Of a stretch of 54,475 nucleotides of DNA, positions 1 through 54,475 are shown one piece after another; within the stretch, counting starts at the first letter, position 1, and every line of letters begins with the position of its first letter. Location: the NCBI GenBank assembly GCA_018650645.1, contig JABIFP010000023.1, forward strand, positions 1-54,475. The letters run 5' to 3'. The position numbers were made by a program, and so were the translations under genes. The notes under the pieces were generated by a model. The model was not told the origin of the DNA and did no database searches. It worked only from the letters and a program-made list of their open reading frames with translations. The stretch is from Candidatus Magasanikiibacteriota bacterium. Its GTDB lineage: Bacteria > Patescibacteriota > Patescibacteriia > Magasanikbacterales > UBA922.

Positions 1-26
1 CGGCCTCGGAGCACGAGTCTTGAACC

Positions 27-80
27 GGCGCTTCGGCGCCACCACCCGCGGTACCTCTGGTACCGCGGCTTTCTTTTTTT
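27..80 (+). terminator. GC-rich stem-loops closing a high-GC unit that begins upstream of the window (GGCGC-UUCG-GCGCC 27-40; CCGCGGTACC/GGTACCGCGG 46-68 followed by T-run 69-80)
   Basis: Read directly. A possible CDS end (frame 3, GC3-rich codons, TGA at 21-23) precedes it. Confidence 0.6.
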
Positions 81-81
81 A

Positions 82-110
82 TTGCGTATAACCCCTCTTT
101 AGGATACAAT
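82..110 (+). promoter_or_regulatory. sigma70-like promoter TTGCGT-17-TACAAT upstream of trpS
   Basis: -35 at 82-87, 17-nt spacer, -10 at 105-110. ATG at 137. Confidence 0.5.
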
Positions 111-136
111 ACCCCCACATTATTAATGATCAGCAT

Positions 137-1120
137 ATGGCAAAACCGGTGATTTTTTCAGGCATTCAGCCAACAGGGAACCTCCACATTGGAAATTATT
201 TGGGCGCGGTCAAAAATTGGATTGAACTGCAGAACTCTGGAGAATACGATTGCTATTTTTGTGTGGTAGATTACCATGCACTGACAGGAGACAGAACGGC
301 AGAAGAAAGAAGGGAGCAGATCATTCATACGGCAGCAGAACTAATTGCCGCTGGAATAGATCCAGACAAAGTGACATTTTTTGTACAGTCGCACGTGCCG
401 GCGCATACAGAACTCGGGTGGATTTTTAATTCTGTCACACCAATCGCAGAGTTAGAGCGCATGACACAGTATAAAGATAAATCGTCTCAGCAAACAAAGA
501 ATAGTAATGCAGGCCTTTTCACATACCCAACACTTATGGCAGCTGATATTTTACTCTACCATGGAAAATATGTACCTGTGGGTGAAGATCAAATTCAGCA
601 TTTAGAACTTACTCGCGACATTGCAAGGTGGTTTAACAATAAATACGAGTCGTATTTCCCAGAAACAAAGCCTCTTCTTACAGAAATTCCAAGAGTAAAG
701 TCATTACTTGAGCCAACAAAGAAAATGAGTAAGAGTAAAGGGCTTGGGCATGTTATTGAACTTGCTGATGAACCAGATGTTATTGAAAAGAAACTCAAAA
801 AAGCAGTTACAGCAACAGAAGGTGGGGGAGAAGCTCCGGGTGTAGAAAATCTGCTCATGCTACTGAAGCAATTTGGAACGGCAGCACAATATGTAGCATA
901 TACTGAGGCGCAAGAGAACGGATCTATTAGGTATGGTGATTTGAAAGCTGATCTTGGAGTTGCTATTGCTGAAAGTTTTGCAGGTTTCCGTGCTAAACGA
1001 AAAGAATTGCTAGAAAGCAAAGATGCAATTGCAGAAATTTTGATGAAAGGAGCTGCAAAAGCAAATGTTGTGGCAGAAAAAACAATTACAGAAGTAAGAA
1101 CAATCATTGGTGTACGATAA
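137..1120 (+). CDS. trpS: tryptophanyl-tRNA synthetase
   Basis: N-terminal GIQPTGNLHIGNYLG (HIGH-type motif) and KMSKS motif. Length of 327 aa is typical. Confidence 0.95.
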   Translation: MAKPVIFSGIQPTGNLHIGNYLGAVKNWIELQNSGEYDCYFCVVDYHALTGDRTAEERREQIIHTAAELIAAGIDPDKVTFFVQSHVPAHTELGWIFNSVTPIAELERMTQYKDKSSQQTKNSNAGLFTYPTLMAADILLYHGKYVPVGEDQIQHLELTRDIARWFNNKYESYFPETKPLLTEIPRVKSLLEPTKKMSKSKGLGHVIELADEPDVIEKKLKKAVTATEGGGEAPGVENLLMLLKQFGTAAQYVAYTEAQENGSIRYGDLKADLGVAIAESFAGFRAKRKELLESKDAIAEILMKGAAKANVVAEKTITEVRTIIGVR

Positions 1121-1178
1121 GTACACTTTTTGATTCGGTAAAATTGCGGTATACTGCAAGTAATATATTAATACGAGT

Positions 1179-1427
1179 ATGAAGTACGCCATAGGATTTT
1201 TCGTTATTGTCGTTGGAGTGATATTTGTGGTTAAGACAGAGTGGTTTGTAAGAAACTTTGGAACGAACGCGTGGGCAGAAGAACACATGGGAACTAGTGG
1301 AGGAACACGAATGATGTATAAATTACTTGGTATTGCCTTTATTTTCTTATCTTTAATGGGAATGACGGGCATGCTTGGCGAAATATTCTTAGGGGTATTT
1401 GGTCGTTTATTTGGAGTTCAATCATAA
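1179..1427 (+). CDS. small membrane protein (2 predicted TM helices), unknown function
   Basis: 82-aa ORF with two hydrophobic stretches. No family recognised. Confidence 0.45.
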   Translation: MKYAIGFFVIVVGVIFVVKTEWFVRNFGTNAWAEEHMGTSGGTRMMYKLLGIAFIFLSLMGMTGMLGEIFLGVFGRLFGVQS

Positions 1428-1437
1428 TATAGACTAT

Positions 1438-2862
1438 ATGAAATTGTCGCGACTATTATTAGGAATTGGTGGAATGGCTTCTTTGCTGTTACTTGCGTCT
1501 CCTGCATTAGCAGGGCCGGGTCTTTGTGCCACGGATGTGTATTATGATCATGCATATAAATCAGCAGATTCAAGTGCCGTTTATTATATTACAGAAGATT
1601 GTACAAAGCGTGTATTTAAAAACGCGAGCACATTTTTCACGTATTTTGATAGTTGGTCAGAAGTAGAAACAGTCTCGAAGGCAGCGTTAGATGGTGTAGC
1701 GACAGATGCACTCGGATTTATGCCTGCCGGACCGCAGTATGATCCACAATACGGAGCGCTTGTGAAAAGTGTCAAAGATCCAAAGGTGTATTTCTTGCTT
1801 GGCGGGAAAAAATATTGGGTTCGCTCAGAATATGATTTTAACAGACTTGGATATAAATGGGGGTGGGTAGAAGATGTTGATCAGCGACTCATTGATAAGT
1901 ATCCACTTGGAACTGAACTAAACTATTGGGAAGGACACCCAAATTATACTATTTTGAAACATGCGAATGATCCAAAAGTGTATCGATTAGAACCGCATCC
2001 GGAAGATGCTTCAAAAACAGTAAAACGACATATTAAAAATGAACGAGTGTTTAAAGATCTTGGATTTAGAATGGATAGGATTGTAGAAATTAACGAATGT
2101 GATTGGAGTGATTATGATTGTGTACGGATTAAAGATTCCTTAAGCAGCGTATCAGAAGGGGATGTCATTAATCGCGCATCAGACGCAAGAACGCCTGCGC
2201 AGGAAGTAACTCTTGTGCCACAAACAAGTAGCATTGATGGGTTTACTCAGTACGAGGAACCTGTATATGACTTTGAATATATCTTGCCAGACAATTGGCT
2301 TGATCCGACTGATTATACGTATGGGTCTGGTGATTCAGAAGTATTTTCTCTTACTTCCTATACATCAGACTATAGAGCTAAGTTCACTGCGGGTGTAACG
2401 AAAAATCAGTTAACACTTGATCCAGAATTACGAAGAGAACTACTCCTTTTGACATTTGATGTGGATTACGGAAGCATGACTGAAGCTGAAATTGAAAAAC
2501 ACTTCAAGAAAATTGAAAAACGACTTCTAGAAATTTATGAGGTAGACACGCTTGAAGATATGGAAGAAGAAGATGCCGAGGCAATTTCTAATGTACTCAT
2601 GTCAGTTGGATTGTTTCAAATTTTCCTTGGATCAGGAGAGCGGGAAGTGACATTTGATACGTTTGCAGGATACAGAGATATCTTCCACCTCAGTATGACA
2701 ACAGATGCAACTGAGTACAGCAAAGCGAAACAACATGATATGTACATCATGTTTATGGGAAGCAAACTCTATAGTTTCTCAACATCATATGATACTGATG
2801 CTTCAGAAGATGTAAAGGATGATATCGCGACTATCCTGAAGAACATCGAAATCATAAAATAG
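1438..2862 (+). CDS. secreted hypothetical protein with two copies of a PKVY...LG(Y/F) domain
   Basis: ATG at 1438 gives signal-peptide-like MKLSRLLLGIGGMASLLLLASPALA. The ORF track start at 1399 is probably too early. The domain is shared with the C-terminus of 36305..39145. Confidence 0.8.
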   Translation: MKLSRLLLGIGGMASLLLLASPALAGPGLCATDVYYDHAYKSADSSAVYYITEDCTKRVFKNASTFFTYFDSWSEVETVSKAALDGVATDALGFMPAGPQYDPQYGALVKSVKDPKVYFLLGGKKYWVRSEYDFNRLGYKWGWVEDVDQRLIDKYPLGTELNYWEGHPNYTILKHANDPKVYRLEPHPEDASKTVKRHIKNERVFKDLGFRMDRIVEINECDWSDYDCVRIKDSLSSVSEGDVINRASDARTPAQEVTLVPQTSSIDGFTQYEEPVYDFEYILPDNWLDPTDYTYGSGDSEVFSLTSYTSDYRAKFTAGVTKNQLTLDPELRRELLLLTFDVDYGSMTEAEIEKHFKKIEKRLLEIYEVDTLEDMEEEDAEAISNVLMSVGLFQIFLGSGEREVTFDTFAGYRDIFHLSMTTDATEYSKAKQHDMYIMFMGSKLYSFSTSYDTDASEDVKDDIATILKNIEIIK

Positions 2863-2865
2863 ATT

Positions 2866-3423
2866 ATGACCTACCACTCCGGGAATCAACTTATCAATCC
2901 GCAGGTGCTCTTTGAAAAAGCGCACCTGCGTCCTGGTGCCCATGTGGCAGATTTTGGGTGTGGTCAGACCGGACATTTAGTATTTCCAGCATCAAAGATC
3001 ATAGGAGAAAAAGGCGTGATTTATGCGGTAGATATTTTGCGTGATATATTAGCGCAGATAGACAAGCGGGCAAAAGATGCAGGCATGGTCAACATGCATG
3101 CAGTGTGGTCAAATATTGAAATGGTTGGCGGTACGGCAATTCCAGAAAAATCTCTTGATACCATATTCATGGTAAGTGTATTATCGTATTGCGATAAACA
3201 AGAAGAGGTGTTGAAAGAATCTGCACGGCTACTTAAAGATAAAGGGAGAATTGTATTAGTCGATTGGCAAAAAAAAGGTATTCCACTCGGTCCAGGAGAC
3301 GATAAACTCCTTGATTTTTCTGCAGTGACACAGTGGGCAACGGCTAATGGGTTTGCATTGCAAGAAGAATTTGACCACGGCCCCTATCACCACGGGGTAG
3401 TCTTATTTAAACATGGGACGTAA
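2866..3423 (+). CDS. class I SAM-dependent methyltransferase
   Basis: Motif I-like VADFGCGQTGH, followed by an acidic residue (YAVDI) and VLVDW. Confidence 0.8.
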   Translation: MTYHSGNQLINPQVLFEKAHLRPGAHVADFGCGQTGHLVFPASKIIGEKGVIYAVDILRDILAQIDKRAKDAGMVNMHAVWSNIEMVGGTAIPEKSLDTIFMVSVLSYCDKQEEVLKESARLLKDKGRIVLVDWQKKGIPLGPGDDKLLDFSAVTQWATANGFALQEEFDHGPYHHGVVLFKHGT

Positions 3424-3802
3424 TACTCGTGGGGAGTATAACAAACGATTTGGAAACTGGGGCGAGCGGCAAGCGGCCCTTTTTCTTTTGGAAAAAGGAT
3501 ATCGAATGGTAGAAAAAAATGCGTATATGCGATTTGGAGAAATCGATATTATTGCTATTGATGAATCAGAGGAGCAAATAGTATTGGTATTTATTGAAGT
3601 AAAAACCAGAAGAGGAGTACCAAACGGTATGGCAGAGCGTGCAACAGGATATAGAAAACAAAAAAACATGAAACGAGCTGCTCTGAAATTTTGTCTGCAG
3701 CGAAAGATATCAATTGAAACCACACCCATGCGCTTTGAGCAGATCAGCATCTATGTGATAGAGAGGCATATAGATATTCGGCATTATATTTTGCCAATAT
3801 AG
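3413..3802 (+). CDS. YraN-family (UPF0102) endonuclease-like protein
   Basis: GERQAALFLLEKGY...GEIDIIA...VFIEVKTRR pattern typical of YraN. Overlaps the upstream gene by 11 nt. Confidence 0.8.
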   Translation: MGRNTRGEYNKRFGNWGERQAALFLLEKGYRMVEKNAYMRFGEIDIIAIDESEEQIVLVFIEVKTRRGVPNGMAERATGYRKQKNMKRAALKFCLQRKISIETTPMRFEQISIYVIERHIDIRHYILPI

Positions 3803-3816
3803 TATTAGGACTACTC

Positions 3817-3907
3817 GCTGTCATCCTGAGTAACCTGGCCAACGGCCGGGCATCGAAGGATCCTTCAACGCCTCAACCTATTGGTTGCAGTTGTTCAGGA
3901 TGACAGC
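3817..3907. repeat. 91-bp palindromic element: 13-bp perfect closing stem enclosing three small hairpins (four-way junction)
   Basis: GCTGTCATCCTGA (3817-3829) pairs with TCAGGATGACAGC (3895-3907). Inner hairpins are CTGGCC/GGCCGG, GAAGGATCCTTC and CAACC-TATT-GGTTG. Confidence 0.6.
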
Positions 3908-3915
3908 TAGGGGTA

Positions 3916-3944
3916 TTGACAAATAGCCAAATGGATGCTATAGT
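3916..3944 (+). promoter_or_regulatory. sigma70-like promoter TTGACA-17-TATAGT upstream of nusA
   Basis: Consensus -35 at 3916-3921 and -10 at 3939-3944. Confidence 0.6.
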
Positions 3945-4019
3945 AATTATTGTAAAGGTAGCATAGTTTAAATGCTGCTTTTTTCTTAGCCAAATTTTAA
4001 CTAGACATAACACAAATAT

Positions 4020-5417
4020 ATGTCAGAAATTAGTAAATCGATTCAAAACCTTTGTGACATGAAGGGCCTTGATTATGAGATTGTCATTGAAGCTGTGGAA
4101 TCTGCACTTGGAGCAGCCTACCGCAAGGATTTTGGACACAAACAAATGAATATCAAAACAAAATTTGATACAGAAACAGGAGACATGCAAATGTGGGATG
4201 TAAAAGAAGTAGTTGAAGATATTGCAGAAGAAGAGCTTGAAACTGCGCAAGAAGAACTCGCTACTCGAAGAGAAAAAGCATTAGAAGAGGAGCGTGAACT
4301 TACTGATGAAGAAATTGAAGACTTGCCAAAATATAATCCAAAAACAGAAATCATGTTTGCTGCAGCAAAAGAAGTGAAAAAGGATGCAGCAATTGGTGAT
4401 GTACTAGAAATTGAATTAGATATTCCAGGAGATTTTGGACGAATGGCAGCACAAACTGCAAAGCAAGTGATTATCCAAAAAGTACGAGAAGCAGAACGCA
4501 ACAATGTGTTTGAAGATTTTCAAGGACAGGAAGGATCTGTTATTCAAGCAGTCGTGCACAGACGCGACAAATCTGGAAAGGTGCTTGTAGATCTTGGAAA
4601 AATTACGGGTGTATTGCATACTGATCAGCAAAGTCCAAGAGATCGTTACCGCCCGGGAACACGCATGCGTTTTTACATCATGAGTGTAGAAATGACGCAG
4701 CGCGGACCAGATATTATTCTTTCAAGAACACACACAGACATGGTGCGTTCAGTATTTGAACAAGAAATTCCAGAAATTGCGAGTGGAGAAGTAGAGATTA
4801 AGGGAATTGCTCGCGACGCGGGTGCACGAAGCAAAGTTGCTGTATTTACAGATGATGAATCGATTGATCCAATTGGAAGTTGTATTGGACAACGCGGAAG
4901 CAGAATCACGACTATTATTGATGAACTCGATGGAGAAAAAGTTGATATCATTCAATACTCTGATGATGCACAAGCATATATTAAAGAAGCACTTTCACCA
5001 GCCAAGGTTGATAAGGTAGAGCTTGAAGAAGAAACTAAAACTGCAAATGTTCATGTTGTTGAAGATCAGTTCTCTTTGGCAATTGGACGAGGAGGTCAAA
5101 ATGTTCGTCTTGCTGCACAGCTTACTGGTTGGGAAATCAATGTGTTACAACTTGATGATCCAGATAAAGTTGTCAGTTCAGAAGATGGGGAAGAAGCGGT
5201 AGAAGAAGTTTTGACAGAAACAGATTCAGCAGAGGAAGCTACTACTGACGTTCCTGCGGAAGAAGTTGAAGCAACAGAGGAAACTGTTACTGAAGCTCCG
5301 GTAGAAGTTGCGGAAGAACCCCCAGCTGAAGAAACTCCAGTAGAGGAGTCAGCTGAAACACCAGAAGAAGAACCTGCAGAAGATAAAGAAGAAAAAAAAG
5401 AAGAAGCTGCTGAGTAA
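4020..5417 (+). CDS. nusA: transcription termination/antitermination factor NusA with E/P/A/T-rich acidic C-terminal tail
   Basis: NusA N-domain, S1 and KH regions (GRGGQNVRLAAQLTGWEI). The last ~90 aa are low-complexity acidic. Confidence 0.93.
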   Translation: MSEISKSIQNLCDMKGLDYEIVIEAVESALGAAYRKDFGHKQMNIKTKFDTETGDMQMWDVKEVVEDIAEEELETAQEELATRREKALEEERELTDEEIEDLPKYNPKTEIMFAAAKEVKKDAAIGDVLEIELDIPGDFGRMAAQTAKQVIIQKVREAERNNVFEDFQGQEGSVIQAVVHRRDKSGKVLVDLGKITGVLHTDQQSPRDRYRPGTRMRFYIMSVEMTQRGPDIILSRTHTDMVRSVFEQEIPEIASGEVEIKGIARDAGARSKVAVFTDDESIDPIGSCIGQRGSRITTIIDELDGEKVDIIQYSDDAQAYIKEALSPAKVDKVELEEETKTANVHVVEDQFSLAIGRGGQNVRLAAQLTGWEINVLQLDDPDKVVSSEDGEEAVEEVLTETDSAEEATTDVPAEEVEATEETVTEAPVEVAEEPPAEETPVEESAETPEEEPAEDKEEKKEEAAE

Positions 5418-5426
5418 TATCAGTAA

Positions 5427-5462
5427 TAAAAAAGACATCGCATGTGCGATGTCTTTTTTTTG
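5427..5462. terminator. bidirectional intrinsic terminator between nusA and the convergent minus-strand gene
   Basis: A-run, GACATCGCA/TGCGATGTC stem, T-run. Confidence 0.8.
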
Positions 5463-5840
5463 TTACCGAGCTTGTTGGTCAGCTATTCGTTTTTGAAATT
5501 TTTTCACATCGTGTAATCCCCAGAGGTAGAGGAGGAATAGAATTGGAGCCTTTCCTCCGGCTAGTACCCCAAGTGCCACGTAAGCAATAGTCACATACCA
5601 TGCATATTGTGCAGTCTGATTGCTGGTAGCAGGATTTCGACGGATAGAAATGGCTAGATAAAGGAACACGAGACTAAAAATGATGAGGATAATACCAATA
5701 AGAGGCATCATGGAAGTGATAGAAATTGACATGATCAGCATCAGTATTCCTAAGAAGATGCCCATACTTCCAACAGTTTTAATTTGTTTTTTCATTTTTT
5801 CAGGATCAGTTATGATCCCAGGTTTAGGCTGCTCTTCCAT
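5463..5840 (-). CDS. integral membrane protein, unknown function
   Basis: 125-aa ORF with several hydrophobic helices. Confidence 0.6.
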   Translation of the reverse strand: MEEQPKPGIITDPEKMKKQIKTVGSMGIFLGILMLIMSISITSMMPLIGIILIIFSLVFLYLAISIRRNPATSNQTAQYAWYVTIAYVALGVLAGGKAPILFLLYLWGLHDVKKFQKRIADQQAR

Positions 5841-5845
5841 ATAAA

Positions 5846-6235
5846 CTAAATGTCAGTAAATAATTCATGAATATTTCCATCGGGGTCAGCAAAAAAAGCT
5901 GCTCGCTGTCCCCATGGCATATCTGCTGGGGGAGTAATTGGCGTTGCTCCTTTTTCTACAATTTCTGCATACGTAGTATCTACTGCCGCGGCTGTATCTT
6001 CTTTAAACGCGAGTTCAAGTCGCTGCCCAGTTGCTGGTTTTGTATATGATTTGTGCGAAGTGACTTCATGCATGACCGCATTTGTGCTAATGGCAAAGCG
6101 TACACCGGTTTGTTCAAATTCCACGTAATTTGGCATTTCAAGTTTAACCTGAAAGCCAAGAACGTCTGTGTAAAATGTTTTCATCGTTTCGAATTGATCG
6201 GTAATAATACCAATCATATTGATTTGGGCTTGCAT
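5846..6235 (-). CDS. VOC/glyoxalase-family protein
   Basis: 129 aa. FYTDVLGF...E...PWGQRAAFFADPDGNIHEL is typical of the glyoxalase/bleomycin-resistance fold. Confidence 0.8.
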   Translation of the reverse strand: MQAQINMIGIITDQFETMKTFYTDVLGFQVKLEMPNYVEFEQTGVRFAISTNAVMHEVTSHKSYTKPATGQRLELAFKEDTAAAVDTTYAEIVEKGATPITPPADMPWGQRAAFFADPDGNIHELFTDI

Positions 6236-6236
6236 A

Positions 6237-6800
6237 TTAATCGAGTGTTAAAATAGCTTCCTCAAATACATAAATAATATTTGTGTCTAAATATGTTTTA
6301 ACCAGTGTATCTGCTGTAGGGTAGGTGTGTCCGTGCAAAAAGTACTTTGGTGATTTGTATTCAATATATTCTCTGAGGCCGAGTAGTCCTTTATGAGAAG
6401 AACTATCTGGTTCGTCATTAATATCTTGTGGCGGGGAATGTGCCAGCATAATATCTACATGCGGAAAGTCTTTTAGCATTTCTCTTGCTTCTTCTTGCGT
6501 ATACATTATTGCATACTTGGATTCTTTGTAGCGGAGAGATCCTTCAAACCCACCAAATGTCATGCCTTTGTATTCAAACGTGTTGAGGTGCATGTTGGTA
6601 ATCCCAAGCTGATCAAAATAATTACCAGAACAGTGATTTCCATACACGCCAAGTTTTGGAATGTCAGTGATTTGCTGTAACTCTTGCAATGCAAAAAAAT
6701 CTAAGTCGCCAAGTGTGCAAATAATATCGATTGGCTGCGTCCGTACAATTTCTAAAATAGATTGTTTTGGTGCTCTGTCTGCAATTGCAAGTATATTCAT
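6237..6800 (-). CDS. metallophosphoesterase (calcineurin-like)
   Basis: GDLD, GNHC and HGHTY motifs. The ATG at 6800 is preferred over the GTG at 6815 because it avoids overlap with the upstream gene. Confidence 0.75.
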   Translation of the reverse strand: MNILAIADRAPKQSILEIVRTQPIDIICTLGDLDFFALQELQQITDIPKLGVYGNHCSGNYFDQLGITNMHLNTFEYKGMTFGGFEGSLRYKESKYAIMYTQEEAREMLKDFPHVDIMLAHSPPQDINDEPDSSSHKGLLGLREYIEYKSPKYFLHGHTYPTADTLVKTYLDTNIIYVFEEAILTLD

Positions 6801-6801
6801 A

Positions 6802-7176
6802 TTACACCCAACCACGTTCTTTATATAACGCGTATCCTTTTTTTAATGCATGCGCGATTTGTTTTTCTAGTGTTGCATCGAGTTTTTTGATATGAAAACA
6901 AGATTTGCCTTTAAGAAGGGCAAGAAGTTCTTTCCCAAATACATCTTTCAGTGAGGTGTCTGCATATATGGGCATAAAGTAAAAGCCCACATAGCTGCTC
7001 TGAATGATCAGACCCGCAAAATAGACTTCTTTGCGTTTACGGCCATCTATTTCAATATCTTTCACTGACCACAAATCATATTTGCTATCTAAGTCAAACT
7101 TGGGCGTAAGACCCCCCTCATACGCCTTCAGAAGCGTTTTAACGCGTTTATAGATTGGTACTAATGTATCTTGCAT
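6802..7176 (-). CDS. small DUF1801-like protein (tentative)
   Basis: 124-aa ORF, tightly coupled to the downstream gene. Family assignment is by eye only. Confidence 0.55.
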   Translation of the reverse strand: MQDTLVPIYKRVKTLLKAYEGGLTPKFDLDSKYDLWSVKDIEIDGRKRKEVYFAGLIIQSSYVGFYFMPIYADTSLKDVFGKELLALLKGKSCFHIKKLDATLEKQIAHALKKGYALYKERGWV

Positions 7177-7214
7177 ATGCTCTCATCATATCGCATAGCG
7201 CGGGGGAGTGCAAT

Positions 7215-7241
7215 CAAAAAATCGCCTGCTGGCGATTTTTT
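7215..7241. terminator. bidirectional intrinsic terminator
   Basis: AAAAAATCGCC-TGCT-GGCGATTTTTT, overlapping the stop codon of 7240..8382. Confidence 0.75.
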
Positions 7242-8382
7242 ACTCTACTGGGTTTTTGATGGCATCGACTATCCGTTCTCTGGCTTGTTCTAGCGAAACG
7301 CCTTTAAGCGTTACGGATGCTTGCTGCGAATTTCCATATCCACCGAGTGGCGACAGAATCTCTTTTGCATTGAACATTTTTTCTACATGCAAAATGGCGT
7401 GTACTTGGTTATGTTCTGGCGTAACATGTTCATGTAGGAGTAGGGTAAGCTGCGCTTCCGGAGAATTGGCAATAAGTTCTTCAATAATATCGTAGAGTTG
7501 CTGCTCATCTGCACCAGATGTGGCAAAATCTTTTTGCGTAATGGCAGTGCTGACTAATCCAATCGATTCGTCAAAGCTTAAGTGTGCAAGTGCTTGGCCC
7601 CAAAGTCGCAATGTAGAAAGTGATTTTGTTTGATAGAGTTGTTTGATAATAAAATCTCTATCTGCTCCCATGCTTACCAATTTACTTGCAAGCGCGAGTG
7701 AATGTGGTTTAATGTGTTCTTTTTTGAAACTATTTGTTGCCGCAATCATTCCGGTAAGGAGTGCTGTCGCAATTTTTTTATTCATGGTACGCGCAGAAGT
7801 GTTGATCATCATGTTGGTAACAACTTCAGCGGTAGAACTGGCTGTAAGGTCAACAAGGTTTACTGTTCCGTAGTGATCGTTTTTAATATCCTGATCAATA
7901 TTAATGACCGGCACATCAAAAAAGAGATTTGCATTTTGTTCATACAGTGGCCCGAGTTCTTCCAAATCGTGTGCACCAAGTGTTACCACCAAATCGTATC
8001 TAAAATCAGATTGAGATGTTGCCACATGTTGGCGGGTCAAGAATCCACTTTCAGGTGTCACATAAATTTGCAGCTTCTGATCCTTTACATCATAGCTGAG
8101 TTCTTGCAGTCCGGCATCTTTCACATCGATAGAAATAAGGAGCTGCTGCAAATGCGGTACTTTTGGAGTAACGTGCTCCGCTCCATCAAGAAAGGCAAAT
8201 TTTTGTGGCACCACAAAATCATGCGATGCAATATCGATTTGCTTTCCTTGTTGTTCAAGCCATTCTTTTAATGCCAGTGCACTTCCAAGAGCATCGCCCT
8301 TATCATTTTTGGCAAACGCAATAAGCACGTGTTTAGACGAATCAAAAAGATGCTTGAGCTGTTGTTTCTCTGTTCTTGCCAT
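7240..8382 (-). CDS. DHH-family phosphoesterase (NrnA-like)
   Basis: NDKGDALGS motif I and DHHA1-like C-terminus. The position where I expect the DHH triad reads IDQDIKNDHYG (by eye; needs an alignment). Confidence 0.75.
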   Translation of the reverse strand: MARTEKQQLKHLFDSSKHVLIAFAKNDKGDALGSALALKEWLEQQGKQIDIASHDFVVPQKFAFLDGAEHVTPKVPHLQQLLISIDVKDAGLQELSYDVKDQKLQIYVTPESGFLTRQHVATSQSDFRYDLVVTLGAHDLEELGPLYEQNANLFFDVPVINIDQDIKNDHYGTVNLVDLTASSTAEVVTNMMINTSARTMNKKIATALLTGMIAATNSFKKEHIKPHSLALASKLVSMGADRDFIIKQLYQTKSLSTLRLWGQALAHLSFDESIGLVSTAITQKDFATSGADEQQLYDIIEELIANSPEAQLTLLLHEHVTPEHNQVHAILHVEKMFNAKEILSPLGGYGNSQQASVTLKGVSLEQARERIVDAIKNPVE

Positions 8383-8434
8383 AGCTTTTCATTGGACATT
8401 ACTCGTCTCTGTGCTATCAGTAATGTAGCATAGA

Positions 8435-8463
8435 ATAATAGCAGAAATCGATTTTGTTGTCAA
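8435..8463 (-). promoter_or_regulatory. sigma70-like promoter TTGACA-17-TATTAT for the DHH gene
   Basis: Reverse complement of 8435-8463. Confidence 0.5.
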
Positions 8464-8546
8464 CCTAGCGAAAAAAATGGGTTTTGTGGATATTCTTAGA
8501 TATATGAAAAAAGGGCTTATTTTAGCGAAATAGGTGGTGTAGTGGG

Positions 8547-8575
8547 TTGACAAAAGAGGTTTTTTGTGGTATAGT
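8547..8575 (+). promoter_or_regulatory. strong sigma70-like promoter TTGACA-17-TATAGT with TGn extension, pointing into high-GC cassette 1
   Basis: -35 at 8547-8552, TG at 8567-8568, -10 at 8570-8575. The sequence is AT-rich and host-like. Confidence 0.6.
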
Positions 8576-8663
8576 GTGGCGTTATGTTTTGCGATGTATG
8601 ATTCGTTTAGCGAGTTATACACTGCAACGCATACCTTGGAATATGTCCTTGGTGTGAATAGCA

Positions 8664-9270
8664 ACGGGCTGTGGGGCCCTGAATAAATCTAAATCCCACT
8701 GAGAGGCCTAACCATGGCCACCGTTAACCCCGTTCAGGCCGCCTTTGCGCTGGATCTCTGGTTCTGGGGGGAGGACTTCGTTTCGATCCCCAAGGGCGTG
8801 ACCTTCGATATGGTCGTGATGGGGAAGGCTCATCTTCCGGGCAACTGGGAGAGGGGTGATGACGAGGTCCTCGGAGAGACCTTCCGGATCGAGCTCGAGG
8901 GTGGGCTGCACCTCTGCGTGTCGGAGGGGCAGTTCTGGCTCGGCCTGAGCCACCCCGAGGTCAACGAGGGGAAGCCCTTTTTCTCCTGGCGCTACAGGCC
9001 GGGGATGCAGACCGAGCACTCCGTTGAGGTGTTGGGGCAACAGGGATCGACTCGGGAGCAGAAGGTGCGTGCTCGAGCCCAGCGCCATGCGCGGCTCATC
9101 AACGCGCTCATGCAGCTTACCGAGGCTTCTCTGCGCCTCAGCTCCTTTTTCTAGCCGCGCGCAACGCGCGGAAGTCGTCCAGCTCACCCGAGCCGGGCGC
9201 CTGCAGAAGTTCCAACTCTGTAGACCTGCGAGCGACTAGAGTACCACTCGGTATTCGTCGCTCGCACATT
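8664..9270 (+). other. high-GC cassette 1 (approximate bounds)
   Basis: Abrupt composition step. Hand counts give 57% and 63% GC on lines 8761 and 8821, versus 35% on line 4021. Confidence 0.7.
8714..9154 (+). CDS. hypothetical Trp-rich protein (146 aa) encoded in high-GC cassette 1
   Basis: About 85% G/C at third codon positions by hand tally, versus about 65% for the antisense ORF. GAGAGG lies 7 nt upstream of the ATG. No family recognised. Confidence 0.75.
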   Translation: MATVNPVQAAFALDLWFWGEDFVSIPKGVTFDMVVMGKAHLPGNWERGDDEVLGETFRIELEGGLHLCVSEGQFWLGLSHPEVNEGKPFFSWRYRPGMQTEHSVEVLGQQGSTREQKVRARAQRHARLINALMQLTEASLRLSSFF

Positions 9271-9372
9271 CTATTATGTTCTCAGTGCGCTGAGGATGCA
9301 TCGAATGAAAAAGAAAAATCGCTTTCCGGCGATATTTTTTTATGGTATCTTTTTAGTATTAATACTATATAT

Positions 9373-9840
9373 ATGTCAGAAAAAGGATTTCCAGGAGAAG
9401 CCCCATCACAAGCCCCAAAGGCTGAAACAACAAAATCGGTGGAAGCAGTGGAATCGCAGCAACAGAGTAGAGAGCGATTGTTCCTTCAATTGCTTGCAGG
9501 GATGGGAGTATTTGATGCTGATCCAGTAGAATCGGTGGCAGGTCTTCCGTCAGAATATCAAACCGCTACTCCAGGAGGTGCGCTGCAAAATCAGGAAAGA
9601 AGACGAGTCCTTATCCAGGAAGATGGGTCTCAAATCACATTAGGATTAGCCGGACTCCAAGCGCATTTCCATGTGGAAGGGCTCACCTGTGTGCATGTGC
9701 AAGTAGAAGCGGGGAAGGCTCGTATTATAAAAGATAGCAGACACACGGAGCATATAGAAACGCATAGAGCGGTATTAGAAGAAAAACTGCAGCAGCTCCT
9801 GGCAATGGTTGGGAATCCGGAGGTGAGTGGGGAGTTGTAA
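9373..9840 (+). CDS. hypothetical protein (155 aa)
   Basis: Host-like composition. ATG lies in the tatatATG context. Followed by a terminator. Confidence 0.65.
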   Translation: MSEKGFPGEAPSQAPKAETTKSVEAVESQQQSRERLFLQLLAGMGVFDADPVESVAGLPSEYQTATPGGALQNQERRRVLIQEDGSQITLGLAGLQAHFHVEGLTCVHVQVEAGKARIIKDSRHTEHIETHRAVLEEKLQQLLAMVGNPEVSGEL

Positions 9841-9856
9841 TTTTCACACAGATAAT

Positions 9857-9885
9857 AAAAAAGAGCACCATCGTGCTCTTTTTTG
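9857..9885. terminator. bidirectional intrinsic terminator
   Basis: A-run, AGAGCAC-CATC-GTGCTCT, T-run, between convergent genes. Confidence 0.8.
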
Positions 9886-10431
9886 TTACATTGCCAGTAA
9901 AATCTCAGCATTATGCAATCCTTTGGCAACTGCGTATTGCAAATACACAATACTATTTTCATGCTGCTCAGTATCATGCCCGTCCACACAATCAAGTGCC
10001 AAGAGTACCTCAAGGTCTCTTTGGTAGGCATCAATAGCCGTGGTGCGTACACATGTCATGGTGTTTACACCGGTAATAATGAGTCGATTCACATCAAGAG
10101 AAACAAGCAACTCGTCTAAATTTGTGTTGAAAAATGCGCTGTATCGTTTTTTTACTATTACTGAATCGTTTGTATCTTGGTGCAACTTTTGCAACATTTG
10201 TGCGCCATCAGTCCCTTCAATAGTTACTTTTTTATTATTCAGGCGATTATATAGTGGCGCATCCGAGAGATCATCTTTATATTCCTGCCGCACCCAAATA
10301 ATAGGTATGTTTTTTGCGCGAGCCGCGTCAATGAGCTCGTTTGTATGTTTTATAAGCGATTCTTTGTGCTCATTGAGTCTTCCTGAAGTGAAAAAGTCAT
10401 TGAGCATGTCGATGATGAGGAGTGCTGTCAT
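9886..10431 (-). CDS. isochorismatase/cysteine-hydrolase family protein (nicotinamidase-like)
   Basis: ALLIIDMLNDFF and GVNTMTCVRTTAIDA motifs. The ATG at 10431 is preferred over the ORF-track start at 10482. Confidence 0.85.
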   Translation of the reverse strand: MTALLIIDMLNDFFTSGRLNEHKESLIKHTNELIDAARAKNIPIIWVRQEYKDDLSDAPLYNRLNNKKVTIEGTDGAQMLQKLHQDTNDSVIVKKRYSAFFNTNLDELLVSLDVNRLIITGVNTMTCVRTTAIDAYQRDLEVLLALDCVDGHDTEQHENSIVYLQYAVAKGLHNAEILLAM

Positions 10432-10463
10432 ATATATAGATGGGATGAGTGTATAGTATAGCA

Positions 10464-10600
10464 TTGACACCCAAGCATGCAACTGCTACGCTACTATCAT
10501 ATGAAACACGCAAATTACTACGTCGCCCGTGCGGTGCGCAGAGAATTCTGGGCGTAGTTTTGTGTATGAATAGTCGCAAAGCCGCCACAGAGCGGTTTTT
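10464..10600 (+). promoter_or_regulatory. promoter (TTGACA-17-TACGCT) plus ~100-nt structured leader or sRNA ending in a terminator-like hairpin, upstream of valS
   Basis: -35 at 10464-10469. Stem AAAGCCGC/GCGGTTTT at 10578-10599 followed by T-rich sequence. valS ATG at 10651. Confidence 0.4.
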
Positions 10601-10650
10601 ATTGATTTTTAGGGGGCAATTCGTTATCATGGAAGCACATTAATACGCAT

Positions 10651-13296
10651 ATGAAAGAATTACCAAAGGCCTACGAGCCGGCACAATACGAAGATGAGAT
10701 TTACAAGAAGTGGGAAGACTCTGGATTTTTTAATCCGGATGTTTGTGTAGAGAAGGGAGTGACCGCTCCGGATGCTGATCCGTTCAGCATTGTGCTTCCA
10801 CCACCAAATGTTACGGGAACCCTCCATATGGGGCATGCGGTCATGCTTGCAATTGAAGATGTGATGGTTCGGTATAATAGAATGAAAGGGAAGAAGACAC
10901 TTTGGCTTCCTGGAACTGACCATGCAGCCATTGCAACGCAGGAAAAAGTTGAAAGAATTCTTTGGGAAAAAGAAAAAAAGACTCGACATGACATTGGAAG
11001 AGGACCTTTTTTAACGAGTGTAGAAAAATTTGCGCAAGAATCTCATGATACGATTGTTAATCAGGCAAGAAAAATGGGAGCTTCATTGGATTGGAGTCGC
11101 GAAGCTTACACATTAGATGAACAGCGTAATTTTGCCGTGCGTACAGCGTTTAAACGTATGTATGACGATGGGCTTATTTATAGAGGGGACAGAATTGTAA
11201 ACTGGGATCCAAAAATGCAGTCTACCGTTTCAAATATTGAAGTCGACAGAAAAGAAGAGAAAGCATTGTTCTACTATTTTCAGTATGGACCATTTGTTAT
11301 TGGGACGGCTCGTCCTGAAACAAAGTTTGGTGACAAGTATGTGGTAATGCATCCAGAAGATGAACGCTACGCTGAGTATAAACATGGTGATACATTTGAA
11401 TGCGAATGGATTAACGGACAAATCACAGCAACGGTGTTAAAAGATGCTGCTGTGGATCCTGAATTTGGTACGGGTGTAATGACGATTACTCCCTGGCATG
11501 ATATTACCGATTTTGAAATGGCCGAGCGTCACAATTTAGATAAAGAACAGGTGATTGATTTTGACGGGAAACTACTTCCAATTGCCCAAGAATTTGCGGG
11601 TATGCACATTGCAGATGCACGGCCCAAAATTGTAGAAAAGCTGAAAGAAAAAGGGCTCTTGGTACGCGTTGATGAAGAGTACGTAAATAGTCTTGCTATT
11701 AATAGCAGAGGAAAAGGAATCATTGAGCCGCAGATTATGCGTCAGTGGTGGATGGATGTAGACAAAGAGTTTGCGATGCAACATTCAGAAATTCCTGGAA
11801 TCAAATCTGGGGATACAGTAACGCTACAAAAATTGTTGCAACATACCGTTCGTGATGGGCATATTGATATTTTGCCTGAGCGGTTTGAAAAACCATACTT
11901 CAACTGGGTAGACAACTTGCGCGACTGGTGTTTGAGTCGGCAACTTTGGTATGGGCATAGAATTCCAGCTTGGTATAAAGGAGAAGAAGTGTACGTTGGA
12001 ACAGATGCACCAGAAGGTGACGGGTGGACGCAAGATCCTGATACGCTGGATACATGGTTTAGTGCAGGTCTTTGGACATTCTCAACGCTTGGATGGCCAG
12101 ATGCAGAAGCCGCAGACTTTAAGGGATACCATCCAACAGCAGTTCTTGAAACTGGATATGACATTCTCACGTTTTGGGTCATTAGAATGATTATGATGTC
12201 TACCTATCACGTTGGACAAATTCCATTTAAAACAGTGTATTTGCACGGGATGGTTCGTGATGAAAAAGGAAAGAAGATGAGTAAGAATTTGGGAAATATC
12301 ATCAATCCGTTAGACATGATTGAAAAGTACGGAACAGATGCGACGCGTTTGTCTTTGATGATTGGAAGCGCGCCAGGAAATGATACAAAACTTTCTGAAG
12401 AAAAGATTGCTGGGTACAGAAATTTCACAAATAAACTTTGGAACATCAGTAGATTCATGTTGATGAATATTGATGCACCCAAGAAAGATATAGGCCTTCC
12501 AGAAGGAAAGACCTTGGCAGATAAATGGATCCTTTGGAAGATGGAAGAGATCGTCACAAAAGCAGACAATGGATTAGCTGCGTATGATTTTTCTTCTGTT
12601 GGAGAGGCACTTCGTGATTTCACATGGAATGATTTAGCCGACTGGTATTTGGAGATGGCAAAGGTAGAAGAGAGTAGTCAGGATGTATTGAACTATCTAT
12701 TAAATACGATGCTTAAACTGTGGCATCCATTCATGCCATTTGTAACAGAAGCAGTTTGGAAAGAAGTGTATGGAGAAAATGAAATGATGATGGTTGAAAA
12801 ATTTCCTGAAGCAAAAAATTGCGCGGTAGATACGGACATTACATTCGTTGAAGGATCGCTTAGAGAAATGATTACCGCGATTCGTTCACTTCGAGCAGAT
12901 AAAGGAATTGCCCCAGGGAAAAAGCTTTCTGCTACTGTCATAGCAAAAGATCAGGGTCATTTAGAGAGTTCTGCGGCTATTATCAAACAACTTGCTCGGC
13001 TTGAATCATTGACTATCACTGCAAAAGCAGAGAAAACTGATTCAATGGCGAGTGCTGTTGTTGGGTCTGTAGAGATTTTGGTAGATTTTGCCGGCGCAAT
13101 TGATGTTGATGCAGAAAAGGCTCGATTAGAAAAAGAAATCAGCAATGTTGCACCGTATGTAACCGCTCAAGAAAAGAAACTATCAGGGCCGTTTGCACAA
13201 AATGCACCGGAAGCTGTGGTAAATAAAGAACAAGCAAAACTTGCGGAAGCAAAAGAGAAATTAGAAAAACTTCAATCTCAATTATCATCATTGTAA
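10651..13296 (+). CDS. valS: valyl-tRNA synthetase
   Basis: PPPNVTGTLHMGHA (HIGH), KMSKNLGN (KMSKS), C-terminal coiled coil. 881 aa. Confidence 0.95.
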   Translation: MKELPKAYEPAQYEDEIYKKWEDSGFFNPDVCVEKGVTAPDADPFSIVLPPPNVTGTLHMGHAVMLAIEDVMVRYNRMKGKKTLWLPGTDHAAIATQEKVERILWEKEKKTRHDIGRGPFLTSVEKFAQESHDTIVNQARKMGASLDWSREAYTLDEQRNFAVRTAFKRMYDDGLIYRGDRIVNWDPKMQSTVSNIEVDRKEEKALFYYFQYGPFVIGTARPETKFGDKYVVMHPEDERYAEYKHGDTFECEWINGQITATVLKDAAVDPEFGTGVMTITPWHDITDFEMAERHNLDKEQVIDFDGKLLPIAQEFAGMHIADARPKIVEKLKEKGLLVRVDEEYVNSLAINSRGKGIIEPQIMRQWWMDVDKEFAMQHSEIPGIKSGDTVTLQKLLQHTVRDGHIDILPERFEKPYFNWVDNLRDWCLSRQLWYGHRIPAWYKGEEVYVGTDAPEGDGWTQDPDTLDTWFSAGLWTFSTLGWPDAEAADFKGYHPTAVLETGYDILTFWVIRMIMMSTYHVGQIPFKTVYLHGMVRDEKGKKMSKNLGNIINPLDMIEKYGTDATRLSLMIGSAPGNDTKLSEEKIAGYRNFTNKLWNISRFMLMNIDAPKKDIGLPEGKTLADKWILWKMEEIVTKADNGLAAYDFSSVGEALRDFTWNDLADWYLEMAKVEESSQDVLNYLLNTMLKLWHPFMPFVTEAVWKEVYGENEMMMVEKFPEAKNCAVDTDITFVEGSLREMITAIRSLRADKGIAPGKKLSATVIAKDQGHLESSAAIIKQLARLESLTITAKAEKTDSMASAVVGSVEILVDFAGAIDVDAEKARLEKEISNVAPYVTAQEKKLSGPFAQNAPEAVVNKEQAKLAEAKEKLEKLQSQLSSL

Positions 13297-13299
13297 GCT

Positions 13300-14577
13300 A
13301 TGGCAGTATCAACGGATTTACAAAAAATTGAAGCGTTGCTTTCACGCGGGGTAGAGAATATTTACCCAAAGTCAGACTTTTTGAAAAGTCGATTAGAAAG
13401 CGGGGAACAGCTTACTCTTTATACTGGATACGACCCAACGGGGCCAACACTGCATGTTGGACATGGGATTACGCTCCTCAAGTTGCGTGAATTTCAGGAT
13501 CTTGGGCATAAAGTGATTATGCTGATTGGAGACTTTACCGGCATGATTGGTGACCCTACAGATAAAACATCAGCAAGACAAAAACTTACTAAAGAAGAAG
13601 TGCTTTCAAACTGCGCAGAGTACCAAAAACAGGCAGCTGCAATCTTAGATTTTGAAGGAGATAATCCAGTAGAGGTAAAATACAACAGTGAGTGGCTTGC
13701 AGCCATGAGTTTTGGAGATGTGATTGAACTTGCGAGTAATTTTACCGTGCAGCAAATGTTGGTGAGAGACATGTTTCAAGAAAGAATGAAAAGTGAAAAA
13801 CCAATTTACCTACACGAATTCCTCTATCCGCTTATGCAGGGAATTGATTCTGTGAAAATGGTTGAGGGAGGAGTGGATGGAGAGGTTGGTGGAAATGATC
13901 AGACGTTTAACATGCTTGCTGGAAGAACATTAGAAAAAGCTCTTTTAAATAAAGAGAAATTTGTGCTTACTGGGAAGCTTTTGGCAGATGATAGCGGAAA
14001 GAAAATGGGAAAGAGCGAAGGAAACATGATTGCATTTTCAGATAGCGCAGAAGATATGTTTGGAAAGGTGATGCGCTGGACAGATAGTATGATTTTATCT
14101 GGATTTGAACTATGTACACGCATTCCAATTGCAGAGATTGATGCCATGAAAGCGGAAATGGATGGAGGAACAAACCCAAGAGACTTTAAATTGAAACTTG
14201 CAACAGAAATTACCAAAACATTTTTGGGAGAAGCTGCTGCAGAAAAAGGACAGGCACATTTTGCACAGGTTATTCAGGGAAAAGATAAACCTGTAGAAAT
14301 GGAAGAGATGGAACCCAAGGAGTATAAGTTAATCTCTGCCTTAGTAGAGGCTGGATTCGCTAAAAGTAATTCAGATGCGAGAAGATTAATTGCTGGAGGG
14401 GGTGTGAGAGTGAATGATATCGTTATTGAACCTTTCGTGCCTGTTGAAAACTTTAGAGCTGATGGTACAGTGCCCGGTTATGATTTAAAGCCGGGTGATA
14501 CGGTACAAACAGATCATGATCTAAAGCCCGGAGACGTGGTGCAAAAAGGAAAAAGATTTTTTGTGAAGATTAAATAA
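13300..14577 (+). CDS. tyrS: tyrosyl-tRNA synthetase with C-terminal S4 domain
   Basis: YTGYDPTGPTLHVGHG, KMGKS and the S4-like SNSDARRLIAGGGVRVN. Confidence 0.93.
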   Translation: MAVSTDLQKIEALLSRGVENIYPKSDFLKSRLESGEQLTLYTGYDPTGPTLHVGHGITLLKLREFQDLGHKVIMLIGDFTGMIGDPTDKTSARQKLTKEEVLSNCAEYQKQAAAILDFEGDNPVEVKYNSEWLAAMSFGDVIELASNFTVQQMLVRDMFQERMKSEKPIYLHEFLYPLMQGIDSVKMVEGGVDGEVGGNDQTFNMLAGRTLEKALLNKEKFVLTGKLLADDSGKKMGKSEGNMIAFSDSAEDMFGKVMRWTDSMILSGFELCTRIPIAEIDAMKAEMDGGTNPRDFKLKLATEITKTFLGEAAAEKGQAHFAQVIQGKDKPVEMEEMEPKEYKLISALVEAGFAKSNSDARRLIAGGGVRVNDIVIEPFVPVENFRADGTVPGYDLKPGDTVQTDHDLKPGDVVQKGKRFFVKIK

Positions 14578-14804
14578 TGTATATGATTAAGAAGAATACT
14601 CGAGTTATTTTGGAGGGGGAAGCGGTCTCATTGGATCAGCAATTAAAAGGCGGAATGCCGCTTGGAGAAGGTGAAATTGTTAATCTAACACCTGATGGAG
14701 CGGAGGCTTCTGTAGAATATAAAGTTGTTAAGAAAAAAATTGATTATATTTTGAATGGTGAAGAACATGAAGTAAACGTAGAATATACATTAAAGCAGGT
14801 GTAA
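14577..14804 (+). CDS. small hypothetical protein (75 aa)
   Basis: ORF fills the tyrS-argS gap. Its start overlaps the tyrS stop (TAATG). Confidence 0.5.
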   Translation: MYMIKKNTRVILEGEAVSLDQQLKGGMPLGEGEIVNLTPDGAEASVEYKVVKKKIDYILNGEEHEVNVEYTLKQV

Positions 14805-14805
14805 C

Positions 14806-16491
14806 ATGAATGCAATTCACAAAGCCGCAGCTGCACTATTTACTGCTGCCGGAGTTACCGGAAACATCGAATTTACGACACCACCAAATCCAGCGATGGG
14901 GGATTTGGCGTTTGGTTGTTTTGCTATTGCAAAAGAGCAGGGAAAGAGTCCGGTAGAGATTGCGAATGGGCTAAAAGAAGCCATAGCAGGGCAAAGTAAC
15001 GGGTTAGTAGATTCAGTAGACACCGCTGGGCCGTATGTGAACATTACGCTCAGTTCGATTGAAGTTGCACGTATCATGCAAGAAGCACTTGCAAAGAAAG
15101 AATTCGGATCAAGCAATCTTGGTGAAAACAAAAAAATTCTTATCGAATACGCTTGCCCAAATCCACTGAAAGCATTTCATTTGGGGCATTTAAAGAATCT
15201 GATTACCGGAGAAGCCGTTGTGCGGACCATGGAAAACGCAGGGTATGATGTAATGCGTGTGAATTACCAGGGAGACGTTGGTATGCATGTTGCCAAGGCT
15301 CTGTGGGGCATTAACGATTGGATTGATGAGTTTGAACAAGTGAAAGAAAAATCTCTTAGAGATCGAGTAGAATTTTTAGGGAAAGCATACGCACATGGAG
15401 CGCAACATTTTGAAAAGGGAGAAGACGAAAAACAAGAGGTCATTGTGTTCAATGACAAAGTTTATGAACGCGCGGAAGATATTCAAGCCGTATATCAAGA
15501 AGCAAGAACCTGGAGTTTGGAATATTTCGATTCAATTTATGCGCGGCTTGGAACCAAATTCGACAAATTCTTTTTTGAATCAGAAATGTATGAAGAAGGA
15601 GTGACAATTGTGAATGAATTTTTAGAAAAAGGAGTATTTAAGAAAAGTGATGGGGCCGTGATCTTTGAAGGAAGTAAACATGGGCTTCATGATAGGGTAT
15701 TTATCAATAGTAAAGGATTCCCAACATACGAAGCCAAGGACGTTGCGCTTGCACATGCACACATGAAGCTCAACCCTGAAAAAGTTATTCATGTTGTTGG
15801 AAAAGAACAGACAGAATATTTTAAAGTAGTGTTTAAAGCGCTTGAAACAGTATTACCAGAAAGTAAAGGGAAAGAAATGCATTTGCCAGGTGGATTTTTA
15901 CAGCTGAAGGGCGGAAAGATGAGTTCTAGACTTGGGAATATTGTAACGGGAGACGCGTTACTAGATCAGGTTACAGAAAGAATTGCAGAAATAATGGCAG
16001 AGAGTACTGTAGAGAATAAAGAAGTGGTTATTGAGCGCGTTGCAGCTGCATCGCTGAAATATACGATGCTTCATGCTGATGTTTCTAAAGATGTATCATT
16101 CGATTTGGAAGCGTCTGTGAGCACAAGCGGTGATAGTGGGCCATACCTACTCTATATTGTGGCGCGTATTGGATCCATCCTCACAAAAGCAGGTACTTTT
16201 GATAGTGCTGTATTACCAGAAGCAATTGCGCCGCAAGAAAAGGCGCTGTTATTGCAACTCGCGCAGTTTCCAGCGGTGAGTGCAGAAGCCGCACTTCAAT
16301 ATGATCCATCAAAAATCACCAGATACTTATTTGATTTGGCGCAGCTATTTAACAAATTTTATGATGCGTGTCCGGTTCTTGATGCAGAAGAGCGGACAAA
16401 GGCATTCCGACTTCAGCTTGCGAGTGCTGTGCAGGGTGTTATGAAAAAAGGACTCTATATATTAGGAATCGAGACAGTTGAGCAGATGTAG
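14806..16491 (+). CDS. argS: arginyl-tRNA synthetase
   Basis: NPLKAFHLGHLKN (HIGH), MSSRLGN, DALR-type C-terminal domain ending in M. Confidence 0.95.
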   Translation: MNAIHKAAAALFTAAGVTGNIEFTTPPNPAMGDLAFGCFAIAKEQGKSPVEIANGLKEAIAGQSNGLVDSVDTAGPYVNITLSSIEVARIMQEALAKKEFGSSNLGENKKILIEYACPNPLKAFHLGHLKNLITGEAVVRTMENAGYDVMRVNYQGDVGMHVAKALWGINDWIDEFEQVKEKSLRDRVEFLGKAYAHGAQHFEKGEDEKQEVIVFNDKVYERAEDIQAVYQEARTWSLEYFDSIYARLGTKFDKFFFESEMYEEGVTIVNEFLEKGVFKKSDGAVIFEGSKHGLHDRVFINSKGFPTYEAKDVALAHAHMKLNPEKVIHVVGKEQTEYFKVVFKALETVLPESKGKEMHLPGGFLQLKGGKMSSRLGNIVTGDALLDQVTERIAEIMAESTVENKEVVIERVAAASLKYTMLHADVSKDVSFDLEASVSTSGDSGPYLLYIVARIGSILTKAGTFDSAVLPEAIAPQEKALLLQLAQFPAVSAEAALQYDPSKITRYLFDLAQLFNKFYDACPVLDAEERTKAFRLQLASAVQGVMKKGLYILGIETVEQM

Positions 16492-16522
16492 GGTTTGGTT
16501 TTATATCAAAATTTGCTATGAT

Positions 16523-16559
16523 AAGGACGCGTTAATTTGGACGCGTCCTTTTCTTTTCT
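16523..16559 (+). terminator. intrinsic terminator of argS
   Basis: AAGGACGCG...CGCGTCCTT stem followed by TTCTTTTCT. Confidence 0.7.
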
Positions 16560-16584
16560 CAAACTTTGGCTCACGGAGGTGACC

Positions 16585-17727
16585 GTGCTAGTTGCGAATA
16601 GCGGTGTAAACCGCAACGAAGAAGCTGTCGCCCCCGAGGCGTCAGATGAGTTTCAAGAGGTTGCCCTGACGCGTGACGTCGGTGCCAACACGCTCGCGTA
16701 TGAGCACTCGATTTGTTTGCACCCCGAGCTGTGGAGTGAGCTGACCGCGATCGAACTCCACAAGTGGTTCAGCCCACGTAGCTGGCGCTACTGGGCGCTG
16801 ATGTTGCCGAGCTTCCTGCTGTTCCTGCTGAACGGTTGGTGGCGAGTGGCTGCGGCCTGGATCATCCAGACGCTGGGAGGTCGAGGCCTGTCAGTCCTCG
16901 TTGGGTCTGGCGTCAACAGGTGCTTTACCGTTGTCAGTAAGTTCGCCTACGAACTGCGCGAACTGGTGACTTCGAGTGGATCGCTTGCGATCGTTTACAA
17001 TTACGTCGTCTGGTCGCACATGGAAGGACTGCATCGGCAGCTGACGTGGGGTGAGCGCTACATGCGCTTCCACATGATGCAGCCGGATGCTGTCGCCGTA
17101 CGGCTTCGGGCCATCAAGACGTTTGAACAGGCGCTCAAGCGGCTGGAGAACCTTCTCACAGATCCTGAGCTCGGTCCGACGTTTACGGTCGAGTCGCCGC
17201 TGATATTCCCGGTCCTCGCTTGTGGTAACGCGCAAGCGGAGATCGACGCTGTCTACAGGCTGTACCAGGTCTTCCCTGAGTTCCGCGGACGGGTGAAGCT
17301 CCATCTTGTGGATGCCACTATGGCGCCACTGAGGGCAGCCGCGGATTACGCGGAAAATCGGGGCCTCGAGGGAAACTTTGAGATCTTCTGCATGAAGCTG
17401 CGGCCATACCTGCGCATGGTCAAGGAGCAGGGTTGGAAGATCTACATCCTCGACATCGTCGGGTTTCTCGACTATTACTCGGGGATCAAGATCGCGAGCC
17501 TTCTCGCTTTCATCAAGGATGTGGTGCAGAAAGGCGCCATGATCATCACCGCGCTCATCAGCAAGAGCAAGTTGGCCTTCTCAGTTCGCTGGTCGACCAA
17601 CTGGCCGCTCCTTCGCAGGTACACGAGGGAGCAGTTCACCTCGTTCTTGCTCAAGGCAGGTTTCGAGGGGAACATCACGATCATCTCCTGCATTGATGTC
17701 CACTTCGTGGCCGTCATCACCGTCTAG
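16585..17727 (+). CDS. membrane-anchored class I methyltransferase-like protein (380 aa) in high-GC cassette 2
   Basis: GTG start 5 nt after GGAGG (16575-16579); the ORF is open from 16537. TM-like segment YWALMLPSFLLFLLNGWW. C-terminal Rossmann-like strand pattern: VLACGNAQ, LHLVDAT, IYILDIVGFLDY, GAMIITAL. Confidence 0.7.
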   Translation: MLVANSGVNRNEEAVAPEASDEFQEVALTRDVGANTLAYEHSICLHPELWSELTAIELHKWFSPRSWRYWALMLPSFLLFLLNGWWRVAAAWIIQTLGGRGLSVLVGSGVNRCFTVVSKFAYELRELVTSSGSLAIVYNYVVWSHMEGLHRQLTWGERYMRFHMMQPDAVAVRLRAIKTFEQALKRLENLLTDPELGPTFTVESPLIFPVLACGNAQAEIDAVYRLYQVFPEFRGRVKLHLVDATMAPLRAAADYAENRGLEGNFEIFCMKLRPYLRMVKEQGWKIYILDIVGFLDYYSGIKIASLLAFIKDVVQKGAMIITALISKSKLAFSVRWSTNWPLLRRYTREQFTSFLLKAGFEGNITIISCIDVHFVAVITV

Positions 17728-17822
17728 TCCTTAGACAAACGCATCTGCAATGCGTTCAGGCTTCTACATATGCCTGAAAAGACAACCGTCGATACCCGCC
17801 AGGGAATCCGGAAGTCACAGCA

Positions 17823-17849
17823 CCCTCGGTCTTCGGACCGGGGTTTTTT
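17823..17849 (+). terminator. GC-rich intrinsic terminator with UUCG tetraloop (end of cassette 2)
   Basis: CCTCGGTC-TTCG-GACCGGGG followed by TTTTTT. Confidence 0.75.
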
Positions 17850-17868
17850 AATCCACCTTTGGTGGATT

Positions 17869-17906
17869 ATCCGCCGAAGCAAGGCGAAGCACTTGCGTAG
17901 GAGGAT
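17869..17906 (+). repeat. dispersed palindromic repeat, long variant (ATCCGCCGAAGC...GCGTAGGAGGAT)
   Basis: Shares both 12-nt termini with 33471-33498. Related to 21064-21089 and 24031-24056. Confidence 0.6.
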
Positions 17907-17919
17907 CACAAGTAGCGCC

Positions 17920-17948
17920 TTCAACTCTCGTACAAAATCTGCTACAAT
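17920..17948 (+). promoter_or_regulatory. promoter-like TTCAAC-17-TACAAT only 8 nt from the histidine kinase ATG (leaderless or near-leaderless mRNA)
   Basis: -10 at 17943-17948. ATG at 17957. Confidence 0.4.
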
Positions 17949-17956
17949 ACCTGCAT

Positions 17957-19642
17957 ATGCAAGAGGGTCTGTCACTCAATTATTTTTCGATCTCTGCGCT
18001 CATCAATGCCATGACCTCTCTTGGGCTTGGTATTTTTATTTTACTGACAAATCGGCAGCAGCGCGTGGCAAGATACTTAGTATATTTCTGTTTTGCGGTG
18101 GCAGCGTGGAGTATTCCATATTTTCTTTGGCAAATTTCTGATACGGCAGCCATGGCGTATTTCTGGTCACGCATGCTCATGTTTGGTGCCATCTTTACGT
18201 CTATTGCATACTTCCATCTTGTATTAGTTTTTTTGAAAAAAGAGAATGTTGAGGTGCACAGAATCATGTTTGCCATTTTTTACTTTTTTGTATTTTTCTT
18301 TACCATTGCAAATTTTACCCCATATTTTGTTGCCGGTGTGGCGCCAAAAATGGGCTTTGAATTTTGGCCGGTACCGGGGCCGCTCTACAGTTTCTTTTTG
18401 CTTGGGTTTTTTGCGCATGTAACATACGCATCCATATTACTCTTTAGAAAATATAAAAAAGCAAAAGGAATTCAGAAAAAACAAATCCTTCTTTTGCTGA
18501 TTGGAATTGGACTCGCATTTGTTGGTGGTAGTACAAATTATTTCCTTTGGTACAATATTCCGATTGCGCCATGGGGAAATGGGCTTGTGGCGGTATATGT
18601 ATTACTTACCGCATATTCAATCATGAAATATGGATTCTTGAGTTTTAAAGTTGTTGCGGCGCAAATTTTTACGGGATTACTAATCATGACAGGGTTAATG
18701 GATTTGGTAACCGCTAGAACAACAGGGCAGTTGATTGGGAGTGTGGTATCACTATTCGCCGTATCTGTTTTTGGTCTCATGCTTGTACGTTCCGTTGTTG
18801 GGGAGGTGACCAAACGAGAAGAGTTAGATCGGCTAGCAAAAAAATTAAATCGATTGAATGTAAAACTGAAGCAGCTTGATAGACAAAAGACAGAATTTTT
18901 ATCTATTGCTTCTCATCAGCTCAGAACACCGCTTTCTATTATGAAAGGGTATATCGAACTTATTGAAGACGGCGCATACGGAAAAATTACAAGAAAAACA
19001 AAACATATTTTAGATGAAATGGATGAGAGTAATGAGCGATTGGTAAAACTCGTGGATAGTTTCTTAAATATTAGCAGAATTGAGCAGGGGCGAACAAAAT
19101 ACTCGTTTGAAACGCTGAGCATGCGAGACCTTATCAGTAATGTAGTACACGAATTACATGATAGGGCGGAAGGAAAAGGGTTGAAACTTATTTGGAAGAT
19201 GCCAAAGACTAAGCTTATGACGTATATGGATGAAGAAAAAGTCCGTCATGTTATTTTCAACTTTATTGATAATGCCATTAAATATACTCCAACGGGTAAA
19301 GTGCGGGTATTTGTCACGCAAGAGCATAAAGGAATGAAATTTTCTGTAAAAGATAGTGGAATTGGATTTGATCCAATCGATCAGCCAAACTTTTTCCATA
19401 AGTTCTATAGGGGAAAAAATGTAGAAGGAGAGAATGTAAACGGTACAGGGCTTGGTATTTATGTGTGTAAGCAGTTTGCAGAGGCTCATGGAGGGAAAGT
19501 GTGGGCAAAGAGTGCTGGAAAAGGAAAGGGAAGTGATTTTGGCTTCTGGATCCCAGATCATAGAACAAGCGTCCATAAAAGAAAAGAAAAAGAGGGAAGA
19601 AGCAAAAAACAGCAGGTAGTAAACCAATACAGTACAAAATGA
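17957..19642 (+). CDS. sensor histidine kinase with multi-TM N-terminal domain
   Basis: About 8 hydrophobic helices, then H-box SHQLRTPL, N-box NAIKYTP, G1 DSGIGF and G2 GTGLGIY. Confidence 0.9.
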   Translation: MQEGLSLNYFSISALINAMTSLGLGIFILLTNRQQRVARYLVYFCFAVAAWSIPYFLWQISDTAAMAYFWSRMLMFGAIFTSIAYFHLVLVFLKKENVEVHRIMFAIFYFFVFFFTIANFTPYFVAGVAPKMGFEFWPVPGPLYSFFLLGFFAHVTYASILLFRKYKKAKGIQKKQILLLLIGIGLAFVGGSTNYFLWYNIPIAPWGNGLVAVYVLLTAYSIMKYGFLSFKVVAAQIFTGLLIMTGLMDLVTARTTGQLIGSVVSLFAVSVFGLMLVRSVVGEVTKREELDRLAKKLNRLNVKLKQLDRQKTEFLSIASHQLRTPLSIMKGYIELIEDGAYGKITRKTKHILDEMDESNERLVKLVDSFLNISRIEQGRTKYSFETLSMRDLISNVVHELHDRAEGKGLKLIWKMPKTKLMTYMDEEKVRHVIFNFIDNAIKYTPTGKVRVFVTQEHKGMKFSVKDSGIGFDPIDQPNFFHKFYRGKNVEGENVNGTGLGIYVCKQFAEAHGGKVWAKSAGKGKGSDFGFWIPDHRTSVHKRKEKEGRSKKQQVVNQYSTK

Positions 19643-19665
19643 GTATAGAAAGTGTTCAATAGGCA

Positions 19666-19694
19666 TTGAATTCCTTTGATGCCTGCGTTATAAT
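19666..19694 (+). promoter_or_regulatory. sigma70-like promoter TTGAAT-17-TATAAT upstream of the bactofilin gene
   Basis: Read directly. Confidence 0.5.
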
Positions 19695-19729
19695 CGTATC
19701 ATCAATATATTACGTAAATAGAAGAGCCT

Positions 19730-20191
19730 ATGTTTCAAAAACCCAGTGATGGCGGATACATGCCACAACCAGATGAAGTAGAGACAGTTGTCGGTCCTTC
19801 TGTAGCCGTAGAAGGGGATTTTGTTTCAGAGGGAAATATTATTGTGAAGGGGTCAGTAAGCGGTTCTGTAAAGACGTCTGCGCTTCTTTCTGTAGAAGAA
19901 GGAGCAAAGATTTTGGCGAATGTAAAAGCGCAAAGTGCAGTTATTGCAGGGCATGTAAAAGGACATCTAAAAGTAGTAGATCGATTAGAAATTTTAGAGA
20001 CAGCGCAAATTTCAGGAGATATCTCATGTGCTATCCTTTCTGTTGCTCCTGGAGCATTACTTTCTGGAAAGATTGTAATGAAAGGGCTTGCAATGGACGA
20101 AGCTGCTAAACCAAAAAAACGCACGGCAAGCAGAAGAAAAGTAAGTGAAGAAGAACAGGTGTTTGAAGAAGAAATGCCGATGGAACAGTAG
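19730..20191 (+). CDS. bactofilin-family cytoskeletal protein
   Basis: Repetitive beta-helix pattern (VEGDFVSEGNIIVKGSVSGSV...AVIAGHVKGHL...ISGDI) with a K/E-rich tail. Confidence 0.85.
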   Translation: MFQKPSDGGYMPQPDEVETVVGPSVAVEGDFVSEGNIIVKGSVSGSVKTSALLSVEEGAKILANVKAQSAVIAGHVKGHLKVVDRLEILETAQISGDISCAILSVAPGALLSGKIVMKGLAMDEAAKPKKRTASRRKVSEEEQVFEEEMPMEQ

Positions 20192-20216
20192 GGAGTACTC
20201 ATCTAATCTCCCTTCT

Positions 20217-20984
20217 ATGTACGTGTATCTTTACGACGAACTTGTAAAACACAAGAGGTACAAACAAGAAATGAGATCAATCGAGAACCGATTGACAGAT
20301 TTTGGTATTGCTGGTAGGATAGTGCGGCTTCAGCAGTTTACGAACTCCGAGGCTGTCATTTCTGAAGAGATGAAACGCGGCGCAGAAGTTGCGGTTATCG
20401 TTGGAGATGATAAAACATTTGGACGAGTTCTTTCTAGAAGCGCATCGCTTGGAGTGGTGTTTGGCTTCATTCCAATTGGGTCAGAAAAAGACAATACCAT
20501 TGCAAACGTACTTGGTATTCCTATTGGTGAAGAAGCATGTGAAGTACTGGCAAGAAGAAGAAAAGTTGGGCTTGATGTTGGTTGGGTAAATAACAGATAC
20601 TTTATTTCTCAATTACATATCAAACCACACCCAATTCGTGTACAGTACGATGAACAGTTTGCGGTAAGCGCGCGTAATGGAAAAATGGAACTCGTGGTAT
20701 GTAACTTGCAGCCGTTTGTGTGGAATGATACATCAAAACGGCAGTATGTTGTACATCCGCAAGACGGAAAGCTAGAAGCTTTTTTGCGACCAATGAAAAA
20801 GAAGACGTTGTTTAAAGAGGTGTATGAAGAACCAAGTGTGTTTCCATTTGAAGAAATGGTTATCCAATCGGATAAGCCGTTTGTGATGGAAGCTGATGGA
20901 AAAAAAAGTAAAGAAACAAAGGTGACGATTCGACTTGCTCGCAATCGTATCCACATGATTGTTGGAAAACACAGAAAATTTTGA
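20217..20984 (+). CDS. diacylglycerol/lipid kinase-like protein (degenerate)
   Basis: ATG at 20217 (MYVYLYDE...). VIVGDDKTFGRVL resembles the DAGK catalytic-domain GGDGT region. Assignment is tentative. Confidence 0.6.
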   Translation: MYVYLYDELVKHKRYKQEMRSIENRLTDFGIAGRIVRLQQFTNSEAVISEEMKRGAEVAVIVGDDKTFGRVLSRSASLGVVFGFIPIGSEKDNTIANVLGIPIGEEACEVLARRRKVGLDVGWVNNRYFISQLHIKPHPIRVQYDEQFAVSARNGKMELVVCNLQPFVWNDTSKRQYVVHPQDGKLEAFLRPMKKKTLFKEVYEEPSVFPFEEMVIQSDKPFVMEADGKKSKETKVTIRLARNRIHMIVGKHRKF

Positions 20985-21063
20985 TAGAATCATGAGCACG
21001 TGGTTCGGGAAGAGTAGATAGCTGTCTATTTTTCCCGCATCGCGGCAAACCACGCTCAGGTGG

Positions 21064-21089
21064 TCCGCCTTCGCTAAAGCTATGGCGGA
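21064..21089 (-). repeat. dispersed palindromic repeat (TCCGCC-TTCGCTAAAGCTAT-GGCGGA)
   Basis: Same family as 24031-24056 (inside rnpB), 33471-33498 and 17869-17906. Enclosed by a 12-bp inverted repeat (21025-21036 / 21102-21113). Confidence 0.6.
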
Positions 21090-21120
21090 TGAACTCTGTG
21101 TGGGAAAAATAGAACAATAC

Positions 21121-21206
21121 GCTCAGGTGGCGGAATTGGTAGACGCGCTGGCTTGAGGGGCCAGTGACTCGCAAGGGTCGTGGAGGTTCAAGTCCTCTTC
21201 TGAGCA
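21121..21206 (+). tRNA. tRNA-Leu (anticodon GAG), long variable arm, no encoded CCA
   Basis: GCTCAGG acceptor, GGCGGAATTGGTAGACGCG D-arm typical of tRNA-Leu, anticodon arm CTGGC-TTGAGGG-GCCAG, variable arm GACTC-GCAA-GGGTC, T-arm GGAGG-TTCAAGT-CCTCT. Confidence 0.9.
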
Positions 21207-21361
21207 CAAATATAAGACAGCCGATAAGGCTGTCTTATATTTGTGCGAAAAGAGAGAGGGTTTGAACCGGGGGTGGTAGGGGGCAGAGCCCCCTACATGC
21301 TGCGGAAAAGCTGGAAAAACCTGAAGGTTTTTACAAGAGGACACGAAGTGCCGAGTGAAAG

Positions 21362-21380
21362 GTCCTCTTCTGAGCACAAA
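21362..21380 (+). repeat. 19-bp perfect duplicate of the tRNA-Leu 3' end plus 4 nt of flank (GTCCTCTTCTGAGCACAAA)
   Basis: Identical to 21192-21210. Each copy is followed by its own hairpin (21204-21246; 21383-21406). Confidence 0.85.
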
Positions 21381-21628
21381 CGAAGACACTCGAAAGAGTG
21401 TCTTTTGTGTTGACAAAAACAAAAAAAACGTGTAATAAAGAAGCAGGCCCCCCAATTTTGGGGAGGAAGGACAACAATAAGGTGCATACAAAAGCTATAC
21501 CTCCGGATGAACTCCGGGGAGAGAGCGCAGTCTCTTGTCGCAGGGAAGGTGCGACAAGGCGGATTGTGCCGACGGACGCTGAAGGAAGGCCCACGCGTGT
21601 TCACACGCAGGCCCCTTTCGCGGGACGT

Positions 21629-22273
21629 ATGGTGCGTCACGGCAACTGGCAGGTTGAGGTCTTTTGGACTGAATCCTGCGCCGTGGTGGCCATGGGTGAG
21701 TACCACGTCGGGTTTCCTCGCGGAGACTGGGAGTGGTACTTTGGCGCGGTAGTGGATGATGTGTTCACGCCGCATGAGGTGATCGGGCGAGCGCGCTTCG
21801 ATCGAGGTGGGCTCAACATGAGCGCCCGCCTCTTCCATCGGAGCGTGGAGGTGGTCCCTGGCGAGTACTGGAACACCCATCGAGAAGATGCGCGGGTGTG
21901 GCGGGACTTTCTCGCCTTGACCCCGGATTGGGAGTCGCAGGCTTACGTCAACGCGCACAAGTACGCGTGCAGCCGCTCACCGAATCGGGAGATCGCTAAG
22001 GGCACAGCGCTCTACGCGGACTTCAAGTATGGCGAGCGTGCGTCGACGTGGGAAGGTTTCGACGTGCACGGCAAGTGCGTGTGGACGGGAGACTTCCAGG
22101 AGGATGCGTCGGTTCACACGCGAGTTGGGCCAGGACTGAGCTCGGAAGCGTCCGCCGGCAAGCTCGGCTGGGTGCGGATGCTCGGGATGACCCTGCCTTC
22201 GCATGGTGCGTACCAGTTGCTCCTAGAGCACTTCGTCGCCCCCATTGTGCCGATCTACAGCGCCGAGGTCTAG
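21629..22273 (+). CDS. hypothetical Trp-rich protein (214 aa from ATG 21629) in high-GC cassette 3
   Basis: Strong G/C third-position bias. The frame is open from 21398, so the start is uncertain (in-frame GTG at 21482 is also possible). No family recognised. Confidence 0.65.
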   Translation: MVRHGNWQVEVFWTESCAVVAMGEYHVGFPRGDWEWYFGAVVDDVFTPHEVIGRARFDRGGLNMSARLFHRSVEVVPGEYWNTHREDARVWRDFLALTPDWESQAYVNAHKYACSRSPNREIAKGTALYADFKYGERASTWEGFDVHGKCVWTGDFQEDASVHTRVGPGLSSEASAGKLGWVRMLGMTLPSHGAYQLLLEHFVAPIVPIYSAEV

Positions 22274-22314
22274 ACCTCCTCCTGCTTGTGCAAGCAGGGA
22301 ACAACTGATGATTC

Positions 22315-22348
22315 GCTCGACCGTCGCACTGGTCGGGCTCTTTTTTTT
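22315..22348 (+). terminator. GC-rich intrinsic terminator ending cassette 3
   Basis: GCTCGACC...GGTCGGGC stem followed by TCTTTTTTTT. Confidence 0.75.
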
Positions 22349-22356
22349 ACAAACAA

Positions 22357-22380
22357 AAACACACCCTATTGGGTGTGTTT
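22357..22380 (-). terminator. terminator hairpin for 22391..23707 (copy 1 of a duplicated hairpin)
   Basis: AAACACACCC-TATT-GGGTGTGTTT. On the minus strand it is followed by T-rich sequence. Confidence 0.65.
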
Positions 22381-22390
22381 TATATTTTAG

Positions 22391-23707
22391 TTATTTTTCT
22401 AGCGTAATGTCATTTTCAGAAAGCCGTACAGTGTATTTGGTAGGGCTAATGGGTGTGCTCTTATCTTTCATATGCTCTGGAATGCTTGCACATTTGTCTA
22501 CACCATCTCCAATAGCACAAAGCGGTTCACTATGAGATTCACCATTGGCAAACAGTTGATTATCACGTTTTTCTAGTTGGATGAGTGTCCTTCTAAAACC
22601 CTCACTAACCGGACTAGAGACAATCACATCGGTTTCATCTGTAAATGAAGCGACAAAGAAATAGCTCCCCATCCCATCAAATGCCGTAATAAGGGAATAA
22701 TATCGGTTAGCATCTCTGCAGACTGCTACAAATGACAAATTGTATACCGTTGGTTCTATCTGAAGCCATGGATACGCTAGTGGTTCGCGTTCATAAAATT
22801 CTTCAGCGCGAATTTGACTATCTATCATTTCCATTGCTCGTTCAAATGTATCATTTGAAATCATGTCATCTTTACTGACCAAGTCTAGACCTAAACATGC
22901 CTCAGCTGTCCAGGTGATATCACCGCTCGCTGAAAGTTCAGCTTCAATTTCAAATCGATATTCATTTTTTTCAATAGAAATTGGTTTTTGGAGTGATTCT
23001 GGAAGCAATGAACACGGTACAGTCATTTCATATCCAGGACATACAGGCGTTGATGGTGGTTCGCTAATTGCATAAATAGCATCATCCCGCTTTTCTAGAA
23101 TAGAGAATTGGTCAAGATACGAAGTGGCAGTTTTTTCGGAAACATGCAGACTACCAACTTTTTCTTCGACTGGGAATATTCCTTCTCGAGTATGATAGCT
23201 ATAGCCTAACGTAAAAGAGGCAATCCAATTATCGGCGCCGCGGGAATCTGGATCTGAAATATGGAGATATCTAAGATCCCCATCCTGACAGGCGGTAATA
23301 ATATGTAGGTTATTGGAATATTGCCCTATATTCCAAGGAGCATCAAGCTTTTCGGCGTATATTTTTTCAGCAGATTGTTCTCTGATTTTTTGATCAATTT
23401 GGGTGAGTGCATCTTGCGTTCTTTTTTCATTATACATTTCTTGTAGTGTCCACGCCTTCATGCCTCTGCAGTGTTCATCTGTCCATACTCTTGGTGGGTT
23501 TAATCCGTACTGATTTTCCTTTATCGTTTTTTTCGTAGACTCCAAATTTTTTTCCAGCGTCTCTATCTTTTCATGAAGTGGTTGTAGATCGGCAGTTTCC
23601 GCTTGGGGCACAGTAGCTGTTTCATCACCCTGTGAAAACACATACACAGATAAGCCTGTAGAGAGTATCGCTAAGGTAATTGCAATATATGCGAGGAGTG
23701 ATTTCAT
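22391..23707 (-). CDS. secreted hypothetical protein (438 aa)
   Basis: Signal-peptide-like N-terminus MKSLLAYIAITLAILSTGLSVYVFSQG. No family recognised. Confidence 0.8.
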   Translation of the reverse strand: MKSLLAYIAITLAILSTGLSVYVFSQGDETATVPQAETADLQPLHEKIETLEKNLESTKKTIKENQYGLNPPRVWTDEHCRGMKAWTLQEMYNEKRTQDALTQIDQKIREQSAEKIYAEKLDAPWNIGQYSNNLHIITACQDGDLRYLHISDPDSRGADNWIASFTLGYSYHTREGIFPVEEKVGSLHVSEKTATSYLDQFSILEKRDDAIYAISEPPSTPVCPGYEMTVPCSLLPESLQKPISIEKNEYRFEIEAELSASGDITWTAEACLGLDLVSKDDMISNDTFERAMEMIDSQIRAEEFYEREPLAYPWLQIEPTVYNLSFVAVCRDANRYYSLITAFDGMGSYFFVASFTDETDVIVSSPVSEGFRRTLIQLEKRDNQLFANGESHSEPLCAIGDGVDKCASIPEHMKDKSTPISPTKYTVRLSENDITLEK

Positions 23708-23744
23708 AAAGTAGTATTAAAATACAGTGTAAGTATACCACAAA

Positions 23745-23774
23745 CAAAAACACACCCAATCGGGTGTGTTTTTG
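23745..23774 (-). terminator. terminator hairpin downstream of rnpB (copy 2 of the duplicated hairpin)
   Basis: CAAAAACACACCC-AATC-GGGTGTGTTTTTG. Confidence 0.65.
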
Positions 23775-23776
23775 TT

Positions 23777-24208
23777 GCCTTATCGATCCGTATAAGCCGA
23801 ATTCTGTTCATCGCCAAAGCGATGGATGATCATTTATCTAGGGACGCTGTTGCCAGCGAACTCATGCGAGCTAACTTTTCGAAGCCTTGCGGCAACGCTG
23901 CTCTTGCTCCAGGTAGGGTTTACCACCGCTGCATGTCACCATGCAGGGAGTACAGTCGCTTTTGTCTATAGAACAAAAACATCCGTACACTTTTCACCTT
24001 TCCTCCTCTTCAACGAATTGAAGTATGTTGCCCTCCTTCGCTAAAGCTACGGCGGGCGGAGTAGTATTGTCTCTGTGGCACTGTCCCTCACGGCTTGTTG
24101 CCAAGACGCGGGTGGGCGTTACCCACTACCTTTTTTTTAGAACGAGTCTAAGGAGTTCGGACTTTCCTCTTACGCAAAGCGCAAGCGATCATCACTGGTC
24201 AATAAGGC
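23777..24208 (-). ncRNA. rnpB: RNase P RNA, bacterial type A
   Basis: The minus strand reads GAGGAAAGUCCGAACUCC (P4 5' strand), GGUAACGCC, ACAGUGCCACAGAGA, GGUAAACCCUACCUGGAGCAAG, CUAGAUAAAUGAUCAUCC and ACAGAAUUCGGCUUAU. P1 pairs GCCUUAUUGACC with GGAUCGAUAAGGC. Confidence 0.92.
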
Positions 24209-24214
24209 CCAGCA

Positions 24215-24243
24215 AGAGTACCATAAAAAACTGCGTTTGTCAA
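24215..24243 (-). promoter_or_regulatory. rnpB promoter TTGACA-17-TACTCT (minus strand)
   Basis: The -10 ends 6 nt before the predicted rnpB 5' end. Confidence 0.55.
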
Positions 24244-24246
24244 TGA

Positions 24247-24275
24247 TTGACCCGCCTGGCCGTGGAGGGTACAAT
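24247..24275 (+). promoter_or_regulatory. promoter TTGACC-17-TACAAT ending 6 nt before the sugar transferase ATG (leaderless mRNA predicted)
   Basis: The -35 box lies back-to-back with the rnpB -35 (TGTCAAtgaTTGACC). Confidence 0.5.
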
Positions 24276-24281
24276 ACCCCT

Positions 24282-25700
24282 ATGAAACGACTAGAACTCA
24301 TCTTAATGCTTTTGCAGGTCCCTGTGGATTTGCTCATGCTCCTTATTGCTGCGGGAAGTGCATACTTGCTGCGTTTTTCTGATTGGGCAGTTGGAATGAA
24401 AGCTGTGCAATTCGATTTATCTTTGACGGAATTTCTTTCAACGGCGTTTCCAATCTTTCTGGTTTGGCTCGTTATTTTTGCCTTTACTGGTTTGTATAAC
24501 GCACGCGGATCAAAGCGATTTGCTCAAGATGTATTACAAATAATTTTGGCTTGTTCTACAGGACTCGCATTTGTTGCGCTCTACATGCTCTTTTTCCAGC
24601 AACAATTCGACTCTCGTTTTTTGCTTGCTGCCACATGGGTAGGGTCACTTGTTTATGTAACAGCTGGGCGACTTATTATGCGCGGGGTTAAAGGATTGTT
24701 TTATAGAAGTGGAAGAGGGCTGAAGCGAGTAGCAATTATTGGGTCAGATTCTGTATCGATTGCGCTTAAGGACGTGTTATCAAATCGACCAGAACTTGGT
24801 TATAGCGTTGCTGCAAGTTATGCATCATTCTCAGATAATGCAATTCGACATATTCGAGCGGCGCATGTCGATGAACTTATTTTGACAAACCCCCGAAGTA
24901 ATGAAAAAGATACGGTAAAAGCGTATGAGTTTGCAAAGCTCAATCACATTGGATTTAAGTATAGTGCAGACATGTTTGCAACGCTAAGCGCGAACATGAG
25001 TGTACATCCTCTTGGAGGAATCCCTATGGTAGAAATGAACCCAACCAGACTGCAAGGATGGGGACGTATTTTAAAACGACTCTTTGATATTATTACCAGT
25101 CTGACATTACTTATTATTCTTTCTCCAATTTATCTGATTACAGCACTCGTAATAAAAAGTGAAACAGGAACCCCAATTATTTATAAAAACGAGCGCGTGG
25201 GAGTCCGCGGAAGAACATTTTTTACACTCAAATTCCGTAGCATGTTCCAAAAAGATTCCACTGGTGCACAGTTTGGAAAAAGCGGAAAGCATGCAGAAGA
25301 TGCGGAAGCAAAACTCATCAAAAAACAAAACAGCAAGCACGGACCAATTTATAAAATCAAAAATGATCCGCGGGTTACACCTTTTGGCAGATTTATTCGC
25401 AAATGGAGCATTGATGAATTGCCACAATTTGTGAACGTATTAAAAGGAGAAATGAGCATTGTTGGGCCGCGGCCGCATCAGCCAAGAGAAGTTGAAAAGT
25501 ATGATAAAGAACATTCAGTGGTATTTGCAATTAAGCCGGGAGTAACTGGTTTGGCGCAAATTTCTGGAAGAAGCGACTTGACCTTTGAAGAGGAAATGCG
25601 GTTAGATACACTATATGTAGAGCGTTGGAGTTTATGGCTTGACATTATCATCTTTATAAAAACACCTTTTATCTTGTTTAAGAAACGATCTGTTGAGTAA
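24282..25700 (+). CDS. polyprenyl-phosphate sugar phosphotransferase (WbaP-like, bacterial sugar transferase family)
   Basis: N-terminal TM helices and C-terminal KFRSM...DELPQ...GPRP catalytic-domain motifs. ATG at 24282 is preferred over the TTG at 24237, which overlaps the rnpB promoter. Confidence 0.88.
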
Positions 25701-25708
25701 TTACTGAT

Positions 25709-26833
25709 ATGAAGATTGCACTGGTTCACGACTATTTAGCGCAGGATGGAGGAGCTGAAAGAGTCTTAAAAGCATTTCACGAGATGTGGCCCGAGGCGCC
25801 TATTTTTGTGTTGTTCCATGAAAAAGGAAACGTGGAAGGCTTTGATAACGCAACCATAAAACAATCGTTTATTGGGAAGCTTCCGTTTGCCAAAAGAAAA
25901 TATCGATTATTTTTACCATGGATGCCGCTTGCAACAGAGCGTCATAATTTACACGAGTTTGATGTGGTGCTTTCTTCAACAAGCGCATTTGCAAAAGGGG
26001 TATTAACACGTCCGGAGACACTGCACATTTCATATTGTCACACACCAACTCGCTATTTATGGACAGACACCCATGAATATATTAATGACCTGCAAGTGAA
26101 TCGAGTAGTGAAATCAATGCTACCGCGATTAATCCACAGATTGCGATTGTGGGATAAAATGAGTGTTGACAGAGTAGACCATTTTATTGCCAATTCAAAT
26201 ACGGTAAAAGACAGAATTAAAAAATACTATAGAAGAGATGCTGATATTATTTTCCCGCCAGTAGATACGCATTTGTGCTCGGTAAGTAGTGATGTAAAAA
26301 ATTATTTTGTGAGCGGTGGGCGAATGGTCAAATATAAACGATTTGATTTGATTGTAAACGTATTTAATCGATTAAAACTGCCACTGAAACTATTTGGAGA
26401 TGGGCCAGAATTAGAACGATTAAAAAAGCATGCAAAAGATAACATTGAATTCGTTGGCAGAATTTCTGACGAAGAAAAAGCTGACTTACTTTCACATGCA
26501 CGTGCATTTATACATCCTCAATTAGAAGATTTGGGGATTACGCCTATTGAAGCCATGGCAAGCGGATGCCCGGTGATTGCATTTGGAGAAGGGGGAGTGA
26601 CAGAAACAGTTATTCCAGGGCAAACGGGAGTATTCTTTGCGCAGCAGACATGGGAATCACTACTAGATGCTGTATTACATTTTCATGATGAAGATTGGGA
26701 TAGGCAGGCGATTGCTGACCATGCCCAAAAGTTTAGTACAAAAGGATTTAAAGAAAAAACTCAGCGGTATGTGCAGCAGCAGTACGAAACGTTTTCTCAG
26801 GAGCGCAATACCTGCCAATTAGAAGCAAAATAA
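25709..26833 (+). CDS. GT4-family glycosyltransferase
   Basis: C-terminal E-x7-E region (EDLGITPIEAMASGCPVIA...GGVTE). Confidence 0.88.
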   Translation: MKIALVHDYLAQDGGAERVLKAFHEMWPEAPIFVLFHEKGNVEGFDNATIKQSFIGKLPFAKRKYRLFLPWMPLATERHNLHEFDVVLSSTSAFAKGVLTRPETLHISYCHTPTRYLWTDTHEYINDLQVNRVVKSMLPRLIHRLRLWDKMSVDRVDHFIANSNTVKDRIKKYYRRDADIIFPPVDTHLCSVSSDVKNYFVSGGRMVKYKRFDLIVNVFNRLKLPLKLFGDGPELERLKKHAKDNIEFVGRISDEEKADLLSHARAFIHPQLEDLGITPIEAMASGCPVIAFGEGGVTETVIPGQTGVFFAQQTWESLLDAVLHFHDEDWDRQAIADHAQKFSTKGFKEKTQRYVQQQYETFSQERNTCQLEAK

Positions 26834-26834
26834 T

Positions 26835-27950
26835 ATGCGCGTTGCTATTGATATGCGACCGCTTTGTGATGCTCAGCGTACAGGCGTAGGGGAGCTTACT
26901 GCGGGTATGGTGCAGGCATTACTTACTCATGCGCCGCATCATGAGTATGTTTTTTTTACTGCCGGAAAAAAACGACCGGAGGATTTACCAGGTGATGTGC
27001 AGCATGTCCATATGCCCATGCCAAGCAAGGTGCTGCGGCTTTTATGCGCCATGAAACTAGCCCCAAATATTGATGAGTACATTGCAAAAAAAACAGGGAA
27101 AATGGTAGATGTATTTTTTTCACCAAACATTGGGTTTACGTCGGTTTCAGATGCCTGCAAATTTGTATTGACCATGCATGACTTATCTTTTGAAGTGTTG
27201 AAAGAAACATTTTCATGGAGGCGTCGGCATTGGCATAAAGCGGTGCAACCCAAAAAACAATGTCAGCGTGCAAACGCCATTGTTGTGCCAAGTAAACATA
27301 CAAAAATCGATATTACTTCTTTGTATGGCATTGCCACAGAAAAAATAATGGTGGTGCAACCAGGACTTACGGTCCCAAAAGAAACCGACTCGTTTGAAAT
27401 AATTGCCAAAACATATGCACTGCCAGAGCGATACATTTTTTGTTTAGGAACCATTGAACCGCGAAAAAATATTGATGCTTTGCTTGATGCGTATGCACAG
27501 CTCCGTAAACATTCTGGCAACGGATTTTCTTTAGTGATCGCTGGGGCAGATGGGTGGAAACATGATACAATTAAAAAACGCATGGCTAGTGAATCTGGTG
27601 TGCAGTACATTGGGTACGTAAAAAGTGCACACAAGCGATCGTTGTTTGCCAATGCACGGCTGTGCGTATATCCCAGTAGATATGAAGGATTTGGATTTCC
27701 CGTGCTTGAGGCAATGGAAGCGGGAGTTCCCGTTATAACAAGTAGTAGGACGTCACTACCGGAAGTTGGTGGTGATGCAGTGTTTTACGTAGACACCATG
27801 AACACCGCAGCACTCGCAGAAGCAATGAGAGAAATTTTGACGACGCCAGCATTGCAGCAGCAATTAATTGAAAAAGGAAAAAAACGAGCCGCGCAATTTA
27901 GCTGGAAAAAAGCCGCAGAGCAGATCGAGTCACTTATAATTTCATTATAG
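26835..27950 (+). CDS. GT4-family glycosyltransferase
   Basis: YPSRYEGFGFPVLEAMEAGVPVITS motif. Confidence 0.88.
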   Translation: MRVAIDMRPLCDAQRTGVGELTAGMVQALLTHAPHHEYVFFTAGKKRPEDLPGDVQHVHMPMPSKVLRLLCAMKLAPNIDEYIAKKTGKMVDVFFSPNIGFTSVSDACKFVLTMHDLSFEVLKETFSWRRRHWHKAVQPKKQCQRANAIVVPSKHTKIDITSLYGIATEKIMVVQPGLTVPKETDSFEIIAKTYALPERYIFCLGTIEPRKNIDALLDAYAQLRKHSGNGFSLVIAGADGWKHDTIKKRMASESGVQYIGYVKSAHKRSLFANARLCVYPSRYEGFGFPVLEAMEAGVPVITSSRTSLPEVGGDAVFYVDTMNTAALAEAMREILTTPALQQQLIEKGKKRAAQFSWKKAAEQIESLIISL

Positions 27951-27953
27951 AAT

Positions 27954-28388
27954 ATGTACGAGCTGAGAACTGCAGCAGAAAACGATTATGAAGCTATATA
28001 TTCGCTCAATAAGACGAATATGAAGGCAATGGTTGCGCAAACCTGGGGAGAGTGGAATGAGGAATTCCAAAAAGATTTTTTTGATAAAAAATTTACTCCA
28101 GAGCGATATCGGATTATTGAGGTAGATAAGTTTTTTGCAGGATTTATTGTTTTTTTAGAAGAAAAAGAACGTGTGTATATAGAAGAAATTCAGCTTGCAC
28201 CTCAATTTCAGGGAAAAGGAGTGGGAACACAGATTTTACATGATATCATTACTGGTGCTGAGAAAAATAAAACCCCAATTGATTTACAGGTGCTAAAAAT
28301 AAACACTCGTGCAATTGCATTATATAACCGTCTGAACTTTATTCTGGTTGGTGAAACGGATACTCATGTATTAATGCGGCTTGTATGA
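27954..28388 (+). CDS. GNAT-family N-acetyltransferase
   Basis: Motif A QFQGKGVGTQIL. 144 aa. Confidence 0.8.
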   Translation: MYELRTAAENDYEAIYSLNKTNMKAMVAQTWGEWNEEFQKDFFDKKFTPERYRIIEVDKFFAGFIVFLEEKERVYIEEIQLAPQFQGKGVGTQILHDIITGAEKNKTPIDLQVLKINTRAIALYNRLNFILVGETDTHVLMRLV

Positions 28389-28813
28389 ATTACCTAAAAA
28401 ACAATACCCGCTTCCGTTATGCATTAACCATGCCATTTATTTATGGGGTTATTTTTCCATTAGTTGTTTTGGATGTGTTTATTGAAGTGTATCATCGACT
28501 CTGTTTTCCAATTTATCAAATTCCATACGTAAAGCGGCGTCAATATATTCAAATTGATCGACACAGACTTGCATATCTTAATCCTTTGCAAAAATTAAAC
28601 TGCATGTATTGCGGGTATGGGAATGGATTGCTTCGGTATGCATCAGAAATTGCACAGCAAACAGAAAAATATTGGTGTGGAATTAAGCATAAAAGTGACC
28701 CTGGAAGAATTTTTTACCCGCCAGAGCCGCATAAAGAGTACTTGCCATATGGGAACCGATTAGTGTATAAAGACTTTGCAAAGAAGGCAAAAAAGCAGCA
28801 CAAGAAAAGATAA
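28385..28813 (+). CDS. small membrane protein with Cys motif (CMYCGYGNG), unknown function
   Basis: ATGA overlap with the GNAT gene. One TM helix. Basic C-terminus. Confidence 0.65.
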   Translation: MNYLKNNTRFRYALTMPFIYGVIFPLVVLDVFIEVYHRLCFPIYQIPYVKRRQYIQIDRHRLAYLNPLQKLNCMYCGYGNGLLRYASEIAQQTEKYWCGIKHKSDPGRIFYPPEPHKEYLPYGNRLVYKDFAKKAKKQHKKR

Positions 28814-28814
28814 T

Positions 28815-29921
28815 ATGCGCATTGGAATAGACGCTCGCATGCTGGGGAAGGGATACGGCATTGGCCGGTATGTTGAGCAGCTAATATTACAACTAGAAAA
28901 AAAAGAAACGCCACACGAATTTGTGGTGTTTTTGCGTAAAGAGAATTGGGACTTGTGGACTCCAAAGCAAAGTAACTGGACAAAAGTACTTGCGGACATT
29001 GCTTGGTATTCTGTAAAAGAACAAACGGCATTGCCCTCTATATTGAAAGCGCAGTCACTCGATTTGATGCATTTTCCGCATTTTAATGTGCCGCTTTTAT
29101 ATACAGATCCGTTTGTGGTAACTGTTCATGATTTGACCATGTACCATTTTCCGCGGCCAGAGGCTACGACGCTTGGGCCTATAGCATATGCAATAAAAGA
29201 TCGATTGCATCGGTTAATTGTGCGTAGTGCGGTAAAAAAAGCAAAACATATTTTTACAACAACAGAATTTACCAAACAAGATATTGCAGACACCCTCAAG
29301 GTGCCAAAAGAAAAAATGACGGTAACGTATCAGGCACCATTTGAAGAAACGATGGATGAAGTTTCAAATACTATCCTGCCAAGCCCCAAGTATATGCTGT
29401 ACGTTGGAGCAGCGTATCCGCACAAAAATGTATTAGGACTACTGCGTGCTTGGGAGATTTTTGAAGAAGAATATGGCATGGAAGAATACACACTCGTTTT
29501 GGCAGGAAAGCCGGGACCCTTTTATGACAGTATTCTTGCCAGCACTGAATTTGCAGCATGCGCACATGTTACATATCTTGGACGTGTGAGTGATGTGGAC
29601 ATGCCAGATCTGTATAGCAATGCAACAGCGTTTGCATTCCCCAGTTTGTATGAAGGATTTGGGTTGCCGCCATTAGAAGCTGCACTGCACGGCACACCAG
29701 TGGTATGTTCAAACAGAAGCTGCTTGCCTGAAGTGGTAGGGGAAGGAGCAATGTTTATTGATCCAGAAAATCCAAGGCAGTTTGCCGATGCATTAGGGCA
29801 GGTTGCAAGCAATATGGACCTGCAACATGAGCTGGTACGTGCCGGAGAACGTAATGTACAGCGATTTAGCTGGGAAACGCTCGCTAAGGAGACGCTAGCG
29901 GTGTATGAAAGGCTGTCATAG
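28815..29921 (+). CDS. GT4-family glycosyltransferase
   Basis: MRIGIDAR start at 28815. FPSLYEGFGLPPLEAALHGTPVVCS motif. Confidence 0.88.
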   Translation: MRIGIDARMLGKGYGIGRYVEQLILQLEKKETPHEFVVFLRKENWDLWTPKQSNWTKVLADIAWYSVKEQTALPSILKAQSLDLMHFPHFNVPLLYTDPFVVTVHDLTMYHFPRPEATTLGPIAYAIKDRLHRLIVRSAVKKAKHIFTTTEFTKQDIADTLKVPKEKMTVTYQAPFEETMDEVSNTILPSPKYMLYVGAAYPHKNVLGLLRAWEIFEEEYGMEEYTLVLAGKPGPFYDSILASTEFAACAHVTYLGRVSDVDMPDLYSNATAFAFPSLYEGFGLPPLEAALHGTPVVCSNRSCLPEVVGEGAMFIDPENPRQFADALGQVASNMDLQHELVRAGERNVQRFSWETLAKETLAVYERLS

Positions 29922-29981
29922 CGAATGGTTGCTCTAAATGAGCCCCTCTGTTATACTCCCTGCGCTTAATATAGATATTTT

Positions 29982-30731
29982 ATGGGAGACTTTTTTGTAA
30001 CAATTCTCTATCAACCAATCTTTAATGGAGTCATCGGGCTCTATAATTTGATTCCAGACATTGGGGCAGTTATTTTGATCATTACGGTGATCATTAAGCT
30101 TGCACTATACCCAATGACAACCAAATCAATTAAGGCGCAAAAGTCGCTTTCTGATTTGCAACCAAAATTAGCTGACCTAAAGAAGAAGCACACAGATAAG
30201 CAGGTGCTTGCACAAGAAACCATGAAGCTCTACAAAGAGCATAAGGTAAATCCATTCGGATCTTGTTTGCCACTTCTTATTCAGTTGCCAATTTTCATTG
30301 CACTGTACTGGGTATTAAAAGATGTGTTTACTGCTGACAGATTTGATTTACTGTATACGTTTGTTTCGCAGCCAGAATCAATCAATCCAATGTCACTCGG
30401 ATTTATCAATTTAGCTGAAATCAATCCATTCCTAGCTGTATGTGCGGGGCTTTCACAATTCTGGCAAGCAAAGATGTTCCAAAAGAAGAAAGCGCCAGAA
30501 AAAGCAGGCAAGGGAGCAAAGGACGAAAACATGATGGCAATGATGAACAAGCAGATGTTGTACTTCATGCCAGTAATGACCTTCTTTATTGGTCTCACAC
30601 TACCTGGTGGGGTAACATTGTATTGGTTCCTCTCTACGCTTACCACAGCGCTGCAACAAAAATTCCTCTTCAACAAGAAAACCGCTCCGGCAGACGGGGT
30701 GATAGAAGGAGAGATAGTAGATAAAAAATAG
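29982..30731 (+). CDS. yidC: membrane protein insertase YidC (short form)
   Basis: 249 aa. TKSIKAQKSLSDLQPKLADLKKK and the conserved TM pattern of the 60-kDa inner-membrane-protein family. Confidence 0.88.
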   Translation: MGDFFVTILYQPIFNGVIGLYNLIPDIGAVILIITVIIKLALYPMTTKSIKAQKSLSDLQPKLADLKKKHTDKQVLAQETMKLYKEHKVNPFGSCLPLLIQLPIFIALYWVLKDVFTADRFDLLYTFVSQPESINPMSLGFINLAEINPFLAVCAGLSQFWQAKMFQKKKAPEKAGKGAKDENMMAMMNKQMLYFMPVMTFFIGLTLPGGVTLYWFLSTLTTALQQKFLFNKKTAPADGVIEGEIVDKK

Positions 30732-30736
30732 TACAA

Positions 30737-30765
30737 TAAAAAAAGCACAGTATGTGCTTTTTTTA
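30737..30765 (+). terminator. intrinsic terminator after yidC
   Basis: A-run, AGCACA/TGTGCT stem, T-run. Confidence 0.7.
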
Positions 30766-31008
30766 ATATATTTTGAGCATCTGCACGAACGAAAAGAGAG
30801 AATTATTGCAAACTGATGCGTGCCTTTGGACGCGAAGGGTGTTTGAGAACCGAAGAGTTTGAGTTCCTGAGTGAGCAGCTGTTTGTGATAATTATCCTGA
30901 GAGAGGAAGCCGCTCAAGTTTTTTCTCCACTTTTTTTAAAAAAGTGGAAAGGATAATAAAAGCAGCAGCTCTTTTCAGTATGCTGCAGATCAGATACACT
31001 ACGATTAT

Positions 31009-31962
31009 ATGAATAAGGCTATAGAAACAGCAATTCTCAAAACATTCGCATATTTTTCGCAATTTTCGTGTCCGCTTACGCGCCAAGAAGTATTTCAATT
31101 TTTATGGGTGGATTCAGGCGAGGCATATTCTAGAAAAGAAGTGTCAGCAGTACTTACTGCACTTACTGAGCGCGGTACAATCTGTTTAGAGGACGGGTAC
31201 TTTGTACTCAAAGGAAACGAATCGCATATTGCAGTGCGCATGAACCGCTCGCATATTATTGAACACAAAATGCGTATTGCAAAACGATCTGCACGCGTGT
31301 TTGCGTGGATTCCACATATCAGTGCAGTCTTTGTATGTAATCAACTGCAAACCGGCATTACCGAGCAAAGTGATATTGACGTCTACATCGTAGTGAAGCC
31401 TGGGTACCTTTGGGTGACGCGGCTGATTACCACTGTACTTATGAGTGGGTTTGGATTGCGACGACACAGTAAGTGTGTTGCAGATCATATTTGCTTAAGT
31501 TTTTTTGTTACAAGTGATGTAATTAATCTAAAACCAATCGCAATCGATGAAACCGATGTGTATTTGCGGTATTGGAATATGCAACTTATTCCAATGTATG
31601 ATCCCTATAGTGTGCATGAAGAAATTTTGTCTGCAAATGCGTGGGCAAGTACAACGTTGCCGCATGCCGCAGTTCCTTGGAAAACTGCCGCAGTGTGGTC
31701 TTCAGGAAAAGGTGTTGTTGCACACAAGGTAAAACGATTTTTTGAAATTGCATGGACCGGACCATACGGCAAAATTATGGAAACGCAGGCAAAAGGAATT
31801 CAAACAAAAAAAATGCAACGGAATGCAGCAAGTAAGCAAGATCAAGACACAAGCGATGTGATTATTTCAGATCAGATGATGAAGTTTCATGAAAATGATA
31901 GGCGGGCAATGTTTCAGGAACAATGGAAAAAGAATTATGCAATATTATTGAAGGAATTATGA
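31009..31962 (+). CDS. hypothetical protein with nucleotidyltransferase-like motif (SDIDVYIVV)
   Basis: 317-aa ORF translationally coupled (ATGA) to the next gene. Fold assignment is by eye only. Confidence 0.7.
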   Translation: MNKAIETAILKTFAYFSQFSCPLTRQEVFQFLWVDSGEAYSRKEVSAVLTALTERGTICLEDGYFVLKGNESHIAVRMNRSHIIEHKMRIAKRSARVFAWIPHISAVFVCNQLQTGITEQSDIDVYIVVKPGYLWVTRLITTVLMSGFGLRRHSKCVADHICLSFFVTSDVINLKPIAIDETDVYLRYWNMQLIPMYDPYSVHEEILSANAWASTTLPHAAVPWKTAAVWSSGKGVVAHKVKRFFEIAWTGPYGKIMETQAKGIQTKKMQRNAASKQDQDTSDVIISDQMMKFHENDRRAMFQEQWKKNYAILLKEL

Positions 31963-33260
31963 TTGCACGCATAAAAAAATTGTGGGAATGGGGGCTCCTT
32001 CTGGTGCTTGTCATTATGCCATGGCAAACAATTTGGCTCTACGATGTTGCGGTCTTTCCAGGCGCATCTTTTGCGTATAAAGGGATCGGGATGTTTGCGG
32101 TTGAAGCGATCATTTGGGGATTAGCTATTCTTTATATAGCACTCTTTTTACTTAAGCGACCAGCGCCAGCGAAACCGGTTTGGAGAAAAGATCGATTGGC
32201 CATTATGGCTGTATCGGCTTTTACATTATATGCACTCGCTTCAGTCTTGTGGGCGCCAATGACAAGTTACGCGCATATGCGCGCATTGCAAGTATTTGCG
32301 GCCGTGGTGTTTGCTTTTATGCTCATGAGTAGTCGGTGGCAGGCAAAGCAGGTAGGTGCTGCGCTCCTTTTTGGAGCTGTTATGCCAACGCTATTAGGGC
32401 TGTGGCAATTCATATCTCAATCTGGATTTGATTCAACGCTGCTTGGTTTACAGGCGCATGTGGTAGGGACTCCTGGTAGCTCGGTTATTCAGGGCCCAGA
32501 AATTGGTCGGTGGGCGCGTGCGTATGGCCCTTTTGCACACCCAAATGTCTTTGGTGGGTATCTTGCTGCAATGAGTGTTGTTGCGCTCCTAAGCATTAGC
32601 ACTTTCTCGAATAAACTTGCTAGAATTTCTGTGAGCACACTGCTTGCACTTATGACCATGGCGTTACTTGCAACATTTTCAAGATCTGCATGGGTCGCTG
32701 CTGCGTTTGCAATGATAGTGTTCTGTTTTTTACATATTTCGCGTCGTAAAAAAATGTGGTCTTTAGCTGGTGTAGTAATTGGTGCAGTATGTTTCATGCT
32801 GCTTTACGCACCGCTTGTTTCATTTCGACTAGTCGGTAGTTCTAATCATCAAACAGCATCTATAACCGATAGGGTAGACCAATACAGCGATGCAGCGGCA
32901 GTGATTGCAGCACATCCCGTGCTGGGCACCGGAATTGGAAATTATGAAGCTGCCGTTTTTATGATGGATTCAAATCGGTCAGCATGGCTCTATCAGCCAG
33001 TGCACAATTTTTATGCGCTCGTACTCGCGGAGCTTGGGGTGATTGGGTGGGTATTTCTGCTTGGTTCGGTGCTACTGAGTGTTCGGATGCTTCAGGTTAC
33101 TAAGGAAAATTTGCTATTACTACTCGCATTATTAGCGCCACTCGATATCATTTCTTTCTTTGATCATTACCTTTGGACAAGTCTCTCCGGATTACTCATT
33201 GTGGCAATACTAGTTGTGTTTTTTCAAAAAAGCACAAAAAAAGAGGCTATTCTTGCCTAA
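31959..33260 (+). CDS. O-antigen ligase/polymerase-like membrane protein (Wzy_C-type)
   Basis: About 10 TM helices and a FSRSAWVAAAFAM motif. ATG at 31959 overlaps the upstream stop. Confidence 0.8.
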   Translation: MIARIKKLWEWGLLLVLVIMPWQTIWLYDVAVFPGASFAYKGIGMFAVEAIIWGLAILYIALFLLKRPAPAKPVWRKDRLAIMAVSAFTLYALASVLWAPMTSYAHMRALQVFAAVVFAFMLMSSRWQAKQVGAALLFGAVMPTLLGLWQFISQSGFDSTLLGLQAHVVGTPGSSVIQGPEIGRWARAYGPFAHPNVFGGYLAAMSVVALLSISTFSNKLARISVSTLLALMTMALLATFSRSAWVAAAFAMIVFCFLHISRRKKMWSLAGVVIGAVCFMLLYAPLVSFRLVGSSNHQTASITDRVDQYSDAAAVIAAHPVLGTGIGNYEAAVFMMDSNRSAWLYQPVHNFYALVLAELGVIGWVFLLGSVLLSVRMLQVTKENLLLLLALLAPLDIISFFDHYLWTSLSGLLIVAILVVFFQKSTKKEAILA

Positions 33261-33316
33261 GGCTAGTGCACTTGACAATGGCCCCAAATGTGTGAGAAAC
33301 TATGTATAGACAAGAG

Positions 33317-33429
33317 CCTATTATCGGCGGCTTGGCGCGGAAAATCGCCATTCGACATTGTGCATCTGACAGGCATCACAATGTCATTGATGGTTGACTT
33401 CCTGAGCTAGCCGCTGATTGTGGGCTTTT
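33317..33429 (+). ncRNA. candidate structured small RNA (unclassified)
   Basis: 16-bp closing helix (33317-33332 / 33409-33424, one mismatch) followed by CUUUUG. Inner hairpins are GGCG-CGGAAAAU-CGCC and GACATTGTG...CACAATGTC. A TTGACA box at 33272-33277 resembles the groES promoter. Confidence 0.3.
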
Positions 33430-33430
33430 G

Positions 33431-33469
33431 AATTATAAGAGGACTGCCTTGTGCAGTCCTCTTATAATT
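33431..33469. repeat. 17-bp perfect palindrome (AATTATAAGAGGACTGC-CTTGT-GCAGTCCTCTTATAATT)
   Basis: Read directly. It lacks a clear T-run on either strand. Confidence 0.7.
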
Positions 33470-33470
33470 C

Positions 33471-33498
33471 ATCCGCCGAAGCTTTAGCGTAGGAGGAT
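33471..33498 (+). repeat. dispersed palindromic repeat (ATCCGCCGAAGCTTTAGCGTAGGAGGAT)
   Basis: Same family and same orientation as the copy inside the rnpB RNA. Confidence 0.6.
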
Positions 33499-33506
33499 AA
33501 CGTAGG

Positions 33507-34115
33507 TCATTTCAATCCAAGCTCTCTCATTCGAGTTAATAGTTTGTCTCTATTCTCAAACAGGTGACATGCAAATCCAAATGCTTCTCCTGCGGCAATA
33601 TTTTTTTCACAGTCATCAATATAGAGTACTTCGTTTCTTTTTATTCCTTCTTTTTTTAGTGCAACATCAATGGCTTCATAAAATCCGATATCAGGTTTTT
33701 TTACTTGGAGTTCTCCTGCAGAGAAGACAGCATCAAACAACTCATTAAATCCCATTTCGTTGCGCAAATATTGAGTACGATAAATTTCATTATTTGTTCC
33801 CATGTATTGCTTGATACCCTTCTCGCGAAGCGCGGTAATAAGCAATATAATTTCCGTGTCTTTACAATCTTCATGCGTAAACCAGTCGAGTAAGATATCT
33901 TCAACAGTGCCCTCCACTCCCCAAACAGGGAAGAGTTTGTGCAATTCTTCTTTCAAGTCGGCCTTTCCACTCATGCAATGTGGAACAAAAGTGTCCTTAA
34001 AAAATTTCTCAACTTCAGCCCGATCTAGATTATGATTTTCAATGAGTTTGTCAGAATAGTAGCCAGGTGAGTGATTAACTACACCATCGTTGTCCCAGAT
34101 AACGGCTTTTATCAT
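33507..34115 (-). CDS. HAD-superfamily hydrolase
   Basis: Motif I VIWDNDGVV, and later YIDD. Confidence 0.85.
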   Translation of the reverse strand: MIKAVIWDNDGVVNHSPGYYSDKLIENHNLDRAEVEKFFKDTFVPHCMSGKADLKEELHKLFPVWGVEGTVEDILLDWFTHEDCKDTEIILLITALREKGIKQYMGTNNEIYRTQYLRNEMGFNELFDAVFSAGELQVKKPDIGFYEAIDVALKKEGIKRNEVLYIDDCEKNIAAGEAFGFACHLFENRDKLLTRMRELGLK

Positions 34116-34171
34116 ATGTTTTTGCTATGTTTTACAAAATATAGCAAAAAAAGGATAAATGGACAATATAC

Positions 34172-34199
34172 TTGACACAACCCCCAAATCGGGTAAAAT
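34172..34199 (+). promoter_or_regulatory. groESL promoter TTGACA-16-TAAAAT
   Basis: Read directly. Confidence 0.55.
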
Positions 34200-34202
34200 A
34201 CT

Positions 34203-34225
34203 ATCACTCACTCAAAAGGAGTGAT
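34203..34225 (+). promoter_or_regulatory. CIRCE-like inverted repeat (ATCACTC-N9-GAGTGAT), putative HrcA operator
   Basis: Keeps the CACTC-N9-GAGTG core of consensus TTAGCACTC-N9-GAGTGCTAA. Lies between the promoter and the groES ATG. Confidence 0.6.
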
Positions 34226-34246
34226 AATTATCATAAAATACGATAT

Positions 34247-34537
34247 ATGCAAGTGAAACCACTCGGAAATCGTGTGCTTATCAAGCTCGCGAAGAAAGAT
34301 GAAATTACAAAATCAGGAATTGTACTGCCACCAAGCGCAGACAAGCAAGAAAAGACAAAAGGAGATATTATTGCTGTAGGGCCTGGGAAACTCTTAGAAA
34401 ATGGAAATTTTGCAACGCCAGAAGTTTCAGTAGGGCAATCAGTGCTCGTAAAGAGCTGGGGTGGAGACGAAGTGGAAATGGATGGAGAAGAATACAAAAT
34501 TTTTGATGCAGAAGATATTTTGGCAATTCTTGAGTAA
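34247..34537 (+). CDS. groES: co-chaperonin GroES
   Basis: MQVKPLGNRVLIK...GDIIAVGPG. 96 aa. Confidence 0.95.
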   Translation: MQVKPLGNRVLIKLAKKDEITKSGIVLPPSADKQEKTKGDIIAVGPGKLLENGNFATPEVSVGQSVLVKSWGGDEVEMDGEEYKIFDAEDILAILE

Positions 34538-36205
<1,668 letters not shown>

Positions 36206-36221
36206 AAAAAGAAATAGATAT

Positions 36222-36257
36222 AAAAAAACGTATGCACCCCTGCATATGTTTTTTTTG
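36222..36257 (+). terminator. intrinsic terminator after groEL
   Basis: ACGTATGCA-CCCC-TGCATATGT followed by a T-run. Confidence 0.8.
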
Positions 36258-36304
36258 GTAAAAAAAGTGTATAATGGCGATATAAATATTAGTGAATGTG
36301 ATGT

Positions 36305-39145
36305 ATGCATCATAGATTAAGATTCCACGTATTTGCACTTCTTGCAGCCGTGGCAACCATTGGGGGAATTGTGTTATATAATCCGGCAACATATGTGCCT
36401 GATAATGTTTCTGCTGCTGGAGAAGCGTCAACGGGATCTATTACCTTTAGTGGTACAGAGTTTGCGGCGTATACGGAAGTGATAACTATTACAGATGGAA
36501 CAGATACGCTAGCAATTCAATTGGTGAATTACGGAGGTGGATATTCAATTTGTAACACAGGAAGTGCGCCAAATTGTACAGAATATTATTTAGATATTGG
36601 AGGGGGAAATGACAGTTATACAGCAGTTGCTGCGTTAATTACTACCGCGATTAACTCAAGCACGTTGCATGCGGTAGACATCACGGCAGTAGATGCTGGA
36701 GGGGGAGTAGTGAATTTGTCAGGGAATATAGGCGTGCAGCCAATTACGGCTGAAGCATCTGGAACATTTATTACAAGCATTACTTCAAGTAAAGTGACGC
36801 TTTCAGGATGGGCGAGTTATTCAGAAATCTTTAGAATTACCGATGGTGTTGATACCGTGGACATTAGTCTTATTAACTATGGAGGAGGATTCTCTTCATG
36901 TGGAACAGGTGGCGGATCTGAGCCAAATTGTACCGAATATAATTTAGATATTGGAGGAGGAAATGATGATAATCTTTCGGTTGCTACAGCATTAGCGGCA
37001 TTGATTAATTCAACAACAATTCATGCTGTTGGAATGACGGCTACAGATAATGGCGACGGATCATTTAACTATACAGGAACGGGTGCTGTTGTATCAGAAG
37101 CTCCTTTATTATTTGTTTCAGTGGTAAGTTTTACTGTGGCAAATGGGGCGCCAACGTTAACATATCCATCCGTTGGATTAAGCGGAGATGGGTCAGGAGA
37201 TATGCTCTTGTCAGTTACGGTTGATGATACAGATAATGATTCTACAAGTGTAGAAGTAAAATATGAAGCAGGAAGTTCATGTACCTATAGTGTAGCGTCT
37301 ATTGCCACGGTTTCAACAACCGCAGCGACGGGGCTTAATTCTGGTTCATTAACAGTGGTGAATACATCGACCTATCAAATTTCAGGAATAGATACCACCA
37401 CATCAAGTGAATCGGTTACAGCCTATTGGAGTTCTGCAACAGATGTGTCAACAGCAAATGGTACATATTGTGTATTTTTTACACCATACGATGGAAGTGA
37501 GGCTGGAACAACTGTGACAACAACAGTAACAGTAGATAATGTAGATCCTACGGTGCCAGGAGCGTTAACGGTCGATTATAGAGGTGATACATCAGTCCGT
37601 CTTGCTTTCCCATCTGTTACTTCAACTGATACAAATTTTTCAACCTATCAGATGTATTATAAGGCTGGTTCTTCGGGAGTAGCAAGAACAGACACCGCTC
37701 ATTCTGATACAAACTTATATAGTGCAACGTTTAGCGGAGCAACAAGTTCAACCATTACAGGGCTTACTGCAAGTACAACATATGTAGCAAATATTTGGGC
37801 AATGGATACGAATGGGAATGTCACATCTTCTGCAACAGAAGTCTCATTTACCACAAGAGCTGCGCCAACAGCATCATATTTTTCTACTTCAACAGGGTCA
37901 ACCGATTTGAGCTCTGTACCGGATATCACCTCTGTGGAAAACTTTACCTTAGCTTCTACAACACCAGAAAGTACAACATCAACGATTGCATGGAGTAACG
38001 CAGTTGATGCTGAAGGTGATGATTATGATACCAATGTTATTTTAGGAGATAGATTTGTTTCGATTAATGCAGAAAATTTAGACAGCACCATTGATACAGC
38101 GGCAACCGTATCCTTTACCGGAGTAACGTGCAGCAATTATGCGCTGTATTACGCATCAAGTCATCAAACATCACGCACGAGTTTAATTGCTGCCGGGCAG
38201 CTCTGTAATGCTGCCACAACGCCTGCATGTACGGTTATTTCGTGTACAAATTCAACGCTAGTATTCACCGTTCCTCATTTTGATGCGTTTGGTGTAGGTG
38301 AGCCGGCAGCTGCTGAAAGTGGTTCAAGCGAATCAGAAAGTCCTTCAAGTGGCGGTGGCGGATCATTCCAGCTCCTGGGTGATACACTATCAGAAGAAAA
38401 TACGCTTACTGAGCAAAATCCAGACTTGCAAATTTTTTCGATTAATAGCGGCACATCAGTGGCAAGTAGTAGAGAAGTGGTATTACACTTTGGTGTTTCA
38501 AATTATTCACAAGTTGCCGTGTCAGAAAATGCTGATTTTTCTGATGCGTCATTAGTGCCATATGTGCAAGACATGTCATATACACTTTCAGCAGGAAATG
38601 GAGAAAAAACAGTATATGTTCGTCTTACAGGAGATGGGCTATCAACGGTAGAAAGCGCTCAATCAATTATTCTGCAAACACCCGTAGCGGTGGCAGAACC
38701 TATTGTTGAACCAATCATTACTGATGAACCCGTATCTGAAGCGAATTGTCCACTTGAAAAAAATAAGCCATATAAATCAATCGATACAAATCGAATTGTA
38801 TATGTGAGCGAATCATGTACGCAAACAGCATTTGTGACAAGAGCAAAATATTTCTCATATTTCAGCTCGTTTGATGCCATTAGATTAGTGTCAGAAAGTA
38901 CACTTGATCTTATTCCTGAAGATGAATTATCATTCTTGCCATATGGCCCGCTGTATGAACCCGCCGATGGGGCACTGGTAAAGAATGTGTTCAATCCACG
39001 GGTATACCTGATGAAAGCACAAAAACGATATCCTATTGCTTCTGAGAAAGTATTTAAGGCACTTGGGTATGCGTGGAGTCAGATTGTGGATGTGGTCGCT
39101 GAGCGAATCGATTCTTGGGAGGAAGGCGATACAATTACCGAGTAA
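36305..39145 (+). CDS. large secreted/surface protein (946 aa): two tandem ~110-aa repeats, FN3-like domain, C-terminal PKVY...LGY domain
   Basis: N-terminal TM/signal. Repeats at ~36434-36754 and ~36788-37090 (ITDG.DT..I.L.NYGGG...PNCTEY.LDIGGGND). FN3-like region at ~37547-37856. Confidence 0.85.
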   Translation: MHHRLRFHVFALLAAVATIGGIVLYNPATYVPDNVSAAGEASTGSITFSGTEFAAYTEVITITDGTDTLAIQLVNYGGGYSICNTGSAPNCTEYYLDIGGGNDSYTAVAALITTAINSSTLHAVDITAVDAGGGVVNLSGNIGVQPITAEASGTFITSITSSKVTLSGWASYSEIFRITDGVDTVDISLINYGGGFSSCGTGGGSEPNCTEYNLDIGGGNDDNLSVATALAALINSTTIHAVGMTATDNGDGSFNYTGTGAVVSEAPLLFVSVVSFTVANGAPTLTYPSVGLSGDGSGDMLLSVTVDDTDNDSTSVEVKYEAGSSCTYSVASIATVSTTAATGLNSGSLTVVNTSTYQISGIDTTTSSESVTAYWSSATDVSTANGTYCVFFTPYDGSEAGTTVTTTVTVDNVDPTVPGALTVDYRGDTSVRLAFPSVTSTDTNFSTYQMYYKAGSSGVARTDTAHSDTNLYSATFSGATSSTITGLTASTTYVANIWAMDTNGNVTSSATEVSFTTRAAPTASYFSTSTGSTDLSSVPDITSVENFTLASTTPESTTSTIAWSNAVDAEGDDYDTNVILGDRFVSINAENLDSTIDTAATVSFTGVTCSNYALYYASSHQTSRTSLIAAGQLCNAATTPACTVISCTNSTLVFTVPHFDAFGVGEPAAAESGSSESESPSSGGGGSFQLLGDTLSEENTLTEQNPDLQIFSINSGTSVASSREVVLHFGVSNYSQVAVSENADFSDASLVPYVQDMSYTLSAGNGEKTVYVRLTGDGLSTVESAQSIILQTPVAVAEPIVEPIITDEPVSEANCPLEKNKPYKSIDTNRIVYVSESCTQTAFVTRAKYFSYFSSFDAIRLVSESTLDLIPEDELSFLPYGPLYEPADGALVKNVFNPRVYLMKAQKRYPIASEKVFKALGYAWSQIVDVVAERIDSWEEGDTITE

Positions 39146-39150
39146 TAGAC

Positions 39151-39186
39151 AAAAAAAAGCTCTACAAGGTGTAGGGCTTTTTTCTT
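39151..39186 (+). terminator. intrinsic terminator
   Basis: A-run, GCTCTAC-AAGGT-GTAGGGC, T-run. Confidence 0.75.
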
Positions 39187-39233
39187 TGGTAGAGATTGAT
39201 TTTTTCTGCCATTTCCGCTAGTATGAGGGGTAT

Positions 39234-40328
39234 ATGCATGATATGAAGACACACATTGAGAAGGCAAAAAAGGAGCTTGCTGAGCTATTTATTGTGCTTT
39301 GTATTGAAGCAAAAAGAACAACCTTGCAAGAGCTTAACGCGGCATTGCAGCAGCCTGATGTATGGAATGATCCGCAGAAGGCAACGGTGCTTGGAAAAAA
39401 AACAAGTGCGCTGCAGCAAATTATTTCAGATTGGGAAGGATTAGAACATCTGGTGCAGGATATGGAAGACACGCTCACGCTTATGGACAGCTCACCCGAT
39501 GATGCGCTTGCGGGGCAACTGCAAAAAAACAGTGAAATTTTAGAGGAAGGAGTAAATACGTTATCAGTATTTGCCTTATATAAAGGAAAGTATGATGACA
39601 GTACAGCAATTGTTACGTTTCAGGCCGGTGCGGGAGGAACAGAAGCGCAAGACTGGGCAGAGATGCTTATGCGCATGGTGTTGCGGTATGCAGAAAAGAA
39701 AGAATGGACAGCAACGCTGCTGGACGAGTCGCGTGGAACAGAAGCTGGAATAAAATCAGCGACGTTTCGAATTGAAGGGTCGTACGCTTTTGGTAATTTG
39801 AAATCTGAACACGGAACACATCGGCTTGTGCGTATTTCACCGTTTGATGCAGAAAATATGCGGCACACATCGTTTGCAAATATTGAGGTGCTTCCTGAAA
39901 TAGAAAAAATCGATATAGAAATTGATCCAAAGGAGTTGCGGATTGATACCTTTATGTCTAGTGGAAAAGGTGGGCAAAGTGTTAACACCACATATTCAGC
40001 TGTACGCATTGTGCATATTCCAACGGGAATTATGGTGCAGTGTCAAAATGAACGAAGCCAAATTCAGAATAAAGATACCGCTATGAAAGTGCTCGCTTCT
40101 AAATTGCAGGTGCTGCAGGAAGAAAAAGAACAGCAGCAGCGTGCAGCATTAAAAGGGGAACATAAAGGTGCACAGTGGGGGAATCAAATTCGGTCATATG
40201 TGTTGCACCCATATAAAATGGTCAAAGATGTGCGGACAAAATTTGAATCAAAAGATCCTGATGCCGTGTTGGACGGAGATTTACAGCCGTTTATTGATGC
40301 GTATTTGCGTTTTAAGGCCAGCGAGTAG
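39234..40328 (+). CDS. prfB: peptide chain release factor 2 (single uninterrupted ORF, no programmed frameshift)
   Basis: SPF tripeptide (RISPFD), GGQ (SGKGGQSVN) and QPDVWNDPQKA. An alternative start at 39243 is possible. Confidence 0.92.
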   Translation: MHDMKTHIEKAKKELAELFIVLCIEAKRTTLQELNAALQQPDVWNDPQKATVLGKKTSALQQIISDWEGLEHLVQDMEDTLTLMDSSPDDALAGQLQKNSEILEEGVNTLSVFALYKGKYDDSTAIVTFQAGAGGTEAQDWAEMLMRMVLRYAEKKEWTATLLDESRGTEAGIKSATFRIEGSYAFGNLKSEHGTHRLVRISPFDAENMRHTSFANIEVLPEIEKIDIEIDPKELRIDTFMSSGKGGQSVNTTYSAVRIVHIPTGIMVQCQNERSQIQNKDTAMKVLASKLQVLQEEKEQQQRAALKGEHKGAQWGNQIRSYVLHPYKMVKDVRTKFESKDPDAVLDGDLQPFIDAYLRFKASE

Positions 40329-40345
40329 TGTGATACACTAAATAT

Positions 40346-40960
40346 ATGGAAGTCATTCCAATAAACAATATAGATATTACACAGATCGTTGCGGCACTGA
40401 AAGAAGGGAAGACGATTGTATACCCAACAGAAACCTGTTATGGCCTTGGAGCTGATGCTACCAATGAAGCGGCCGTAGCAAAACTTTTTGCTATAAAAAA
40501 ACGTCAACAAGAAAAAAGCATGCTCATGCTTATGGCAGATGAGCCTATGGTGCAGGAATATGTTGCTTGGAATCATCAGCTGCATGACATTGCACAAACC
40601 TATTGGCCAGGTCCGCTCACACTTGTATCGAATCGATTTGATGACGTGCCACTTGCAAGCGGTGTCATTGCTCCAGATAATACGATTGCTCTTAGAATTA
40701 CTGCGCATCCACTTGCTGCAGAGATTACGAGTGCATTAGGCAAGCCAATAGTTTCGACGTCTGCAAATATTTCTGAACATGACAGTGCCTATGATATTGA
40801 GCACGTTATTGCTATGTTTACAGATCAAAAAGAGCAACCAGATATTATTATTGATGCGGGGGATTTGCCGCATCAGAGTCCTTCAACAATAGTAAAGATT
40901 GAAGAACACGGATTACACGTCATAAGACAAGGCGAATTAATTATCCCTGAGCAAAGATAA
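40346..40960 (+). CDS. tsaC: L-threonylcarbamoyladenylate synthase (YrdC/TsaC family)
   Basis: VYPTETCYGLGADA and STSAN motifs. 204 aa. Confidence 0.88.
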   Translation: MEVIPINNIDITQIVAALKEGKTIVYPTETCYGLGADATNEAAVAKLFAIKKRQQEKSMLMLMADEPMVQEYVAWNHQLHDIAQTYWPGPLTLVSNRFDDVPLASGVIAPDNTIALRITAHPLAAEITSALGKPIVSTSANISEHDSAYDIEHVIAMFTDQKEQPDIIIDAGDLPHQSPSTIVKIEEHGLHVIRQGELIIPEQR

Positions 40961-40961
40961 T

Positions 40962-42116
40962 ATGAATCGATTTACACGGCCACTGCCAAAAGCTGTATGG
41001 GGTATTCCGGTTGTACTCCTCGTGTTGCTTGCGGGGCTTCTTCTGTGGGCGCATGTGCAAGTTTCACAAATCCTCAATGAAGCAGCAAGTCATACGGTGG
41101 AATTAGCGCCCCCATTAGATCGATTTGATTATAATGCGATTCAAAAAGCGGAAGACATTGTTGCAAAAGGAATTTATTTAACGGCATATTCAGCGGCGTC
41201 ACCCAAAAAGCGTCAGCAAATGATTGAGCTTATTTCTGCAACAGAATTAAATGCAGTGGTCATTGATATTAAAGACTATTCAGGAAAAGTGTTGTACGAT
41301 TCACAAGTTGGGCTCGTTAACACGCTCAAGTTAGAAGACAATCGATTAGGGGATGTAGCGTCACTGGTAGAAGAATTTCATGATGCGGGTATTTATGTAA
41401 TTGCACGCCAAACAGTATTTCAAGATCCAATTTTGGCAGAAAAGCGACCAGAACTTGCATTAAAAAGTAGAGCTGGCGGATTGTGGAGAGATCACAAGGG
41501 ACTTGCCTGGGTAGATGCGAATAAAAAAGATGTGTGGGACTACAACATGGATATCGCTCGCGAAGCAATCACATTTGGATTTGATGAAATTAATTTTGAT
41601 TACGTGAGATTTCCATCAGACGGAAACATGGCAAACGTTGTATATACCAACGGAGAAAAAGAAAAGTATGATGTGATGGGAGATTTTTATGCATATATTG
41701 CAAAAGAAATGGATGGGCTTCCTGCGCGCACATCACTCGACTTGTTTGGATTTGTTATGGAGCGTCACGATGGTATGAGTATTGGGCAGCGATTAGAAGA
41801 TAGTGTTGATCACGTGGATTATATTGCACCCATGATGTACCCTTCTCATTATCCTTCTGGACATTTGGGTTTGGCAAATCCAGCCGCGCATCCGTTTGCT
41901 ATTTTAGATAATGGTATGAAAAAAGGGCTCCCATGGTTTGAAGGGAAACGTGCAAAAGTGCGTCCGTGGATTCAAGCGTTTCATATTGGAGCGCAGTACG
42001 GTGGACCAAACATTAGAGCGCAAATCGATGCAATTGAGCAATACGATAATGCTGGGTGGCTCCTTTGGAATGCCGCGAACAGATATACAAATGCGGGATT
42101 ACACCCAAGTGAATAA
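40962..42116 (+). CDS. putative TIM-barrel glycoside hydrolase-like protein (DUF4015-like), membrane-anchored
   Basis: N-terminal TM. GFDEINFDYVRFPSDG motif as recalled for this family. Confidence 0.7.
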   Translation: MNRFTRPLPKAVWGIPVVLLVLLAGLLLWAHVQVSQILNEAASHTVELAPPLDRFDYNAIQKAEDIVAKGIYLTAYSAASPKKRQQMIELISATELNAVVIDIKDYSGKVLYDSQVGLVNTLKLEDNRLGDVASLVEEFHDAGIYVIARQTVFQDPILAEKRPELALKSRAGGLWRDHKGLAWVDANKKDVWDYNMDIAREAITFGFDEINFDYVRFPSDGNMANVVYTNGEKEKYDVMGDFYAYIAKEMDGLPARTSLDLFGFVMERHDGMSIGQRLEDSVDHVDYIAPMMYPSHYPSGHLGLANPAAHPFAILDNGMKKGLPWFEGKRAKVRPWIQAFHIGAQYGGPNIRAQIDAIEQYDNAGWLLWNAANRYTNAGLHPSE

Positions 42117-42117
42117 C

Positions 42118-42951
42118 ATGAATTTATTTTCTCCTACAACAATTAAAGAGCTTTGTGCAACCTATGGTTTTGCACCGTCAAAAGCATACGGGCAAAATTA
42201 TTTGATTTCAGAAAGTGCGATTACAAAAATGGTGGCAGCAGGTGAACTTGCAAAAAGCGATACGGTGGTAGAGATTGGGCCAGGGTTTGGTGTACTGACT
42301 ACTGCTGTAGCACCAGAAGTAGCACAGGTATATAGTTTTGAAATTGAACAAACACTCAGACCATATTGGGAAGACATGCATAAAACATATCCTAATGTGG
42401 AAATGATTTGGGGAAATGCGATGTATACGTTTCAAGATCACGTAGCAAATTTTCCTGCGGGATATAAAGTCATGGCAAACTTGCCGTATCAAATTACGTC
42501 TCAACTGTTGAGAATGTTACTCGAAACCGTTCCAGCTCCAGAGCGTATTGTAGCGATGGTACAAAAAGAAGTGGCGCAGCGCATTTGCGAGGCTCCTGGG
42601 CAAATGAGCTTGCTGGCACTTAGCGTGCAGTACTATGGAGAGCCAAAGACGGTCACAAATGTCCCAAGCGGCTCGTTTTGGCCAGCTCCAAAGGTAGATT
42701 CAGCGGTTATAGCTATTAATTCGATTGGAAAAGCGCCAAGAGCGAGTACTCCTGAGCAATTTTTTGCTATAGCAAAGGCTGCCTACGCAAGTAAAAGAAA
42801 GAAAATGATGAAAAATGTGGTGGGTGGTACACCGTTTTCTGCTGAGCAGGTTGCAGCGGCTATGGAAGCAGAAGGGCTTTCTTCAAATGCGCGGGCACAA
42901 GAACTTTCTGTACACCAATTTGATTCACTCGCAGCAACACTGTATTCGTAA
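42118..42951 (+). CDS. rsmA: 16S rRNA (adenine1518/1519-N6)-dimethyltransferase
   Basis: GQNYL and EIGPGFGVLT motifs. ATG at 42118 immediately follows the upstream stop. Confidence 0.9.
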   Translation: MNLFSPTTIKELCATYGFAPSKAYGQNYLISESAITKMVAAGELAKSDTVVEIGPGFGVLTTAVAPEVAQVYSFEIEQTLRPYWEDMHKTYPNVEMIWGNAMYTFQDHVANFPAGYKVMANLPYQITSQLLRMLLETVPAPERIVAMVQKEVAQRICEAPGQMSLLALSVQYYGEPKTVTNVPSGSFWPAPKVDSAVIAINSIGKAPRASTPEQFFAIAKAAYASKRKKMMKNVVGGTPFSAEQVAAAMEAEGLSSNARAQELSVHQFDSLAATLYS

Positions 42952-42960
42952 TCTTTCGTT

Positions 42961-43377
42961 ATGAACATAAAACGTATCCTCCCATATGCACTTGCCCCTG
43001 TAGGGCTTTTTTTACTTAACTGCATACTCGATTTTGGCCTTGGTTTATATGAGCCGTATCCGTGGATAGATATTCCTATGCACCTATTTGGTGGCGCAGC
43101 TATTGCGGTGTTTGTATTTGGTATGTATAAAGAACTGCTCAGAAGTAAACAAGCTACGCCTATGCCGCTTTGGGTAGAGTTATGCTGCGTTGTTGGGGGA
43201 GTAATGATTGCGGCAGTAGTGTGGGAATTTTTTGAATATTTGGTAGACCTGCAATTTCAAACGCGTTGGCAGCCATCCGTTGACGACACCATCTTTGATC
43301 TGTTTAATGGCATGCTCGGTGGCACGCTTACCGGCTTGTTTTTTCTTCTTGAGCAAAAAAAGCGTTCGTCCACATAG
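42961..43377 (+). CDS. integral membrane protein, unknown function
   Basis: 138 aa with 4 hydrophobic helices. Confidence 0.65.
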   Translation: MNIKRILPYALAPVGLFLLNCILDFGLGLYEPYPWIDIPMHLFGGAAIAVFVFGMYKELLRSKQATPMPLWVELCCVVGGVMIAAVVWEFFEYLVDLQFQTRWQPSVDDTIFDLFNGMLGGTLTGLFFLLEQKKRSST

Positions 43378-43385
43378 TCCCTTCG

Positions 43386-43414
43386 TTGCTGCTTTGCTCA
43401 CAGTTTGGTATAAT
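43386..43414 (+). promoter_or_regulatory. promoter TTGCTG-17-TATAAT (TGn-extended) upstream of the 228-aa / 3231-aa gene pair
   Basis: Read directly. Confidence 0.5.
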
Positions 43415-43458
43415 ACACATATTCTGATTACGAATAGTGTTCACCATATTTCTTCCTT

Positions 43459-44145
43459 ATGGGGAGTGAACAATATCACGAACAATCTCTTGGCAAAGAG
43501 CAGAAAGTAGGCTTTGTGCTACTTTTGGTTTTTGGATTAATGGCCGTTGCGCTCGGGTATTTGCAACTCCGAAATACATTGCATAATCCATTTATGGTAG
43601 CTAAGCAAGATGCGAGTCATACAGTGTCTGCACCACTCGATGAAGTTCTTGGTAATGATGCACGACTGCAATCTATTGATACTGACCAAGATGGGTTGAA
43701 TGATTACGAAGAATTAACCTTTTACGAAACAAGTCCATATATTCAAGACACTGATTCTGATGGGATAGACGATTATTCTGAAGTACAAACGGGAACAGAT
43801 CCCTTGTGCGGGGAAGGAAAAGAATGTAGCGCGCAAATTATTGACTTAACACCTTCTACAACCATTACATCAGTAAAGCCACAAATTGGTAACAATGAAA
43901 ATCCACTAGAAATGTTAGGAGACATCATAGAAAAGGAAGCTCCGCAACAAACAGAAATTACCCCAGATGATTTAGCTGCGCTCCAGGCAATGGCAGAAGA
44001 TCCAGCGCTTATTAGAGAGATGCTTCTGCAAACAGGGCAGTTAACTCCGGAACAGCTAGATCAGTTGTCAGATGAACAGCTCACAACACTTTTTGCACAA
44101 ACCTTAACGGATCAGGCTGCTGCTTTAGAGCAAGTACCACAATAA
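43459..44145 (+). CDS. membrane-anchored protein with two thrombospondin type-3-like Ca-binding repeats
   Basis: N-terminal TM. DTDQDGLNDYEE and DTDSDGIDDYSE at ~43678-43805. Confidence 0.8.
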   Translation: MGSEQYHEQSLGKEQKVGFVLLLVFGLMAVALGYLQLRNTLHNPFMVAKQDASHTVSAPLDEVLGNDARLQSIDTDQDGLNDYEELTFYETSPYIQDTDSDGIDDYSEVQTGTDPLCGEGKECSAQIIDLTPSTTITSVKPQIGNNENPLEMLGDIIEKEAPQQTEITPDDLAALQAMAEDPALIREMLLQTGQLTPEQLDQLSDEQLTTLFAQTLTDQAAALEQVPQ

Positions 44146-44158
44146 TTTCCACAAATAT

Positions 44159-47100
44159 ATGCGAACGGCGAAACATATTGGAGTAATAGTGAGTCTTGTA
44201 CTATTTTTTGTTGTAAGTATTGGTGGAATTTTTGCATTTGCTCCTGCGCAAGCGGCTCCTGTAGAGGATTTACCGCAAACAACGCAACGATTGGCAATTT
44301 TCAAAGCAGAACAGACTAATCTTTTAAGAAAAGAAGCAAAAAAAGAGACTGATAACTCTATCACAGCCGCAATTTTGGGTGGAGTTCTTGAAATGTTCTC
44401 TAATTTCACTAGACAAATGGCATATGATACCGCTATTTGGGTAGCTAACGGGGGAAAAGGGAAAGGAGCATTGATTTTCCAAGGTGGATTTAACGAATAC
44501 ATGAGCAAGACCATTGGAGACTCCGTTGCGAGTGGTATTGGAGAAATTGGGAAGCCGTTTGGGTTAAATTTATGTCAGGTACCAGATGCTCGGCTTAGTA
44601 TTTTTTTGAAAGTGAATTTGTTTAGACTCTATAGTGATGCGCCTACGGCCAATTGTTCGTGGCAGCAGCTTACACACGGGGGGCTTTTTGACAGAGATGC
44701 GTGGGATCAAAAATATGGTGATTCCAATTTACTTGCAGATACTTTTTCTACCTCACTGAACACAAATTCTACTGATTTGGGTATTGCGATGGGTGCCATT
44801 TATCAAATCGATCGATTAAAAGGGCAAAAAAAAGAAGCAGCAAAGCTTGATAGACAAGAGGGGAGTGGATTCAAGCCGGTAACCAGTCTTATTTCTGGCA
44901 AAGTATTGACGCCTGGGCAACTCGTGAAAAAAGAAACAGAAAAACTTACCAGAACAGAAGACAACAAACTGAGCTCTCAGCAACTAGCGGGTGTGTATAG
45001 TGCTGGATTTGCACAAGTATTGCCTTCAGCAGCATCACTATTTTTAAATACCGTTGCTTCAGAGATGTTAAACAATGTATTTGAAGGACTATTCCCAGAT
45101 CCGGGTGTTGGGTCAAAAGGCACAGGTCTTGGTGGACTGTATGCATCAGAAATTTCGGCCAATAAACAAGCGGTTGATGCTATTTTTGGAAAACTTCTTA
45201 CGGGAGTACCTGTGAAGCAGCAAACTGATTTTGATTTATCACAATTTGCGGCATGTCCGGCAAATCCAGGACTCAACAACTGTGTATTTGATGCGCACAT
45301 GCAGCGTATTTTGGCGCAAGCAAATAATGGGAATGCTGTGACTATTGGTGAAGCATTAGAAGATGGACTTTTACCAGATTGGCCACTTATTTCTCCTAGA
45401 AGAGAAGCTGATCATACGAATATTACCGGATGTCAGACAGGAAAGTTCTGTTATTCAAATATTCAAAAGATGAGAAAGGTGCGTATTTTGCCACTTGGAT
45501 TTGAAATTGCGGCCTTTATGTCAGATCCAGAAAATCCATGGAGATTAAAACAAGTGGTAGATAATTATGATACCTGTAGAAGAGATATCAATGGAACGAT
45601 TATTCCAGATGCACAGTTTCCTTTTTGTGGTTTGATTAATCCAAATTGGGTACTGCGAGCACCGGTTGCAAGATGTGAAACAACCATTATCGGGCCAGAG
45701 CTTATTTCTCCAAAAGGGGCAGCAAGAAGAAGTGAATGTGCGGATATTACTACCTGTATTACAGAAGGACCAAACGGGACCTGTGTGGGTGATCAGAAAT
45801 TTGCATATTGTACAAAAGAAAGTAATACCTGGCAGATTGGAGATCAGTGTCCAAAGGAATACAATACCTGTAGAACGCTCTCAAACAGAGATTCAGGTGA
45901 AGTGGTATCATATTTACTAAATACCGTAGATTACGGTCAGTGTAGTGCAGAAAACAAAGGGTGTCAGGCGTATAGTTTAGAAAAAAATGGCGACGCGTAT
46001 GTTGCCTCAGTTTCACTACAAGATGCGGCTGCAGTAGCTGCGAGCAGAAAAGCTGCAGGAAGAAATCAGGTATTGTACTTTAATGAAAAAGCAGCAGAGG
46101 CGTCAGCTACTTGTAGTAGTGGGTCAGACGGATGTACGCAATTCTTGACAGCAGAGATTGATAACAATACACGTCAAATCGCGCAAAGAGCCGCAGATGA
46201 TGAAGCTGTTGCAGAGCTTGGAGTATACTTCCAGTCTCAAGTGCCAGTGAATTTGCGGTATGCGCCGGACTACCTTGGGTGTTACGATACAAACCCAGAA
46301 ACAGATGAAATTGAATGGCCACAAACAGCTGTTCAGGCAAGATTGAGTGTCTCTCAAGACGAACGGTGTAATGACTACGCGCCTGTTTGTGCGCCAGAAG
46401 AGATTGGGTGTCAGGCATATCTGCCATCGTATCAAGGAGTCGCTATTGGTGGGGAACCAATGGTACCAGGGAAAATCGGTTCATCATTTGTGTGTGATGC
46501 GTCTTGTGAAGGATATGATACATTTAAACAAATCGGTTTTGAAGAATACGGTGCTGGATTTGAACAACAGCAGTTCCCATTGCACTTTATTCCAAATCAA
46601 GCGCAGTCTTGCAACGCGCAAGTAGTTGGGTGTGATGAATTTACTAATATTGATGCAGGTGCAGCAGGAGAAACACGTGAATACTATACATCGCTCAGAT
46701 ATTGTCAAAAACCAGCAGAGGATGGAAGTAACCAGAAAACGTTCTACACATGGGAAGGAAGTATTGAAGACGGATTTTCACTAAAAACATTCCGCATTTT
46801 GCCTGTTGATCAGGCAGAGCTTGCGTACATTCAAAACCTCAATTTGGCAGGTGATCTTGATGATAATTATCAAGACAGCTTCTTTGGTGCAGGTTCTCCG
46901 GCATATGTAGACGACATGAAGGCAACACTTATTAACAATTACGAAGTGTGTAATGAAGAAAACTATCAGATTAGAGTAGATAATCCGCTTGCGGATGGTG
47001 CTGCAGATGATGAGTGTAGAGCAATTTTTGATGATGATGGAAATACCTATTATAGATTAGTAGATCAGCTTGTTACTATTTCAGATGCTTGTCATCCACT

Positions 47101-50100
47101 CAGAAAAACAGAAGCGAATCTCATTGCAGATAATGATTTACAAGCGGGTGTATGTGCAAATAAAGGCGGGCTTTGGGACCAAGGAGCAGCAAGGTGTATG
47201 CGATGTAGTAATGGTGGGGCATTTGATGAAGACAGTGCATCATGTATCTATCAAACAATTTCTTCAGCTGACGGAACACAGTCATGTACAGGGCCAGCGA
47301 ATAATGTAAGTATTTACGAAGGGTGCCGAGCATATGTAGGAAATAACGGAAGAAATATTGAACGCGTATTTATTGATGATTTTGAATCTCAAGGAGAAGA
47401 ACCAGCAGCGCTTGCAGCGGCAAGAGGAGCGTGGGGGCCAGAAGAACAAGTTCGTGTTCTTGCAGAAGCGGTAGACGTTGGGCAGCACTCGTTACTTGTA
47501 GAACACGCAGGTCAGCAGATTGTGACTCGTGCACTTGGTCAAAACAATATGGTACCGGGTGCATCGTATGAAATTTCATTCTGGGCACAAGGAAATGGTA
47601 CGCAGCTTTCGGTGTTCCTTGGAAATGAAGACATCTCGTTTGGCTCATTTACCTTTGACAGAGTCTTAAACAGAGAACGTCCGCTTACTATTGGTGGTGG
47701 ATGGCAAGAATACCGATTAGGACCAGTAGAATTTAATGGAGCAGAAGAGGATTTAGAAAATCTTGCTCTTTGGCTACAGGGAACACCGGTAGAAGGAGAA
47801 CAAGTACGGTACTTTATTGATAAAGTAGTATTAAAACGTCTTCCAGAAAATCTGTACTTGATTAAAGATTCATGGAAAGCGGCAAATGGTGGCGCAGATG
47901 TACCAGCTCTTTGTGATGCTGAACCAAATAACGGATTACCAGGGGCAGCACTTGGCTGTAGAGAATATATCGTAGAAACAACGAGTGCTGTGCATTATGC
48001 AACAGGATTTGAACAGCTCTGTAGAGAAGAAGCGATTGGTTGTCAGCCACTATGGAACACACAAAACACCATTAACGGAGAACAGCCAACAAAAGCGCGC
48101 GCATACCAAGCGTACTGTGCTGGTCCAGATCTGCAGGTGTGTGAAGTTGTTATTGGAGAGCGAGTTGCAGGAAGTTGCCAAATTAAACAAAACGAGCCAG
48201 GATGTTATGTAGAAGAACCAATCGTCATAAATGCTGGAGAAGTATTAGATGCGGCATACATTTCAGATTCAACCGTTATTGTGCCAGCAGATACGCCAAT
48301 TGATGCACCAATTTTCTTAGCAAACAGAGAAGAATTCCAATGTCAGGATGATGCGCTGCTTGGGTGTATGCTTGTTGGAAAAGAAAAACAGTATATTCCA
48401 GATGCGCTCAGTTCAGCGTCATATACGCATGAAGAAGTGTTTGTAAAAAATGATCCATCATTATACAGCACTATTTTGTGTAGAGATGATCAAGTCGGAT
48501 GTGGGCAGTTTAGTGATGATAGTGGTGACTTTTACTTCAAAGATCCGGTAAAAACAGGGCAATCACTGTGTTACTACAATGATCAAGGTGCGCCATATGG
48601 ATGGTTCAAAAAAGATGTAGGGCAGTGTAGTCAAAACAATGATATTGAATGTATTGCGGATGCTGATTGTGGTGAAACACATTTCTGTCAAAATAAAGGA
48701 AAAGTACAGTGTTATGACGGGGGCTTCTTACGAGCTGGTGGTTTTTCTGACATCAGAGCAGCGGGGGATCCGGCTTATGCAAACATGGTTGGGCTCTGTT
48801 CTCCTGAAAATAATAAATGTACAGAATTATTAGACCGAGCAGATACAGATAATGGAACACATCCAGATGGAACACCGTATTATGTGATTTTTGACAGAGA
48901 TATTACTGAGCGCATTAGTAAGTGTGAAGGAAACGTCAGCTTAAATGATGGATGTGTCCTCTTTGATAAAACAGATAATCCAAACAAGATTTTTGACACA
49001 GATTTAACCTATGCCGCAAGTGAAGGCGCGACGCCTCCATTCTCTTCTGTTCCTGCTGTTTCAAATAATAATAATGCAGCACTGAACGATGCAAACATTG
49101 TATTAAAAGTGCAGCGTGACAGAGAATGTAGTGAGTGGTTATCTTGTAAGACGTCTGTGCCTAGAAGGCAAGATGATGGAACAGTAACAGATCTTTGCTA
49201 TGAATATGCAGCATGCAGTGAATTTGGAGAAGATGGCAATTGTATCAACTGGGTAGAAGATGTTCAAGGACCAAATGGTATTCCAGAATCAACAAGCCGG
49301 CTTACCTATAAAAATTATATTCAGCGCGACCAAAGTTGGTACGGGTTTGATTATGTGGGGTATTCGCTCTTTGATAAATATCAAATTAATTACTTAAAGT
49401 ACTTGTTTTTGAATCCAAGTGAATATGCAGGATTGACAGAGGGTAATGTGGTGAAGCCAGAATTTAAGGATTTACGTTCAGTTGTGGTGTATGAACAACC
49501 TTCATACACCCTAGATCAAAATCGGCCAGATGGTCAAGATAATAACCCACTTTCATGTTTAGACAAATCTGATTTTGAATCATGTGGGTTTGTTCAGGAT
49601 GGAGTAAATAAAGGGAGATGTTTACGCGGAAGATGTATTTATCCTGTTGAGGGTGTATTCGAGGGAGATATCTCTGATGAAGATGATGCTGATGTTGCAT
49701 TTGCACAGTTGGAACGTAATAGTTGCAAAAATTTTCCAGAAGAAGATTCGCCGTTTTCAACATTTATTGGTGGAAATGATGCAAAGCAATCAGCAGGTAA
49801 TAGATATACATTTATTACAAAAAAAGAGGGATTTGCAAATGCAAACATTTGTCAGGATGGAAATTGTTCCTGTGGATATACAAAATATACGTATGCAAAT
49901 GGAGAAATGGATTATTGGCAAAATGCAAATATTAAGGGTATTTGTATCAATGGTGATACAGGAAAGATTGGTGGAACCTGTACCGCAGATAGATTTTGTT
50001 TTGATGCTCAAAATAGATTTATTGAAGAAAATGGTGAGCGTGTTGCAAATCCAGAGGTGGAAGGGGCTTGTAGTCTTGTTGAAGAAAAATTGATTACGAG

Positions 50101-53100
50101 CGGTTTCCAAGGGTATTGTCTGGAATATGATTATTCGCGGCCAATTAATGGAAATAGCGGAGACTTTGCATGTTTAACGTGGTTGCCTGCGGATGTTTCT
50201 GCTTCAGGTGCAAATGTGTTCAATGCAAATTTTGAAGCTGGATTTAATTTAGAGCAAGATGCAGAAAATTTTCGAGGGGCGTATTGCGTTGAATCAACAC
50301 AAGTGGCGGCAAGACCACATGCTTTTGCGTATGAACAAGATATCTTGGATACATTCCTCGGAAATGGTGAAGGATCACAGTGGGACAGATTCTTACAAGA
50401 AGGTGTTGATGTCGCGCAGTATGAAGATTTTATTGATGCCGGATTACTTACTCGAGTATATGGACGGTATCAGGAATGGCTTAAAGATGGACAAGCCTGG
50501 CCACCTCGGCAAGCAGAAATAAATGAACTGGGTGAGAATTTTCCTTTTTATGTCAATCCACCGGTAGAGGATCCAGAAACAGGAGGTGTGTTGTATCCGC
50601 TTCCATTATTGAAAGAAAATGCACGGTATCCTGCTGGTATTACCGCAGAGTATTGGGGCGGCGATGCACAAGAAAGTGATGATGAATATGCAGAAAATGT
50701 TGCAGGAGAGGGTGAGCGTGGTCCAGGTCCGGCCTCTTGGTGGTGGTTCTTAGATGTCCAAAGAAGAGGGGAGGTTGCAGGTAGAGATGACTGGCATCTT
50801 CTTGATCAGTTGCATAGAGAGTATCTAGCATTTTTGAACGCAAATGAAATTCCTGAAGGCGATAAGACATATTTTGTAGAAAATCTTCAAGCAGCGCAGG
50901 GTGATCAAATATACCATCCAGGGTTTATTAATATTGGTGCACGTCGATGTGAAAAGGGACTCTATAGCTATACAGCTGGTGATTACGCAAATCTTGTGTG
51001 TAATCAGCCAAATCCCAAAACAATGGCCACAATAGCACAAGAATGGGCATGGCGTGTTCTTGGTGACTCAACATTAGTGCTCCGCGCAGAGCAGGCAGTA
51101 TATAAGGAAAAAAACAATCAGACGCGGGGTGGTCAAGTACATGATGTTGACGCTCCAAATGTTCGAGTAAGAGAAAAAACTATTGATGATGAGCGGTTAA
51201 GTCAGCTTGGCCCACAAAATCCAAGACGGTTAATGCCATCATTTTTAGCTGCCGCGCCAGATGAAGGAGCAGGTAAAACCTATGGGGTAATTATGCACCC
51301 GCCAAGAGATTTTTCTGGAGAAATTTACAAAAGAGCGATGAAGCAGATTTCATATGAGTCTACGGTTCGTGAGTATGATTTCATTTACCCAATAATGTAT
51401 TCACCGGGTAATGTGTACCAGCCAAGAACAGTAGCGCAGGCTCCAAATGATGCCATTTATAATCCTATTTCAGAATCACTCTTTCGTTTAGATCAGGAGG
51501 CTTTTATTAAGGAATCTGATTTACGACGGGTATACTTTACGCCAAGTGCAATTGCGGGTGGATTTGATTATCAGATGTTCCCTCCAATGTGGTCAAATGA
51601 GTTTTATATTGACTTCACAAAGCTGCGTAATCTTCCGGTAAAAAGAGAGATTCGTGCAGTACACATGGCGCGTCCGTGTAATCCGTATGGTAAATGGTGG
51701 AAGACGAATGAAGTATTTCCATCAATGATTCCAGATAGTGGATGTAGGGAAACACCTAAATTGGGTGCTGCTGCCTTAACCTACATGTTAGAAGGTAGGC
51801 AAATTAGACAACCAGAGACAGTGACTTTTGAAATGGATGAAGCTATTGATTATAACGAGGAGATGCGTGAAAGAAATCACGTTGCGCGCAGATATATAGC
51901 AATATTTACCAATGTAGAAAGCGACAAGTCTCCATTTTTGCAGGGAACAGGGTGTGGATTTACAGGAACTGGTGCAAATTGTGAAATAAGTGATAGTAAA
52001 ATTTCGGCTACTCCAGACTTTTTTGACAGGGAAATGGAATGTATTCGCGATGAACGAGACGCAACGGAATCATGGTTTGCGATTGGCATGGACTTTAATA
52101 GTAATGGTGAATTTTTAGGATATGTGTCTAAAGCGTGTAGTTATGGAGACAGAACAGGTGTGCCACAAATGGTAGTTGTTGCAGATTTGTTGGATCAGTG
52201 TACAGCCCTTGCACAAGTGTATAAAGAGTTTGGTCAGGGGGATGATATGATTTTACAAAACACAAATAAAGCATGGACAAATAGAACATGGGGGAATGCC
52301 TTAGATATTGCGCGTTTGCCAGAGCCAGCACTGCATCCATCAAATGCATATCGTCTTGTAAATGATCGAAACGAACCAGTAAAAAGAGAGTCAAGAGACA
52401 TGGTATTGTATGGTGCCATTACCATTGAAGCGCGAAATTTACAAGAAAATGCAACACCAGCTGAGGTAGATGAACTATTTAACAAACTGAGAGATTATAG
52501 TTTTGAGGCAGAAGTGGATGGTGTGTCCTATTCTTGTTATGCGCGCTATGCGGGATTGCCATATAATAGAGGAAGAGAACAGATGAAAACGTGTGAAGCG
52601 CAAGATGCAAGTCGTATTCATGATAATGAAAGCCTTGGCAACCTGCATAGTCAAGAATTGATTAATACGTTGTCAGGAAATGATTGGTCTACCGCAAAGC
52701 GAGGGGTCTTGCAATTATTTGCACAGATTCATCGATTGGTATCGATTGATACATATACAGGGTTGCAGTCAAATGATAATAGAATGCCAGGATTATTGGC
52801 GCAAGGGGCATACTCAGGACAAAAAGTATCTCCGCAAGATGACCGAACAAAATATGGAGCAGTAGATACTTCTTATAATGGCACAAGTGCACGTCCAGGA
52901 GAAATACTCTTACCGCCGCAAATCTATTCTTTGAATCCATTTACCTGTATTGAAAATTCCCCTACAGAAAGTAATCCATGTACCATTGGTGAATATAACA
53001 ATATAACAATCAATGGGAAGAATGGAACCGATACAGATTATGATGGCGATGGAATTGCTGAAGAGGTGGGAAGAACAGGAGAAGCGCGGGCTATTGCGAG

Positions 53101-53854
53101 TGTTGGGTCAGAGCTTGCCATTGTAAACTTCTTTGTTGCTGCAGACGATAACCGCATGCCAATTAGACGGATTAAAATGGATTGGGGTGATGAAAATATA
53201 GGGGGAATTTTGCGGAATGAAGGACTTTATAAAAATGCAAAACCATTTTGTGAGTCATCCGATAGTGGGGGGCGGCCAAATATGGGGCTCTGTGTCTTTG
53301 AAGACAATCCAAATATTCCAACAAATTTGACATGTAAAACTGCAGGAGAAAATCAGTGCGGTACCGGAATGGTGTGTAAAACAAAAGATGATTTACGACA
53401 AGAGAATAATGGATTTGCTGAGTCATATCAGCATAAACGCTTTGGAAACACACCACGTGCATGTGATGATCAATATGTTGAAATGACACATAGCTATACC
53501 TGTGGTTTGCGTGAGAGAGATATTCCAGGAGTGTTTGTACCAGTAACAAATCTGTTAGAAGAGTATCAACAGCAATTAGAAGAAATGGGTGTTGGGCGTG
53601 ATGAAGAGGTGTGTTATTACAAGCCACGAGTGCAGGTGCTTGATAATTGGGGTTGGTGTAATGGTAGTTGTGATATTTCTATTGATATTGATGGTGATGG
53701 TGTTGGGGATGGATGTAGTGATGTGACACCAGGGCCTTTAAATACAATTGAAGAGCAATGCTCTGATACTGCAGTAGCTGAATTTGAAAATGCGTGGACA
53801 GAGTATCAAGGAGCCATCATTGTTGTACCAAAGCCAGAGGTTGCCGGGCAATAA
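44159..53854 (+). CDS. giant Cys-rich secreted/surface protein (3231 aa)
   Basis: Single uninterrupted ORF. Signal/TM N-terminus. Many Cys pairs. Jelly-roll CBM-like segment at ~47369-47840. D-x-D-G-D Ca-binding-like motifs near the C-terminus. Confidence 0.9.
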   Translation: MRTAKHIGVIVSLVLFFVVSIGGIFAFAPAQAAPVEDLPQTTQRLAIFKAEQTNLLRKEAKKETDNSITAAILGGVLEMFSNFTRQMAYDTAIWVANGGKGKGALIFQGGFNEYMSKTIGDSVASGIGEIGKPFGLNLCQVPDARLSIFLKVNLFRLYSDAPTANCSWQQLTHGGLFDRDAWDQKYGDSNLLADTFSTSLNTNSTDLGIAMGAIYQIDRLKGQKKEAAKLDRQEGSGFKPVTSLISGKVLTPGQLVKKETEKLTRTEDNKLSSQQLAGVYSAGFAQVLPSAASLFLNTVASEMLNNVFEGLFPDPGVGSKGTGLGGLYASEISANKQAVDAIFGKLLTGVPVKQQTDFDLSQFAACPANPGLNNCVFDAHMQRILAQANNGNAVTIGEALEDGLLPDWPLISPRREADHTNITGCQTGKFCYSNIQKMRKVRILPLGFEIAAFMSDPENPWRLKQVVDNYDTCRRDINGTIIPDAQFPFCGLINPNWVLRAPVARCETTIIGPELISPKGAARRSECADITTCITEGPNGTCVGDQKFAYCTKESNTWQIGDQCPKEYNTCRTLSNRDSGEVVSYLLNTVDYGQCSAENKGCQAYSLEKNGDAYVASVSLQDAAAVAASRKAAGRNQVLYFNEKAAEASATCSSGSDGCTQFLTAEIDNNTRQIAQRAADDEAVAELGVYFQSQVPVNLRYAPDYLGCYDTNPETDEIEWPQTAVQARLSVSQDERCNDYAPVCAPEEIGCQAYLPSYQGVAIGGEPMVPGKIGSSFVCDASCEGYDTFKQIGFEEYGAGFEQQQFPLHFIPNQAQSCNAQVVGCDEFTNIDAGAAGETREYYTSLRYCQKPAEDGSNQKTFYTWEGSIEDGFSLKTFRILPVDQAELAYIQNLNLAGDLDDNYQDSFFGAGSPAYVDDMKATLINNYEVCNEENYQIRVDNPLADGAADDECRAIFDDDGNTYYRLVDQLVTISDACHPLRKTEANLIADNDLQAGVCANKGGLWDQGAARCMRCSNGGAFDEDSASCIYQTISSADGTQSCTGPANNVSIYEGCRAYVGNNGRNIERVFIDDFESQGEEPAALAAARGAWGPEEQVRVLAEAVDVGQHSLLVEHAGQQIVTRALGQNNMVPGASYEISFWAQGNGTQLSVFLGNEDISFGSFTFDRVLNRERPLTIGGGWQEYRLGPVEFNGAEEDLENLALWLQGTPVEGEQVRYFIDKVVLKRLPENLYLIKDSWKAANGGADVPALCDAEPNNGLPGAALGCREYIVETTSAVHYATGFEQLCREEAIGCQPLWNTQNTINGEQPTKARAYQAYCAGPDLQVCEVVIGERVAGSCQIKQNEPGCYVEEPIVINAGEVLDAAYISDSTVIVPADTPIDAPIFLANREEFQCQDDALLGCMLVGKEKQYIPDALSSASYTHEEVFVKNDPSLYSTILCRDDQVGCGQFSDDSGDFYFKDPVKTGQSLCYYNDQGAPYGWFKKDVGQCSQNNDIECIADADCGETHFCQNKGKVQCYDGGFLRAGGFSDIRAAGDPAYANMVGLCSPENNKCTELLDRADTDNGTHPDGTPYYVIFDRDITERISKCEGNVSLNDGCVLFDKTDNPNKIFDTDLTYAASEGATPPFSSVPAVSNNNNAALNDANIVLKVQRDRECSEWLSCKTSVPRRQDDGTVTDLCYEYAACSEFGEDGNCINWVEDVQGPNGIPESTSRLTYKNYIQRDQSWYGFDYVGYSLFDKYQINYLKYLFLNPSEYAGLTEGNVVKPEFKDLRSVVVYEQPSYTLDQNRPDGQDNNPLSCLDKSDFESCGFVQDGVNKGRCLRGRCIYPVEGVFEGDISDEDDADVAFAQLERNSCKNFPEEDSPFSTFIGGNDAKQSAGNRYTFITKKEGFANANICQDGNCSCGYTKYTYANGEMDYWQNANIKGICINGDTGKIGGTCTADRFCFDAQNRFIEENGERVANPEVEGACSLVEEKLITSGFQGYCLEYDYSRPINGNSGDFACLTWLPADVSASGANVFNANFEAGFNLEQDAENFRGAYCVESTQVAARPHAFAYEQDILDTFLGNGEGSQWDRFLQEGVDVAQYEDFIDAGLLTRVYGRYQEWLKDGQAWPPRQAEINELGENFPFYVNPPVEDPETGGVLYPLPLLKENARYPAGITAEYWGGDAQESDDEYAENVAGEGERGPGPASWWWFLDVQRRGEVAGRDDWHLLDQLHREYLAFLNANEIPEGDKTYFVENLQAAQGDQIYHPGFINIGARRCEKGLYSYTAGDYANLVCNQPNPKTMATIAQEWAWRVLGDSTLVLRAEQAVYKEKNNQTRGGQVHDVDAPNVRVREKTIDDERLSQLGPQNPRRLMPSFLAAAPDEGAGKTYGVIMHPPRDFSGEIYKRAMKQISYESTVREYDFIYPIMYSPGNVYQPRTVAQAPNDAIYNPISESLFRLDQEAFIKESDLRRVYFTPSAIAGGFDYQMFPPMWSNEFYIDFTKLRNLPVKREIRAVHMARPCNPYGKWWKTNEVFPSMIPDSGCRETPKLGAAALTYMLEGRQIRQPETVTFEMDEAIDYNEEMRERNHVARRYIAIFTNVESDKSPFLQGTGCGFTGTGANCEISDSKISATPDFFDREMECIRDERDATESWFAIGMDFNSNGEFLGYVSKACSYGDRTGVPQMVVVADLLDQCTALAQVYKEFGQGDDMILQNTNKAWTNRTWGNALDIARLPEPALHPSNAYRLVNDRNEPVKRESRDMVLYGAITIEARNLQENATPAEVDELFNKLRDYSFEAEVDGVSYSCYARYAGLPYNRGREQMKTCEAQDASRIHDNESLGNLHSQELINTLSGNDWSTAKRGVLQLFAQIHRLVSIDTYTGLQSNDNRMPGLLAQGAYSGQKVSPQDDRTKYGAVDTSYNGTSARPGEILLPPQIYSLNPFTCIENSPTESNPCTIGEYNNITINGKNGTDTDYDGDGIAEEVGRTGEARAIASVGSELAIVNFFVAADDNRMPIRRIKMDWGDENIGGILRNEGLYKNAKPFCESSDSGGRPNMGLCVFEDNPNIPTNLTCKTAGENQCGTGMVCKTKDDLRQENNGFAESYQHKRFGNTPRACDDQYVEMTHSYTCGLRERDIPGVFVPVTNLLEEYQQQLEEMGVGRDEEVCYYKPRVQVLDNWGWCNGSCDISIDIDGDGVGDGCSDVTPGPLNTIEEQCSDTAVAEFENAWTEYQGAIIVVPKPEVAGQ

Positions 53855-53872
53855 TGCCTAAGGGAACAAATA

Positions 53873-53905
53873 AAAGAACCAGTGATGACACTGGTTCTTT
53901 TATTG
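53873..53905 (+). terminator. intrinsic terminator of the giant gene
   Basis: 13-bp stem AAAAGAACCAGTG/CACTGGTTCTTTT followed by T-rich sequence. Confidence 0.8.
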
Positions 53906-53943
53906 TCTGCTTCCTTCAAAATAAGTAAAGGAAATAGGCAGTG

Positions 53944-53971
53944 CCCAGGTCAGCGAAAGTGCTGACCTGGG
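53944..53971 (-). terminator. GC-rich stem-loop downstream of the minus-strand high-GC ORF
   Basis: 11-bp perfect stem CCCAGGTCAGC/GCTGACCTGGG, 24 nt after the stop codon. Confidence 0.6.
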
Positions 53972-53994
53972 GTGCATGCAAGAGCGAGGCGTGC

Positions 53995-54475
53995 TCAGTT
54001 GCCACGGGCGTAGAAAACTTCAGTGATGTCCCCTTCGGGTGTGGCGCTGATTCGCTCCGTGAGCACACCATCTCCGTCCAGCTCAACCTCGATCCAGGCA
54101 CCATCCTCCTCGTAGTGGAGGGGAAGCTCCGTGCCGAAGTAGATCGCGCCTTCGAGGAGTGCGCCGCGACCATCGGAGGTGAGCTGGCAGTCGTTCGACA
54201 GGGGATTCAGGTGCAGGTACATCGGGTTGTCCAGCATCGGACGATCGACGTGTTCACCCAAGTTGCTGTCCCAAAATGATCCCAGACGGAACCACTCTCC
54301 CTCGATCACCCGGAGGTTCTCGCAGGTGTCGGTGGCCGGCGGGGGCACGTTGGCCTCTTCCCGCTGGCAGATGACCGGCGGGCTCGGGGTGAGGGACTTC
54401 TGAGCGAACCCATCAGGGCACGGCTCGTCGTCCTCCACGACCTCGCAGTCAACGTCCTCGATGCAGTCACGCACC
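53995..54475 (-). CDS. C-terminal part of a hypothetical Cys/Asp-rich protein in high-GC cassette 4 (5' end beyond the window)
   Basis: Strong G/C third-position bias in this frame. TGA stop at 53995-53997. No family recognised. Confidence 0.65.
   Translation of the reverse strand, partial: VRDCIEDVDCEVVEDDEPCPDGFAQKSLTPSPPVICQREEANVPPPATDTCENLRVIEGEWFRLGSFWDSNLGEHVDRPMLDNPMYLHLNPLSNDCQLTSDGRGALLEGAIYFGTELPLHYEEDGAWIEVELDGDGVLTERISATPEGDITEVFYARGN

Follow-up and report, generated by a model that had tools for sequence, protein, structure and literature searches.

Introduction

Bacteria of the candidate phyla radiation (CPR) combine tiny genomes with a presumed dependence on other cells, and the routes by which they gain genes are poorly known. 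In lambdoid phages, single extra genes that carry their own promoter and terminator, deviate in composition and sit between phage genes are known as morons. Accessory genes may also gather in transfer hot spots between fixed core genes in which no mobility gene occurs, a described pattern (PMC5635113).

Here, we have analysed a stretch of 54,475 nt, to be called the window, together with 10-kb flanks (73.7 kb in all), from a patescibacterium (CPR) of ~41% GC near Candidatus Magasanikbacteria. It carries five short GC-rich blocks which resemble several of the described systems in part. Like phage morons, the blocks are one-gene units with a promoter-like site, a Shine-Dalgarno (SD) sequence, a terminator, a deviant composition and no mobility function, but they lie among housekeeping chromosomal genes rather than in a prophage and have no PHROGs or phage match. 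Block 4 recalls the tRNA-linked islets of tyrosine-integrase elements, as it follows a tRNA-Leu gene and an exact 19-nt repeat of the tRNA 3′ end; unlike these islets, it has no integrase, lies outside the repeat copies and is not followed by a third copy downstream. A GC-rich unit without its own promoter, made up of an SD sequence, an orphan ORF and one or more 3′ hairpins and differing from the host in composition, is reminiscent of integron cassettes or lone attC sites; the blocks differ from these in that they have no attC cores, integrase or array, and their hairpins are ordinary terminators.

With the hot spots devoid of mobile elements (PMC5635113), the locus shares accessory genes in fixed core intervals, variable contents, the absence of integrase and transposase, and one tRNA-adjacent site. 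Here, however, each occupied interval holds one tiny unit (0.25–1.3 kb), the units in the window share one foreign composition and one type of translation start, and the comparison covers five relatives instead of a pan-genome. With respect to the known hot-spot pattern, the near-orphan gene pool is the unusual part. We give an even chance to the reading that the blocks are foreign accessory single-gene units, drawn from a GC-rich pool and set in hot-spot intervals.

Five GC-rich blocks in a low-GC chromosome

Sliding GC across the 73.7 kb had a median of 0.41, which exactly five blocks exceed by more than four robust standard deviations (z 6.4–8.8). Log-odds segmentation delimits them as follows, in window coordinates.

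-177..69, block 1
8695..9265, plus strand, block 2, GC 0.63
16568..17843, plus strand, block 3, GC 0.58
21500..22338, plus strand, GC-rich segment of block 4
53937..54702, minus strand, block 5, GC 0.64, running past the window end (54475)

At the block edges, composition changes in sharp steps and does not grade into the flanks; the GC-rich segments start within ~40 nt of the start codon, near the gene's own SD sequence, and end with a GC-rich hairpin terminator. GC3 amounts to 0.70–0.82 in the block genes versus 0.22–0.45 in the neighbouring host genes (per-ORF GC1/2/3), and no gene of intermediate GC3 exists in 74 kb. GC1 and GC2 are shifted along with GC3, the amino-acid make-up of the block proteins is shifted from K to R, A, G and W, and the third-position make-up is uniform in the four block genes of the window (A3 0.03–0.08; T3 0.15–0.16). 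Each block contains one gene, with the exception of block 1, which has two mini-ORFs.

These data bear out most of a preliminary description of the window, which had claimed GC jumps at five places and block proteins rich in R/A/G/W, and had named a GC/GC3 profile without steps as the refuting outcome: sliding GC and per-ORF GC1/2/3 do step at each of these places, and the amino-acid shift is as described. Its claim of a single GC3-biased ORF per block holds for blocks 2 to 5, but not for block 1 with its two overlapping mini-ORFs, while the GC-rich terminal hairpins, two of them with UUCG loops, are indeed present (loops at 27–40 and 17824–17843).

The same description had listed a chimeric assembly among its options. 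The window is a whole NCBI contig, both ends of which fall within blocks, and several contigs end at block edges (8552–8596, 21329, 22342 and 54226), as could be expected of an assembly or binning artefact. The junctions, however, are 100% identical in ~40 contigs from several samples and three sources (JGI, ENA and Logan records), which refutes a chimera; these contigs bear both megahit-style (k141) and SPAdes-style (NODE) names, contigs of 134–614 kb run through the blocks, and an orthologous block exists at the matching site in a different species. We attach practically no probability to an artefact.

Structure of blocks 1, 2 and 5

Block 1 had been described as a block at 1–80. That segment is GC-rich, but it is only the tail of a 247-nt block, the bulk of which is upstream of the window and is visible in L011.

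1..80, plus strand, tail of block 1 inside the window
Two mini-ORFs (27 and 44 codons) with an overlap at GTGA, GC3 0.74 and 0.76
21–23, stop codon of the 44-codon hydrophobic mini-ORF, whose last 7 codons are inside the window
27–40, hairpin GGCGC-UUCG-GCGCC
46–68, terminator hairpin, followed by a T-run (69–80)
Upstream, in L011, promoter-like site TTGACA-17-TATAGT (11/12 matches)
Upstream, in L011, SD sequence GGGGGGAG

The promoter-like site of block 2 is located in AT-rich DNA ~138 nt upstream of the start codon and is a consensus match only. The block-2 protein was also considered as a paralogue of a neighbouring 155-aa protein, which the comparison did not support.

8547..8575, plus strand, sigma-70-like promoter-like site TTGACA-17-TATAGT with upstream TG (11/12 matches)
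8701–8706, SD sequence GAGAGG
8714..9154, plus strand, ORF of 146 aa, GC 0.63, GC1/2/3 0.65/0.41/0.82
9155–9171 and 9228–9265, hairpins
9318–9333, AT-type terminator downstream of block 2

Block 5 is a GC-rich single-gene block, as had been claimed, but its gene is on the minus strand and extends off the window, for a full-length product of 221 aa, a lipoprotein by its signal (…LLGMGLSAC). The gene is convergent with the terminator of a gene for 3231 aa. A type IV secretion-like cluster adjoins the block.

53937..54475 and on to 54702, minus strand, block 5
53995..54474+, minus strand, block-5 gene, GC 0.62, GC3 0.78, stop codon 53995–53997
53944–53973, 3′ hairpin
SD sequence AGGAGG

Translation-start and transcription signals

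All five blocks have an SD site versus one out of 41 host genes, and the contrast is similar in relatives; the preliminary description, which had seen canonical SD sequences in two blocks and noted that host genes mostly lack them, is thereby confirmed and extended. In Parcubacteria, the anti-SD sequence is frequently lacking (PMC9297842). Three independent signals, i.e., GC/GC3, the amino-acid shift and SD-led starts, speak for a foreign character of the blocks. CPR accessory genes are recognisable by two independent marks, composition and SD use. Promoter-like sites, which are consensus matches only, occur at blocks 1, 2 and 5, with a weaker one at block 4; they are host-type and located in the AT-rich DNA directly upstream of the GC-rich segments. 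Between the argS terminator and the SD sequence of block 3, no own promoter was found. Consensus-type terminators are present at all five blocks.

Search for mobility functions and known systems

No integrase, transposase or recombinase domains were found with Pfam in the window or its 10-kb flanks; the reported absence of integrase and transposase was correct, both in Pfam scans and in precomputed Pfam hits. At the composition boundaries there are no inverted or direct repeats by which an IS element or MITE could be recognised. Perfect inverted repeats of 12 nt do bracket blocks 2 and 5, but they are off the boundaries, differ in sequence and are near chance level, and no sequence or boundary motif common to the blocks was found.

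The preliminary description had also raised an undescribed cassette-insertion process. Since each unit consists of an SD sequence, a single ORF and 3′ hairpins, mostly encodes an orphan and has no internal mobility genes, the blocks could be cassettes of the integron type, or of another hairpin-targeted type, that were inserted one by one at secondary sites. When both strands were scanned for attC with a regular expression (RYYYAAC...GTTRRRY, 57–141 nt), seven candidate pairs emerged, none of them within a block; their arm complementarity is poor (7–12 of 25), and no block has a pair with complementary arms. The nearest pair (16347–16483) is in the terminal part of argS and precedes block 3 by 85 nt. 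Moreover, the hairpins are short terminator-type stems with T-runs, the blocks have no sequence in common, the ~74 kb read, out of a genome of at least 614 kb, contain no integron integrase, and promoter-like sites of their own accompany three or four of the blocks. Cassettes of this type are a very improbable source of the blocks.

Variable cargo between conserved genes

The neighbours of the blocks are housekeeping genes (pnp, trpS, valS, argS, tRNA-Leu and RNase P RNA). The analysis covered five related loci. Relatives were found via exact-protein look-ups and a ValRS search; ArgRS-based scans of genome and metagenome collections returned distant matches only (24–48% identity). We compared the argS–hisK, DHH–valS and tRNA-Leu–RNase P intervals in L021, L042, L043 and L044. 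The argS–hisK interval contains an orthologue of block 3 in L021, a different 65%-GC gene and a PemK pair in L043, and three low-GC genes in L042. Between DHH and valS, a different GC-rich membrane ORF occurs in L044, whereas L042 and L043 have nothing there. The tRNA-Leu–RNase P interval of L021 lacks block 4 and contains other cargo, among it a GC-rich ORF of 56 aa. Hot-spot behaviour, with cargo that differs among relatives, is seen at three of the five intervals. The statement that such islets are not explained by standard models was wrong: they fit the known pattern of hot spots without mobility genes at three of five intervals, and there is a tRNA-linked repeat at block 4. For the question of how CPR bacteria gain genes, it matters that accessory genes enter at a handful of fixed intervals devoid of mobility genes, and that their families are seen almost nowhere else.

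Under the reading of foreign accessory units, the blocks would be cassettes from a GC-rich, SD-using gene pool which circulates among such low-GC bacteria. They occupy a few permissive intervals just 3′ of the terminators of core genes or tRNA-Leu, intervals that in relatives are empty or occupied by other GC-rich orphan genes or by low-GC cargo. Entry and spread would proceed by recombination in the conserved genes on either side, and the lack of mobility genes would thereby be accounted for. The repeat of the tRNA-Leu 3′ end may be the trace of an older, site-specific integration. Once in place, units would persist for long under purifying selection, with a GC excess that may fade slowly, if at all.

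Block 3 is older than the split from a relative

Block 3 begins directly 3′ of the argS terminator.

16523–16550, argS terminator
16575–16579, SD sequence GGAGG
16585..17727, plus strand, ORF with GTG start, 380 aa, GC 0.58, GC3 0.76
17824–17843, terminator with UUCG loop

Its orthologue, P0002, is located at the same argS–hisK site in L021 (59–61% identity), and the SD context GGAGGTGAC is kept between the window and L021. The flanking genes of L021 have ~80% protein identity to those of the window. All contigs of the window's own population are 100% identical; the DNA of the next relative has diverged by ~25%. For the two block-3 genes, dN/dS is 0.19 with a dS of ~1.9, as compared to a dS of 1.0–2.4 in the flanks, and their four-fold sites differ at 64% versus 72% at saturation. 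Block 3 predates the split from L021 and is, as judged by its dN/dS of 0.19, under purifying selection. The blocks had been attributed to repeated very recent transfer and called unameliorated; for block 3, this fails on the same-site orthologue with its nearly saturated synonymous sites. At least one block is old, and the blocks are not all recent imports. A hydrophobic stretch in the block-3 protein (~residues 68–97) may serve as a membrane anchor; the structure model was unusable (pLDDT 38).

Block 4 and the tRNA-Leu repeat

The surroundings of block 4 contain the following elements.

21121..21207, plus strand, tRNA-Leu(GAG)
21362–21380, plus strand, second copy of the tRNA-Leu 3′ end, exact 19-nt direct repeat of 21192–21210
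21383–21404, terminator-like hairpin after the second repeat copy
21403..22348, plus strand, block 4 unit, including the GC-rich segment 21500..22338
21403, TTGACA box of a promoter-like site with imperfect -10
21460–21466, SD sequence GGGGAGG
21398, 21482 or 21629..22273, plus strand, block-4 ORF, GC 0.60, GC3 0.70
GTG 21482 (263 aa) or ATG 21629 (214 aa), candidate starts of the ORF ending at 22273
22281–22298, hairpin
22315–22338, terminator, followed by a T-run

The repeated 19 nt comprise the last 16 nt of tRNA-Leu plus 3 nt downstream, and did not arise by chance in any of 100 shuffles. In L021, which does not have block 4, only the tRNA copy of the sequence exists. The segment 21362..21404 is a candidate att-like scar directly upstream of block 4. 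The two copies bound a segment of 170 nt (151 nt between the copies) and there is no third copy downstream; because block 4 lies outside the repeat-bounded segment, the copies do not flank it as a clean attL/attR pair would. The earlier claim that terminal inverted repeats and clear target-site duplications are absent holds for the composition boundaries, but it missed this repeat. Neither the block-4 ORF nor an adjacent ORF of 438 aa has a Pfam match; by Pfam, no tyrosine or serine integrase is encoded next to the block.

A full HMMER search of 1.84e9 representatives yielded four remote homologues only of the block-4 protein. The three with readable contigs are all GC-rich single genes in lower-GC genomes, with different neighbourhoods; the family is mobile, since it is not syntenic between genomes. 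A tRNA fragment suspected by eye upstream of the homologue in L046 was unsupported by Rfam. The family alignment has conserved RHGxW...GxYxxGxPxGxWxW motifs and the AF2 model (pLDDT 62) consists of beta-hairpin repeats, with no significant fold match in PDB (best Foldseek E 0.085). The likeness to MORN or YwqK-like repeat proteins is at the level of the motif (GxYxxGxPxGxWxW) and the modelled beta-hairpin repeats; assignment to these families was rejected, as none of the five members of the family had a Pfam match, even with E allowed up to 10, and the PDB profile gave E >= 0.08.

Block products and their possible source

The predicted products are two hydrophobic mini-peptides, a lipoprotein, a protein with a hydrophobic stretch, a beta-hairpin-repeat protein and one soluble orphan, a mix which points to possible envelope or cell–cell/conflict functions. 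The block proteins gave nothing significant in Pfam, NCBIfam, PADLOC, PHROGs and PDB sequence searches, and the suggestion of orphan immunity-type proteins is unsupported by any match in PADLOC, Pfam, NCBIfam or PHROGs. Word-indexed searches of 5.8e9 proteins returned only itself for the block-2 protein and only the L021 orthologue for the block-3 protein; in phage and plasmid collections (tblastn) and in IMG/VR, the one match was confined to a signal peptide. The homologue searches covered the proteins of blocks 2 to 4 and, in the phage, plasmid and IMG/VR sets only, that of block 5. By these searches, the block proteins look to be near-orphans. No block-protein homologue occurs in any GC-rich genome, phage, plasmid or IMG/VR contig searched; as no donor was found, the GC-rich pool is deduced from composition alone.

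Direct and fairly recent transfers from one co-living high-GC organism, e.g., the host of an epibiont, had been the first option of the preliminary description and would fit the uniform third-position make-up, which suggests one compositional source, the SD-led starts, which are typical of many high-GC phyla, the absence of block 4 from the nearest relative available, and the type IV secretion-like cluster next to block 5. Such a donor is nevertheless improbable: the block-2 and block-3 proteins have no homologue in the word-indexed search of 5.8e9 proteins bar the L021 orthologue of block 3, all three block-4 homologues that could be read reside in lower-GC genomes, block 3 predates the L021 split, and other relatives have different GC-rich genes in these intervals. 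Should the GC-rich pool prove to be a partner organism or a replicon as yet unseen, the blocks would point to it directly from within the genome.

Is the composition of the blocks maintained?

The age of block 3 raises the question of whether its composition has relaxed. Its GC3 is 0.76 in the window copy versus 0.62 in the L021 copy, and GC4 of the two orthologues is 0.70 and 0.61 versus 0.35 and 0.31 in the flanks. Had GC4 decayed neutrally from an ancestral value of 0.9–1.0, at the rate of the flanking genes, 0.59–0.64 and 0.57–0.62 would be expected, so the window copy is at or above the upper neutral limit despite 64% four-fold divergence, although the confidence intervals overlap the neutral expectation given an extremely GC-rich donor.

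One could suppose that the blocks are a resident gene class, the GC-rich, SD-led design of which is actively upheld within an AT-rich genome devoid of SD sites, either by selection (e.g., on the structure or stability of the mRNA, or on a distinct mode of translation initiation) or by GC-biased gene conversion at recombination hot spots. Their composition would then not be a vestige of import that is wearing off. Beyond the GC4 of block 3, this supposition draws on the like third-position make-up of the old block 3 and the lineage-specific block 4, on the lack of intermediate-GC3 genes in 74 kb, on the GC-richness of block-4 homologues (32–40% identity) in all three other genomes read, and on the SD context of block 3, conserved between lineages. 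In addition, the coding sequences of the blocks give slightly better folds than do their shuffles among synonymous codons (z -1.3 to -2.7, versus +0.3 to -1.2 for host genes). On the other hand, this folding bias is weak and concerns few genes, the lower GC3 of the L021 copy is what amelioration predicts, and the shifts in GC1, GC2 and amino acids are typical of long evolution in a GC-rich genome. Nor do the sharp steps show the gradients expected from conversion tracts, and the block-4 family, not being syntenic, is moving. We regard active maintenance as possible but rather unlikely.

Equally tentative, and doubtful to the same degree, is the broader proposition that low-GC, SD-less Patescibacteria stably carry a second gene class of GC-rich, SD-led orphan units which are exchanged among such genomes at fixed hot spots without their composition relaxing, even after turnover of the synonymous sites. 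If true, it would imply either a hidden GC-rich pool in a replicon or partner, or a local force (selection on mRNA or translation start, or biased conversion) that holds a foreign composition. A composition held in place would be an unusually clear exception to amelioration, with a bearing on the use of GC and translation-initiation signals for detecting and dating gene transfer; in the case of active maintenance of GC-richness, it would be wrong to frame the blocks in terms of foreign ancestry.

The much stronger folding of the whole block-2 transcript (z -7.9) was discounted because shuffling AT-rich ends with a GC-rich core inflates the score. Structured RNA in place of genes was considered and rejected, as codon periodicity, SD sites and dN/dS favour coding; Rfam matches are confined to tRNA-Leu and RNase P RNA. 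Gene calling in such genomes is affected, because callers chose wrong strands or starts in several blocks.

Composition and anatomy of the GC-rich blocks

A 300-nt sliding profile of the window shows a GC background of ~0.41 with five sharp rises to 0.58–0.68, and per-ORF counts place the third-position GC content (GC3) of the 40-odd host genes at 0.22–0.45; profile and counts agree with the compositional steps that the preliminary description had reported from the sequence alone. The window was extended with 9.9 kb of upstream and 9.4 kb of downstream sequence from identical contigs. In window plus flanks, exactly five blocks lie more than four robust standard deviations above the median, and genes of intermediate GC3 are absent from the 74 kb.

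Extent of the five blocks (log-odds segmentation) and their genes
Block 1: window −177..69; between pnp and trpS
Block 2: 8695..9265; gene 8714..9154 (+), GC3 0.82
Block 3: 16568..17843; gene 16537/16585..17727 (+), GC3 0.76
Block 4: 21500..22338; gene 21398..22273 (+), GC3 0.70
Block 5: 53937..54702; gene 53995..54474 within the window (−), GC3 0.78

In each block gene, GC2 lies below both GC1 and GC3, as is seen in genuine coding sequences of GC-rich genomes. The third-position make-up is nearly identical in the four block genes of the window (A 3–8%, T 15–16%), despite one block being old and another lineage-specific. Lysine accounts for 0.5–3.7% of residues in the block proteins versus 7.5% in host proteins, and arginine, glycine and tryptophan are elevated.

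Translation initiation sets the blocks apart as well. A 4-nt Shine-Dalgarno (SD) core (GGAG/GAGG) precedes the start of only one of 41 host genes, AT-rich sequence being found there instead (e.g., taatac..at ATG, upstream of 137, 4020, 10651, 14806 and 44159), whereas SD sites occur in all five blocks: GGGGGGAG, GAGAGG, GGAGG, GGGGAGG and AGGAGG. In related genomes, the core precedes four of the ~50 host genes scored versus most of the GC-rich block genes; host genes are likewise SD-poor in the contigs L021, L043, L044 and L048. SD use is thus a second mark of foreignness, independent of composition. In a published survey, Parcubacteria often lacked the anti-SD motif (PMC9297842).

The feature is real and was accurately described overall, subject to three corrections: the strand and extent of block 5, the extent of block 1 and a repeat of tRNA-Leu. 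Block 5 does hold a GC-rich gene, but on the minus strand and running off the window; its product is a 221-aa lipoprotein (lipobox LSAC) and its ribosome-binding site is AGGAGG. The GC-rich stretch at 1–80 proved to be only the tail of the 247-nt block 1 unit, which has a near-perfect promoter-like match and a pair of hydrophobic mini-ORFs (27 and 44 codons) that overlap. Small GC-rich ORFs resembling these two also occur in two relatives (L042, 2168–2323 (−); L021, 7466–7636 (−)): one, preceded by a GGAGGG site, encodes a hydrophobic peptide of 33 aa, another a 56-aa Cys/Trp/His-rich peptide.

Junctions and genomic context

Exact-sequence look-up of three host proteins and one block protein retrieved ~40 contigs (JGI, ENA, Logan) from several samples, named in megahit (k141) or SPAdes (NODE) style. 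The block junctions are 100% identical to the window in every contig, with one exception at 99.5%, and some of the supporting contigs are very long (134, 186 and 614 kb). Such identity across samples refutes a chimeric assembly, one of the explanations initially offered, and leaves it virtually no probability. At NCBI, the window makes up an entire contig; its ends (1 and 54475) both lie within GC-rich blocks. Many other, independent contigs (L004, L006–L010, L012, L033–L037, L041) end at or near block edges (8552–8596, 9562–9604, 21329, 22160–22342, 54226), which could reflect a coverage dip in GC-rich DNA or variation within the population.

The nearest named ValRS relatives are from Candidatus Magasanikbacteria and other Patescibacteria (59–68% identity). 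Gene content is consistent with Patescibacteria: there are few metabolic genes, domain-less giant ORFs and a type IV secretion-like cluster (PrgI, TraC-like, VirB4). Giant ORFs are typical of CPR genomes; those without a Pfam match encode 3231 aa (44159–53854) and 946 aa (36305–39145), and another, in the upstream flank (2455 aa; L011, 1–6224), carries Big_5 and CarboxypepD_reg domains. The secretion-like cluster (PrgI, TraC-like, VirB4/DUF87) adjoins block 5 just past the 3′ end of the window (downstream flank L039, 21032–29696) and is preceded by large unannotated ORFs.

No attC-like sites were found at the blocks, and an arrangement of integron-type cassettes is effectively excluded. Terminal inverted repeats, which the preliminary description had not seen either, were not found at the composition boundaries, nor was any sequence common to different blocks. 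Perfect 12-nt inverted repeats do bracket block 2 (8449–8460/9427–9438) and block 5 (53973–53984/~54784–54795; L039, 19815–19826/20626–20637); they differ in sequence, lie off the composition boundaries and are near chance (~0.04–0.05 expected per region).

Variable intervals between core genes

We compared the intervals in relatives with ~70% ValRS identity. Between argS and hisK, the site of block 3, L043 carries a PemK toxin pair (a 65-aa ORF and a PemK-family toxin, 16555–17134) and a 1.4-kb block of 65% GC (17188–18630), where the gene caller chose the wrong strand and returned a 480-aa R/G/D/E-rich product; 17329..18582 (+), 417 aa, is plausibly the true gene. GC-rich islets in low-GC genomes are prone to such miscalls. 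The same interval in L042 (16684–20159) holds three low-GC genes, encoding a weak ThiF-like protein, a nitroreductase-like protein and one protein without assignment. Between the DHH gene and valS, the site of block 2, L042 and L043 are empty and L044 has a different GC-rich ORF (GC3 0.65), predicted to specify a glycine-rich membrane protein.

The third interval, which harbours block 4, extends from tRNA-Leu to the class A RNase P RNA (23775–24206 (−), 169.6 bits), its right-hand border. Both block 4 and the neighbouring 438-aa ORF (22391–23707 (−); N-terminal hydrophobic segment, no known domain) are absent from L021, which instead carries a low-GC gene for 199 aa and, within a GC-rich patch of 270 nt, a 56-aa ORF rich in Cys, Trp and His. 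A feature overlooked at first adjoins block 4: an exact 19-nt copy of the 3′ end of tRNA-Leu. L021 lacks this second copy, an indication that integration or duplication linked to tRNA-Leu took place at block 4; however, the stretch that the two copies enclose does not include block 4, and they thus do not form a clean att pair. The 5′ end of the tRNA is covered by a 12-nt sequence (ACGCTCAGGTGG) that is repeated 67 nt upstream (21052–21063 and 21119–21130), and together the 5′- and 3′-end repeats suggest past rearrangement around the tRNA.

Transfer hot spots without mobile-element genes are a known pattern, tied by the authors to homologous recombination at the core genes that flank them (PMC5635113). 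The three intervals show this pattern, with variable content between the same core genes; the initial view that islets of this kind escape standard models is therefore unsupported.

Block proteins and the block-4 family

When 5.8 billion proteins were searched by word index, the block 2 protein (146 aa) matched only itself, and the block 3 protein (380 aa) has one homologue by word-indexed protein search. Run in full on 1.84 billion cluster representatives, HMMER found four remote homologues (32–40% identity) of the block 4 protein. None of the three matched Pfam, NCBIfam, PADLOC, PHROGs, PDB, phage, plasmid or IMG/VR entries; judged by sequence, they are near-orphans.

The block-4 family conserves the motifs RHGxW and GxYxxGxPxGxWxW. 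A model of the block 4 protein (moderate pLDDT, 62) predicts beta-hairpin repeats and gave no significant structure match, so that a MORN/YwqK-like identity was rejected as unjustified. The start of this protein differs between sources (214, 263, 271, 288 or 291 aa).

Contigs were read for three of the four remote homologues, and in every case a lone GC-rich gene sits in a genome of lower GC.

Block-4 homologues in other genomes
L046: GC3 0.80, neighbours 0.19–0.31; between SNase and PurO
L048: GC3 0.63, neighbours ~0.40; between PLD and TsaE
L050: GC3 0.65, neighbours 0.36–0.52; next to RuvA

In these three contigs, the family is known only as GC-rich islets, and being non-syntenic between genomes, it moves. 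An SD core precedes two homologues (AGGAGG in L048, AGGAG in L050), L046 having only GAAGGGGG. By eye, a TTGACA box lies upstream of all three and a terminator-like hairpin downstream of the L050 gene. The L046 genome, carrier of the closest homologue, also has a LOOT RNA (Rfam RF03000, 80 bits, E 4e-14) at 565–697 (+).

Age and origin

The sole block 3 homologue occupies the same site, between argS and the histidine-kinase gene, in the separate assembly L021. Flanking proteins are 70–92% identical to those of the window and the block 3 protein 59%; GC3 of the L021 copy is 0.62 versus 0.32–0.36 in its flanks. By the Nei-Gojobori method, dS is 1.9 for block 3 and 1.0–2.4 for the flanks, and the block 3 dN/dS is 0.19; it follows that the gene is genuine, under constraint and roughly as old as the lineage split. 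The GTG start is preceded in both copies by a conserved context, GGAGGTGAC.

Of the four-fold sites in conserved codons (n = 114), 64% have diverged between the copies (full randomisation, 72%). Four-fold GC is 0.70 for the window copy (flanks, 0.35) and 0.61 for the L021 copy (flanks, 0.31). Neutral decay at the flank rate from an ancestral 0.9–1.0 predicts 0.59–0.64 and 0.57–0.62, respectively: the window copy is at or above the ceiling, the L021 copy inside the range. Slow fading of the GC-richness and its being held in place would both fit this single pair. For block 3, the very recent transfer proposed earlier is excluded by the orthologue at the same site, the near-saturated synonymous divergence and the residual GC. 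A direct and recent transfer out of a high-GC host is unlikely, given that block 3 is too old and that no homologue of any block protein searched was found in a GC-rich context.

The best-supported account, to which we give an even chance, is that the blocks are moron-like accessory single-gene units of foreign ancestry, residing in CPR transfer hot spots and kept under purifying selection. They would come from a GC-rich, SD-using gene reservoir circulating among such bacteria. The analysis demonstrates how the blocks are built (composition, SD sites, terminators), that their junctions exist, that three intervals vary, that block 3 is old and constrained, and that the block-4 family is GC-rich in other genomes as well; the reservoir, the way in, recombination through the flanking genes and any function are inferred. 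Largely, this is unremarkable: accessory genes at hot spots of a genome that is known for acquiring foreign DNA. Its odd side is the recurrence, in related genomes of low GC and without SD sites, of a GC-rich, SD-led set of near-orphan genes whose composition has not relaxed over a long time.

The main rival, an actively maintained GC-rich, SD-led design, would account for near-saturated synonymous sites, the lack of GC3 intermediates and the family-wide GC-richness, but we hold it to be rather improbable, given that the L021 copy has a lower GC3, that the amino-acid make-up is shifted and that the block boundaries are sharp. The block coding sequences show a weak excess of mRNA structure (z ~ −2 versus synonymous shuffles), which favours neither import nor maintenance.

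Follow-up and report, generated by a model that had tools for sequence, protein, structure and literature searches.

We regard it as somewhat probable that positions 8526 to 9888 of the window (the whole stretch of DNA analysed here, 54,475 nucleotides long) form an accessory transcription unit that is self-contained, particular to this species and derived from a pool of GC-rich cassettes shared across the clade. Transcription would start at a sigma-70 promoter of host type (8547-8575) and yield an RNA with a structured 131-nt leader, the last hairpin of which may partly cover the ribosome-binding site of a GC-rich gene, ORF146. Translation of ORF146 would begin from GAGAGG, a 7-nt spacing and ATG, and the four GC-rich stem-loops after its stop codon would probably serve in 3'-end protection or polymerase pausing. 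At a weak terminator at 9318, part of the transcription would read through into a second gene, ORF155, and a strong bidirectional terminator (9857-9884) would end it. The unit would have come pre-assembled from the gene pool of related Patescibacteria, rather than directly from a GC-rich organism or through a cargo swap in a pre-existing unit at this locus. The features of this unit, referred to as cassette 1, and of its left flank are as follows.

8435 to 8463, minus strand: nrnA promoter, TTGACA-17-TATTAT with TGn, outside the inserted unit
8526 to 9888, plus strand: indel of 1,363 bp, absent in the closest relative (contigs L089 and L090; blastn and global alignment)
8547 to 8575, plus strand: putative sigma-70-type promoter, TTGACA-17-TGnTATAGT, 11 of 12 consensus matches
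8583 to 8713, plus strand: structured leader of about 131 nt, three predicted hairpins, fold z = -3.6
8714 to 9154, plus strand: ORF146, an orphan of 146 codons, 63% GC, GC3 0.82
9155 to 9266, plus strand: GC-rich 3' flank with four consecutive stem-loops, -63 kcal/mol, z = -6.9
9318 to 9342, plus strand: weak intrinsic-terminator-like site, 6-bp stem (9318-9333) plus T run, fold z = -1.35
9373 to 9840, plus strand: ORF155, the second orphan gene of the unit, host-like with GC3 0.385
9857 to 9884, both strands: strong bidirectional terminator, 12-bp stem between A and T runs, z = -6.6

The window has an overall GC content of ~42% and encodes NusA, ValRS, TyrRS, ArgRS, GroEL, YidC and RF, together with a class A RNase P RNA and one tRNA-Leu. 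Among species-representative genomes, the best matches to its ValRS are 65-70% identical, and those that are informatively labelled are Candidatus Magasanikbacteria (CPR / Patescibacteria). Contigs from JGI, ENA and Logan assemblies match the window at 100% over up to 18 kb, and the cassette 1 arrangement itself occurs at 100% identity in at least 23 of them, the sole exception among the population contigs being a single-base gap in L100. Because the identical contigs come from many assemblies, a chimeric assembly or other artefact is excluded, and the window represents a real, clonal and widely sampled population. No empty-site or alternative-cargo variants were present among the population contigs examined. 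Many contigs stop within 8552-9604; an assembly-graph fork behind these ends was considered and rejected, as low coverage or GC bias fits their scattered positions better.

The conserved gene order in Magasanikbacteria is nrnA (minus strand), followed by ValRS (plus strand)-TyrRS-ArgRS, a variable segment, and HisK-bactofilin-DAGK. A first scan of a genome collection with nrnA as the query returned no matches. The closest sampled relative, whose nrnA protein is 80% identical to that of the window, is known from two contigs, L089 (NCBI GCA_041294365.1) and L090, the latter from a Logan assembly that may derive from the same reads. Another contig, L008, belongs to the same assembly as L089, and its ArgRS and DAGK are 79% and 91% identical to those of the window. 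An earlier note on this DNA, made from the sequence alone, had proposed comparing the orthologous region between the nrnA-like and isochorismatase genes in related genomes, and in the closest relative this comparison reveals an empty site without ORF146. In blastn alignments, L089 matches window positions 7236-8533 and then 9902-10740 at 76-78% nucleotide identity, and its isochorismatase gene adjoins nrnA at a distance of 132 nt, the stop codon being followed by the nrnA upstream spacer.

Fine alignment places the junctions of the indel at ...GGGCTTATT/TTA on the left and TTA/CATTGCC on the right; an empty site would join the flanks as ...GGGCTTATT to TTACATTGCC.... The trinucleotide TTA thus stands at both junctions (8523-8525 and 9886-9888), and the latter copy is the stop codon of isochorismatase, read on the minus strand. 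The isochorismatases of the window and of the closest relative are both 181 residues long and end in EILLAM and EILLLP, respectively. Since the whole of 8526-9888 is missing in the relative, it is taken as one indel, comprising the promoter, leader, ORF146, 3' hairpins, weak terminator, ORF155 and bidirectional terminator. The nrnA and ValRS promoters lie outside it in DNA common to the relative, and the TTGACA of the nrnA promoter is conserved in the L089 spacer. The unit ends carry no terminal inverted or direct repeats (longest inverted match 7 nt, longest direct match 4 nt). We found no att site, mobility gene, donor or second copy of any part of the unit; neither the genes called by JGI in 1-18 kb nor the ORFs scanned in 21-42 kb encode a recombinase domain.

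We infer that the direction of the indel is a gain in the window lineage. A deletion in the closest relative fits the alignment equally well, given one close relative and no outgroup with isochorismatase at this position. In the more distant relatives, nrnA and ValRS are separated by 124 bp to 2.1 kb, and isochorismatase, ORF146 and ORF155 are absent from this gap in all those examined; homologues of ORF146 and ORF155 are likewise lacking across 163 related loci (1.76 Mb). It is unlikely, in our view, that the unit was present in the common ancestor and then lost by deletion on the branch leading to the closest relative, which would make cassette 1 older than its appearance. A two-taxon indel has no direction of its own, and cassette 2, described below, shows that GC-rich genes can be old in this clade. 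However, neither ORF146 nor ORF155 occurs anywhere in the 1.76 Mb of more distant relatives' loci, and the protein databases that include the relative's assembly, searched with ORF146, contain no homologue of it. The same GC-rich gene at this locus in related genomes, which the earlier note had named as a sign of an old resident, was found in none of the relatives examined. The absence of cassette 1 from the nearest relative argues for a recent gain.

The near-consensus promoter that had been noticed at 8547-8575 (TTGACA-17-TATAGT with TG) is present, as is the ~130-nt leader, the first roughly 80 nt of which are AT-rich. Sites of this promoter's quality number four on the two strands of the 54-kb window, where 1.6 +/- 1.4 are expected by chance; the other three are found upstream of nusA (3916), ahead of nrnA on the minus strand (8463-8435) and at 34172. 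The description of ORF146 as framed by AT-rich, host-type signals agrees with the nusA promoter (3916-3944), which has hexamers identical to those at 8547-8575. Duplication of the nusA promoter region into cassette 1 was considered and rejected, as the likeness stops at the hexamers. Read as a putative sigma-70 unit with an intrinsic terminator, the region has the hexamers, the 17-nt spacing, and a downstream hairpin with a U run. The three leader hairpins are predicted at 8589-8627, 8630-8656 and 8666-8709, and the last of these pairs with part of the Shine-Dalgarno sequence GAGAGG (8701-8706), which has a 7-nt spacing to the ORF146 ATG. No Rfam family matches the leader or the 3' flank at gathering score, and the only hits are sub-threshold terminator-like matches with E up to 1. 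A reading of cassette 1 as a non-coding RNA was rejected on the lack of an Rfam match, whether judged by gathering score or by E-value, and on a three-base periodicity that favours coding.

The 146-aa GC-rich ORF at 8714-9154, also reported earlier, was confirmed and has a coding signature. Its GC content by codon position is 0.65/0.41/0.82 (chi-square p = 3.5e-12), and its leader and 3' flank are without three-base periodicity. An antisense ORF overlaps ORF146 and is merely a mirror image of its GC periodicity. Judged from these sequence features, ORF146 appears to be truly coding-like. We consider it very improbable that the GC block is captured foreign DNA, functionless or decaying, with a frame that is open merely through recency. 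Such a capture would agree with the lack of a homologue and of a confident fold, with contigs that show no polymorphism, with the antisense frame being open too, and with our own estimate that a chance open frame of ORF146 length arises at roughly 1% per frame at 63% GC. It is opposed by the strong periodicity in exactly the ORF146 frame, by the good position of the Shine-Dalgarno sequence, by a promoter close to consensus that lies 131 nt upstream, and by fixation across all sampled contigs.

The predicted protein is Trp-rich, as had been noted (3.4% vs 1.4% in four host proteins), and the earlier failure to assign it to a family was borne out by profile, sequence and structure searches, none of which returned a relative. 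There is no match to ORF146 in Pfam, NCBIfam, PHROGs, PADLOC or PDB. A word-indexed search of 5.8 billion protein clusters recovered only ORF146 itself, and a full HMMER scan of 1.84 billion representatives recovered it together with two repeat-driven artefacts. These were an Ig-repeat protein (P0004) and a kinase-like protein with a 26-residue tandem repeat (P0005), both rejected as having E-values inflated by repeats. Nothing was found in plasmids, phages or viral contigs, and metagenomes from the same samples contain no homologue. Structure prediction with AlphaFold followed by Foldseek, which the earlier note had recommended, gave a low-confidence single-sequence model (pLDDT 49) with a predicted beta-rich region of seven strands (residues 21-104) and then a 33-residue helix (113-145). 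Foldseek searches with the single-sequence models returned nothing below E = 0.78. No signal peptide or membrane segment is predicted from the ORF146 sequence, and neither ORF146 nor ORF155 matches an already described toxin, antitoxin or defence family in PADLOC, Pfam, NCBIfam or PHROGs. We infer that ORF146 is a soluble accessory protein translated from a bicistronic message; our guess is that it is a dispensable, strain-level accessory protein that acts with ORF155.

Downstream of ORF146, the predicted stem-loops occupy 9155-9171, 9174-9200, 9201-9223 and 9227-9266, and no U run follows any of them. Two GC-rich hairpins had been described here and both are present, but the first (CCGCGCG-CAA-CGCGCGG, 9155-9171) starts 2 nt to the left of its claimed position of 9157-9173, and two more stem-loops lie between them. 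The AT-rich weak terminator previously seen at ~9318-9342 was found again, in a spacer of 31% GC; its fold is no better than those of shuffled sequences. No promoter-like site was found on the plus strand between ORF146 and ORF155. ORF155 has host codon habits, belongs to no family in Pfam, NCBIfam, PHROGs or PADLOC, and gives a single-sequence AlphaFold model with a pLDDT of 43. Searches of metagenome and viral contigs gave no hits for it; the metagenome collection did not return even the ORF155 of the window, and apparently does not include this population. The possibility that ORF146 and ORF155 are diverged paralogues was rejected, their local alignment being no better than shuffles (z = 1.0). 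The bidirectional terminator that ends the unit also lies directly behind the convergent isochorismatase gene.

The unit is a compositional mosaic, with 41% GC in the promoter and early leader, 63% in ORF146 and its 3' flank, 31% in the spacer, and a GC3 of 0.385 in ORF155. GC climbs from about 0.38 to about 0.64 on entering the GC block, for which the maximum-likelihood solution with two change points is 8695-9204 (the support interval of the left boundary is 8644-8728 and that of the right one 9196-9273). The 63%-GC part covers only about 8664-9270, that is, ORF146 with roughly 50 nt upstream and 115 nt downstream. Because of this mosaic composition, a single transfer from a GC-rich organism cannot explain the unit.

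The earlier note had explained the mosaic by cargo replacement, in which the original gene of a native promoter-gene-terminator unit was exchanged for foreign GC-rich DNA. We judge this quite improbable. A host-type, AT-rich promoter, leader and spacer, host-like ORFs and a terminator do surround a sharply bounded GC block, as such a replacement would predict. However, the closest relative has no such unit at the locus: the promoter, leader, ORF155 and terminator are missing there too, and since the frame lies inside the same indel, it is not an old resident of the locus, contrary to the idea of a native frame with swapped cargo. No remnant of a displaced earlier cargo was seen, the edges of the GC block show no microhomology or repeats, and no relative was found that carries the unit or its frame with another cargo. 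A cargo swap would have happened outside this locus, leaving no trace. The accompanying statement that the arrangement is not a simple insertion must also be relaxed, as insertion of a GC block between the promoter and ORF155, before arrival at the locus or outside it, explains the mosaic equally well. Insertion into the long leader of an ORF155 unit yields the same mosaic in one event, and thus requires one event fewer than a swap. Relatives of ORF155 or of the frame, which would tell the two apart, were not found.

The preferred reading, a unit from a clade-wide pool, draws on the rest of the window and on the relatives. The window contains four GC-rich islands, 4-30 kb apart, and one tRNA.

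8714 to 9154, plus strand: cassette 1 (ORF146)
16.5 to 17.9 kb: cassette 2 (ORF396)
21121 to 21207: tRNA-Leu, the sole tRNA of the window
21.4 to 22.3 kb: cassette 3 (ORF291)
53,995 to the window end, minus strand: partial ORF

The four island ORFs have a GC3 of 0.70-0.82, compared with about 0.30-0.35 in the host. They wholly avoid AGA and TTA, use CTC at least as commonly as CTG, and in pooled counts use the four Gly codons evenly and AGG at 16%. The proposal that this codon usage is host usage mirrored through third-position transitions was rejected, a hand calculation giving a weak, non-significant correlation, and no kinship was detected among the four ORFs. All four islands have strongly structured 3' flanks (z of -5.5 to -6.9). 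Cassette 3 is located just after tRNA-Leu and a perfect 19-nt repeat of the tRNA-Leu 3' end.

The three islands that can be compared with relatives all lie at gene-order breaks, and these three gaps are occupied in relatives by other, unrelated GC-rich ORFs. Between nrnA and ValRS, L023 has a 64%-GC ORF of 141 codons about 135 nt downstream of a promoter with 11/12 matches, and L009 has GC-rich ORF fragments behind a 10/12 promoter; in both, the ORFs are on the strand opposite to cassette 1. Across 16 Magasanikbacteria loci, GC3 exceeds 0.55 in 16/101 locus-unique ORFs vs 5/185 shared or rare ORFs (p = 1.6e-4), and four of these five shared or rare ORFs represent one family. ORF146 is one of a class of ORFs, GC-rich and mostly orphan, at gene-order breaks between Magasanikbacteria genomes. 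The class members examined have a host-type promoter (cassettes 1 and 3, and the gaps of L023 and L009) or a structured 3' flank (the four islands). No leader motif common to cassette 1, cassette 3 and the L023 and L009 cassettes was found.

Cassette 2 has a different history. ORF396 has syntenic homologues between ArgRS and HisK in L008 (61% identity), L009 (34%) and L014 (28%), and all of them are GC-rich. Four-fold sites under identical residues in the window and L008 copies are 36% identical, the same as for ArgRS, and their GC states are statistically independent (50/30/20/14; both-GC expected 49). GC4 is 0.70 in the window and 0.61 in L008, vs 0.25-0.43 in six flanking genes. The family profile includes methyltransferase-like motifs and finds 80 further loci, many of which adjoin a homologue of the window's HisK (a HisKA_7TM kinase). 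Family members in the window gene order exceed their flanks in GC by 0.05-0.23 (mean +0.15), whereas the mean excess in other CPR lineages is +0.03. From these comparisons, we conclude that cassette 2 is an old resident from a kinase-neighbour family, with a high GC that persists across the subclade, and not a recent import. Candidate causes of this high GC are selection on composition or structure, biased conversion, and repeated replacement from GC-richer CPR.

Because cassette 2 is old yet GC-rich, high GC is weak evidence of recent import here. The equation of GC-rich with foreign, made in the earlier note, is therefore only partly sustained: ORF146 is a compositional outlier, but cassette 2 is old, syntenic and still GC-rich in its subclade homologues. 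Composition alone no longer proves a foreign origin of ORF146.

One possibility, which we hold only tentatively and consider rather unlikely, is that ORF146 is not foreign at all but a fast-evolving gene of the Magasanikbacteria pool, the GC of which was raised or maintained in situ. This could come about through GC-biased gene conversion at recombining hot spots or through selection acting on composition or RNA structure, and cassette 2 would owe its lasting high GC to the same force. Stated for the clade, and with the same tentativeness, Magasanikbacteria, with a genomic GC3 of about 0.33, may keep a gene class at GC3 of about 0.6-0.8 by a gene-local process, with cassette 1 as a fast-evolving member. 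The four-fold sites of ORF396 and its L008 homologue are saturated, yet GC4 stands at 0.70 and 0.61; the syntenic ORF396 homologues of many Magasanikbacteria keep GC3 at 0.52-0.76 and family members in other CPR match their flanks. The codon habits are common to all four GC-rich ORFs of the window, and the orphan status and apparently fresh GC3 of ORF146 no longer conflict. Against these points, the AT-rich leader shows no GC enrichment within the same transcript, ORF146 has no relatives through which its history can be followed, and the upper bound on the correlation for the window/L008 pair still allows decay from an extremely GC-rich ancestor. To our knowledge, no such strong gene-local GC-raising process has been established in bacteria.

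A GC3 of 0.82 looks recent, yet ORF146 is without a homologue even in metagenomes from the same samples, which is awkward for a simple transfer. This paradox is easier to understand if ORF146 belongs to a clade-internal GC-rich pool, as in the reading we prefer. In an analysis of 125 Patescibacteria genomes, many islands were found, transfers were mostly among Patescibacteria, and competence and pili were proposed as the route (PMC12455944). Literature searches specific to Patescibacteria/CPR or Magasanikbacteria yielded no description of GC-rich cassettes in these bacteria.

Taken alone, cassette 1 is nothing unusual: an orphan gene, confined to one species, at a variable position. Its "native" signals travel with the gene, which suggests that accessory genes of these tiny genomes are moved as cassettes ready for expression, with no mobility machinery in sight. 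The rule that odd composition means recent import fails within the same window, in cassette 2, a syntenic gene that stays at a GC3 of about 0.7 in homologues beside which the core genes are deeply diverged, and this persistently GC-rich resident gene is the observation most worth pursuing. If a gene-local GC-raising force truly exists, high GC would mark a special evolutionary regime and not foreign origin, composition-based detection of islands in CPR genomes would be affected, and biased gene conversion, or selection on composition, could be put to the test in this bacterial clade.

Several known systems resemble parts of what we describe. Integron gene cassettes, like cassette 1, combine one small ORF with a palindromic, structured 3' region and sit beside unrelated cassettes. 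Unlike them, cassette 1 brings a promoter of its own (11/12 matches), and the islands do not form an array but are scattered. An attC core pair (RYYYAAC ... GTTRRRY) was not found on either strand of 8383-9900, where a single GTTRRRY occurs at 8706 on the minus strand, and no integron integrase or attI was present in the parts of the window checked. The terminal inverted repeats and target-site duplication of an IS, MITE or transposon were not found, TTA being all that the junctions have in common. Cassette 3, after tRNA-Leu and its perfect 19-nt repeat, recalls tRNA-targeted integrative islands, but cassette 1 differs from these in having no tRNA at 8.5-9.9 kb, no att-like repeat and no integrase. 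Among GC-rich gene-conversion loci in AT-rich genomes is the vls antigenic-variation locus of Borrelia burgdorferi. No silent copies or repeats that could act as conversion donors were found in the window, in contrast to vls-type loci; the likeness is a gene-sized GC-rich region kept over time, which holds here for cassette 2 only.

Acquired genes tend to be AT-richer than the genome or to match it in composition. Cassette 1, by comparison with the usual genomic islets and ORFans at hot spots, is more than 20 points GC-richer than its genome (63% vs 42%), carries its own host-type promoter and terminator without a mobility gene, att site or repeat, and has no homologue in any sampled donor. 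Species-specific orphan genes normally match the GC content of the genome, and those of viral origin are AT-richer (PMC11293555). In its other properties cassette 1 corresponds to such islets: it has an atypical composition, it is absent at the orthologous site of the nearest relative, it belongs to no known family, and it occupies a gene-order break that is also variable in other relatives.

Apart from the window organism, only its closest relative has the isochorismatase gene (window 9886-10431, minus strand) at the nrnA-ValRS locus; in all more distant relatives nrnA adjoins ValRS. The gap between these two genes has therefore been filled at least two times in the lineage. Immediately 5' of ValRS, six of the examined relatives have a small membrane ORF that is conserved among them and absent from the window. 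It spans 83-153 codons from the first start codon, with a conserved core of about 85-95 and the motif ...RN.RVE.DKAWETS...PFIKKWW, at the following positions:

L011, 9747-9998
L012, 9537-9998
L013, 9733-9999
L014, 5654-5935
L015, 9745-9999
L020, 9711-9995

The same gap in another related locus, L009, holds a GC-rich island (9189-9802, minus strand) that consists of three ORF pieces in differing frames, each with high GC3; it looks like a frameshifted GC-rich gene that is either decaying or mis-sequenced.

Contigs from many independent assemblies begin or stop within cassette 1, the GC-rich orphan ORF146 unit between nrnA and the isochorismatase gene, at about 20 different positions (window 8552-9604). 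Long contigs are among them, including one of 18 kb ending at 8969 and one of 27 kb starting at 8552. Because no alternative sequence was seen at these breaks, they were probably caused by low coverage or by GC-dependent coverage loss.

Further GC-rich ORFs occur at variable sites in relatives (L011 17871-19085, L012 16491-17630, L016 17243-17908 and L029 12576-13949). This gene pool is mixed in function, and the ArgRS-HisK gap of relatives contains the following GC-rich members:

L011, a KAS III-like protein
L012, L023 and L029, a common family with an NAD-binding look, judged by eye
L016, an MtN3/SWEET-like membrane protein (weak likeness)

The window carries ORF396 (cassette 2) in its own ArgRS-HisK gap, and the product is methyltransferase-like (motifs VLACGxAQ, LHLVD and VGFLDY). 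At many loci of the candidate phyla radiation, genes of this family have a HisK homologue as their neighbour; the HisK of the window is a histidine kinase of the HisKA_7TM type. Only in the subclade with the window's gene order does the GC content of the family exceed that of the flanks, by 0.05-0.23 (mean +0.15), and it stays high between the window and the closest relative (L008) despite saturated synonymous sites. The relevant features are:

16495-16560 (within), directly 3' of the ArgRS stop, promoter-like site TTGGTT-16-TGnTATGAT, read by eye
16495-16560 (within), after that site and just 5' of ORF396, terminator-like hairpin AAGGACGCG...CGCGTCCTT with a T run
16579-17950, ORF396 region; homologues at L008 2284-3429 and in L110-L189

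Together, the promoter-like site and the hairpin could be an attenuator-type arrangement.

At the right end of the window, a fourth GC-rich island directly follows the terminator of a giant gene:

44159-53854, single ORF of 3,231 residues
53940-54475, the fourth island, 63% GC, GC3 0.79, with a minus-strand ORF truncated by the window end
53942-53975, strong GC-rich hairpin after the stop of this truncated ORF

The giant ORF has a signal-like N-terminal segment and many Cys-rich stretches, and its product is probably a giant surface protein.

GC-rich DNA also lies 3' of tRNA-Leu, both in the window, as ORF291 (cassette 3), and in L016 and L029, where the L029 ORF encodes a Cys-rich, apparently secreted protein. 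The content 3' of tRNA-Leu in L008 differs from that in the window. In the window, the 3' end of tRNA-Leu(GAG) is repeated:

21192-21210 and 21362-21380, perfect 19-nt direct repeat, copies 170 nt apart

The repeat is followed by a terminator hairpin and by a TTGACA promoter (21410) ahead of ORF291. No such repeat is expected by chance, and the pair resembles the scar of a site-specific integration.

Follow-up and report, generated by a model that had tools for sequence, protein, structure and literature searches.

The window analyzed here, the whole 54,475-nucleotide stretch of a Candidatus Magasanikiibacteriota contig (JABIFP010000023.1), carries directly after argS a gene whose base composition departs abruptly from its surroundings, raising the question of whether the gene is a recent arrival or a resident of the genome and what its product might do. 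Within 100 nt of the start the GC content climbs from about 0.41 to about 0.60, then drops back after about position 17900, and the GC content at third codon positions (GC3) is 0.76 compared with 0.33-0.36 in the neighboring genes of a genome with 40% GC. A preliminary description of the same DNA regarded the block as a cassette, meaning a discrete unit that is mobile or was recently acquired. The evidence assembled below makes it likely that 16585-17727 is instead a resident, vertically inherited gene of the Patescibacteria (CPR), which codes for a membrane-tied methyltransferase (MT), forms a module with a kinase gene and holds a GC equilibrium of its own, the repeat on its 3' side being unrelated to it. 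The features of the locus are collected in Table 1.

Table 1. Positions and properties of the features between the end of argS and the end of the kinase gene (window numbering)
Feature	Position	Strand	Details
Putative extended -10 promoter (TGCTATGAT), MT gene	16514..16522	+	Adjoins 5' arm of argS terminator hairpin
argS terminator hairpin and T-rich tail	16523..16559	+	Terminator scan (hairpin 16523-16550); 11-bp stem with 6 GC pairs; kept in L001
Shine-Dalgarno sequence GGAGG	16575..16579	+	5-nt spacer to GTG at 16585; read from sequence
CDS, protein with predicted MT fold	16585..17727	+	380 aa; GC 0.58; GC3 0.76
Long hydrophobic helix (codons), putative membrane anchor	16783..16875	+	Residues about 67-97, RYWALMLPSFLLFLLNGWWRVAAAWIIQTL; AlphaFold helix H67-97
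Rossmann-like methyltransferase domain (predicted)	17182..17724	+	Residues about 200-380; motif I VLACGNAQ (210-217), D243, DIVGFLDY (290-297)
Structured 3' UTR	17728..17849	+	H0 17739-17755, H1 17756-17777, H3 17781-17816, UUCG terminator
Hairpin H1	17756..17777	+	5-6 bp stem closing on G-C/C-G; loop UUC(N)A..AU(A/G)U
UUCG intrinsic terminator	17822/17824-17843 and U6 17844-17849	+	Terminator scan
Perfect 8-bp hairpin AATCCACC-TTT-GGTGGATT	17850..17868	+	Fold z -4.0; part of insertion without counterpart in L001
Dispersed imperfect-palindrome hairpin copy (TCCGCC...GGMGGA)	17869..17906	+	Absent from L001
Putative extended -10 promoter (TGCTACAAT), kinase gene	17940..17948	+	Ends 8 nt before kinase ATG
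HisKA_7TM sensor histidine kinase	17957..19642	+	Pfam HisKA_7TM 3.6e-16, HisKA 3.2e-16, HATPase_c 7.8e-25

The Shine-Dalgarno sequence, its spacing to the GTG codon and the 380-aa open reading frame all read exactly where the preliminary description had placed them, and the other elements it had credited to the gene, a structured 3' UTR and a terminator, are present as well. The motif GGAGGTGA upstream of the GTG is kept in the orthologue at locus L001 (GGAGGTGA-n-GTG), which makes the 396-aa version proposed by the gene caller, starting from TTG 16537 within the argS terminator hairpin, less likely than the 380-aa version. Differences between the window and L001 genes fall on the three codon positions as 0.36/0.24/0.57 with a dN/dS of 0.195, a pattern of substitutions that marks the MT gene as bona fide protein-coding sequence under purifying selection. 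The codon-position substitutions and the confident protein model both fit the + frame, and an overlapping antisense gene was dropped as a real feature.

The putative promoter box of the MT gene reads TTTGCTATGATAAGG in the window, TTTGGTATGATAGG in L001 and TTTGCCATGATAGG in L036/L072, a conservation maintained despite saturated synonymous sites; a sigma-70 scan gave no promoter-like site at 16514..16522. This box would act as the MT promoter, with transcription in the window probably starting from it (at about 16529) where it touches the 5' arm of the argS terminator, and the argS hairpin may also serve as a 5'-UTR element of the MT gene. The transcript would then run through the conserved, hairpin-rich 3' UTR and end at the UUCG terminator, the kinase gene being read from a putative promoter of its own. 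The kinase promoter box has a counterpart at equal spacing in L001 (TGGTATAAT) and resembles the TG-n-TAnAAT boxes that precede the kinase gene in L019-L036; with 17940..17948 in this role the kinase mRNA would be leaderless or nearly so. Because a terminator separates the MT and kinase genes in the window, joint transcription of the two is not obligatory there.

The AlphaFold2 model of the 380-aa protein (pLDDT 87.9 and pTM 0.88) contains seven strands, β1-β7 as assigned with DSSP, with flanking helices and a C-terminal hairpin formed by β6 and β7. Comparison of the model with the PDB using Foldseek returned 566 matches at E<=0.001, and among the 50 matches listed nearly all are SAM methyltransferases, with structural neighbors including O-methyltransferase family 2 proteins (PDB codes 5i2h, 3mcz and 2r3s), SgvM (PDB code 8ftr) and PDB code 3ocj. 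The TM-scores to solved structures are only 0.35-0.5, and no solved protein is therefore a close homologue; PDB sequence searches found nothing, whether the query was the protein alone or a profile of 10 sequences. The preliminary description had proposed profile searches as a check; these match the relatives and not the window protein itself, which has no methyltransferase match in Pfam even at E<=1 and falls below every curated model, including those of NCBIfam. At E<=0.01 the 39 relatives match Methyltransf_25 in 27 cases, Methyltransf_31 in 24 and Methyltransf_20 in 8, and one relative (MBI2444007.1) is named by NCBI as [quoted passage not shown]. The fold of the window protein is thus assigned from its relatives and from structure prediction; AlphaFold, Foldseek and the Pfam matches of the relatives agree on a predicted class I SAM-methyltransferase fold with a complete seven-stranded domain, as first proposed, and the strands originally picked by eye correspond to β1, β2, β4 and β5 of the model. 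The family comprises 104 representative homologues. Two scans of GTDB species-representative genomes, by MT and by kinase, gave no close relative, and a word-index search with a 39-sequence profile added only one weak new match.

The glycine-poor motif I noted earlier proves to be a property of the whole family, reading L-A-C-G-N-A in the window protein and A-C-G-[SN]-A family-wide with A212 and G214 invariant; compared with the canonical E/DxGxGxG, the small residues are kept and the canonical glycines are not. Asp-243, within the sequence LHLVD at the end of β2 (strand 237-243 in the model), is invariant in the 39 sequences and occupies the acidic position for the ribose hydroxyls, and all residues invariant in these sequences (R175, A212, G214, D243, G293, D296, Y297 and W340) are present in the window protein. 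The known class I methyltransferases (Methyltransf_25/_31/_12/_11/_20) have the same seven-stranded fold with an acidic residue at the end of β2 and a small-residue loop after β1, and a helical region ahead of the catalytic domain is a further likeness to small-molecule methyltransferases. Differences from the known enzymes occur in the A-C-G-N-A form of motif I, in the N-terminal extension with its hydrophobic helix and in the link to a 7TM kinase gene. The hydrophobic segment, described previously as lying at the N terminus, is internal and moderately hydrophobic, with a Kyte-Doolittle 19-residue mean of only 1.45 in the window protein; the eight orthologues checked have means of 1.3-2.2, mostly at the equivalent N-terminal position. 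The predicted layout of the protein is an N-terminal region of ~65 residues followed by the long hydrophobic helix, a helical region and the MT domain. The modeled helix probably ties the protein to the membrane; given its moderate hydrophobicity, a peripheral or monotopic attachment is conceivable in place of a membrane-spanning one.

The position of the gene is closely conserved. In L001 the orthologue also lies between argS and the kinase gene, with 61% identity for the MT and 79 and 83% for the flanking genes, and more distant homologues, at 25-31% identity, are found in the order (valS-tyrS-)argS-MT-kinase-bactofilin-DAGK, complete or as far as their contigs extend (L019, L020, L021, L024, L027, L031 and L072). 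The order valS-tyrS-argS-MT-HisKA_7TM kinase-bactofilin-DAGK is found in about ten divergent lineages, the kinases of which are only 48-59% identical to the window kinase. The argS-MT-kinase position is occupied in every syntenic relative recovered (L001, L019, L020, L024, L027 and L072, with parts of the order in L021 and L031), and no presence/absence polymorphism occurs at the argS-kinase site among them. In 49 of the 64 loci a 7TM kinase gene in the same orientation starts <400 nt downstream of the MT gene. PemK/MazF toxins are encoded directly upstream in several relatives. The pairwise identities of the MTs correlate with those of the kinases (r 0.56, Mantel p about 5e-4), and an identical 12-tip clade is monophyletic in both trees. 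These comparisons point to the MT and the HisKA_7TM kinase being a conserved two-gene module that is inherited together in uncultured Patescibacteria. Within the clade the MT identities stay flat at 25-30%, with little phylogenetic signal, and replacement of an MT by the allele of a relative is therefore conceivable.

The occupancy of one slot in about ten lineages and the co-divergence of the MT with its kinase speak against the cassette as originally described. The case for a horizontally acquired GC-rich cassette, with its own Shine-Dalgarno sequence and terminator, inserted after the argS terminator and having a repeat at its edge, is built on a composition that departs sharply from the norm at every codon position (GC3 0.76 compared with 0.34), on sharp GC boundaries, on the excess of arginine over lysine in the window protein (as in proteins of high-GC genomes), on the presence in the 54-kb window of three further GC-rich single-ORF blocks and on the repeat copy directly 3' of the terminator. 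In the trees, however, the MT and the kinase are congruent, and GC3 stays high although synonymous differences between the window and L001 come close to saturation (pS about 0.7). The edges of the MT gene contain no recombinase or other mobility gene and no att/attC or other recombination site, its flanks being argS and the kinase gene; neither tblastn against plasmids and phages nor a scan of IMG/VR viral contigs found MT relatives, PHROGs and PADLOC gave no matches for the window protein, and the repeat is missing from the L001 orthologue and accompanies only two of the four GC-rich blocks. The only genomic-island property found is the atypical base composition, and the GC excess is present in relatives too. 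Recent acquisition as a cassette is on these grounds highly improbable. Descent of the MT block and the other GC-rich blocks from one ancestor was considered and rejected, the proteins of the latter matching none of the relatives' loci; block 3, which the preliminary description had listed as a like object (cassette 3), is an ORFan beside tRNA-Leu. The case of the MT gene illustrates that composition-based island calls can be wrong, and it contradicts the common assumption that atypical composition means recent transfer.

The compositional bias itself recurs across the clade. The GC3 excess amounts to +0.26 to +0.43 in the window, L001, L019, L021, L023, L024, L030/31 and L036/72 and to +0.14 to +0.17 in L020 and L026-28; all strongly GC-rich members found occupy this locus in genomes of low GC content, and remote family members in other genomes have little GC excess. 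The coding RNA of eight clade members folds more stably than codon-shuffled controls with z values of -3.3 to -11.3, compared with -0.3 and -1.0 for neighboring genes and a mean of -1.2 (minimum -2.95) for 12 ordinary GC-rich ORFs; the value for the MT gene of the window is only about -3.5, just past the control range. Across 50 genes the GC3 excess correlates with z (rho -0.56, p 3e-5). The excess in folding stability is greater on the sense than on the antisense strand, and RNA-level rather than DNA-level processes are therefore indicated. The consensus energy of the window and L001 sequences folded together is below that of codon-column shuffles (z -3.4). A single conserved RNA fold in the coding region was rejected, with 0.31 of the window-predicted pairs kept in L001 compared with 0.38-0.47 in slid controls; any RNA-level selection is for general foldedness and not for one conserved fold. 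Most likely the GC-richness is a composition equilibrium specific to the gene and held by RNA-level selection, not a trace of recent transfer.

A historical origin of the bias would involve an ancient transfer from a high-GC source followed by repeated replacement or gene conversion from a GC-rich pool, for example GC-biased conversion at a hot spot. The MT has about twice the evolutionary rate of its flanks (dN/dS 0.195 compared with 0.05-0.08), which such a history would fit, as it would the flat identities within the clade, the lack of conserved base pairs between the window and L001 and the small GC excess of remote members. It is at odds with the failure to find GC-rich donor copies, the strongly GC-rich members all being at the same locus in low-GC genomes, with the monophyly of the clade for both genes and with the larger folding excess of the sense strand. 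Published effects of biased conversion on bacterial GC3 are far below +0.3-0.4. Transfer with replacement is accordingly an unlikely source of the GC-richness, and an equilibrium held at the RNA level is preferred. With either RNA-structure selection or biased conversion as its cause, the MT gene offers a clean natural example for the study of gene-specific composition equilibria.

Folding confirms the structured 3' region with three hairpins and a UUCG terminator that was recognized in the preliminary description. The 3' UTR has a minimum free energy of -43.6 kcal/mol (z -3.8; equaled by none of 200 shuffled sequences), the L001 3' UTR has the same four-hairpin layout with a z of -4.4, and the two align far better than the saturated synonymous sites predict. 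Hairpin H1 occurs 34-50 nt after the MT stop codon in six lineages (the window, L001, L021, L023, L030 and L016), in which 30 of 30 cells pair and three of the five pairs have compensatory changes; its G.U wobbles fit the + strand only. An H1 covariance model run over 580 kb found only the six source sequences, and a search of Rfam with 17728-17906 gave no match even at E<=10. An apparent match of the H1 loop to the kinase start region was rejected as arising from the palindromic CAUAUG/ACAUGU core. In being a GC-rich island that folds above shuffled controls, and in the covariation of its 3' hairpin, the MT gene resembles the GC-rich structured RNAs of AT-rich genomes (rRNA, tRNA, RNase P RNA and large non-coding RNAs); it differs from these in that the island is protein-coding, the base pairs of the coding part are not conserved and there is no Rfam match. 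The GC3 excess, the stability of the coding RNA and the conserved 3'-UTR hairpin appear to be three things both unexplained and unreported.

The genomes of Patescibacteria are tiny and their signaling is mostly unknown. As a best guess, the MT acts on a lipid-like molecule of the membrane that is coupled in function to the kinase; by analogy the enzyme would methylate a lipid-like or other membrane-embedded molecule, the state or product of which would be tied to what the 7TM kinase senses. Hints as to the substrate are two homologues that are fusions, one with an MMPL lipid transporter and one with a PlsC-type acyltransferase, the DAGK-type lipid kinase encoded two genes downstream and the precedent of phcBSR. 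In this quorum-sensing operon of Ralstonia the methyltransferase PhcB makes methyl 3-hydroxymyristate, which is sensed by the histidine kinase PhcS (PMC8578825, PMC11960443). The two systems are alike in that a membrane sensor kinase gene follows directly on the MT gene in the same orientation (as in the 49 of 64 loci given above) and in the plausibility of a lipid-derived substrate. The window module differs in containing no response regulator, in its patescibacterial host and in the terminator between the genes, and the likeness is a functional analogy only.

The MT might instead act on a protein, either on the adjacent kinase in the manner of a CheR-like adaptation enzyme or on a pilus component. 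The conserved adjacency to a sensor kinase would suit this, as would L016, where the MT gene lies between two 7TM kinases in a type IV pilus cluster (PilM, response regulator, pilin and PilD), and CheR gives weak matches in two of the 39 members. These matches are marginal (E 0.006), however, the best structural matches of those listed are small-molecule O- and C-methyltransferases and the fusions are to lipid-handling domains, which leaves a protein substrate improbable. An MT that accompanies a 7TM sensor kinase in many lineages is a concrete and testable candidate for the way in which these episymbionts produce or perceive a membrane or lipid signal. A bolder combination of these elements, possible but doubtful, is that in one Patescibacteria clade the MT gene has throughout its history stayed at its own GC3 equilibrium, as much as 0.4 above the genome, since its transcript must be highly folded, that the RNA of the 3'-UTR hairpin helps to control the kinase and that the two proteins are a signal-synthase/sensor pair. 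On this reading the folding might protect against endoribonucleases, for example the PemK/MazF toxins, or give the RNA a second role, and the pair, if true, would occur in organisms for which none is known so far.

The 8-bp hairpin and the repeat copy that follow the terminator are both real, and their adjacency to the gene, to which the preliminary description had attached importance, is incidental. L001 has the same terminator without the hairpin or the repeat, the stretch from about 17853 to 17910 forming a gap in the alignment, no copy accompanies GC-rich blocks 1 and 4, and the copy at 33472 adjoins no GC-rich block. Judged from this alignment, the hairpin and repeat entered the locus later as a small insertion that has no connection with the MT gene. 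The dispersed repeat family proposed earlier stands insofar as its copies exceed chance (at 17870, 21064 and 33472, with 0.06 expected) and is small, with only three in 54 kb. The repeat is similar to REP/MITE elements in that several intergenic copies of a short, imperfectly palindromic hairpin occur in the window and are lacking from the corresponding sites of a related genome, and unlike them in its low copy number and in having no transposase identified. In shape its hairpin matches a helix within the RNase P RNA gene of the same organism. Two of the three copies lie just after terminators, and one has at its flank a 12-nt duplicate of the 5' end of tRNA-Leu.

The 380-residue product of the window gene following argS (MT) matches no Pfam, NCBIfam or PDB sequence model, and a word-indexed search with it returns a single homologue, P0002 (61% identity), from the related metagenomic contig L001. 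HMMER, run exhaustively over 1.84 billion representatives, gives 104 relatives (E ≤ 0.001), most of them 300-400 amino acids long and aligning across residues ~115-378. Among 39 aligned family members, Methyltransf_25 is matched by 27, Methyltransf_31 by 24 and Methyltransf_20 by 8, and Arg-175, Ala-212, Gly-214, Asp-243, Gly-293, Asp-296, Tyr-297 and Trp-340 are invariant. One relative (MBI2444007.1, Candidatus Magasanikbacteria bacterium, Patescibacteria/Parcubacteria group) is named a class I SAM-dependent methyltransferase by NCBI. The AlphaFold2 model, calculated with the family alignment, is confident (pLDDT 87.9, pTM 0.88) and shows a helical N-terminal half with one long helix (67-97) followed by a canonical seven-strand Rossmann-like domain. 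Foldseek gives it 566 PDB matches at E ≤ 0.001, the 50 listed being nearly all SAM-dependent methyltransferases, mostly small-molecule O-/C-methyltransferases. The class I methyltransferase fold and strand assignment proposed in the preliminary description are therefore correct. The glycine-poor motif I it noted is a feature of the whole family, reading A-C-G-[SN]-A, poor in glycine but composed of small residues. The aspartate that binds the ribose never varies, and the protein is likely to bind SAM. The hydrophobic segment placed at the N terminus is present but internal (residues ~67-97) and only moderately hydrophobic. MT belongs to a very well-known enzyme class, as an uncharacterised and probably membrane-associated variant.

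The features listed in the preliminary description all lie in the sequence where it placed them. The public gene call is 396 amino acids long and starts at TTG 16537, which falls within the argS terminator hairpin, and the L001 orthologue retains GGAGGTGA followed by GTG, so GTG 16585 is the better start. At the start codon GC content rises from ~0.41 to ~0.60, dropping again past ~17900, and GC3 is 0.76 in MT compared with 0.33-0.36 in tyrS, argS, the kinase gene and the lipid-kinase-type gene DAGK.

Features of the MT locus in window coordinates
Feature	Position	Strand	Remarks
Terminator (argS)	16523-16550		terminator scan
MT Shine-Dalgarno GGAGG	16575-16579	+	read from sequence; 5 nt ahead of GTG
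MT ORF	16585-17727	+	GTG start; 380 aa
Terminator (MT)	17824-17843, then T6		terminator scan
8-bp hairpin	17850-17868		after MT terminator
Palindromic repeat copy	17869-17906		directly after 8-bp hairpin

In L001, P0002 likewise sits between argS and a HisKA_7TM kinase gene, with 59-61% identity between the MT proteins compared with 79% and 83% for the flanking proteins. Remoter homologues (25-31% identity) in L019, L020, L021, L024, L027/28, L031 and L072 share the order valS-tyrS-argS-MT-HisKA_7TM kinase-bactofilin-DAGK, whole or to the contig end, and in the Magasanikbacteria contig L016 the homologue is flanked by two 7TM kinase genes within a type IV pilus cluster. A metagenome scan adds 80 further loci; where at least 1 kb of sequence lies downstream of MT, a 7TM kinase gene follows within 400 nt on the same strand in 49 of 64. 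Pairwise identities of MT and kinase correlate (r = 0.56, Mantel p ~5e-4, n = 33), and neighbour-joining trees of the two proteins have a 12-member clade and several sub-clades in common. Plasmids, phages and IMG/VR yielded no MT relatives, and MT is flanked by neither a mobility gene nor a mobility site. The interpretation of MT as a cassette is thus rejected by the argS-kinase slot conserved in many lineages, the co-variation with the kinase and the lack of relatives in those collections or of a mobility signature; MT was already in place beside its kinase before these lineages diverged and has stayed there. The kinase gene has no Shine-Dalgarno sequence at its start, and its putative extended -10 box, TGCTACAAT in the window (within 17940-17959) or TGGTATAAT in L001 (within 3585-3605), ends 8 nt ahead of the ATG; its mRNA would thus have little or no leader.

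The MT enzyme is probably membrane-associated and would methylate a lipid-like or membrane-embedded substrate, as suggested by two homologues fused one to an MMPL transporter and the other to a PlsC acyltransferase, by the nearby DAGK-type lipid kinase gene and by the small-molecule methyltransferases among its structural neighbours; methylation of a protein, either the adjacent kinase or the pilus, is less likely than that of such a lipid-like substrate. That the pairing of MT with a 7TM sensor kinase is conserved suggests that enzyme and sensor form a coupled module, for which PhcB and PhcS of Ralstonia would be a documented methyltransferase-kinase analogue (PMC8578825, PMC11960443).

The GC3 excess of MT over neighbouring ORFs is +0.42 in the window, +0.28 in L001, +0.38 in L019 and L024, +0.30 to +0.40 in L021, ~+0.43 in L023 (+0.54 over PemK), +0.26 to +0.29 in L030/31 and +0.34 to +0.41 in L036/72; it is smaller in L020 and L026-28 (+0.14 to +0.17) and near zero in remote family members (~-0.2 to +0.2, mostly <0.1). 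MT is essentially the sole GC island in each ~10-kb locus. GC1 and GC2 are raised too, and the protein has more arginine (6.6-11.7%) than lysine (2.5-5.3%), the reverse of the kinase in low-GC genomes. Synonymous differences separating the window from L001 approach saturation in gene and flanks alike (pS ~0.7), with dN/dS of 0.195 for MT compared with 0.05-0.08 for the flanks, and divergence is much greater in the other lineages. One ancient transfer with neutral decay thereafter appears incompatible with GC3 of 0.6-0.76 in all these lineages; MT must instead have its own composition equilibrium or else undergo repeated replacement.

The MT coding RNA is far more stable than synonymous-codon permutations, with z of -3.3 to -3.8 in the window, -3.8 in L001, -3.4 in L036, -5.6 in L016, -6.2 in L019, -7.4 in L024, -7 to -9 in L030 and -10.6 to -11.3 in L021, compared with -0.3 for the window kinase gene, -1.0 for argS and a mean of -1.2 (minimum -2.95) for 12 ordinary GC-rich ORFs. 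The signal is distributed along the gene, is stronger on the sense strand and correlates with GC3 excess (rho = -0.56, p = 3e-5, 50 family members). The two-sequence consensus energy of window and L001 is below that of codon-column shuffles (z = -3.4). One conserved fold is unsupported, since base pairs predicted for the window are kept in L001 no more often than in slid controls, and the data support generic foldedness. A PemK/MazF-type toxin gene with a small ORF lies immediately 5' of MT on the same strand in L019 (5373-5948), L021 (2111-2817) and L023 (1-642), and is absent upstream of MT in the window and L001; such a toxin may bear on the GC-rich, folded mRNA through avoidance of AU-rich cleavage motifs.

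The gene's own Shine-Dalgarno sequence, structured 3' UTR and UUCG terminator were described accurately: the 122-nt UTR carries three hairpins and the terminator (fold z = -3.8), a four-hairpin layout common to the window and L001, and has no Rfam match. Hairpin H1 occurs 34-50 nt past the stop codon in the window, L001, L021, L023, L030/31 and L016-18 as a stem of 5-6 bp with the loop UUC(N)A..AU(A/G)U. Pairing is intact in 30 of 30 cells, compensatory changes occur at three of five pairs, and the G.U wobbles are compatible with the sense strand only. Four lineages with longer UTRs have further hairpins in common. The GC excess specific to MT throughout these lineages, its excess folding and the conserved hairpin are reproducible, and literature searches found no description of any of them.

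The dispersed repeat claimed beside MT is present there, but the family amounts to three copies in the window (17870, 21064 and 33472). Alignment with L001 shows ~57 extra nt in the window (roughly 17853-17910), consisting of the 8-bp hairpin and the repeat, between the terminator and the kinase promoter common to both. The proposed association of the repeat with cassette edges does not hold: it is missing from the orthologous locus and from GC-rich blocks 1 and 4, and copy 33472 comes after the terminator of a gene of ordinary composition (45% GC). The repeat therefore lies next to MT by coincidence, as an independent small hairpin of mobile or duplicative character. Copy 21064 (palindromic hairpin 21064-21089) lies in a ~58-nt insertion just 5' of tRNA-Leu(GAG) (window 21048-21132, L001 6690-6720), bounded by a 12-nt direct repeat of the tRNA 5' end, ACGCTCAGGTGG; insertion and duplication are missing in L001. 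A helix at 24025-24057 (-) of the RNase P RNA gene (23775-24206), GCCCGCCGUAGCUUUAGCGAAGGAGGGC, matches the repeat in sequence pattern and fold (4-bp stem, 1x1 mismatch, 2 bp, 3x3 internal loop with G/A-rich strands, 2-bp GC stem, UUUA loop) and is 86% identical to copy 21060-21088; the repeat may be a derivative or a mimic of this helix. A 33-nt direct repeat (94% identical; 22349-22381 and 23740-23772) containing the terminator-like hairpin ACACACCC-ATTG-GGTGTGT brackets a 438-aa minus-strand gene (22391-23707), and a similar hairpin occurs in L001 (~7810-7835).

Three more GC-rich single-ORF blocks, block 1 (8714-9154, +), block 3 (21479-22273, +) and block 4 (53995-54475, -), have GC of 0.60-0.63 and GC3 of 0.65-0.82 in a window of 42% GC overall. 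They match nothing in Pfam, PHROGs or PADLOC, nor by tblastn in ~100 related loci, and block 3 is an ORFan with no match among 5.8 billion proteins. Its coding RNA beats codon shuffles (z = -3.7; blocks 1 and 4, about -1.7). Block 3 begins just past a duplication of the tRNA-Leu 3' end (GTCCTCTTCTGAGCACAAA, 21192-21210), repeated 171 nt downstream at 21363-21381 with a hairpin after each copy, an arrangement resembling an att scar left by an integrative element. The region downstream of tRNA-Leu is wholly different in L001, where a short GC-rich stretch (7429-7700, ~0.53 compared with 0.40) with overlapping ORFs on both strands forms a distinct small GC island at the variable site occupied by block 3 in the window.

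Follow-up and report, generated by a model that had tools for sequence, protein, structure and literature searches.

A conserved folded element beside tRNA-Leu(GAG) in a Magasanikbacteria genome, a candidate recombinase-less miniature integrative element in a variable tRNA-rnpB interval

The window analysed here, a stretch of 54,475 nt from a Candidatus Magasanikiibacteriota genome, contains a single tRNA gene in its 54 kb, an intact tRNA-Leu(GAG) placed by ARAGORN at 21121-21207, and the Rfam match (21121-21206, 50.6 bits) agrees with the original prediction of one intact tRNA-Leu at this locus. A promoter-like site upstream is, judged by its sequence, likely the promoter of the pre-tRNA-Leu transcript. 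On the right, the variable interval is bounded by the gene for RNase P RNA (rnpB), an anchor that is likewise conserved in the related loci L001, L017, L019, L022 and L027. The features of the locus are arranged as follows.

20962-20990, plus strand: promoter-like site TTGGAA-17-TAGAAT, TG-extended, found by consensus scan and kept in the sister species L027
21052-21063, plus strand: 12-mer ACGCTCAGGTGG, upstream copy of the tRNA 5' end, exact repeat; in L027 the tRNA starts exactly at the equivalent site
21064-21118, plus strand: inserted DNA of 55 nt, absent from L027, consisting of a 30-nt dispersed palindromic repeat (21064-21093) and 25 nt
21121-21207, plus strand: intact tRNA-Leu(GAG) without encoded CCA
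21192-21210, plus strand: copy 1 of a 19-mer, exact repeat, comprising the last 2 nt of the T-loop, the T-stem 3' strand, the acceptor 3' strand, the discriminator and CAAA
21204-21246, plus strand: hairpin 1, a 19-bp perfect stem (21204-21222 / 21228-21246) over the tRNA 3' end
21247-21361, plus strand: conserved structured element, body of about 115 nt, homologous to positions 273-384 of L019
21247-21272, plus strand: first segment of the body (seg1, anti-T segment), which repeats the tRNA T-arm and 3' strand in inverted, wobble-tolerant form
21362-21380, plus strand: copy 2 of the 19-mer, exact repeat, att-like junction; a variant-D strain is identical through 21365 (GTCC) and then reads CTCCCGCGGCACAAAAAAAAACGAGC
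21383-21412, plus strand: hairpin 2, an intrinsic terminator with U-tract that has diverged from its counterpart, hairpin 1
21410-22348, plus strand: GC-rich cassette 3, outside the repeats, with promoter TTGACA..TAATAA, a leader of ~190 nt, an ORFan ORF (21629-22273) and a terminator (22315-22348)
22349-23772, minus strand: gene for a 438-aa secreted-type protein (22391-23707) with flanking 33-nt direct repeats of the rnpB terminator
23775-24206, minus strand: class A RNase P RNA, which bounds the variable interval on the right, Rfam 169.6 bits

All repeats and hairpins that had been listed from the sequence were present and exact on recheck, and folding of 21000-21420 gave z = -11 against shuffles. 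The original prediction was also correct in placing no integrase beside the tRNA: Pfam scans found no integrase, transposase or recombinase among the 38 window ORFs. The 19-mer GTCCTCTTCTGAGCACAAA occurs exactly at 21192-21210 and 21362-21380, corresponds to tRNA positions 59-73 plus a 4-nt trailer, and has an expectation of 0 matches in shuffles even if 3 mismatches are allowed. As in tRNA islands, a direct repeat of the tRNA end (19/19 exact) is thus accompanied by one intact tRNA, and the block of identity extends from the T-loop past the tRNA 3' end. Hairpin 1, which follows copy 1, is terminator-like, with an A-tract, a GC core and a U-rich tract, and has an ortholog in L027. Hairpin 2 consists of AAGACACTC-GAAA-GAGTGTCTT at 21383-21404, followed by TTTGTGTT; it has diverged to about 60%, whereas the adjoining copy 2 has stayed 19/19 identical to the tRNA. 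Of the 28 positions in 21362-21389, 26 agree with the native tRNA-trailer junction in L022. Between the two 19-mers lie 151 nt, which are without coding capacity. A degenerate second tRNA at copy 2 was considered and rejected, as the tRNA model and the element model R1 both see the shared 3' end only.

On the 5' side, the 12-mer ACGCTCAGGTGG is found exactly at 21052-21063 and 21119-21130. Its window-wide frequency is near chance (at least 2 matches in 2 of 100 shuffles; blastn E = 2.5); despite this it is taken as a real duplication because of the comparison with the sister species L027 (92% amino acid identity in the neighbouring gene), which lacks the complete 67-bp 5' insertion, that is, the dispersed palindromic repeat and the 12-nt duplication. 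L039 has a homologous 5' arrangement, and there the fragment matches the tRNA of L039 itself. The palindromic repeat CCTTCGCTAAAGCTATGGCGG has three copies in the window (at 21068, at 24035 and, on the minus strand, at 33473; 0 expected), one of which sits within rnpB. The 25 nt that follow it at the tRNA hold the right arm of an inverted repeat (21025-21039 / 21099-21113; 15 nt, 93% complementary). Both ends of the tRNA had been read as parts of one set of integration scars. The 5' fragment does stand as a genuine insertion-linked duplication, absent in L027, but as an event separate from the 3' att system: a dispersed 30-nt palindromic repeat inserted here, with duplication of 12 nt of the tRNA 5' end. 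Both tRNA fragments are, by these comparisons, genuine insertion-associated duplications which leave the tRNA intact. The near-chance frequency of the 12-mer alone might suggest that chance or faulty assembly produced the repeats. The probability of this is negligible, and the notion is already refuted because the 19-mer has 0 expected matches, because ten contigs of the same population, produced by independent assemblers from independent samples, show 100% identity wherever they overlap 20925-22434 (in five cases over its full length), because L027 and L039 validate the 12-mer duplication, and because L019 shows the same 3' architecture.

Relatives with an empty site, for which an alignment had been recommended, do exist. 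In L017 and L022 the tRNA is followed by its terminator and then by rnpB, and L019 and L017 form a filled/empty sibling pair: their flanks are 94% identical and differ by one 160-nt indel, which is composed of a 112-nt body and a perfect 48-nt duplication. The latter starts at T-loop position G59, ends with the terminator U-tract and so runs 32 nt into the host-specific terminator, with L019-specific variants present in both copies; the hairpin between tRNA and element in L019 is a canonical terminator. This pattern would fit a target duplication or homologous recombination as well as it fits an element-borne copy of attP. The body in L019 is homologous to that of the window though the flanking DAGK-like protein is only 65% identical to the window's, and the intervening lineages are without the element. 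Its distribution is accordingly patchy, with absence from L017, L022, L031, L034, L036, L039 and L001-L006 and a truncated form in L027. Among the loci searched by nhmmer and a covariance model, no further copies were detected beyond the window, contigs of its own population and L019, and viral contigs had neither the 19-mer nor the 21-mer nor the two conserved element blocks.

The body opens with the inverted copy of the tRNA T-arm and closes at the direct copy. It comprises seg1, a multi-stem domain with the hairpin 21276-21296, a hairpin at 21314-21333 and the 5' arm of a hairpin at 21335-21369; the hairpin GTAGGGGGC-AGA-GCCCCCTAC and the pairs AAAAACC/GGTTTTT and GAGGAC...GTCCTC are present within the region. 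The duplex of seg1 with the tRNA T-arm has an energy of -28.9 kcal/mol in the window (p about 0.002 against shuffles) and -28.6 in L019, and in the read-derived variants B, C and E seg1 varies along with its associated 3' end. The consensus fold, which was built from and scored on the same two full sequences (window and L019), has 33 pairs with 6 compensatory changes, 8 one-sided changes, all of them wobble-compatible, and 0 broken pairs, compared to 37-64% pairing in controls obtained by sliding. It is specific for the plus strand (consensus -31.1 kcal/mol versus -19.5 for the minus strand). Among strain variants of L019 in four runs the body is invariant, and read variant A carries a compensatory change in the hairpin 21276-21296. 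A conserved element in a distant lineage, with compensated and unbroken pairs, argues against the view that the ~115 bp are a leftover of serial integration and deletion. Inexact repeats, or relatives with the same arrangement as a conserved structured element, had been named in advance as speaking against that view; the repeats are exact, and a conserved structured element in a relative is, in part, what was found.

These features raise the alternative that the element works as an RNA, a functional, structured part of the pre-tRNA-Leu 3' trailer, either a tRNA-linked ncRNA or a cis-regulatory module. Here, the anti-T segment and copy 2, a mimic of T-stem and acceptor, would be parts of the RNA, the 19-mer would be held identical by selection, and presence or absence would reflect loss via recombination between the repeats, which is partly compatible with mobility. 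The fold with its compensated and unbroken pairs, set against its slid controls, its plus-strand preference, the pairing of seg1 with the T-arm at about -29 kcal/mol in both lineages, the full identity of copy 2 next to a strongly diverged hairpin, the unchanged body in the L019 strains and the compensatory change in variant A are all in favour of such an RNA. A fold with G-U pairs on the plus strand would, moreover, not be expected for protein-binding att arms, and a precedent exists in the 3' external transcribed spacer of the E. coli glyW-cysT-leuZ transcript, which acts as an sRNA sponge. However, the fold rests on the two full sequences from which it was derived, transcription would have to read through a terminator-like hairpin that in L019 is a canonical terminator, the element is patchily distributed across relatives, and it matches no RNA family: with Rfam 15 only tRNA and RNase P pass, and an E-value scan of 20500-24500 gave only spurious miRNA-type matches on hairpin 1. 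In three metatranscriptomes of a related study the organism was not present, and only tRNAs of other organisms appeared at the locus. We regard a functional RNA as a somewhat unlikely explanation.

Metagenome contigs reveal further members of the element family, the read variants, and one of these bears directly on the junction. Variant D, a near-identical strain found in runs X12 and X16, differs from the window at 2 positions over 21125-21365 and then, after GTCC, continues with CTCCCGCGGCAC..., a foreign-type tRNA-Leu 3' end of a kind seen in other lineages. A breakpoint within copy 2 is what an att junction would look like, and to judge from these contigs near-identical strains still exchange DNA at this att-like junction. 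In run X16, one of the two with variant D, no contigs cover 21386-22196, and this apparent absence is all that ties cassette 3 to the repeats, so that the association suggested in the original prediction was not sustained. Joints skipping the element and excised, empty or circular forms were not seen in Logan contigs of 10 DNA runs compared with the window or L019, although such contigs drop rare variants. A protein-based metagenome scan gave no matches, nor did look-ups with the GTG-start DAGK ORF and the cassette-3 ORF.

The interval between tRNA and rnpB is hypervariable, with unrelated cargo in the window, L027 and L001. The cassette-3 ORF has only self-matches among 5.8 billion proteins, and the cassette shows no similarity to the cargo of L001, L027, L034 or L039. 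The gene of the 438-aa protein is enclosed by the 33-nt repeats at 22349-22381 and 23740-23772, which are 94% identical and the only two copies in the window; L027 has one copy of the rnpB terminator and no such gene. Larger islands had been predicted as variants at this tRNA, and large serine recombinase genes indeed lie just downstream of tRNA-Leu in two lineages, L039-L048 and L034. In L039-L048 the gene encodes 518-522 aa and resides in an island of 53-67% GC together with a Replic_Relax gene; the L034 recombinase is a partial copy, 33% identical to those of L039-L048. The L039 island begins beyond the tRNA terminator, outside the T-loop. With moderate confidence, based on sequence comparison, the tRNA-Leu(GAG)-rnpB interval may thus be viewed as a recombination hot spot in Magasanikbacteria, with the window holding nested insertion footprints.

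The duplications could also stem from a general, recombinase-independent duplicative insertion in these genomes, for which the tRNA is one of many hairpin-rich targets. Candidate routes would be staggered-break repair at extruded terminator hairpins, Campbell-type integration of small circles bearing the target, and fold-back priming. Unrelated inserts are flanked by duplications of 12 nt (tRNA 5' end), 19-48 nt (tRNA 3' end and terminator) and 33 nt (rnpB terminator), the last of which, at a non-tRNA site, argues for a general mechanism over a single att-specific enzyme. A 23-nt duplication in L034, a 24-nt partial tRNA copy adjoining double-hairpin inserts in L002, and the occurrence of L019's own terminator variants in both 48-nt copies point in this direction as well, and seg1, hairpin 1 and the tRNA 3' end form a long imperfect palindrome as would result from fold-back synthesis. 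Such a process leaves two things unaccounted for, the recurrence of the ~115-nt body in several read variants as well as in a distant lineage, and the foreign-type tRNA 3' end directly after GTCC in variant D. Homologous recombination on 12-19 nt is also inefficient. We consider it distinctly unlikely.

The reading that we favour, although with no more than even confidence, is that the 3' element is a recombinase-less miniature integrative element at an att junction in the T-loop. The crossover would lie at the T-loop/T-stem boundary of the tRNA, and insertion would have copied everything from the T-loop through the terminator, thereby leaving an intact tRNA. The 48-nt duplication is still perfect in L019; in the window 19 nt remain perfect, followed by a diverged hairpin. 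As the element encodes nothing, it would need to be moved in trans, as with CIME-like elements. The sequences show the duplications, the filled and empty sites, the conserved element with its fold, the breakpoint in variant D and the recombinase islands of relatives; that a site-specific recombinase made the junctions, and which one, is what we infer from them. It counts against this reading that the recombinases seen at the locus are of the serine type only, and serine recombinases normally leave no long direct repeats. The lack of a recombinase gene in the window, the start of the L039 island outside the T-loop, the L019-specific variants in both 48-nt copies, the missing excised forms in the 10 DNA runs and the absence of the 19-mer and element blocks from viral contigs likewise speak against it.

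The T-loop sublocation is used by known tRNA-targeting integrases, e.g. the tyrosine integrase of mycobacteriophage Ms6, which integrates at tRNA-Ala (PMC1762012). Similar to islands and prophages of this type, the locus has a repeat from the T-loop through the tRNA 3' end which regenerates an intact tRNA, empty sites in relatives (L017, L022), and variable content distal to the repeat. It differs in that an integrase is lacking both within the element and nearby, the insert measures just ~115 nt and starts with an inverted T-arm copy, and the duplication in L019 continues 32 nt past the tRNA. CIMEs, remnants that keep flanking att sites but no recombination genes and can accrete into tandem arrays with ICEs and IMEs (PMC5704250, PMC7563491), share with the element that DNA flanked by att-like sites lacks recombinase or transfer genes (151 nt without coding capacity), that it lies in series with other cargo at one site, and that a strain variant differs to the right of the internal att copy. 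The known CIMEs, however, measure kilobases and have decayed from identifiable ICEs or IMEs of Firmicutes, whereas here a folded unit of ~115 nt is conserved across distant lineages, with no parent element known. The locus also resembles SCC and pseudo-SCC arrays in that serial cassettes, some without recombinase, are bounded by short direct repeats taken from the 3' end of a conserved gene, and in the large serine recombinase genes at the locus in relatives. SCC arrays are made by the large serine recombinases CcrAB at the rlmH 3' end. Here, the target is a tRNA with its terminator instead of rlmH, the junction of the L039 island lies beyond the terminator, and the L039 and L034 recombinases are at most candidates for acting at the 19-mer site.

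Likeness to MITEs and REP-like repeats is restricted to small size, lack of coding and richness in hairpins; the 5' palindromic repeat is truly dispersed (3 copies in 54 kb), but the window has just one copy of the 3' element, and, outside L019 and the window's own population, the other loci searched are without it. Many dispersed copies, typical of MITEs, were thus not found, the duplications are 19-48 nt compared to 2-10 nt for MITEs, and what look like terminal inverted repeats are copied from the adjacent tRNA. Group II intron, IS200/IS605-type and integron origins were ruled out by size, ends and motifs; by inspection, GTTCAAG / CTTGAAC do not fit the integron attC boxes R'' RYYYAAC / R' GTTRRRY.

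Folded single-strand substrates are known from integron attC sites and from the forked-hairpin attP of filamentous phages that use host XerCD (IMEX; PMC3089051). The element is similar in its imperfect strand-specific hairpin, with a closing stem of seg1 and copy 2 that would rebuild a target-like duplex, in the lack of an encoded recombinase and in its cassette-like setting; it differs in having no IntI and no dif-like site, and a single-stranded intermediate is purely what we infer. By analogy, it might be speculated that the inverted tRNA copy, the conserved core and the direct tRNA copy form a strand-specific folded recombination module for a trans-acting enzyme, a proposal that we consider very doubtful. 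The closing stem would then rebuild a duplex mimicking the T-arm and acceptor region of the tRNA gene, recombinase-less DNA, including orphan GC-rich single-gene cassettes, would be captured or exchanged beside tRNA genes, and, as suggested by read variants A to C, members of the family would have diverged to match different tRNA 3' ends.

Little is understood of how Patescibacteria (CPR), with their tiny genomes, acquire genes. The loci compared here offer a natural series at one tRNA, from an empty site to the mini-element only, to the mini-element with orphan cassettes, and to a recombinase-bearing GC-rich island. If the 115-nt folded element is a cis-acting handle for exchange, it would represent a new and very small kind of integrative module and a route to explaining the orphan GC-rich genes scattered through CPR genomes. 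If it is a tRNA-linked RNA instead, it would represent an RNA family not yet described, one whose members imitate the tRNA beside them and pair with it.

Both repeats that the original prediction had placed at the tRNA locus are exact, every hairpin it noted there is found in the sequence, and the tRNA-Leu(GAG) is the only tRNA in the window.

Features of the locus (window coordinates).
21052 and 21119: exact copies of the 12-mer ACGCTCAGGTGG
21121-21207: tRNA-Leu(GAG), single tRNA of the window
21192 and 21362: starts of the exact copies (copy 1 and copy 2) of the 19-mer GTCCTCTTCTGAGCACAAA
21204-21246: hairpin 1, a 19-bp stem
21247-21361: body of the element
21410-22348: cassette 3, GC-rich and ORFan
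22349-22381 and 23740-23772: 33-nt direct repeats of the rnpB terminator
23775-24206, minus strand: rnpB

The 19-mer covers the last two bases of the T-loop, the 3' strands of the T-stem and the acceptor, the discriminator and CAAA. By chance no match to it is expected, even with three mismatches allowed, and chance is a highly improbable explanation of the arrangement; the 12-mer alone is, window-wide, near chance level. The region 21000-21420 forms a far more stable fold than its shuffles (z = -11). The order of a DAGK-like gene followed by tRNA-Leu(GAG) is kept in 17 of 18 checkable relative lineages, the exception being L030 with an ABC-type gene between the two, and on the opposite strand rnpB (class A RNase P RNA) comes next in the closer lineages. 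An identical DAGK protein is encoded on ten contigs from independent samples, which are 100% identical to the window wherever they cover 20925-22434 (five span all of it); thus, the arrangement is no assembly artefact and has reached fixation in this marine population. In reads of sequencing run X16, the tRNA-Leu(GAG) of a related population has three pairs of the variable arm exchanged in a compensatory way (CTC..GGG to GGG..CCC; window 21168-21177).

The tRNA fragments had been interpreted as att-site scars of serial integration and deletion. They are indeed footprints of insertion, and mobile DNA does use this site, but the DNA between the 3' repeats is not debris, as a homologous body exists in L019. 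L019 was one of three relatives of the window locus (L017, L019 and L022) returned by a metagenome scan with the T-arm and acceptor sequence of the tRNA. L017 and L022 are empty sites, in which tRNA, terminator hairpin, rnpB terminator and rnpB lie in series. L019 and its sibling L017 have flanks that are 94% identical, and are set apart by one 160-nt indel consisting of a 112-nt body and a perfect 48-nt duplication (GTCCTCTTCTGAGCACTAAAAAACTCCCGAATGGGAGTTTTGTGTGTT), which extends from the T-loop through the end of the terminator U-tract. Window 21247-21361 is homologous to the L019 body (nhmmer E about 1e-29), with long near-identical blocks (GGGYTTGAAC, GGRAAAACCYGAAGGTTTTYACRAGAGGA and CGAGTGAAAKGTCCTCTTCTGAGCAC). 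In the L017/L019 lineage, the DAGK-like protein shares just 65% identity with that of the window, and the element is absent from L031, L034, L036 and L022, which represent lineages in between. Rfam gave no match, and no further copy occurred in the window or the searched loci, beyond those of L019 and of the population to which the window belongs. In the sister species L027, an orthologous hairpin 1 and ~25 nt from the start of the element are retained, and unrelated cargo comes next. In the window duplication, identity survives only in the tRNA-derived 19 nt; however diverged, the hairpins behind the two 19-mers resemble copies of one another (AAGACA..TGTCTT..TTTGTG), and therefore the original duplication probably comprised about 50 nt, as in L019. 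The reading that fits best, to which we give roughly an even chance, is that of a miniature integrative element which lacks a recombinase, sits at a T-loop att junction and is mobilised in trans.

Folding of the two full members (window and L019) by RNAalifold predicted three domains with 33 pairs, of which six carry changes in both partners, eight a wobble-compatible change in one partner, and none is broken; as a control, sliding the 3' partners by 1-3 columns left pairing at only 37-64%. The consensus is much more stable on the plus strand (-31.1 kcal/mol) than on the minus strand (-19.5 kcal/mol), a difference that favours a single-stranded form with the sense of the tRNA. The body opens with ~25 nt that copy the T-arm and 3' strand of the tRNA in inverted orientation, with G-U pairs tolerated; in either lineage the duplex reaches about -29 kcal/mol (p at most 0.002). 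At its other end lies a hairpin that has the start of copy 2 as its 3' arm. Coming from two full sequences, the fold evidence is suggestive, not proof. The RNA-like or single-strand-like look of the fold speaks against a mini-element; a functional tRNA-trailer RNA, the corresponding alternative, is possible and in our view rather unlikely.

Variants A-E were obtained from Logan contigs of marine runs with flanks read as 30-nt loose ends, so that all five are leads rather than resolved loci. Variant A has a compensatory change in the hairpin 21276-21296 and differs in its 3' part, and the anti-T segment of variant C, GAATCGAAC, fits another T-loop. Variant B (87% identity over 97 nt) has a right flank, GAGTCCCACCAGCAGGGCAAAAC, that looks like another tRNA-like 3' end, and the complementary CAGCTGGTG in its left flank. 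In variant E (95% identical), the left flank repeats the 3' part of the tRNA almost perfectly, in inverted orientation. Variant D shows two differences from the window over 21125-21365 and, right after the GTCC of copy 2, passes into CTCCCGCGGCACAAAAAAAAACGAGC, a tRNA-Leu 3' end of the GC-rich acceptor type found in L004 and L031; run X16, which holds this variant, has no contigs over 21386-22196, i.e. most of cassette 3. Taken together, this indicates that copy 2 serves as a junction at which near-identical strains recombine, with the breakpoint at the T-loop/T-stem boundary.

At the 5' side, L027 (92% amino acid identity in the DAGK-like protein) aligns to the window until GCTCAGGTGG, from where its tRNA runs straight on; the window has 67 extra bases, comprising 55 nt of new DNA and the second copy of ACGCTCAGGTGG. 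This alignment indicates that the upstream 12-mer marks the ancestral tRNA start and that the 5' fragment is a genuine duplication. Alternatively, L027 could have lost the insert through recombination between the repeats. The new DNA opens with a 30-nt palindromic repeat, TCCGCCTTCGCTAAAGCTATGGCGGATGAA, which occurs twice more in the window, once downstream of a HAD-hydrolase gene and once in rnpB, as part of an extra ~45 nt by which one helix is expanded relative to L027 (24005-24060). It appears that a small mobile hairpin landed in this ribozyme gene and is tolerated there. Compared to L027, the window rnpB also has a 14-nt insertion (~24135-24150). A homologous upstream arrangement is present in the more distant L039 (65% identity in the DAGK-like protein), whose pseudo-fragment GTTCAGGTAG agrees with its own tRNA, GTTCAGGTGG, where that tRNA departs from the window's; the two cases may represent either a recurrent event or homogenised copies. 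A promoter-like extended -10 site (TTGGAA-17-TG-TAGAAT, 20962-20990) lies across the stop codon of the DAGK-like gene and is kept in L027; it would provide the pre-tRNA with a structured ~120-nt leader including the 5' pseudo-fragment.

The interval between tRNA and rnpB is a hot spot whose content varies from genome to genome.

Content of the tRNA-rnpB interval.
L017, L022: nothing
L019: element only
Window: element, cassette 3 and, between the 33-nt rnpB-terminator repeats, a 438-aa gene
L027: element stub, 199-aa gene and GC-rich stretch
L001: 60% GC ORF with consensus promoter

The L001 ORF (L001:7205-8230) lies in a 30% GC genome and is unrelated to cassette 3; it has a terminator of its own, and its promoter matches TTGACA-17-TATAAT perfectly. 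The 33-nt repeats are 94% identical, with no third copy in the window; the secreted-type 438-aa gene inside them is missing in L027, which has a single terminator copy. This locus repeats the tRNA pattern of an insert plus a duplicated terminator. Such a second long terminator duplication in the same genome counts against the mini-element, as does the host-specific terminator sequence taken in by the 48-nt duplication of L019; a recombinase-independent process of duplicative insertion is an unlikely alternative. Elsewhere, the protein of the GC-rich cassette 2 (16537-17727) has a same-position orthologue (L027:1469-2554) that is 61% identical and, hence, far more diverged than the adjacent DAGK-like protein (92%), in keeping with a resident gene.

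In the L039-L048 population, a large serine recombinase gene (518-522 aa) adjoins the tRNA, and the island, with 53-67% GC compared to ~40% in its Magasanikbacteria host, also encodes a Replic_Relax protein. It directly follows tRNA-Leu(GAG) (L039:4834-8762; also L040-L048) and has several orphan genes, and the called recombinase ORF runs antisense across the tRNA. Islands of this type are a possible source type for the GC-rich orphan cassettes. A homologue of this recombinase (33% identity) is encoded in L034, where it follows the tRNA at a distance of about 1 kb. Partial tRNA-Leu(GAG) copies lie alongside the intact tRNA at L034:4819-4926 (23 nt exact) and L002:1394-1500 (24 nt exact), in two genomes distant from each other. 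A double hairpin of ~47 nt, similar in the two (CCGTG..CACGG CCRTG..CATGG), interrupts both copies at one shared position of the D-loop (GGTA|KAC).

That these nearby recombinases are of the serine type argues against the mini-element reading, as does the lack of a cognate enzyme among the 38 window ORFs, for which Pfam scans found neither recombinase nor transposase. As the element encodes no recombinase, it would have to be mobilised in trans. A miniature integrative element of this kind would follow the cis-mobilisation logic of CIMEs (PMC5704250), and integrases targeting the tRNA T-loop (PMC1762012) provide a parallel for the proposed att junction.

Follow-up and report, generated by a model that had tools for sequence, protein, structure and literature searches.

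A GC-rich, moron-like single-gene unit of probable foreign origin behind a tRNA-Leu gene in a marine Patescibacteria genome

Positions 21410-22348 of the window (the whole analysed stretch of 54,475 nucleotides, contig JABIFP010000023.1 of Candidatus Magasanikiibacteriota bacterium) probably constitute a horizontally acquired, self-contained transcription unit with a single gene, similar to the morons of phages. This DNA is compositionally foreign, encodes a 214-aa protein from ATG 21629, ends in a terminator of its own and was not found in the relatives searched. The unit would occupy a variable locus behind tRNA-Leu(GAG), and its carrier is a marine Patescibacteria bacterium whose relatives are named Candidatus Magasanikbacteria. 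Transcription from the site at 21410-21438 may yield a leader of about 185 nt followed by the protein gene and stop at the intrinsic terminator (Table 1). GC content reaches 61% over 21441-22350 compared with 42.9% for the 1.04 Mb genome, which, together with the terminator and the -35 box, bears out the original prediction of a GC-rich, foreign single-gene cassette. Every coordinate it gave for a sequence feature matches the letters, and both structures at the 3′ end were recovered, the hairpin at 22281-22298 by folding and the terminator at 22315-22348 by a terminator scan.

Table 1. Features of the cassette and its surroundings (positions within the window)
Feature	Position	Strand	Evidence	Remarks
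tRNA-Leu(GAG)	21121..21207	+	ARAGORN; Rfam RF00005, 50.6 bits	Conserved anchor of the locus
Terminator hairpin A of tRNA-Leu	21204..21246	+	Inverted repeat I1	19-nt arms, 100% complementary
tRNA-trailing structured element	21248..21381	+	Model R1, 139.5 bits	134 nt; context, outside the cassette
Terminator hairpin B and T-run	21383..21409	+	Diverged copy of hairpin A	Scan lists the stem on the minus strand
Promoter-like site	21410..21438	+	Perfect -35 TTGACA, 17-nt spacer, weak -10 TAATAA	
Putative 5′ untranslated leader, ~185 nt	21445..21628	+	Start at 21445 placed from the -10 box	
Protein gene, 214 aa, 10 Trp	21629..22273	+	Codon model, GC by codon position, four homologues, structure model	
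Hairpin directly after the stop codon	22281..22298	+	Fold of 22275-22350	
GC-rich intrinsic terminator of the cassette	22315..22348	+	Stem region 22315-22338	9-bp stem (6 G-C pairs), then T8
AT-rich bidirectional hairpin	22356..22381	.		Common to the cassette and the convergent 438-aa gene

The reading frame is a real protein gene, with a coding signal from ATG 21629 onward. Seventy other GC-rich ORFs served to train a codon model that picks the true frame in 245 of 246 test windows; the 49 codons that begin with this ATG score -3.92 in it, compared with -4.41 and -4.28 in the other frames. GC at third codon positions exceeds that at second positions from about 21610 onward. The ORF list confirms that the frame is open from 21398, leaving 77 open codons upstream of the ATG, and the start had originally been left unresolved; the codon model, the periodicity and one public gene call of 214 aa now make ATG 21629 the best choice. 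A longer protein, starting at GTG 21482 (263 aa) or GTG 21566 (235 aa) and turning much of the leader into coding sequence, is unlikely, although several observations speak for it. Besides the open frame, these are a GGAGG-like site (GGAGGAAGGA) 10-15 nt before the in-frame GTG 21482, other public gene calls of 263-291 aa and the 39-64 extra residues that precede the RHGxW motif in all four homologues; the codon model also slightly prefers the coding frame within 21566-21628 (-4.035 against -4.218 and -4.118). Over 21482-21628, however, the ORF frame carries no coding signal (-4.246 against -4.247 and -4.182), GC at second codon positions equals or exceeds that at third positions in 21518-21607, and HMMER alignments reach back just 5-7 residues beyond the Met. 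A homology between the upstream frame and the N-termini of the homologues was rejected, as the upstream peptide scored no better than shuffles against their profile and fell outside the 15 best of 303 targets.

The promoter proposed for the cassette is present in the letters, with TTGACA at 21410-21415 and TAATAA at 21433-21438 separated by 17 nt, but the consensus scan did not list it. The -10 box matches TATAAT at three of six positions and lacks the final T. Transcription may start from this site, judging by its sequence; the 20 sequencing runs listed as containing the stretch include no RNA run. The leader that would follow begins AT-rich and turns GC-rich at about 21500.

All of the leader hairpins described earlier (CCCCAA/TTGGGG, CCGGA-TGAAC-TCCGG and CTTGTCGC-AGGGAAGGT-GCGACAAG) can be traced, but the idea that they form a special structured or regulatory RNA finds no support. 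Such a cis-regulatory RNA, a riboswitch or attenuator controlling the gene, is improbable. It would be consistent with the length of the 5′ UTR, with the partial pairing of a weak Shine-Dalgarno region in the MFE fold, and with several stable hairpins (21500-21640, 141 nt; MFE -67.7 kcal/mol, z -3.28). Against it, the reverse strand of the leader folds with z -2.91 and two equal-sized pieces from the ORF interior with z -3.59 and -1.69, so the leader hairpins lie within the range seen inside the GC-rich ORF and the leader folds no better than one of its two ORF-interior controls. The suggested Rfam/Infernal search matched no family over 21420-21628 at E up to 10 (Rfam 15, 20950-22450), the scan found no hairpin with a T-run within the leader, and blastn located no related leader elsewhere in the genome. 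The leader thus probably lacks a dedicated regulatory fold. The Rfam search also returned a lone SOX2OT_exon2 row (21316-21378, E 1.4), which lies upstream of the leader.

A fragment of a host repeat had been recognised in the leader as well, and a boundary between host and foreign DNA was placed at 21517. The two words in question, AAAGCTAT (21491-21498) and GGATGAACTC (21505-21514), do recur at 21076-21083 and 21087-21096, where repeat family D7 gives an exact 11-mer, but the similarity is near chance: the score of the local alignment between leader and upstream region is equalled by 27 of 2000 dinucleotide shuffles (p about 0.014). The multi-copy motif of the genome (pattern D) is a 21-nt unit found at five places, of which the leader has just 8 nt in common, and the GGATGAACTC part falls outside it. 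Because this similarity is marginal and GC climbs gradually over about 21440-21520, the boundary at 21517 is not upheld.

Around the cassette lie cellular genes. Pfam scans of four genes in 17957-25700 identified a histidine kinase, a bactofilin, a DAGK-like gene and a sugar transferase, and a tRNA and RNase P RNA, the only Rfam matches at gathering scores in the whole window, are also found beside the cassette. The AT-rich hairpin that follows the terminator has a second copy at 23740-23776 (94-97% identity). Among the eight relatives for which the syntenic locus was fetched, all keep the DAGK-like anchor and most keep the bactofilin, tRNA-Leu and sugar transferase. ARAGORN calls tRNA-Leu(gag) after the DAGK-like gene in six of them; the tRNA it reports at this place in G010 has an uncertain anticodon, and it reports none in G015. 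Neither the cassette gene nor its 438-aa neighbour is present at this locus in the eight. In another genus (G032) the place is taken by a different GC-rich gene, an ORF of 237 aa that follows the same tRNA and trailing element and is unrelated to the cassette protein (BLASTP E 0.25). Beyond the tRNA repeat and terminator, the promoter and leader regions of the two genomes have nothing alike.

Three other origins for this DNA have to be weighed. It is extremely unlikely that the cassette is an assembly chimera or a binning contaminant, or that its ORF is a spurious one in non-coding DNA of high GC content. GC-rich DNA does yield long ORFs in several frames, and 17 of the 64 contig ends have a GC-rich ORF no more than 300 nt away; the codon signal, however, is strong and frame-specific, and the homologues have conserved Trp, Gly and Tyr columns. 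In four other seawater runs, contigs span the two junctions without a single difference (21236-21490, 21382-21862, 22178-22431 and 21329-25000), so the cassette is not a chimera, and the identical protein is recorded on contigs of up to 614 kb. An old native gene, GC-rich for reasons other than transfer, is very unlikely. This reading could draw on the AT-rich, host-like promoter region and on relatives that also have GC-rich ORFs, at 1-6 per 100 kb compared with 9-12 in the cassette genome. The gene was, however, not found in any of the 60 relatives searched, its profile A1 matches none of 400 further genomes of the class, the syntenic site of the eight relatives lacks it, and in G032 that site holds the unrelated gene. 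Counting against a transfer, no donor emerged (identity to the nearest homologue reaches just 41%) and no target duplication or recombination site was found flanking the cassette. No joint skipping the cassette occurs in the four runs compared, and a metagenome scan with the DAGK-like anchor returned only relatives at 59-66% identity.

The third possibility, that an integrative element entered at the 3′ end of tRNA-Leu and brought the cassette along as cargo, is improbable. The trailing element ends in an exact 19-nt direct copy (21362-21380, repeat D1) of the tRNA 3′ end (21192-21210), the cassette stands directly behind this copy, and relatives differ in the length of the interval from tRNA-Leu to RNase P (about 0.5 to 4.8 kb). 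As in tRNA-linked islands and integrative elements, a tRNA is thus followed by a nearby repeat of its 3′ end at a locus that varies among relatives. Unlike in such islands, the two repeat copies enclose a non-coding element of 170 nt and leave the cassette, a single gene of less than 1 kb, outside and unbounded by tRNA 3′-end repeats. No third copy turned up in 20900-22500, blastn of 21208-21400 against the genome finds the known copies alone, and Pfam detects no integrase among the four neighbouring genes scanned (17957-25700). Moreover, the same layout occurs at eight tRNAs of the cassette genome and in 27 other genomes, usually with no GC-rich gene behind it.

Two features immediately ahead of the promoter had been missed by the original prediction, the 134-nt trailing element (21248-21381) and its 19-nt copy of the tRNA 3′ end. 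All eight copies of the element in the cassette genome lie directly behind tRNA genes, and a search of 101 genomes recovered it in 28, with strong covariation. This covarying, RNA-like element is a more unusual object than the cassette itself and is a candidate for a new class of structured RNA. No description of tRNA-trailing RNAs or of GC-rich micro-islands in these bacteria was found in the literature searched.

The protein is rich in tryptophan, as had been noticed (4.7% of its residues), and it matches no named family in Pfam, NCBIfam, PHROGs or PADLOC. It is nevertheless not wholly isolated. Four distant metagenomic homologues (P0002-P0005, 224-254 aa) were detected among 1.84 billion proteins, with 32-41% identity and phmmer E values of 6.1e-23, 4.3e-20, 6.9e-17 and 4.7e-14. 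Their alignment with the cassette protein (A1) has 30 invariant columns, six of them Trp and others Gly, Tyr and Pro; the similarity is significant over the full length and places the protein in this unnamed family, from which it differs by an extra insert of about 45 residues. In a word-indexed protein search the single protein finds itself alone, while profile A1 finds P0004, P0005 and itself. Neither P0002 against genome contigs nor A4 against metagenome and viral contigs gave a match. Several fainter signals were set aside: matches of profile A1 to PDB sequences (CpaA, E 0.077; ZapC, E 0.46) were taken as noise, the best Protein Atlas score (0.88) is below the level of a lead, and the weak homologues P0006 and P0007 were dropped as support (non-MORN by Pfam; hhalign of A1 against P0007, probability 11%).

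The structure model (pLDDT 62.3) places strands at residues 4-69 and 126-164 (pLDDT about 64-81) and predicts long antiparallel strands forming a sheet of beta-hairpins, plus C-terminal helices. Foldseek against PDB gave no match at E up to 0.001. The best row of a wide VIA-align search (Z 6.2) is below the usual noise level, and the top rows are single-layer sheets of the OspA type among others; weaker rows include MORN4 (6jle, Z 4.8), SET7/9 (1n6c, Z 4.7) and the radial-spoke head complex (7jr9_E, Z 5.1), taken here for MORN proteins. The predicted hairpin sheet and the repeated G-x-Y-x-x-G-x-P-x-G-x-W-x-W-like motifs of the family, which we take to resemble the MORN consensus, recall MORN and MORN_2 (YwqK-type) proteins. 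In contrast to these (PF02493, PF07661), none of the five family members matches Pfam at E up to 10. A MORN_2-bearing cluster stands at rank 10 in the Protein Atlas (score 0.87), and 13% of its members carry the family. The product may be a soluble protein in which a core sheet of long beta-hairpins with Gly/Tyr/Trp motifs, of MORN-like look, is predicted to be joined by short C-terminal helices. That it is an accessory protein of the binding or immunity type, and not an enzyme, is a tentative and doubtful proposal, and the weakest step of the explanation given the pLDDT of 62.3, the best Z of 6.2 and the lack of a MORN family match by sequence.

Among known systems, phage morons offer a close parallel to the cassette. 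Morons differ in composition from their surroundings, and the cassette is likewise one gene of deviant composition between a promoter-like site and a factor-independent terminator of its own, amid conserved neighbours. In the available part of one account, morons are independent transcription units spread among phage genomes (PMC3594210). The cassette, however, lies outside any prophage: the neighbours scanned are cellular genes, beside a tRNA and RNase P RNA, its ORF matches no PHROGs family, and tblastn of its protein against phage and plasmid records (50,697 phage records) found no match. Another difference is that about 80 such units are scattered here over a 1-Mb chromosome. For aquifer Patescibacteria, genomic islands and individually transferred genes are reported, in the accessible part of the source, to make up as much as 13% of genome length (PMC12455944); here, roughly 5% of the genome consists of GC-rich ORFs. 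That part of the source does not mention numerous GC-rich units of less than a kilobase, each a single gene equipped with a promoter and terminator of its own; the supplementary tables may bear on the point.

The cassette genome contains 83 GC-rich ORFs that total 51.7 kb, are nearly all mutually unrelated, and are arranged as 55 singles, 11 pairs and 2 triples. Within 300 nt upstream, TTGACA is found for 43 of 76 of them compared with 52 of 635 host-like ORFs. None of the 83 matches the 488 kb sampled from eight relatives. Flanking repeats accompany about 4 of the 65 tested, and blastn of the 300-nt downstream flanks of all 83, a comparison of sequence alone, found no repeat common to more than two; attC sites, the recombination sites shared by integron gene cassettes at their 3′ ends, are defined by structure. 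A sharp onset of GC-richness at the start codon was rejected as a general feature, since the change points are spread out around a median of 74 nt upstream. NhaA provides an example of patchy distribution: it occurs in 5 of 61 genomes, and the one in G014, likewise a GC-rich island, nevertheless shares only 35% identity with the copy in the cassette genome.

These observations raise the possibility, itself doubtful as a whole, of an undescribed regime of gene acquisition in this marine lineage, with the cassette as one item of about 80 sub-kilobase GC-rich units. Such units are mostly single genes, many with TTGACA upstream and most encoding orphan proteins; their source would be a partner or host community of high GC content. 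Some of them, at least, may enter at sites used repeatedly, behind tRNA genes equipped with the covarying trailing element. Turnover would be fast: none was seen in the sampled relatives, unrelated units stand at one spot in two genera, and contigs tend to break at the units.

By itself, the cassette is an orphan accessory gene, and a fold or partner for its product would add one small family to the catalogue. Genomes of this kind are usually described as streamlined. Lineage-specific GC-rich single-gene units amounting to about 5% of a 1-Mb symbiont-type genome suggest a steady inflow of foreign genes, and the composition of these units could point to the organisms living with this bacterium.

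The GC-rich cassette behind the tRNA-Leu(GAG) gene was acquired by horizontal transfer and forms a moron-like unit with a single gene, which encodes an orphan, predicted hairpin-repeat protein. It lies in a genome of 1,035,600 bases in 32 contigs (42.9% GC, completeness rating 100%), of which the window is the entire contig C17. The stretch is present in marine and seawater metagenomes from 17 studies. The locus is not an artefact: contigs of four other sequencing runs bridge both junctions of the GC-rich block (61% GC) with 0 differences, and several sources contain the identical protein, on contigs as long as 614 kb. The layout described in the original prediction was confirmed by a sequence check, with a TTGACA box and a TAATAA box 17 nt apart, three leader hairpins, duplicated 8-nt and 10-nt words, a frame open from 21398, and a hairpin and terminator after the stop codon, each where it had been placed.

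The functions proposed for the inferred leader (21445-21628) are not supported. A special structured RNA is without evidence, as the suggested Rfam scan, at E up to 10, found no family covering the leader, and its fold (z -3.28) is no better than one of two same-sized ORF-interior pieces (-3.59 and -1.69; reverse strand, -2.91). The leader contains no hairpin with a T-run and has no copy elsewhere in the genome. A fragment of a host repeat within it had been thought to mark the host/foreign boundary. The two shared words co-occur at only two places in the genome, the leader and upstream of the tRNA; however, the alignment score of these regions is matched by 27 of 2000 shuffles, the leader overlaps the genome's 21-nt multi-copy motif by only 8 nt, and GC climbs gradually from ~21440 to 21520.

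The cassette ORF is a real protein gene: gc3 exceeds gc2 in 20-codon windows from ~21610 onward and not earlier. A codon model was trained on 70 other GC-rich ORFs of the genome and identified the correct frame in 245 of 246 test windows. Over the first 49 codons from ATG 21629 it gives -3.92 per codon, versus -4.41 and -4.28 in the other frames. This ATG is taken as the probable start. In all four homologues, 39-64 residues precede a conserved RHGxW motif, as would be expected of a longer protein starting upstream, but such a form is unlikely: the upstream frame matches a profile of the homologues' N-termini no better than shuffles, and the codon model prefers no frame over 21482-21628 and shows only a slight preference over 21566-21628.

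The product has 214 aa, including 10 Trp. The prediction that it matches no family holds for Pfam (above cut-off) and for MORN HMMs, neither of which matched, but four distant homologues exist (224-254 aa, 32-41% identity, E 6e-23 to 5e-14), recovered when 1.84 billion representative proteins were searched in full with HMMER. Their alignment with the window protein, which carries an extra insert of ~45 residues, has 30 invariant columns, six of them Trp, and displays a G-x-Y-x-x-G-x-P-x-G-x-W-x-W motif. An AlphaFold model from the five sequences (mean pLDDT 62.3, pTM 0.59) has residues 4-69 and 126-164 in long antiparallel strands (pLDDT ~64-81), a low-confidence insert, and short C-terminal helices thereafter. 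Foldseek returned no match to the model at E up to 0.001. A structural search of 48,161 chains gave a best Z of 6.2, under the usual noise level, in a mixed list of OspA-type single-layer sheets, TCP/G-box domains, and putative MORN-bearing proteins, the last at Z 4.7-5.1. The motif and the model, rather than any family assignment, suggest a hairpin-repeat binding module.

By its distribution, the cassette is foreign to the lineage. The window protein was found in none of 60 relatives, and the profile of the five-sequence alignment in none of 400 other genomes from the class. Around a DAGK-like anchor gene in eight relatives, bactofilin adjoins the anchor in seven, ARAGORN places a tRNA-Leu(gag) downstream in six, and a sugar transferase comes next in six; the interval beyond the tRNA measures ~0.5 to 4.8 kb, and neither the cassette gene nor its 438-aa neighbour occurs in any of the eight regions. 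In another genus (genome G032), the same tRNA-trailing structured element also stands behind tRNA-Leu(gag), and after it come a terminator, a TTGACA box, and then a different GC-rich ORF (56-65% GC versus 38-44% in the flanks) at the position of the cassette. This ORF shows no relationship to the window protein (BLASTP E 0.25), and the promoter-leader regions of the two genomes are not alignable. An unrelated GC-rich ORF at the corresponding spot makes the site behind tRNA-Leu a recurrent landing place, or hot spot.

The neighbouring 438-aa gene has no Pfam match and is bracketed by two palindromic, AT-rich terminator hairpins of ~33 nt that are 94-97% identical, suggesting insertion of the gene with hairpin duplication. 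One of the two copies also serves the RNase P RNA gene. Upstream of the tRNA, a stem with 15-nt arms surrounds a partial duplicate of the 5' end of tRNA-Leu; the word ACGCTCAGGTGG occurs both at 21052 and at 21119. The 21-nt motif interrupts this duplicate and has five genomic positions in all, including one within the RNase P RNA gene.

The cassette is one of 83 GC-rich ORFs (at least 70 codons, GC > 55%, gc3 > gc2, overlaps removed) that amount to 51.7 kb, or 5.0% of the genome. These ORFs, about 56-68% GC and for the most part orphans, are dispersed over the genome as 55 singles, 11 pairs, and 2 triples, and are joined by only five weak BLASTP pairs. A TTGACA lies within 300 nt upstream of 43 of 76, versus 52 of 635 host-like ORFs, and 17 of 64 contig ends fall within 300 nt of a GC-rich ORF. 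Among the 20 largest, five score above the curated Pfam cut-off (MopE plus FGE-sulfatase; NhaA; ResIII helicase; INT_rpt; PP2C), four have sub-threshold matches only, and 11 have none; the four in the window likewise have no match above cut-off. None of the 83 matched 488 kb sampled from eight relatives, where the density of GC-rich ORFs is 1-6 per 100 kb versus 9-12 here. NhaA, present in 5 of 61 genomes searched, forms GC-rich islets both here and in a relative, G014 (57% versus 41-43%), yet the two copies share only 35% identity, which points to separate acquisitions. No common flanking repeat was found, nor a sharp rule for where GC-rich DNA begins.

Coordinates of features in the window, its genome (G000), and relatives
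Feature	Location	Strand	Remark
GC-rich ORF stretch	window 8641-9310		
GC-rich ORF stretch	window 16541-17930		
GC-rich ORF stretch	window 21441-22350		cassette
GC-rich ORF stretch	window 53921-54475		
Stem around partial tRNA-Leu copy	window 21025-21113		
Trailing element	window 21248-21381	+	134 nt, between tRNA and promoter-like site of the cassette
Terminator hairpin	window 22349-22381		
438-aa gene	window 22391-23707	-	
Terminator hairpin	window 23740-23776		
21-nt motif	window 24034-24054		in RNase P RNA gene
Trailing element	G000 C20:4907-5040		
Trailing element	G000 C5:4568-4700		
Trailing element	G000 C5:13779-13909		
Trailing element	G000 C31:1655-1786		
Trailing element	G000 C16:71740-71856		
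Trailing element	G000 C13:69876-70004		
Trailing element	G000 C4:19888-20042		
Trailing elements of relatives	loci L120-L138		
GC-rich ORF	L128 (G032:C2) 1802-2515		237 aa
NhaA antiporter	G000 C16:49609-50898		two genera of the family
NhaA antiporter	G014 C1:184517-185638 (L139)		two genera of the family

The trailing element, about 130 nt long, occurs in eight copies in this genome, and each copy immediately follows a different tRNA gene (Leu-gag, Leu-tag, Leu-caa, Pro, Cys, Arg, Tyr, Glu). A covariance model built from six copies matches 28 of 101 genomes searched, this one included, with 1-10 copies each (21 of 60 genomes of the family and 6 of 40 from the order's other families); among the 20 best loci, 17 have a tRNA call immediately upstream. 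The layout is constant. Behind the tRNA and a terminator, the T-loop and T-stem of the tRNA are repeated in inverted orientation; then come three hairpins with conserved single-stranded words between them, a direct tRNA copy from T-loop to 3' end, and another terminator, which in some loci is identical to the first one. The 19-nt repeat of the tRNA end is accounted for by this arrangement and so does not delimit the cassette. Across 25 sequences, in an alignment fitted to the model and so favouring structure, compensatory covariation in the three hairpins is strong: 95.8% of cells pair and 19 of 26 pairs are changed on both sides; compensatory cells number 132, which 0 of 500 shuffles reach, versus 41 in shuffles, and in slid controls the paired fraction is 40-64%. 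The presence of G-U pairs on the strand of the tRNA suggests an RNA transcribed in the same direction as the tRNA. No Rfam family matches the element, a candidate for either a structured RNA of a new kind or a mobile element that targets tRNAs. The significance of the cassette rests mostly on the genome-wide pattern of such cassettes and on this neighbouring element.
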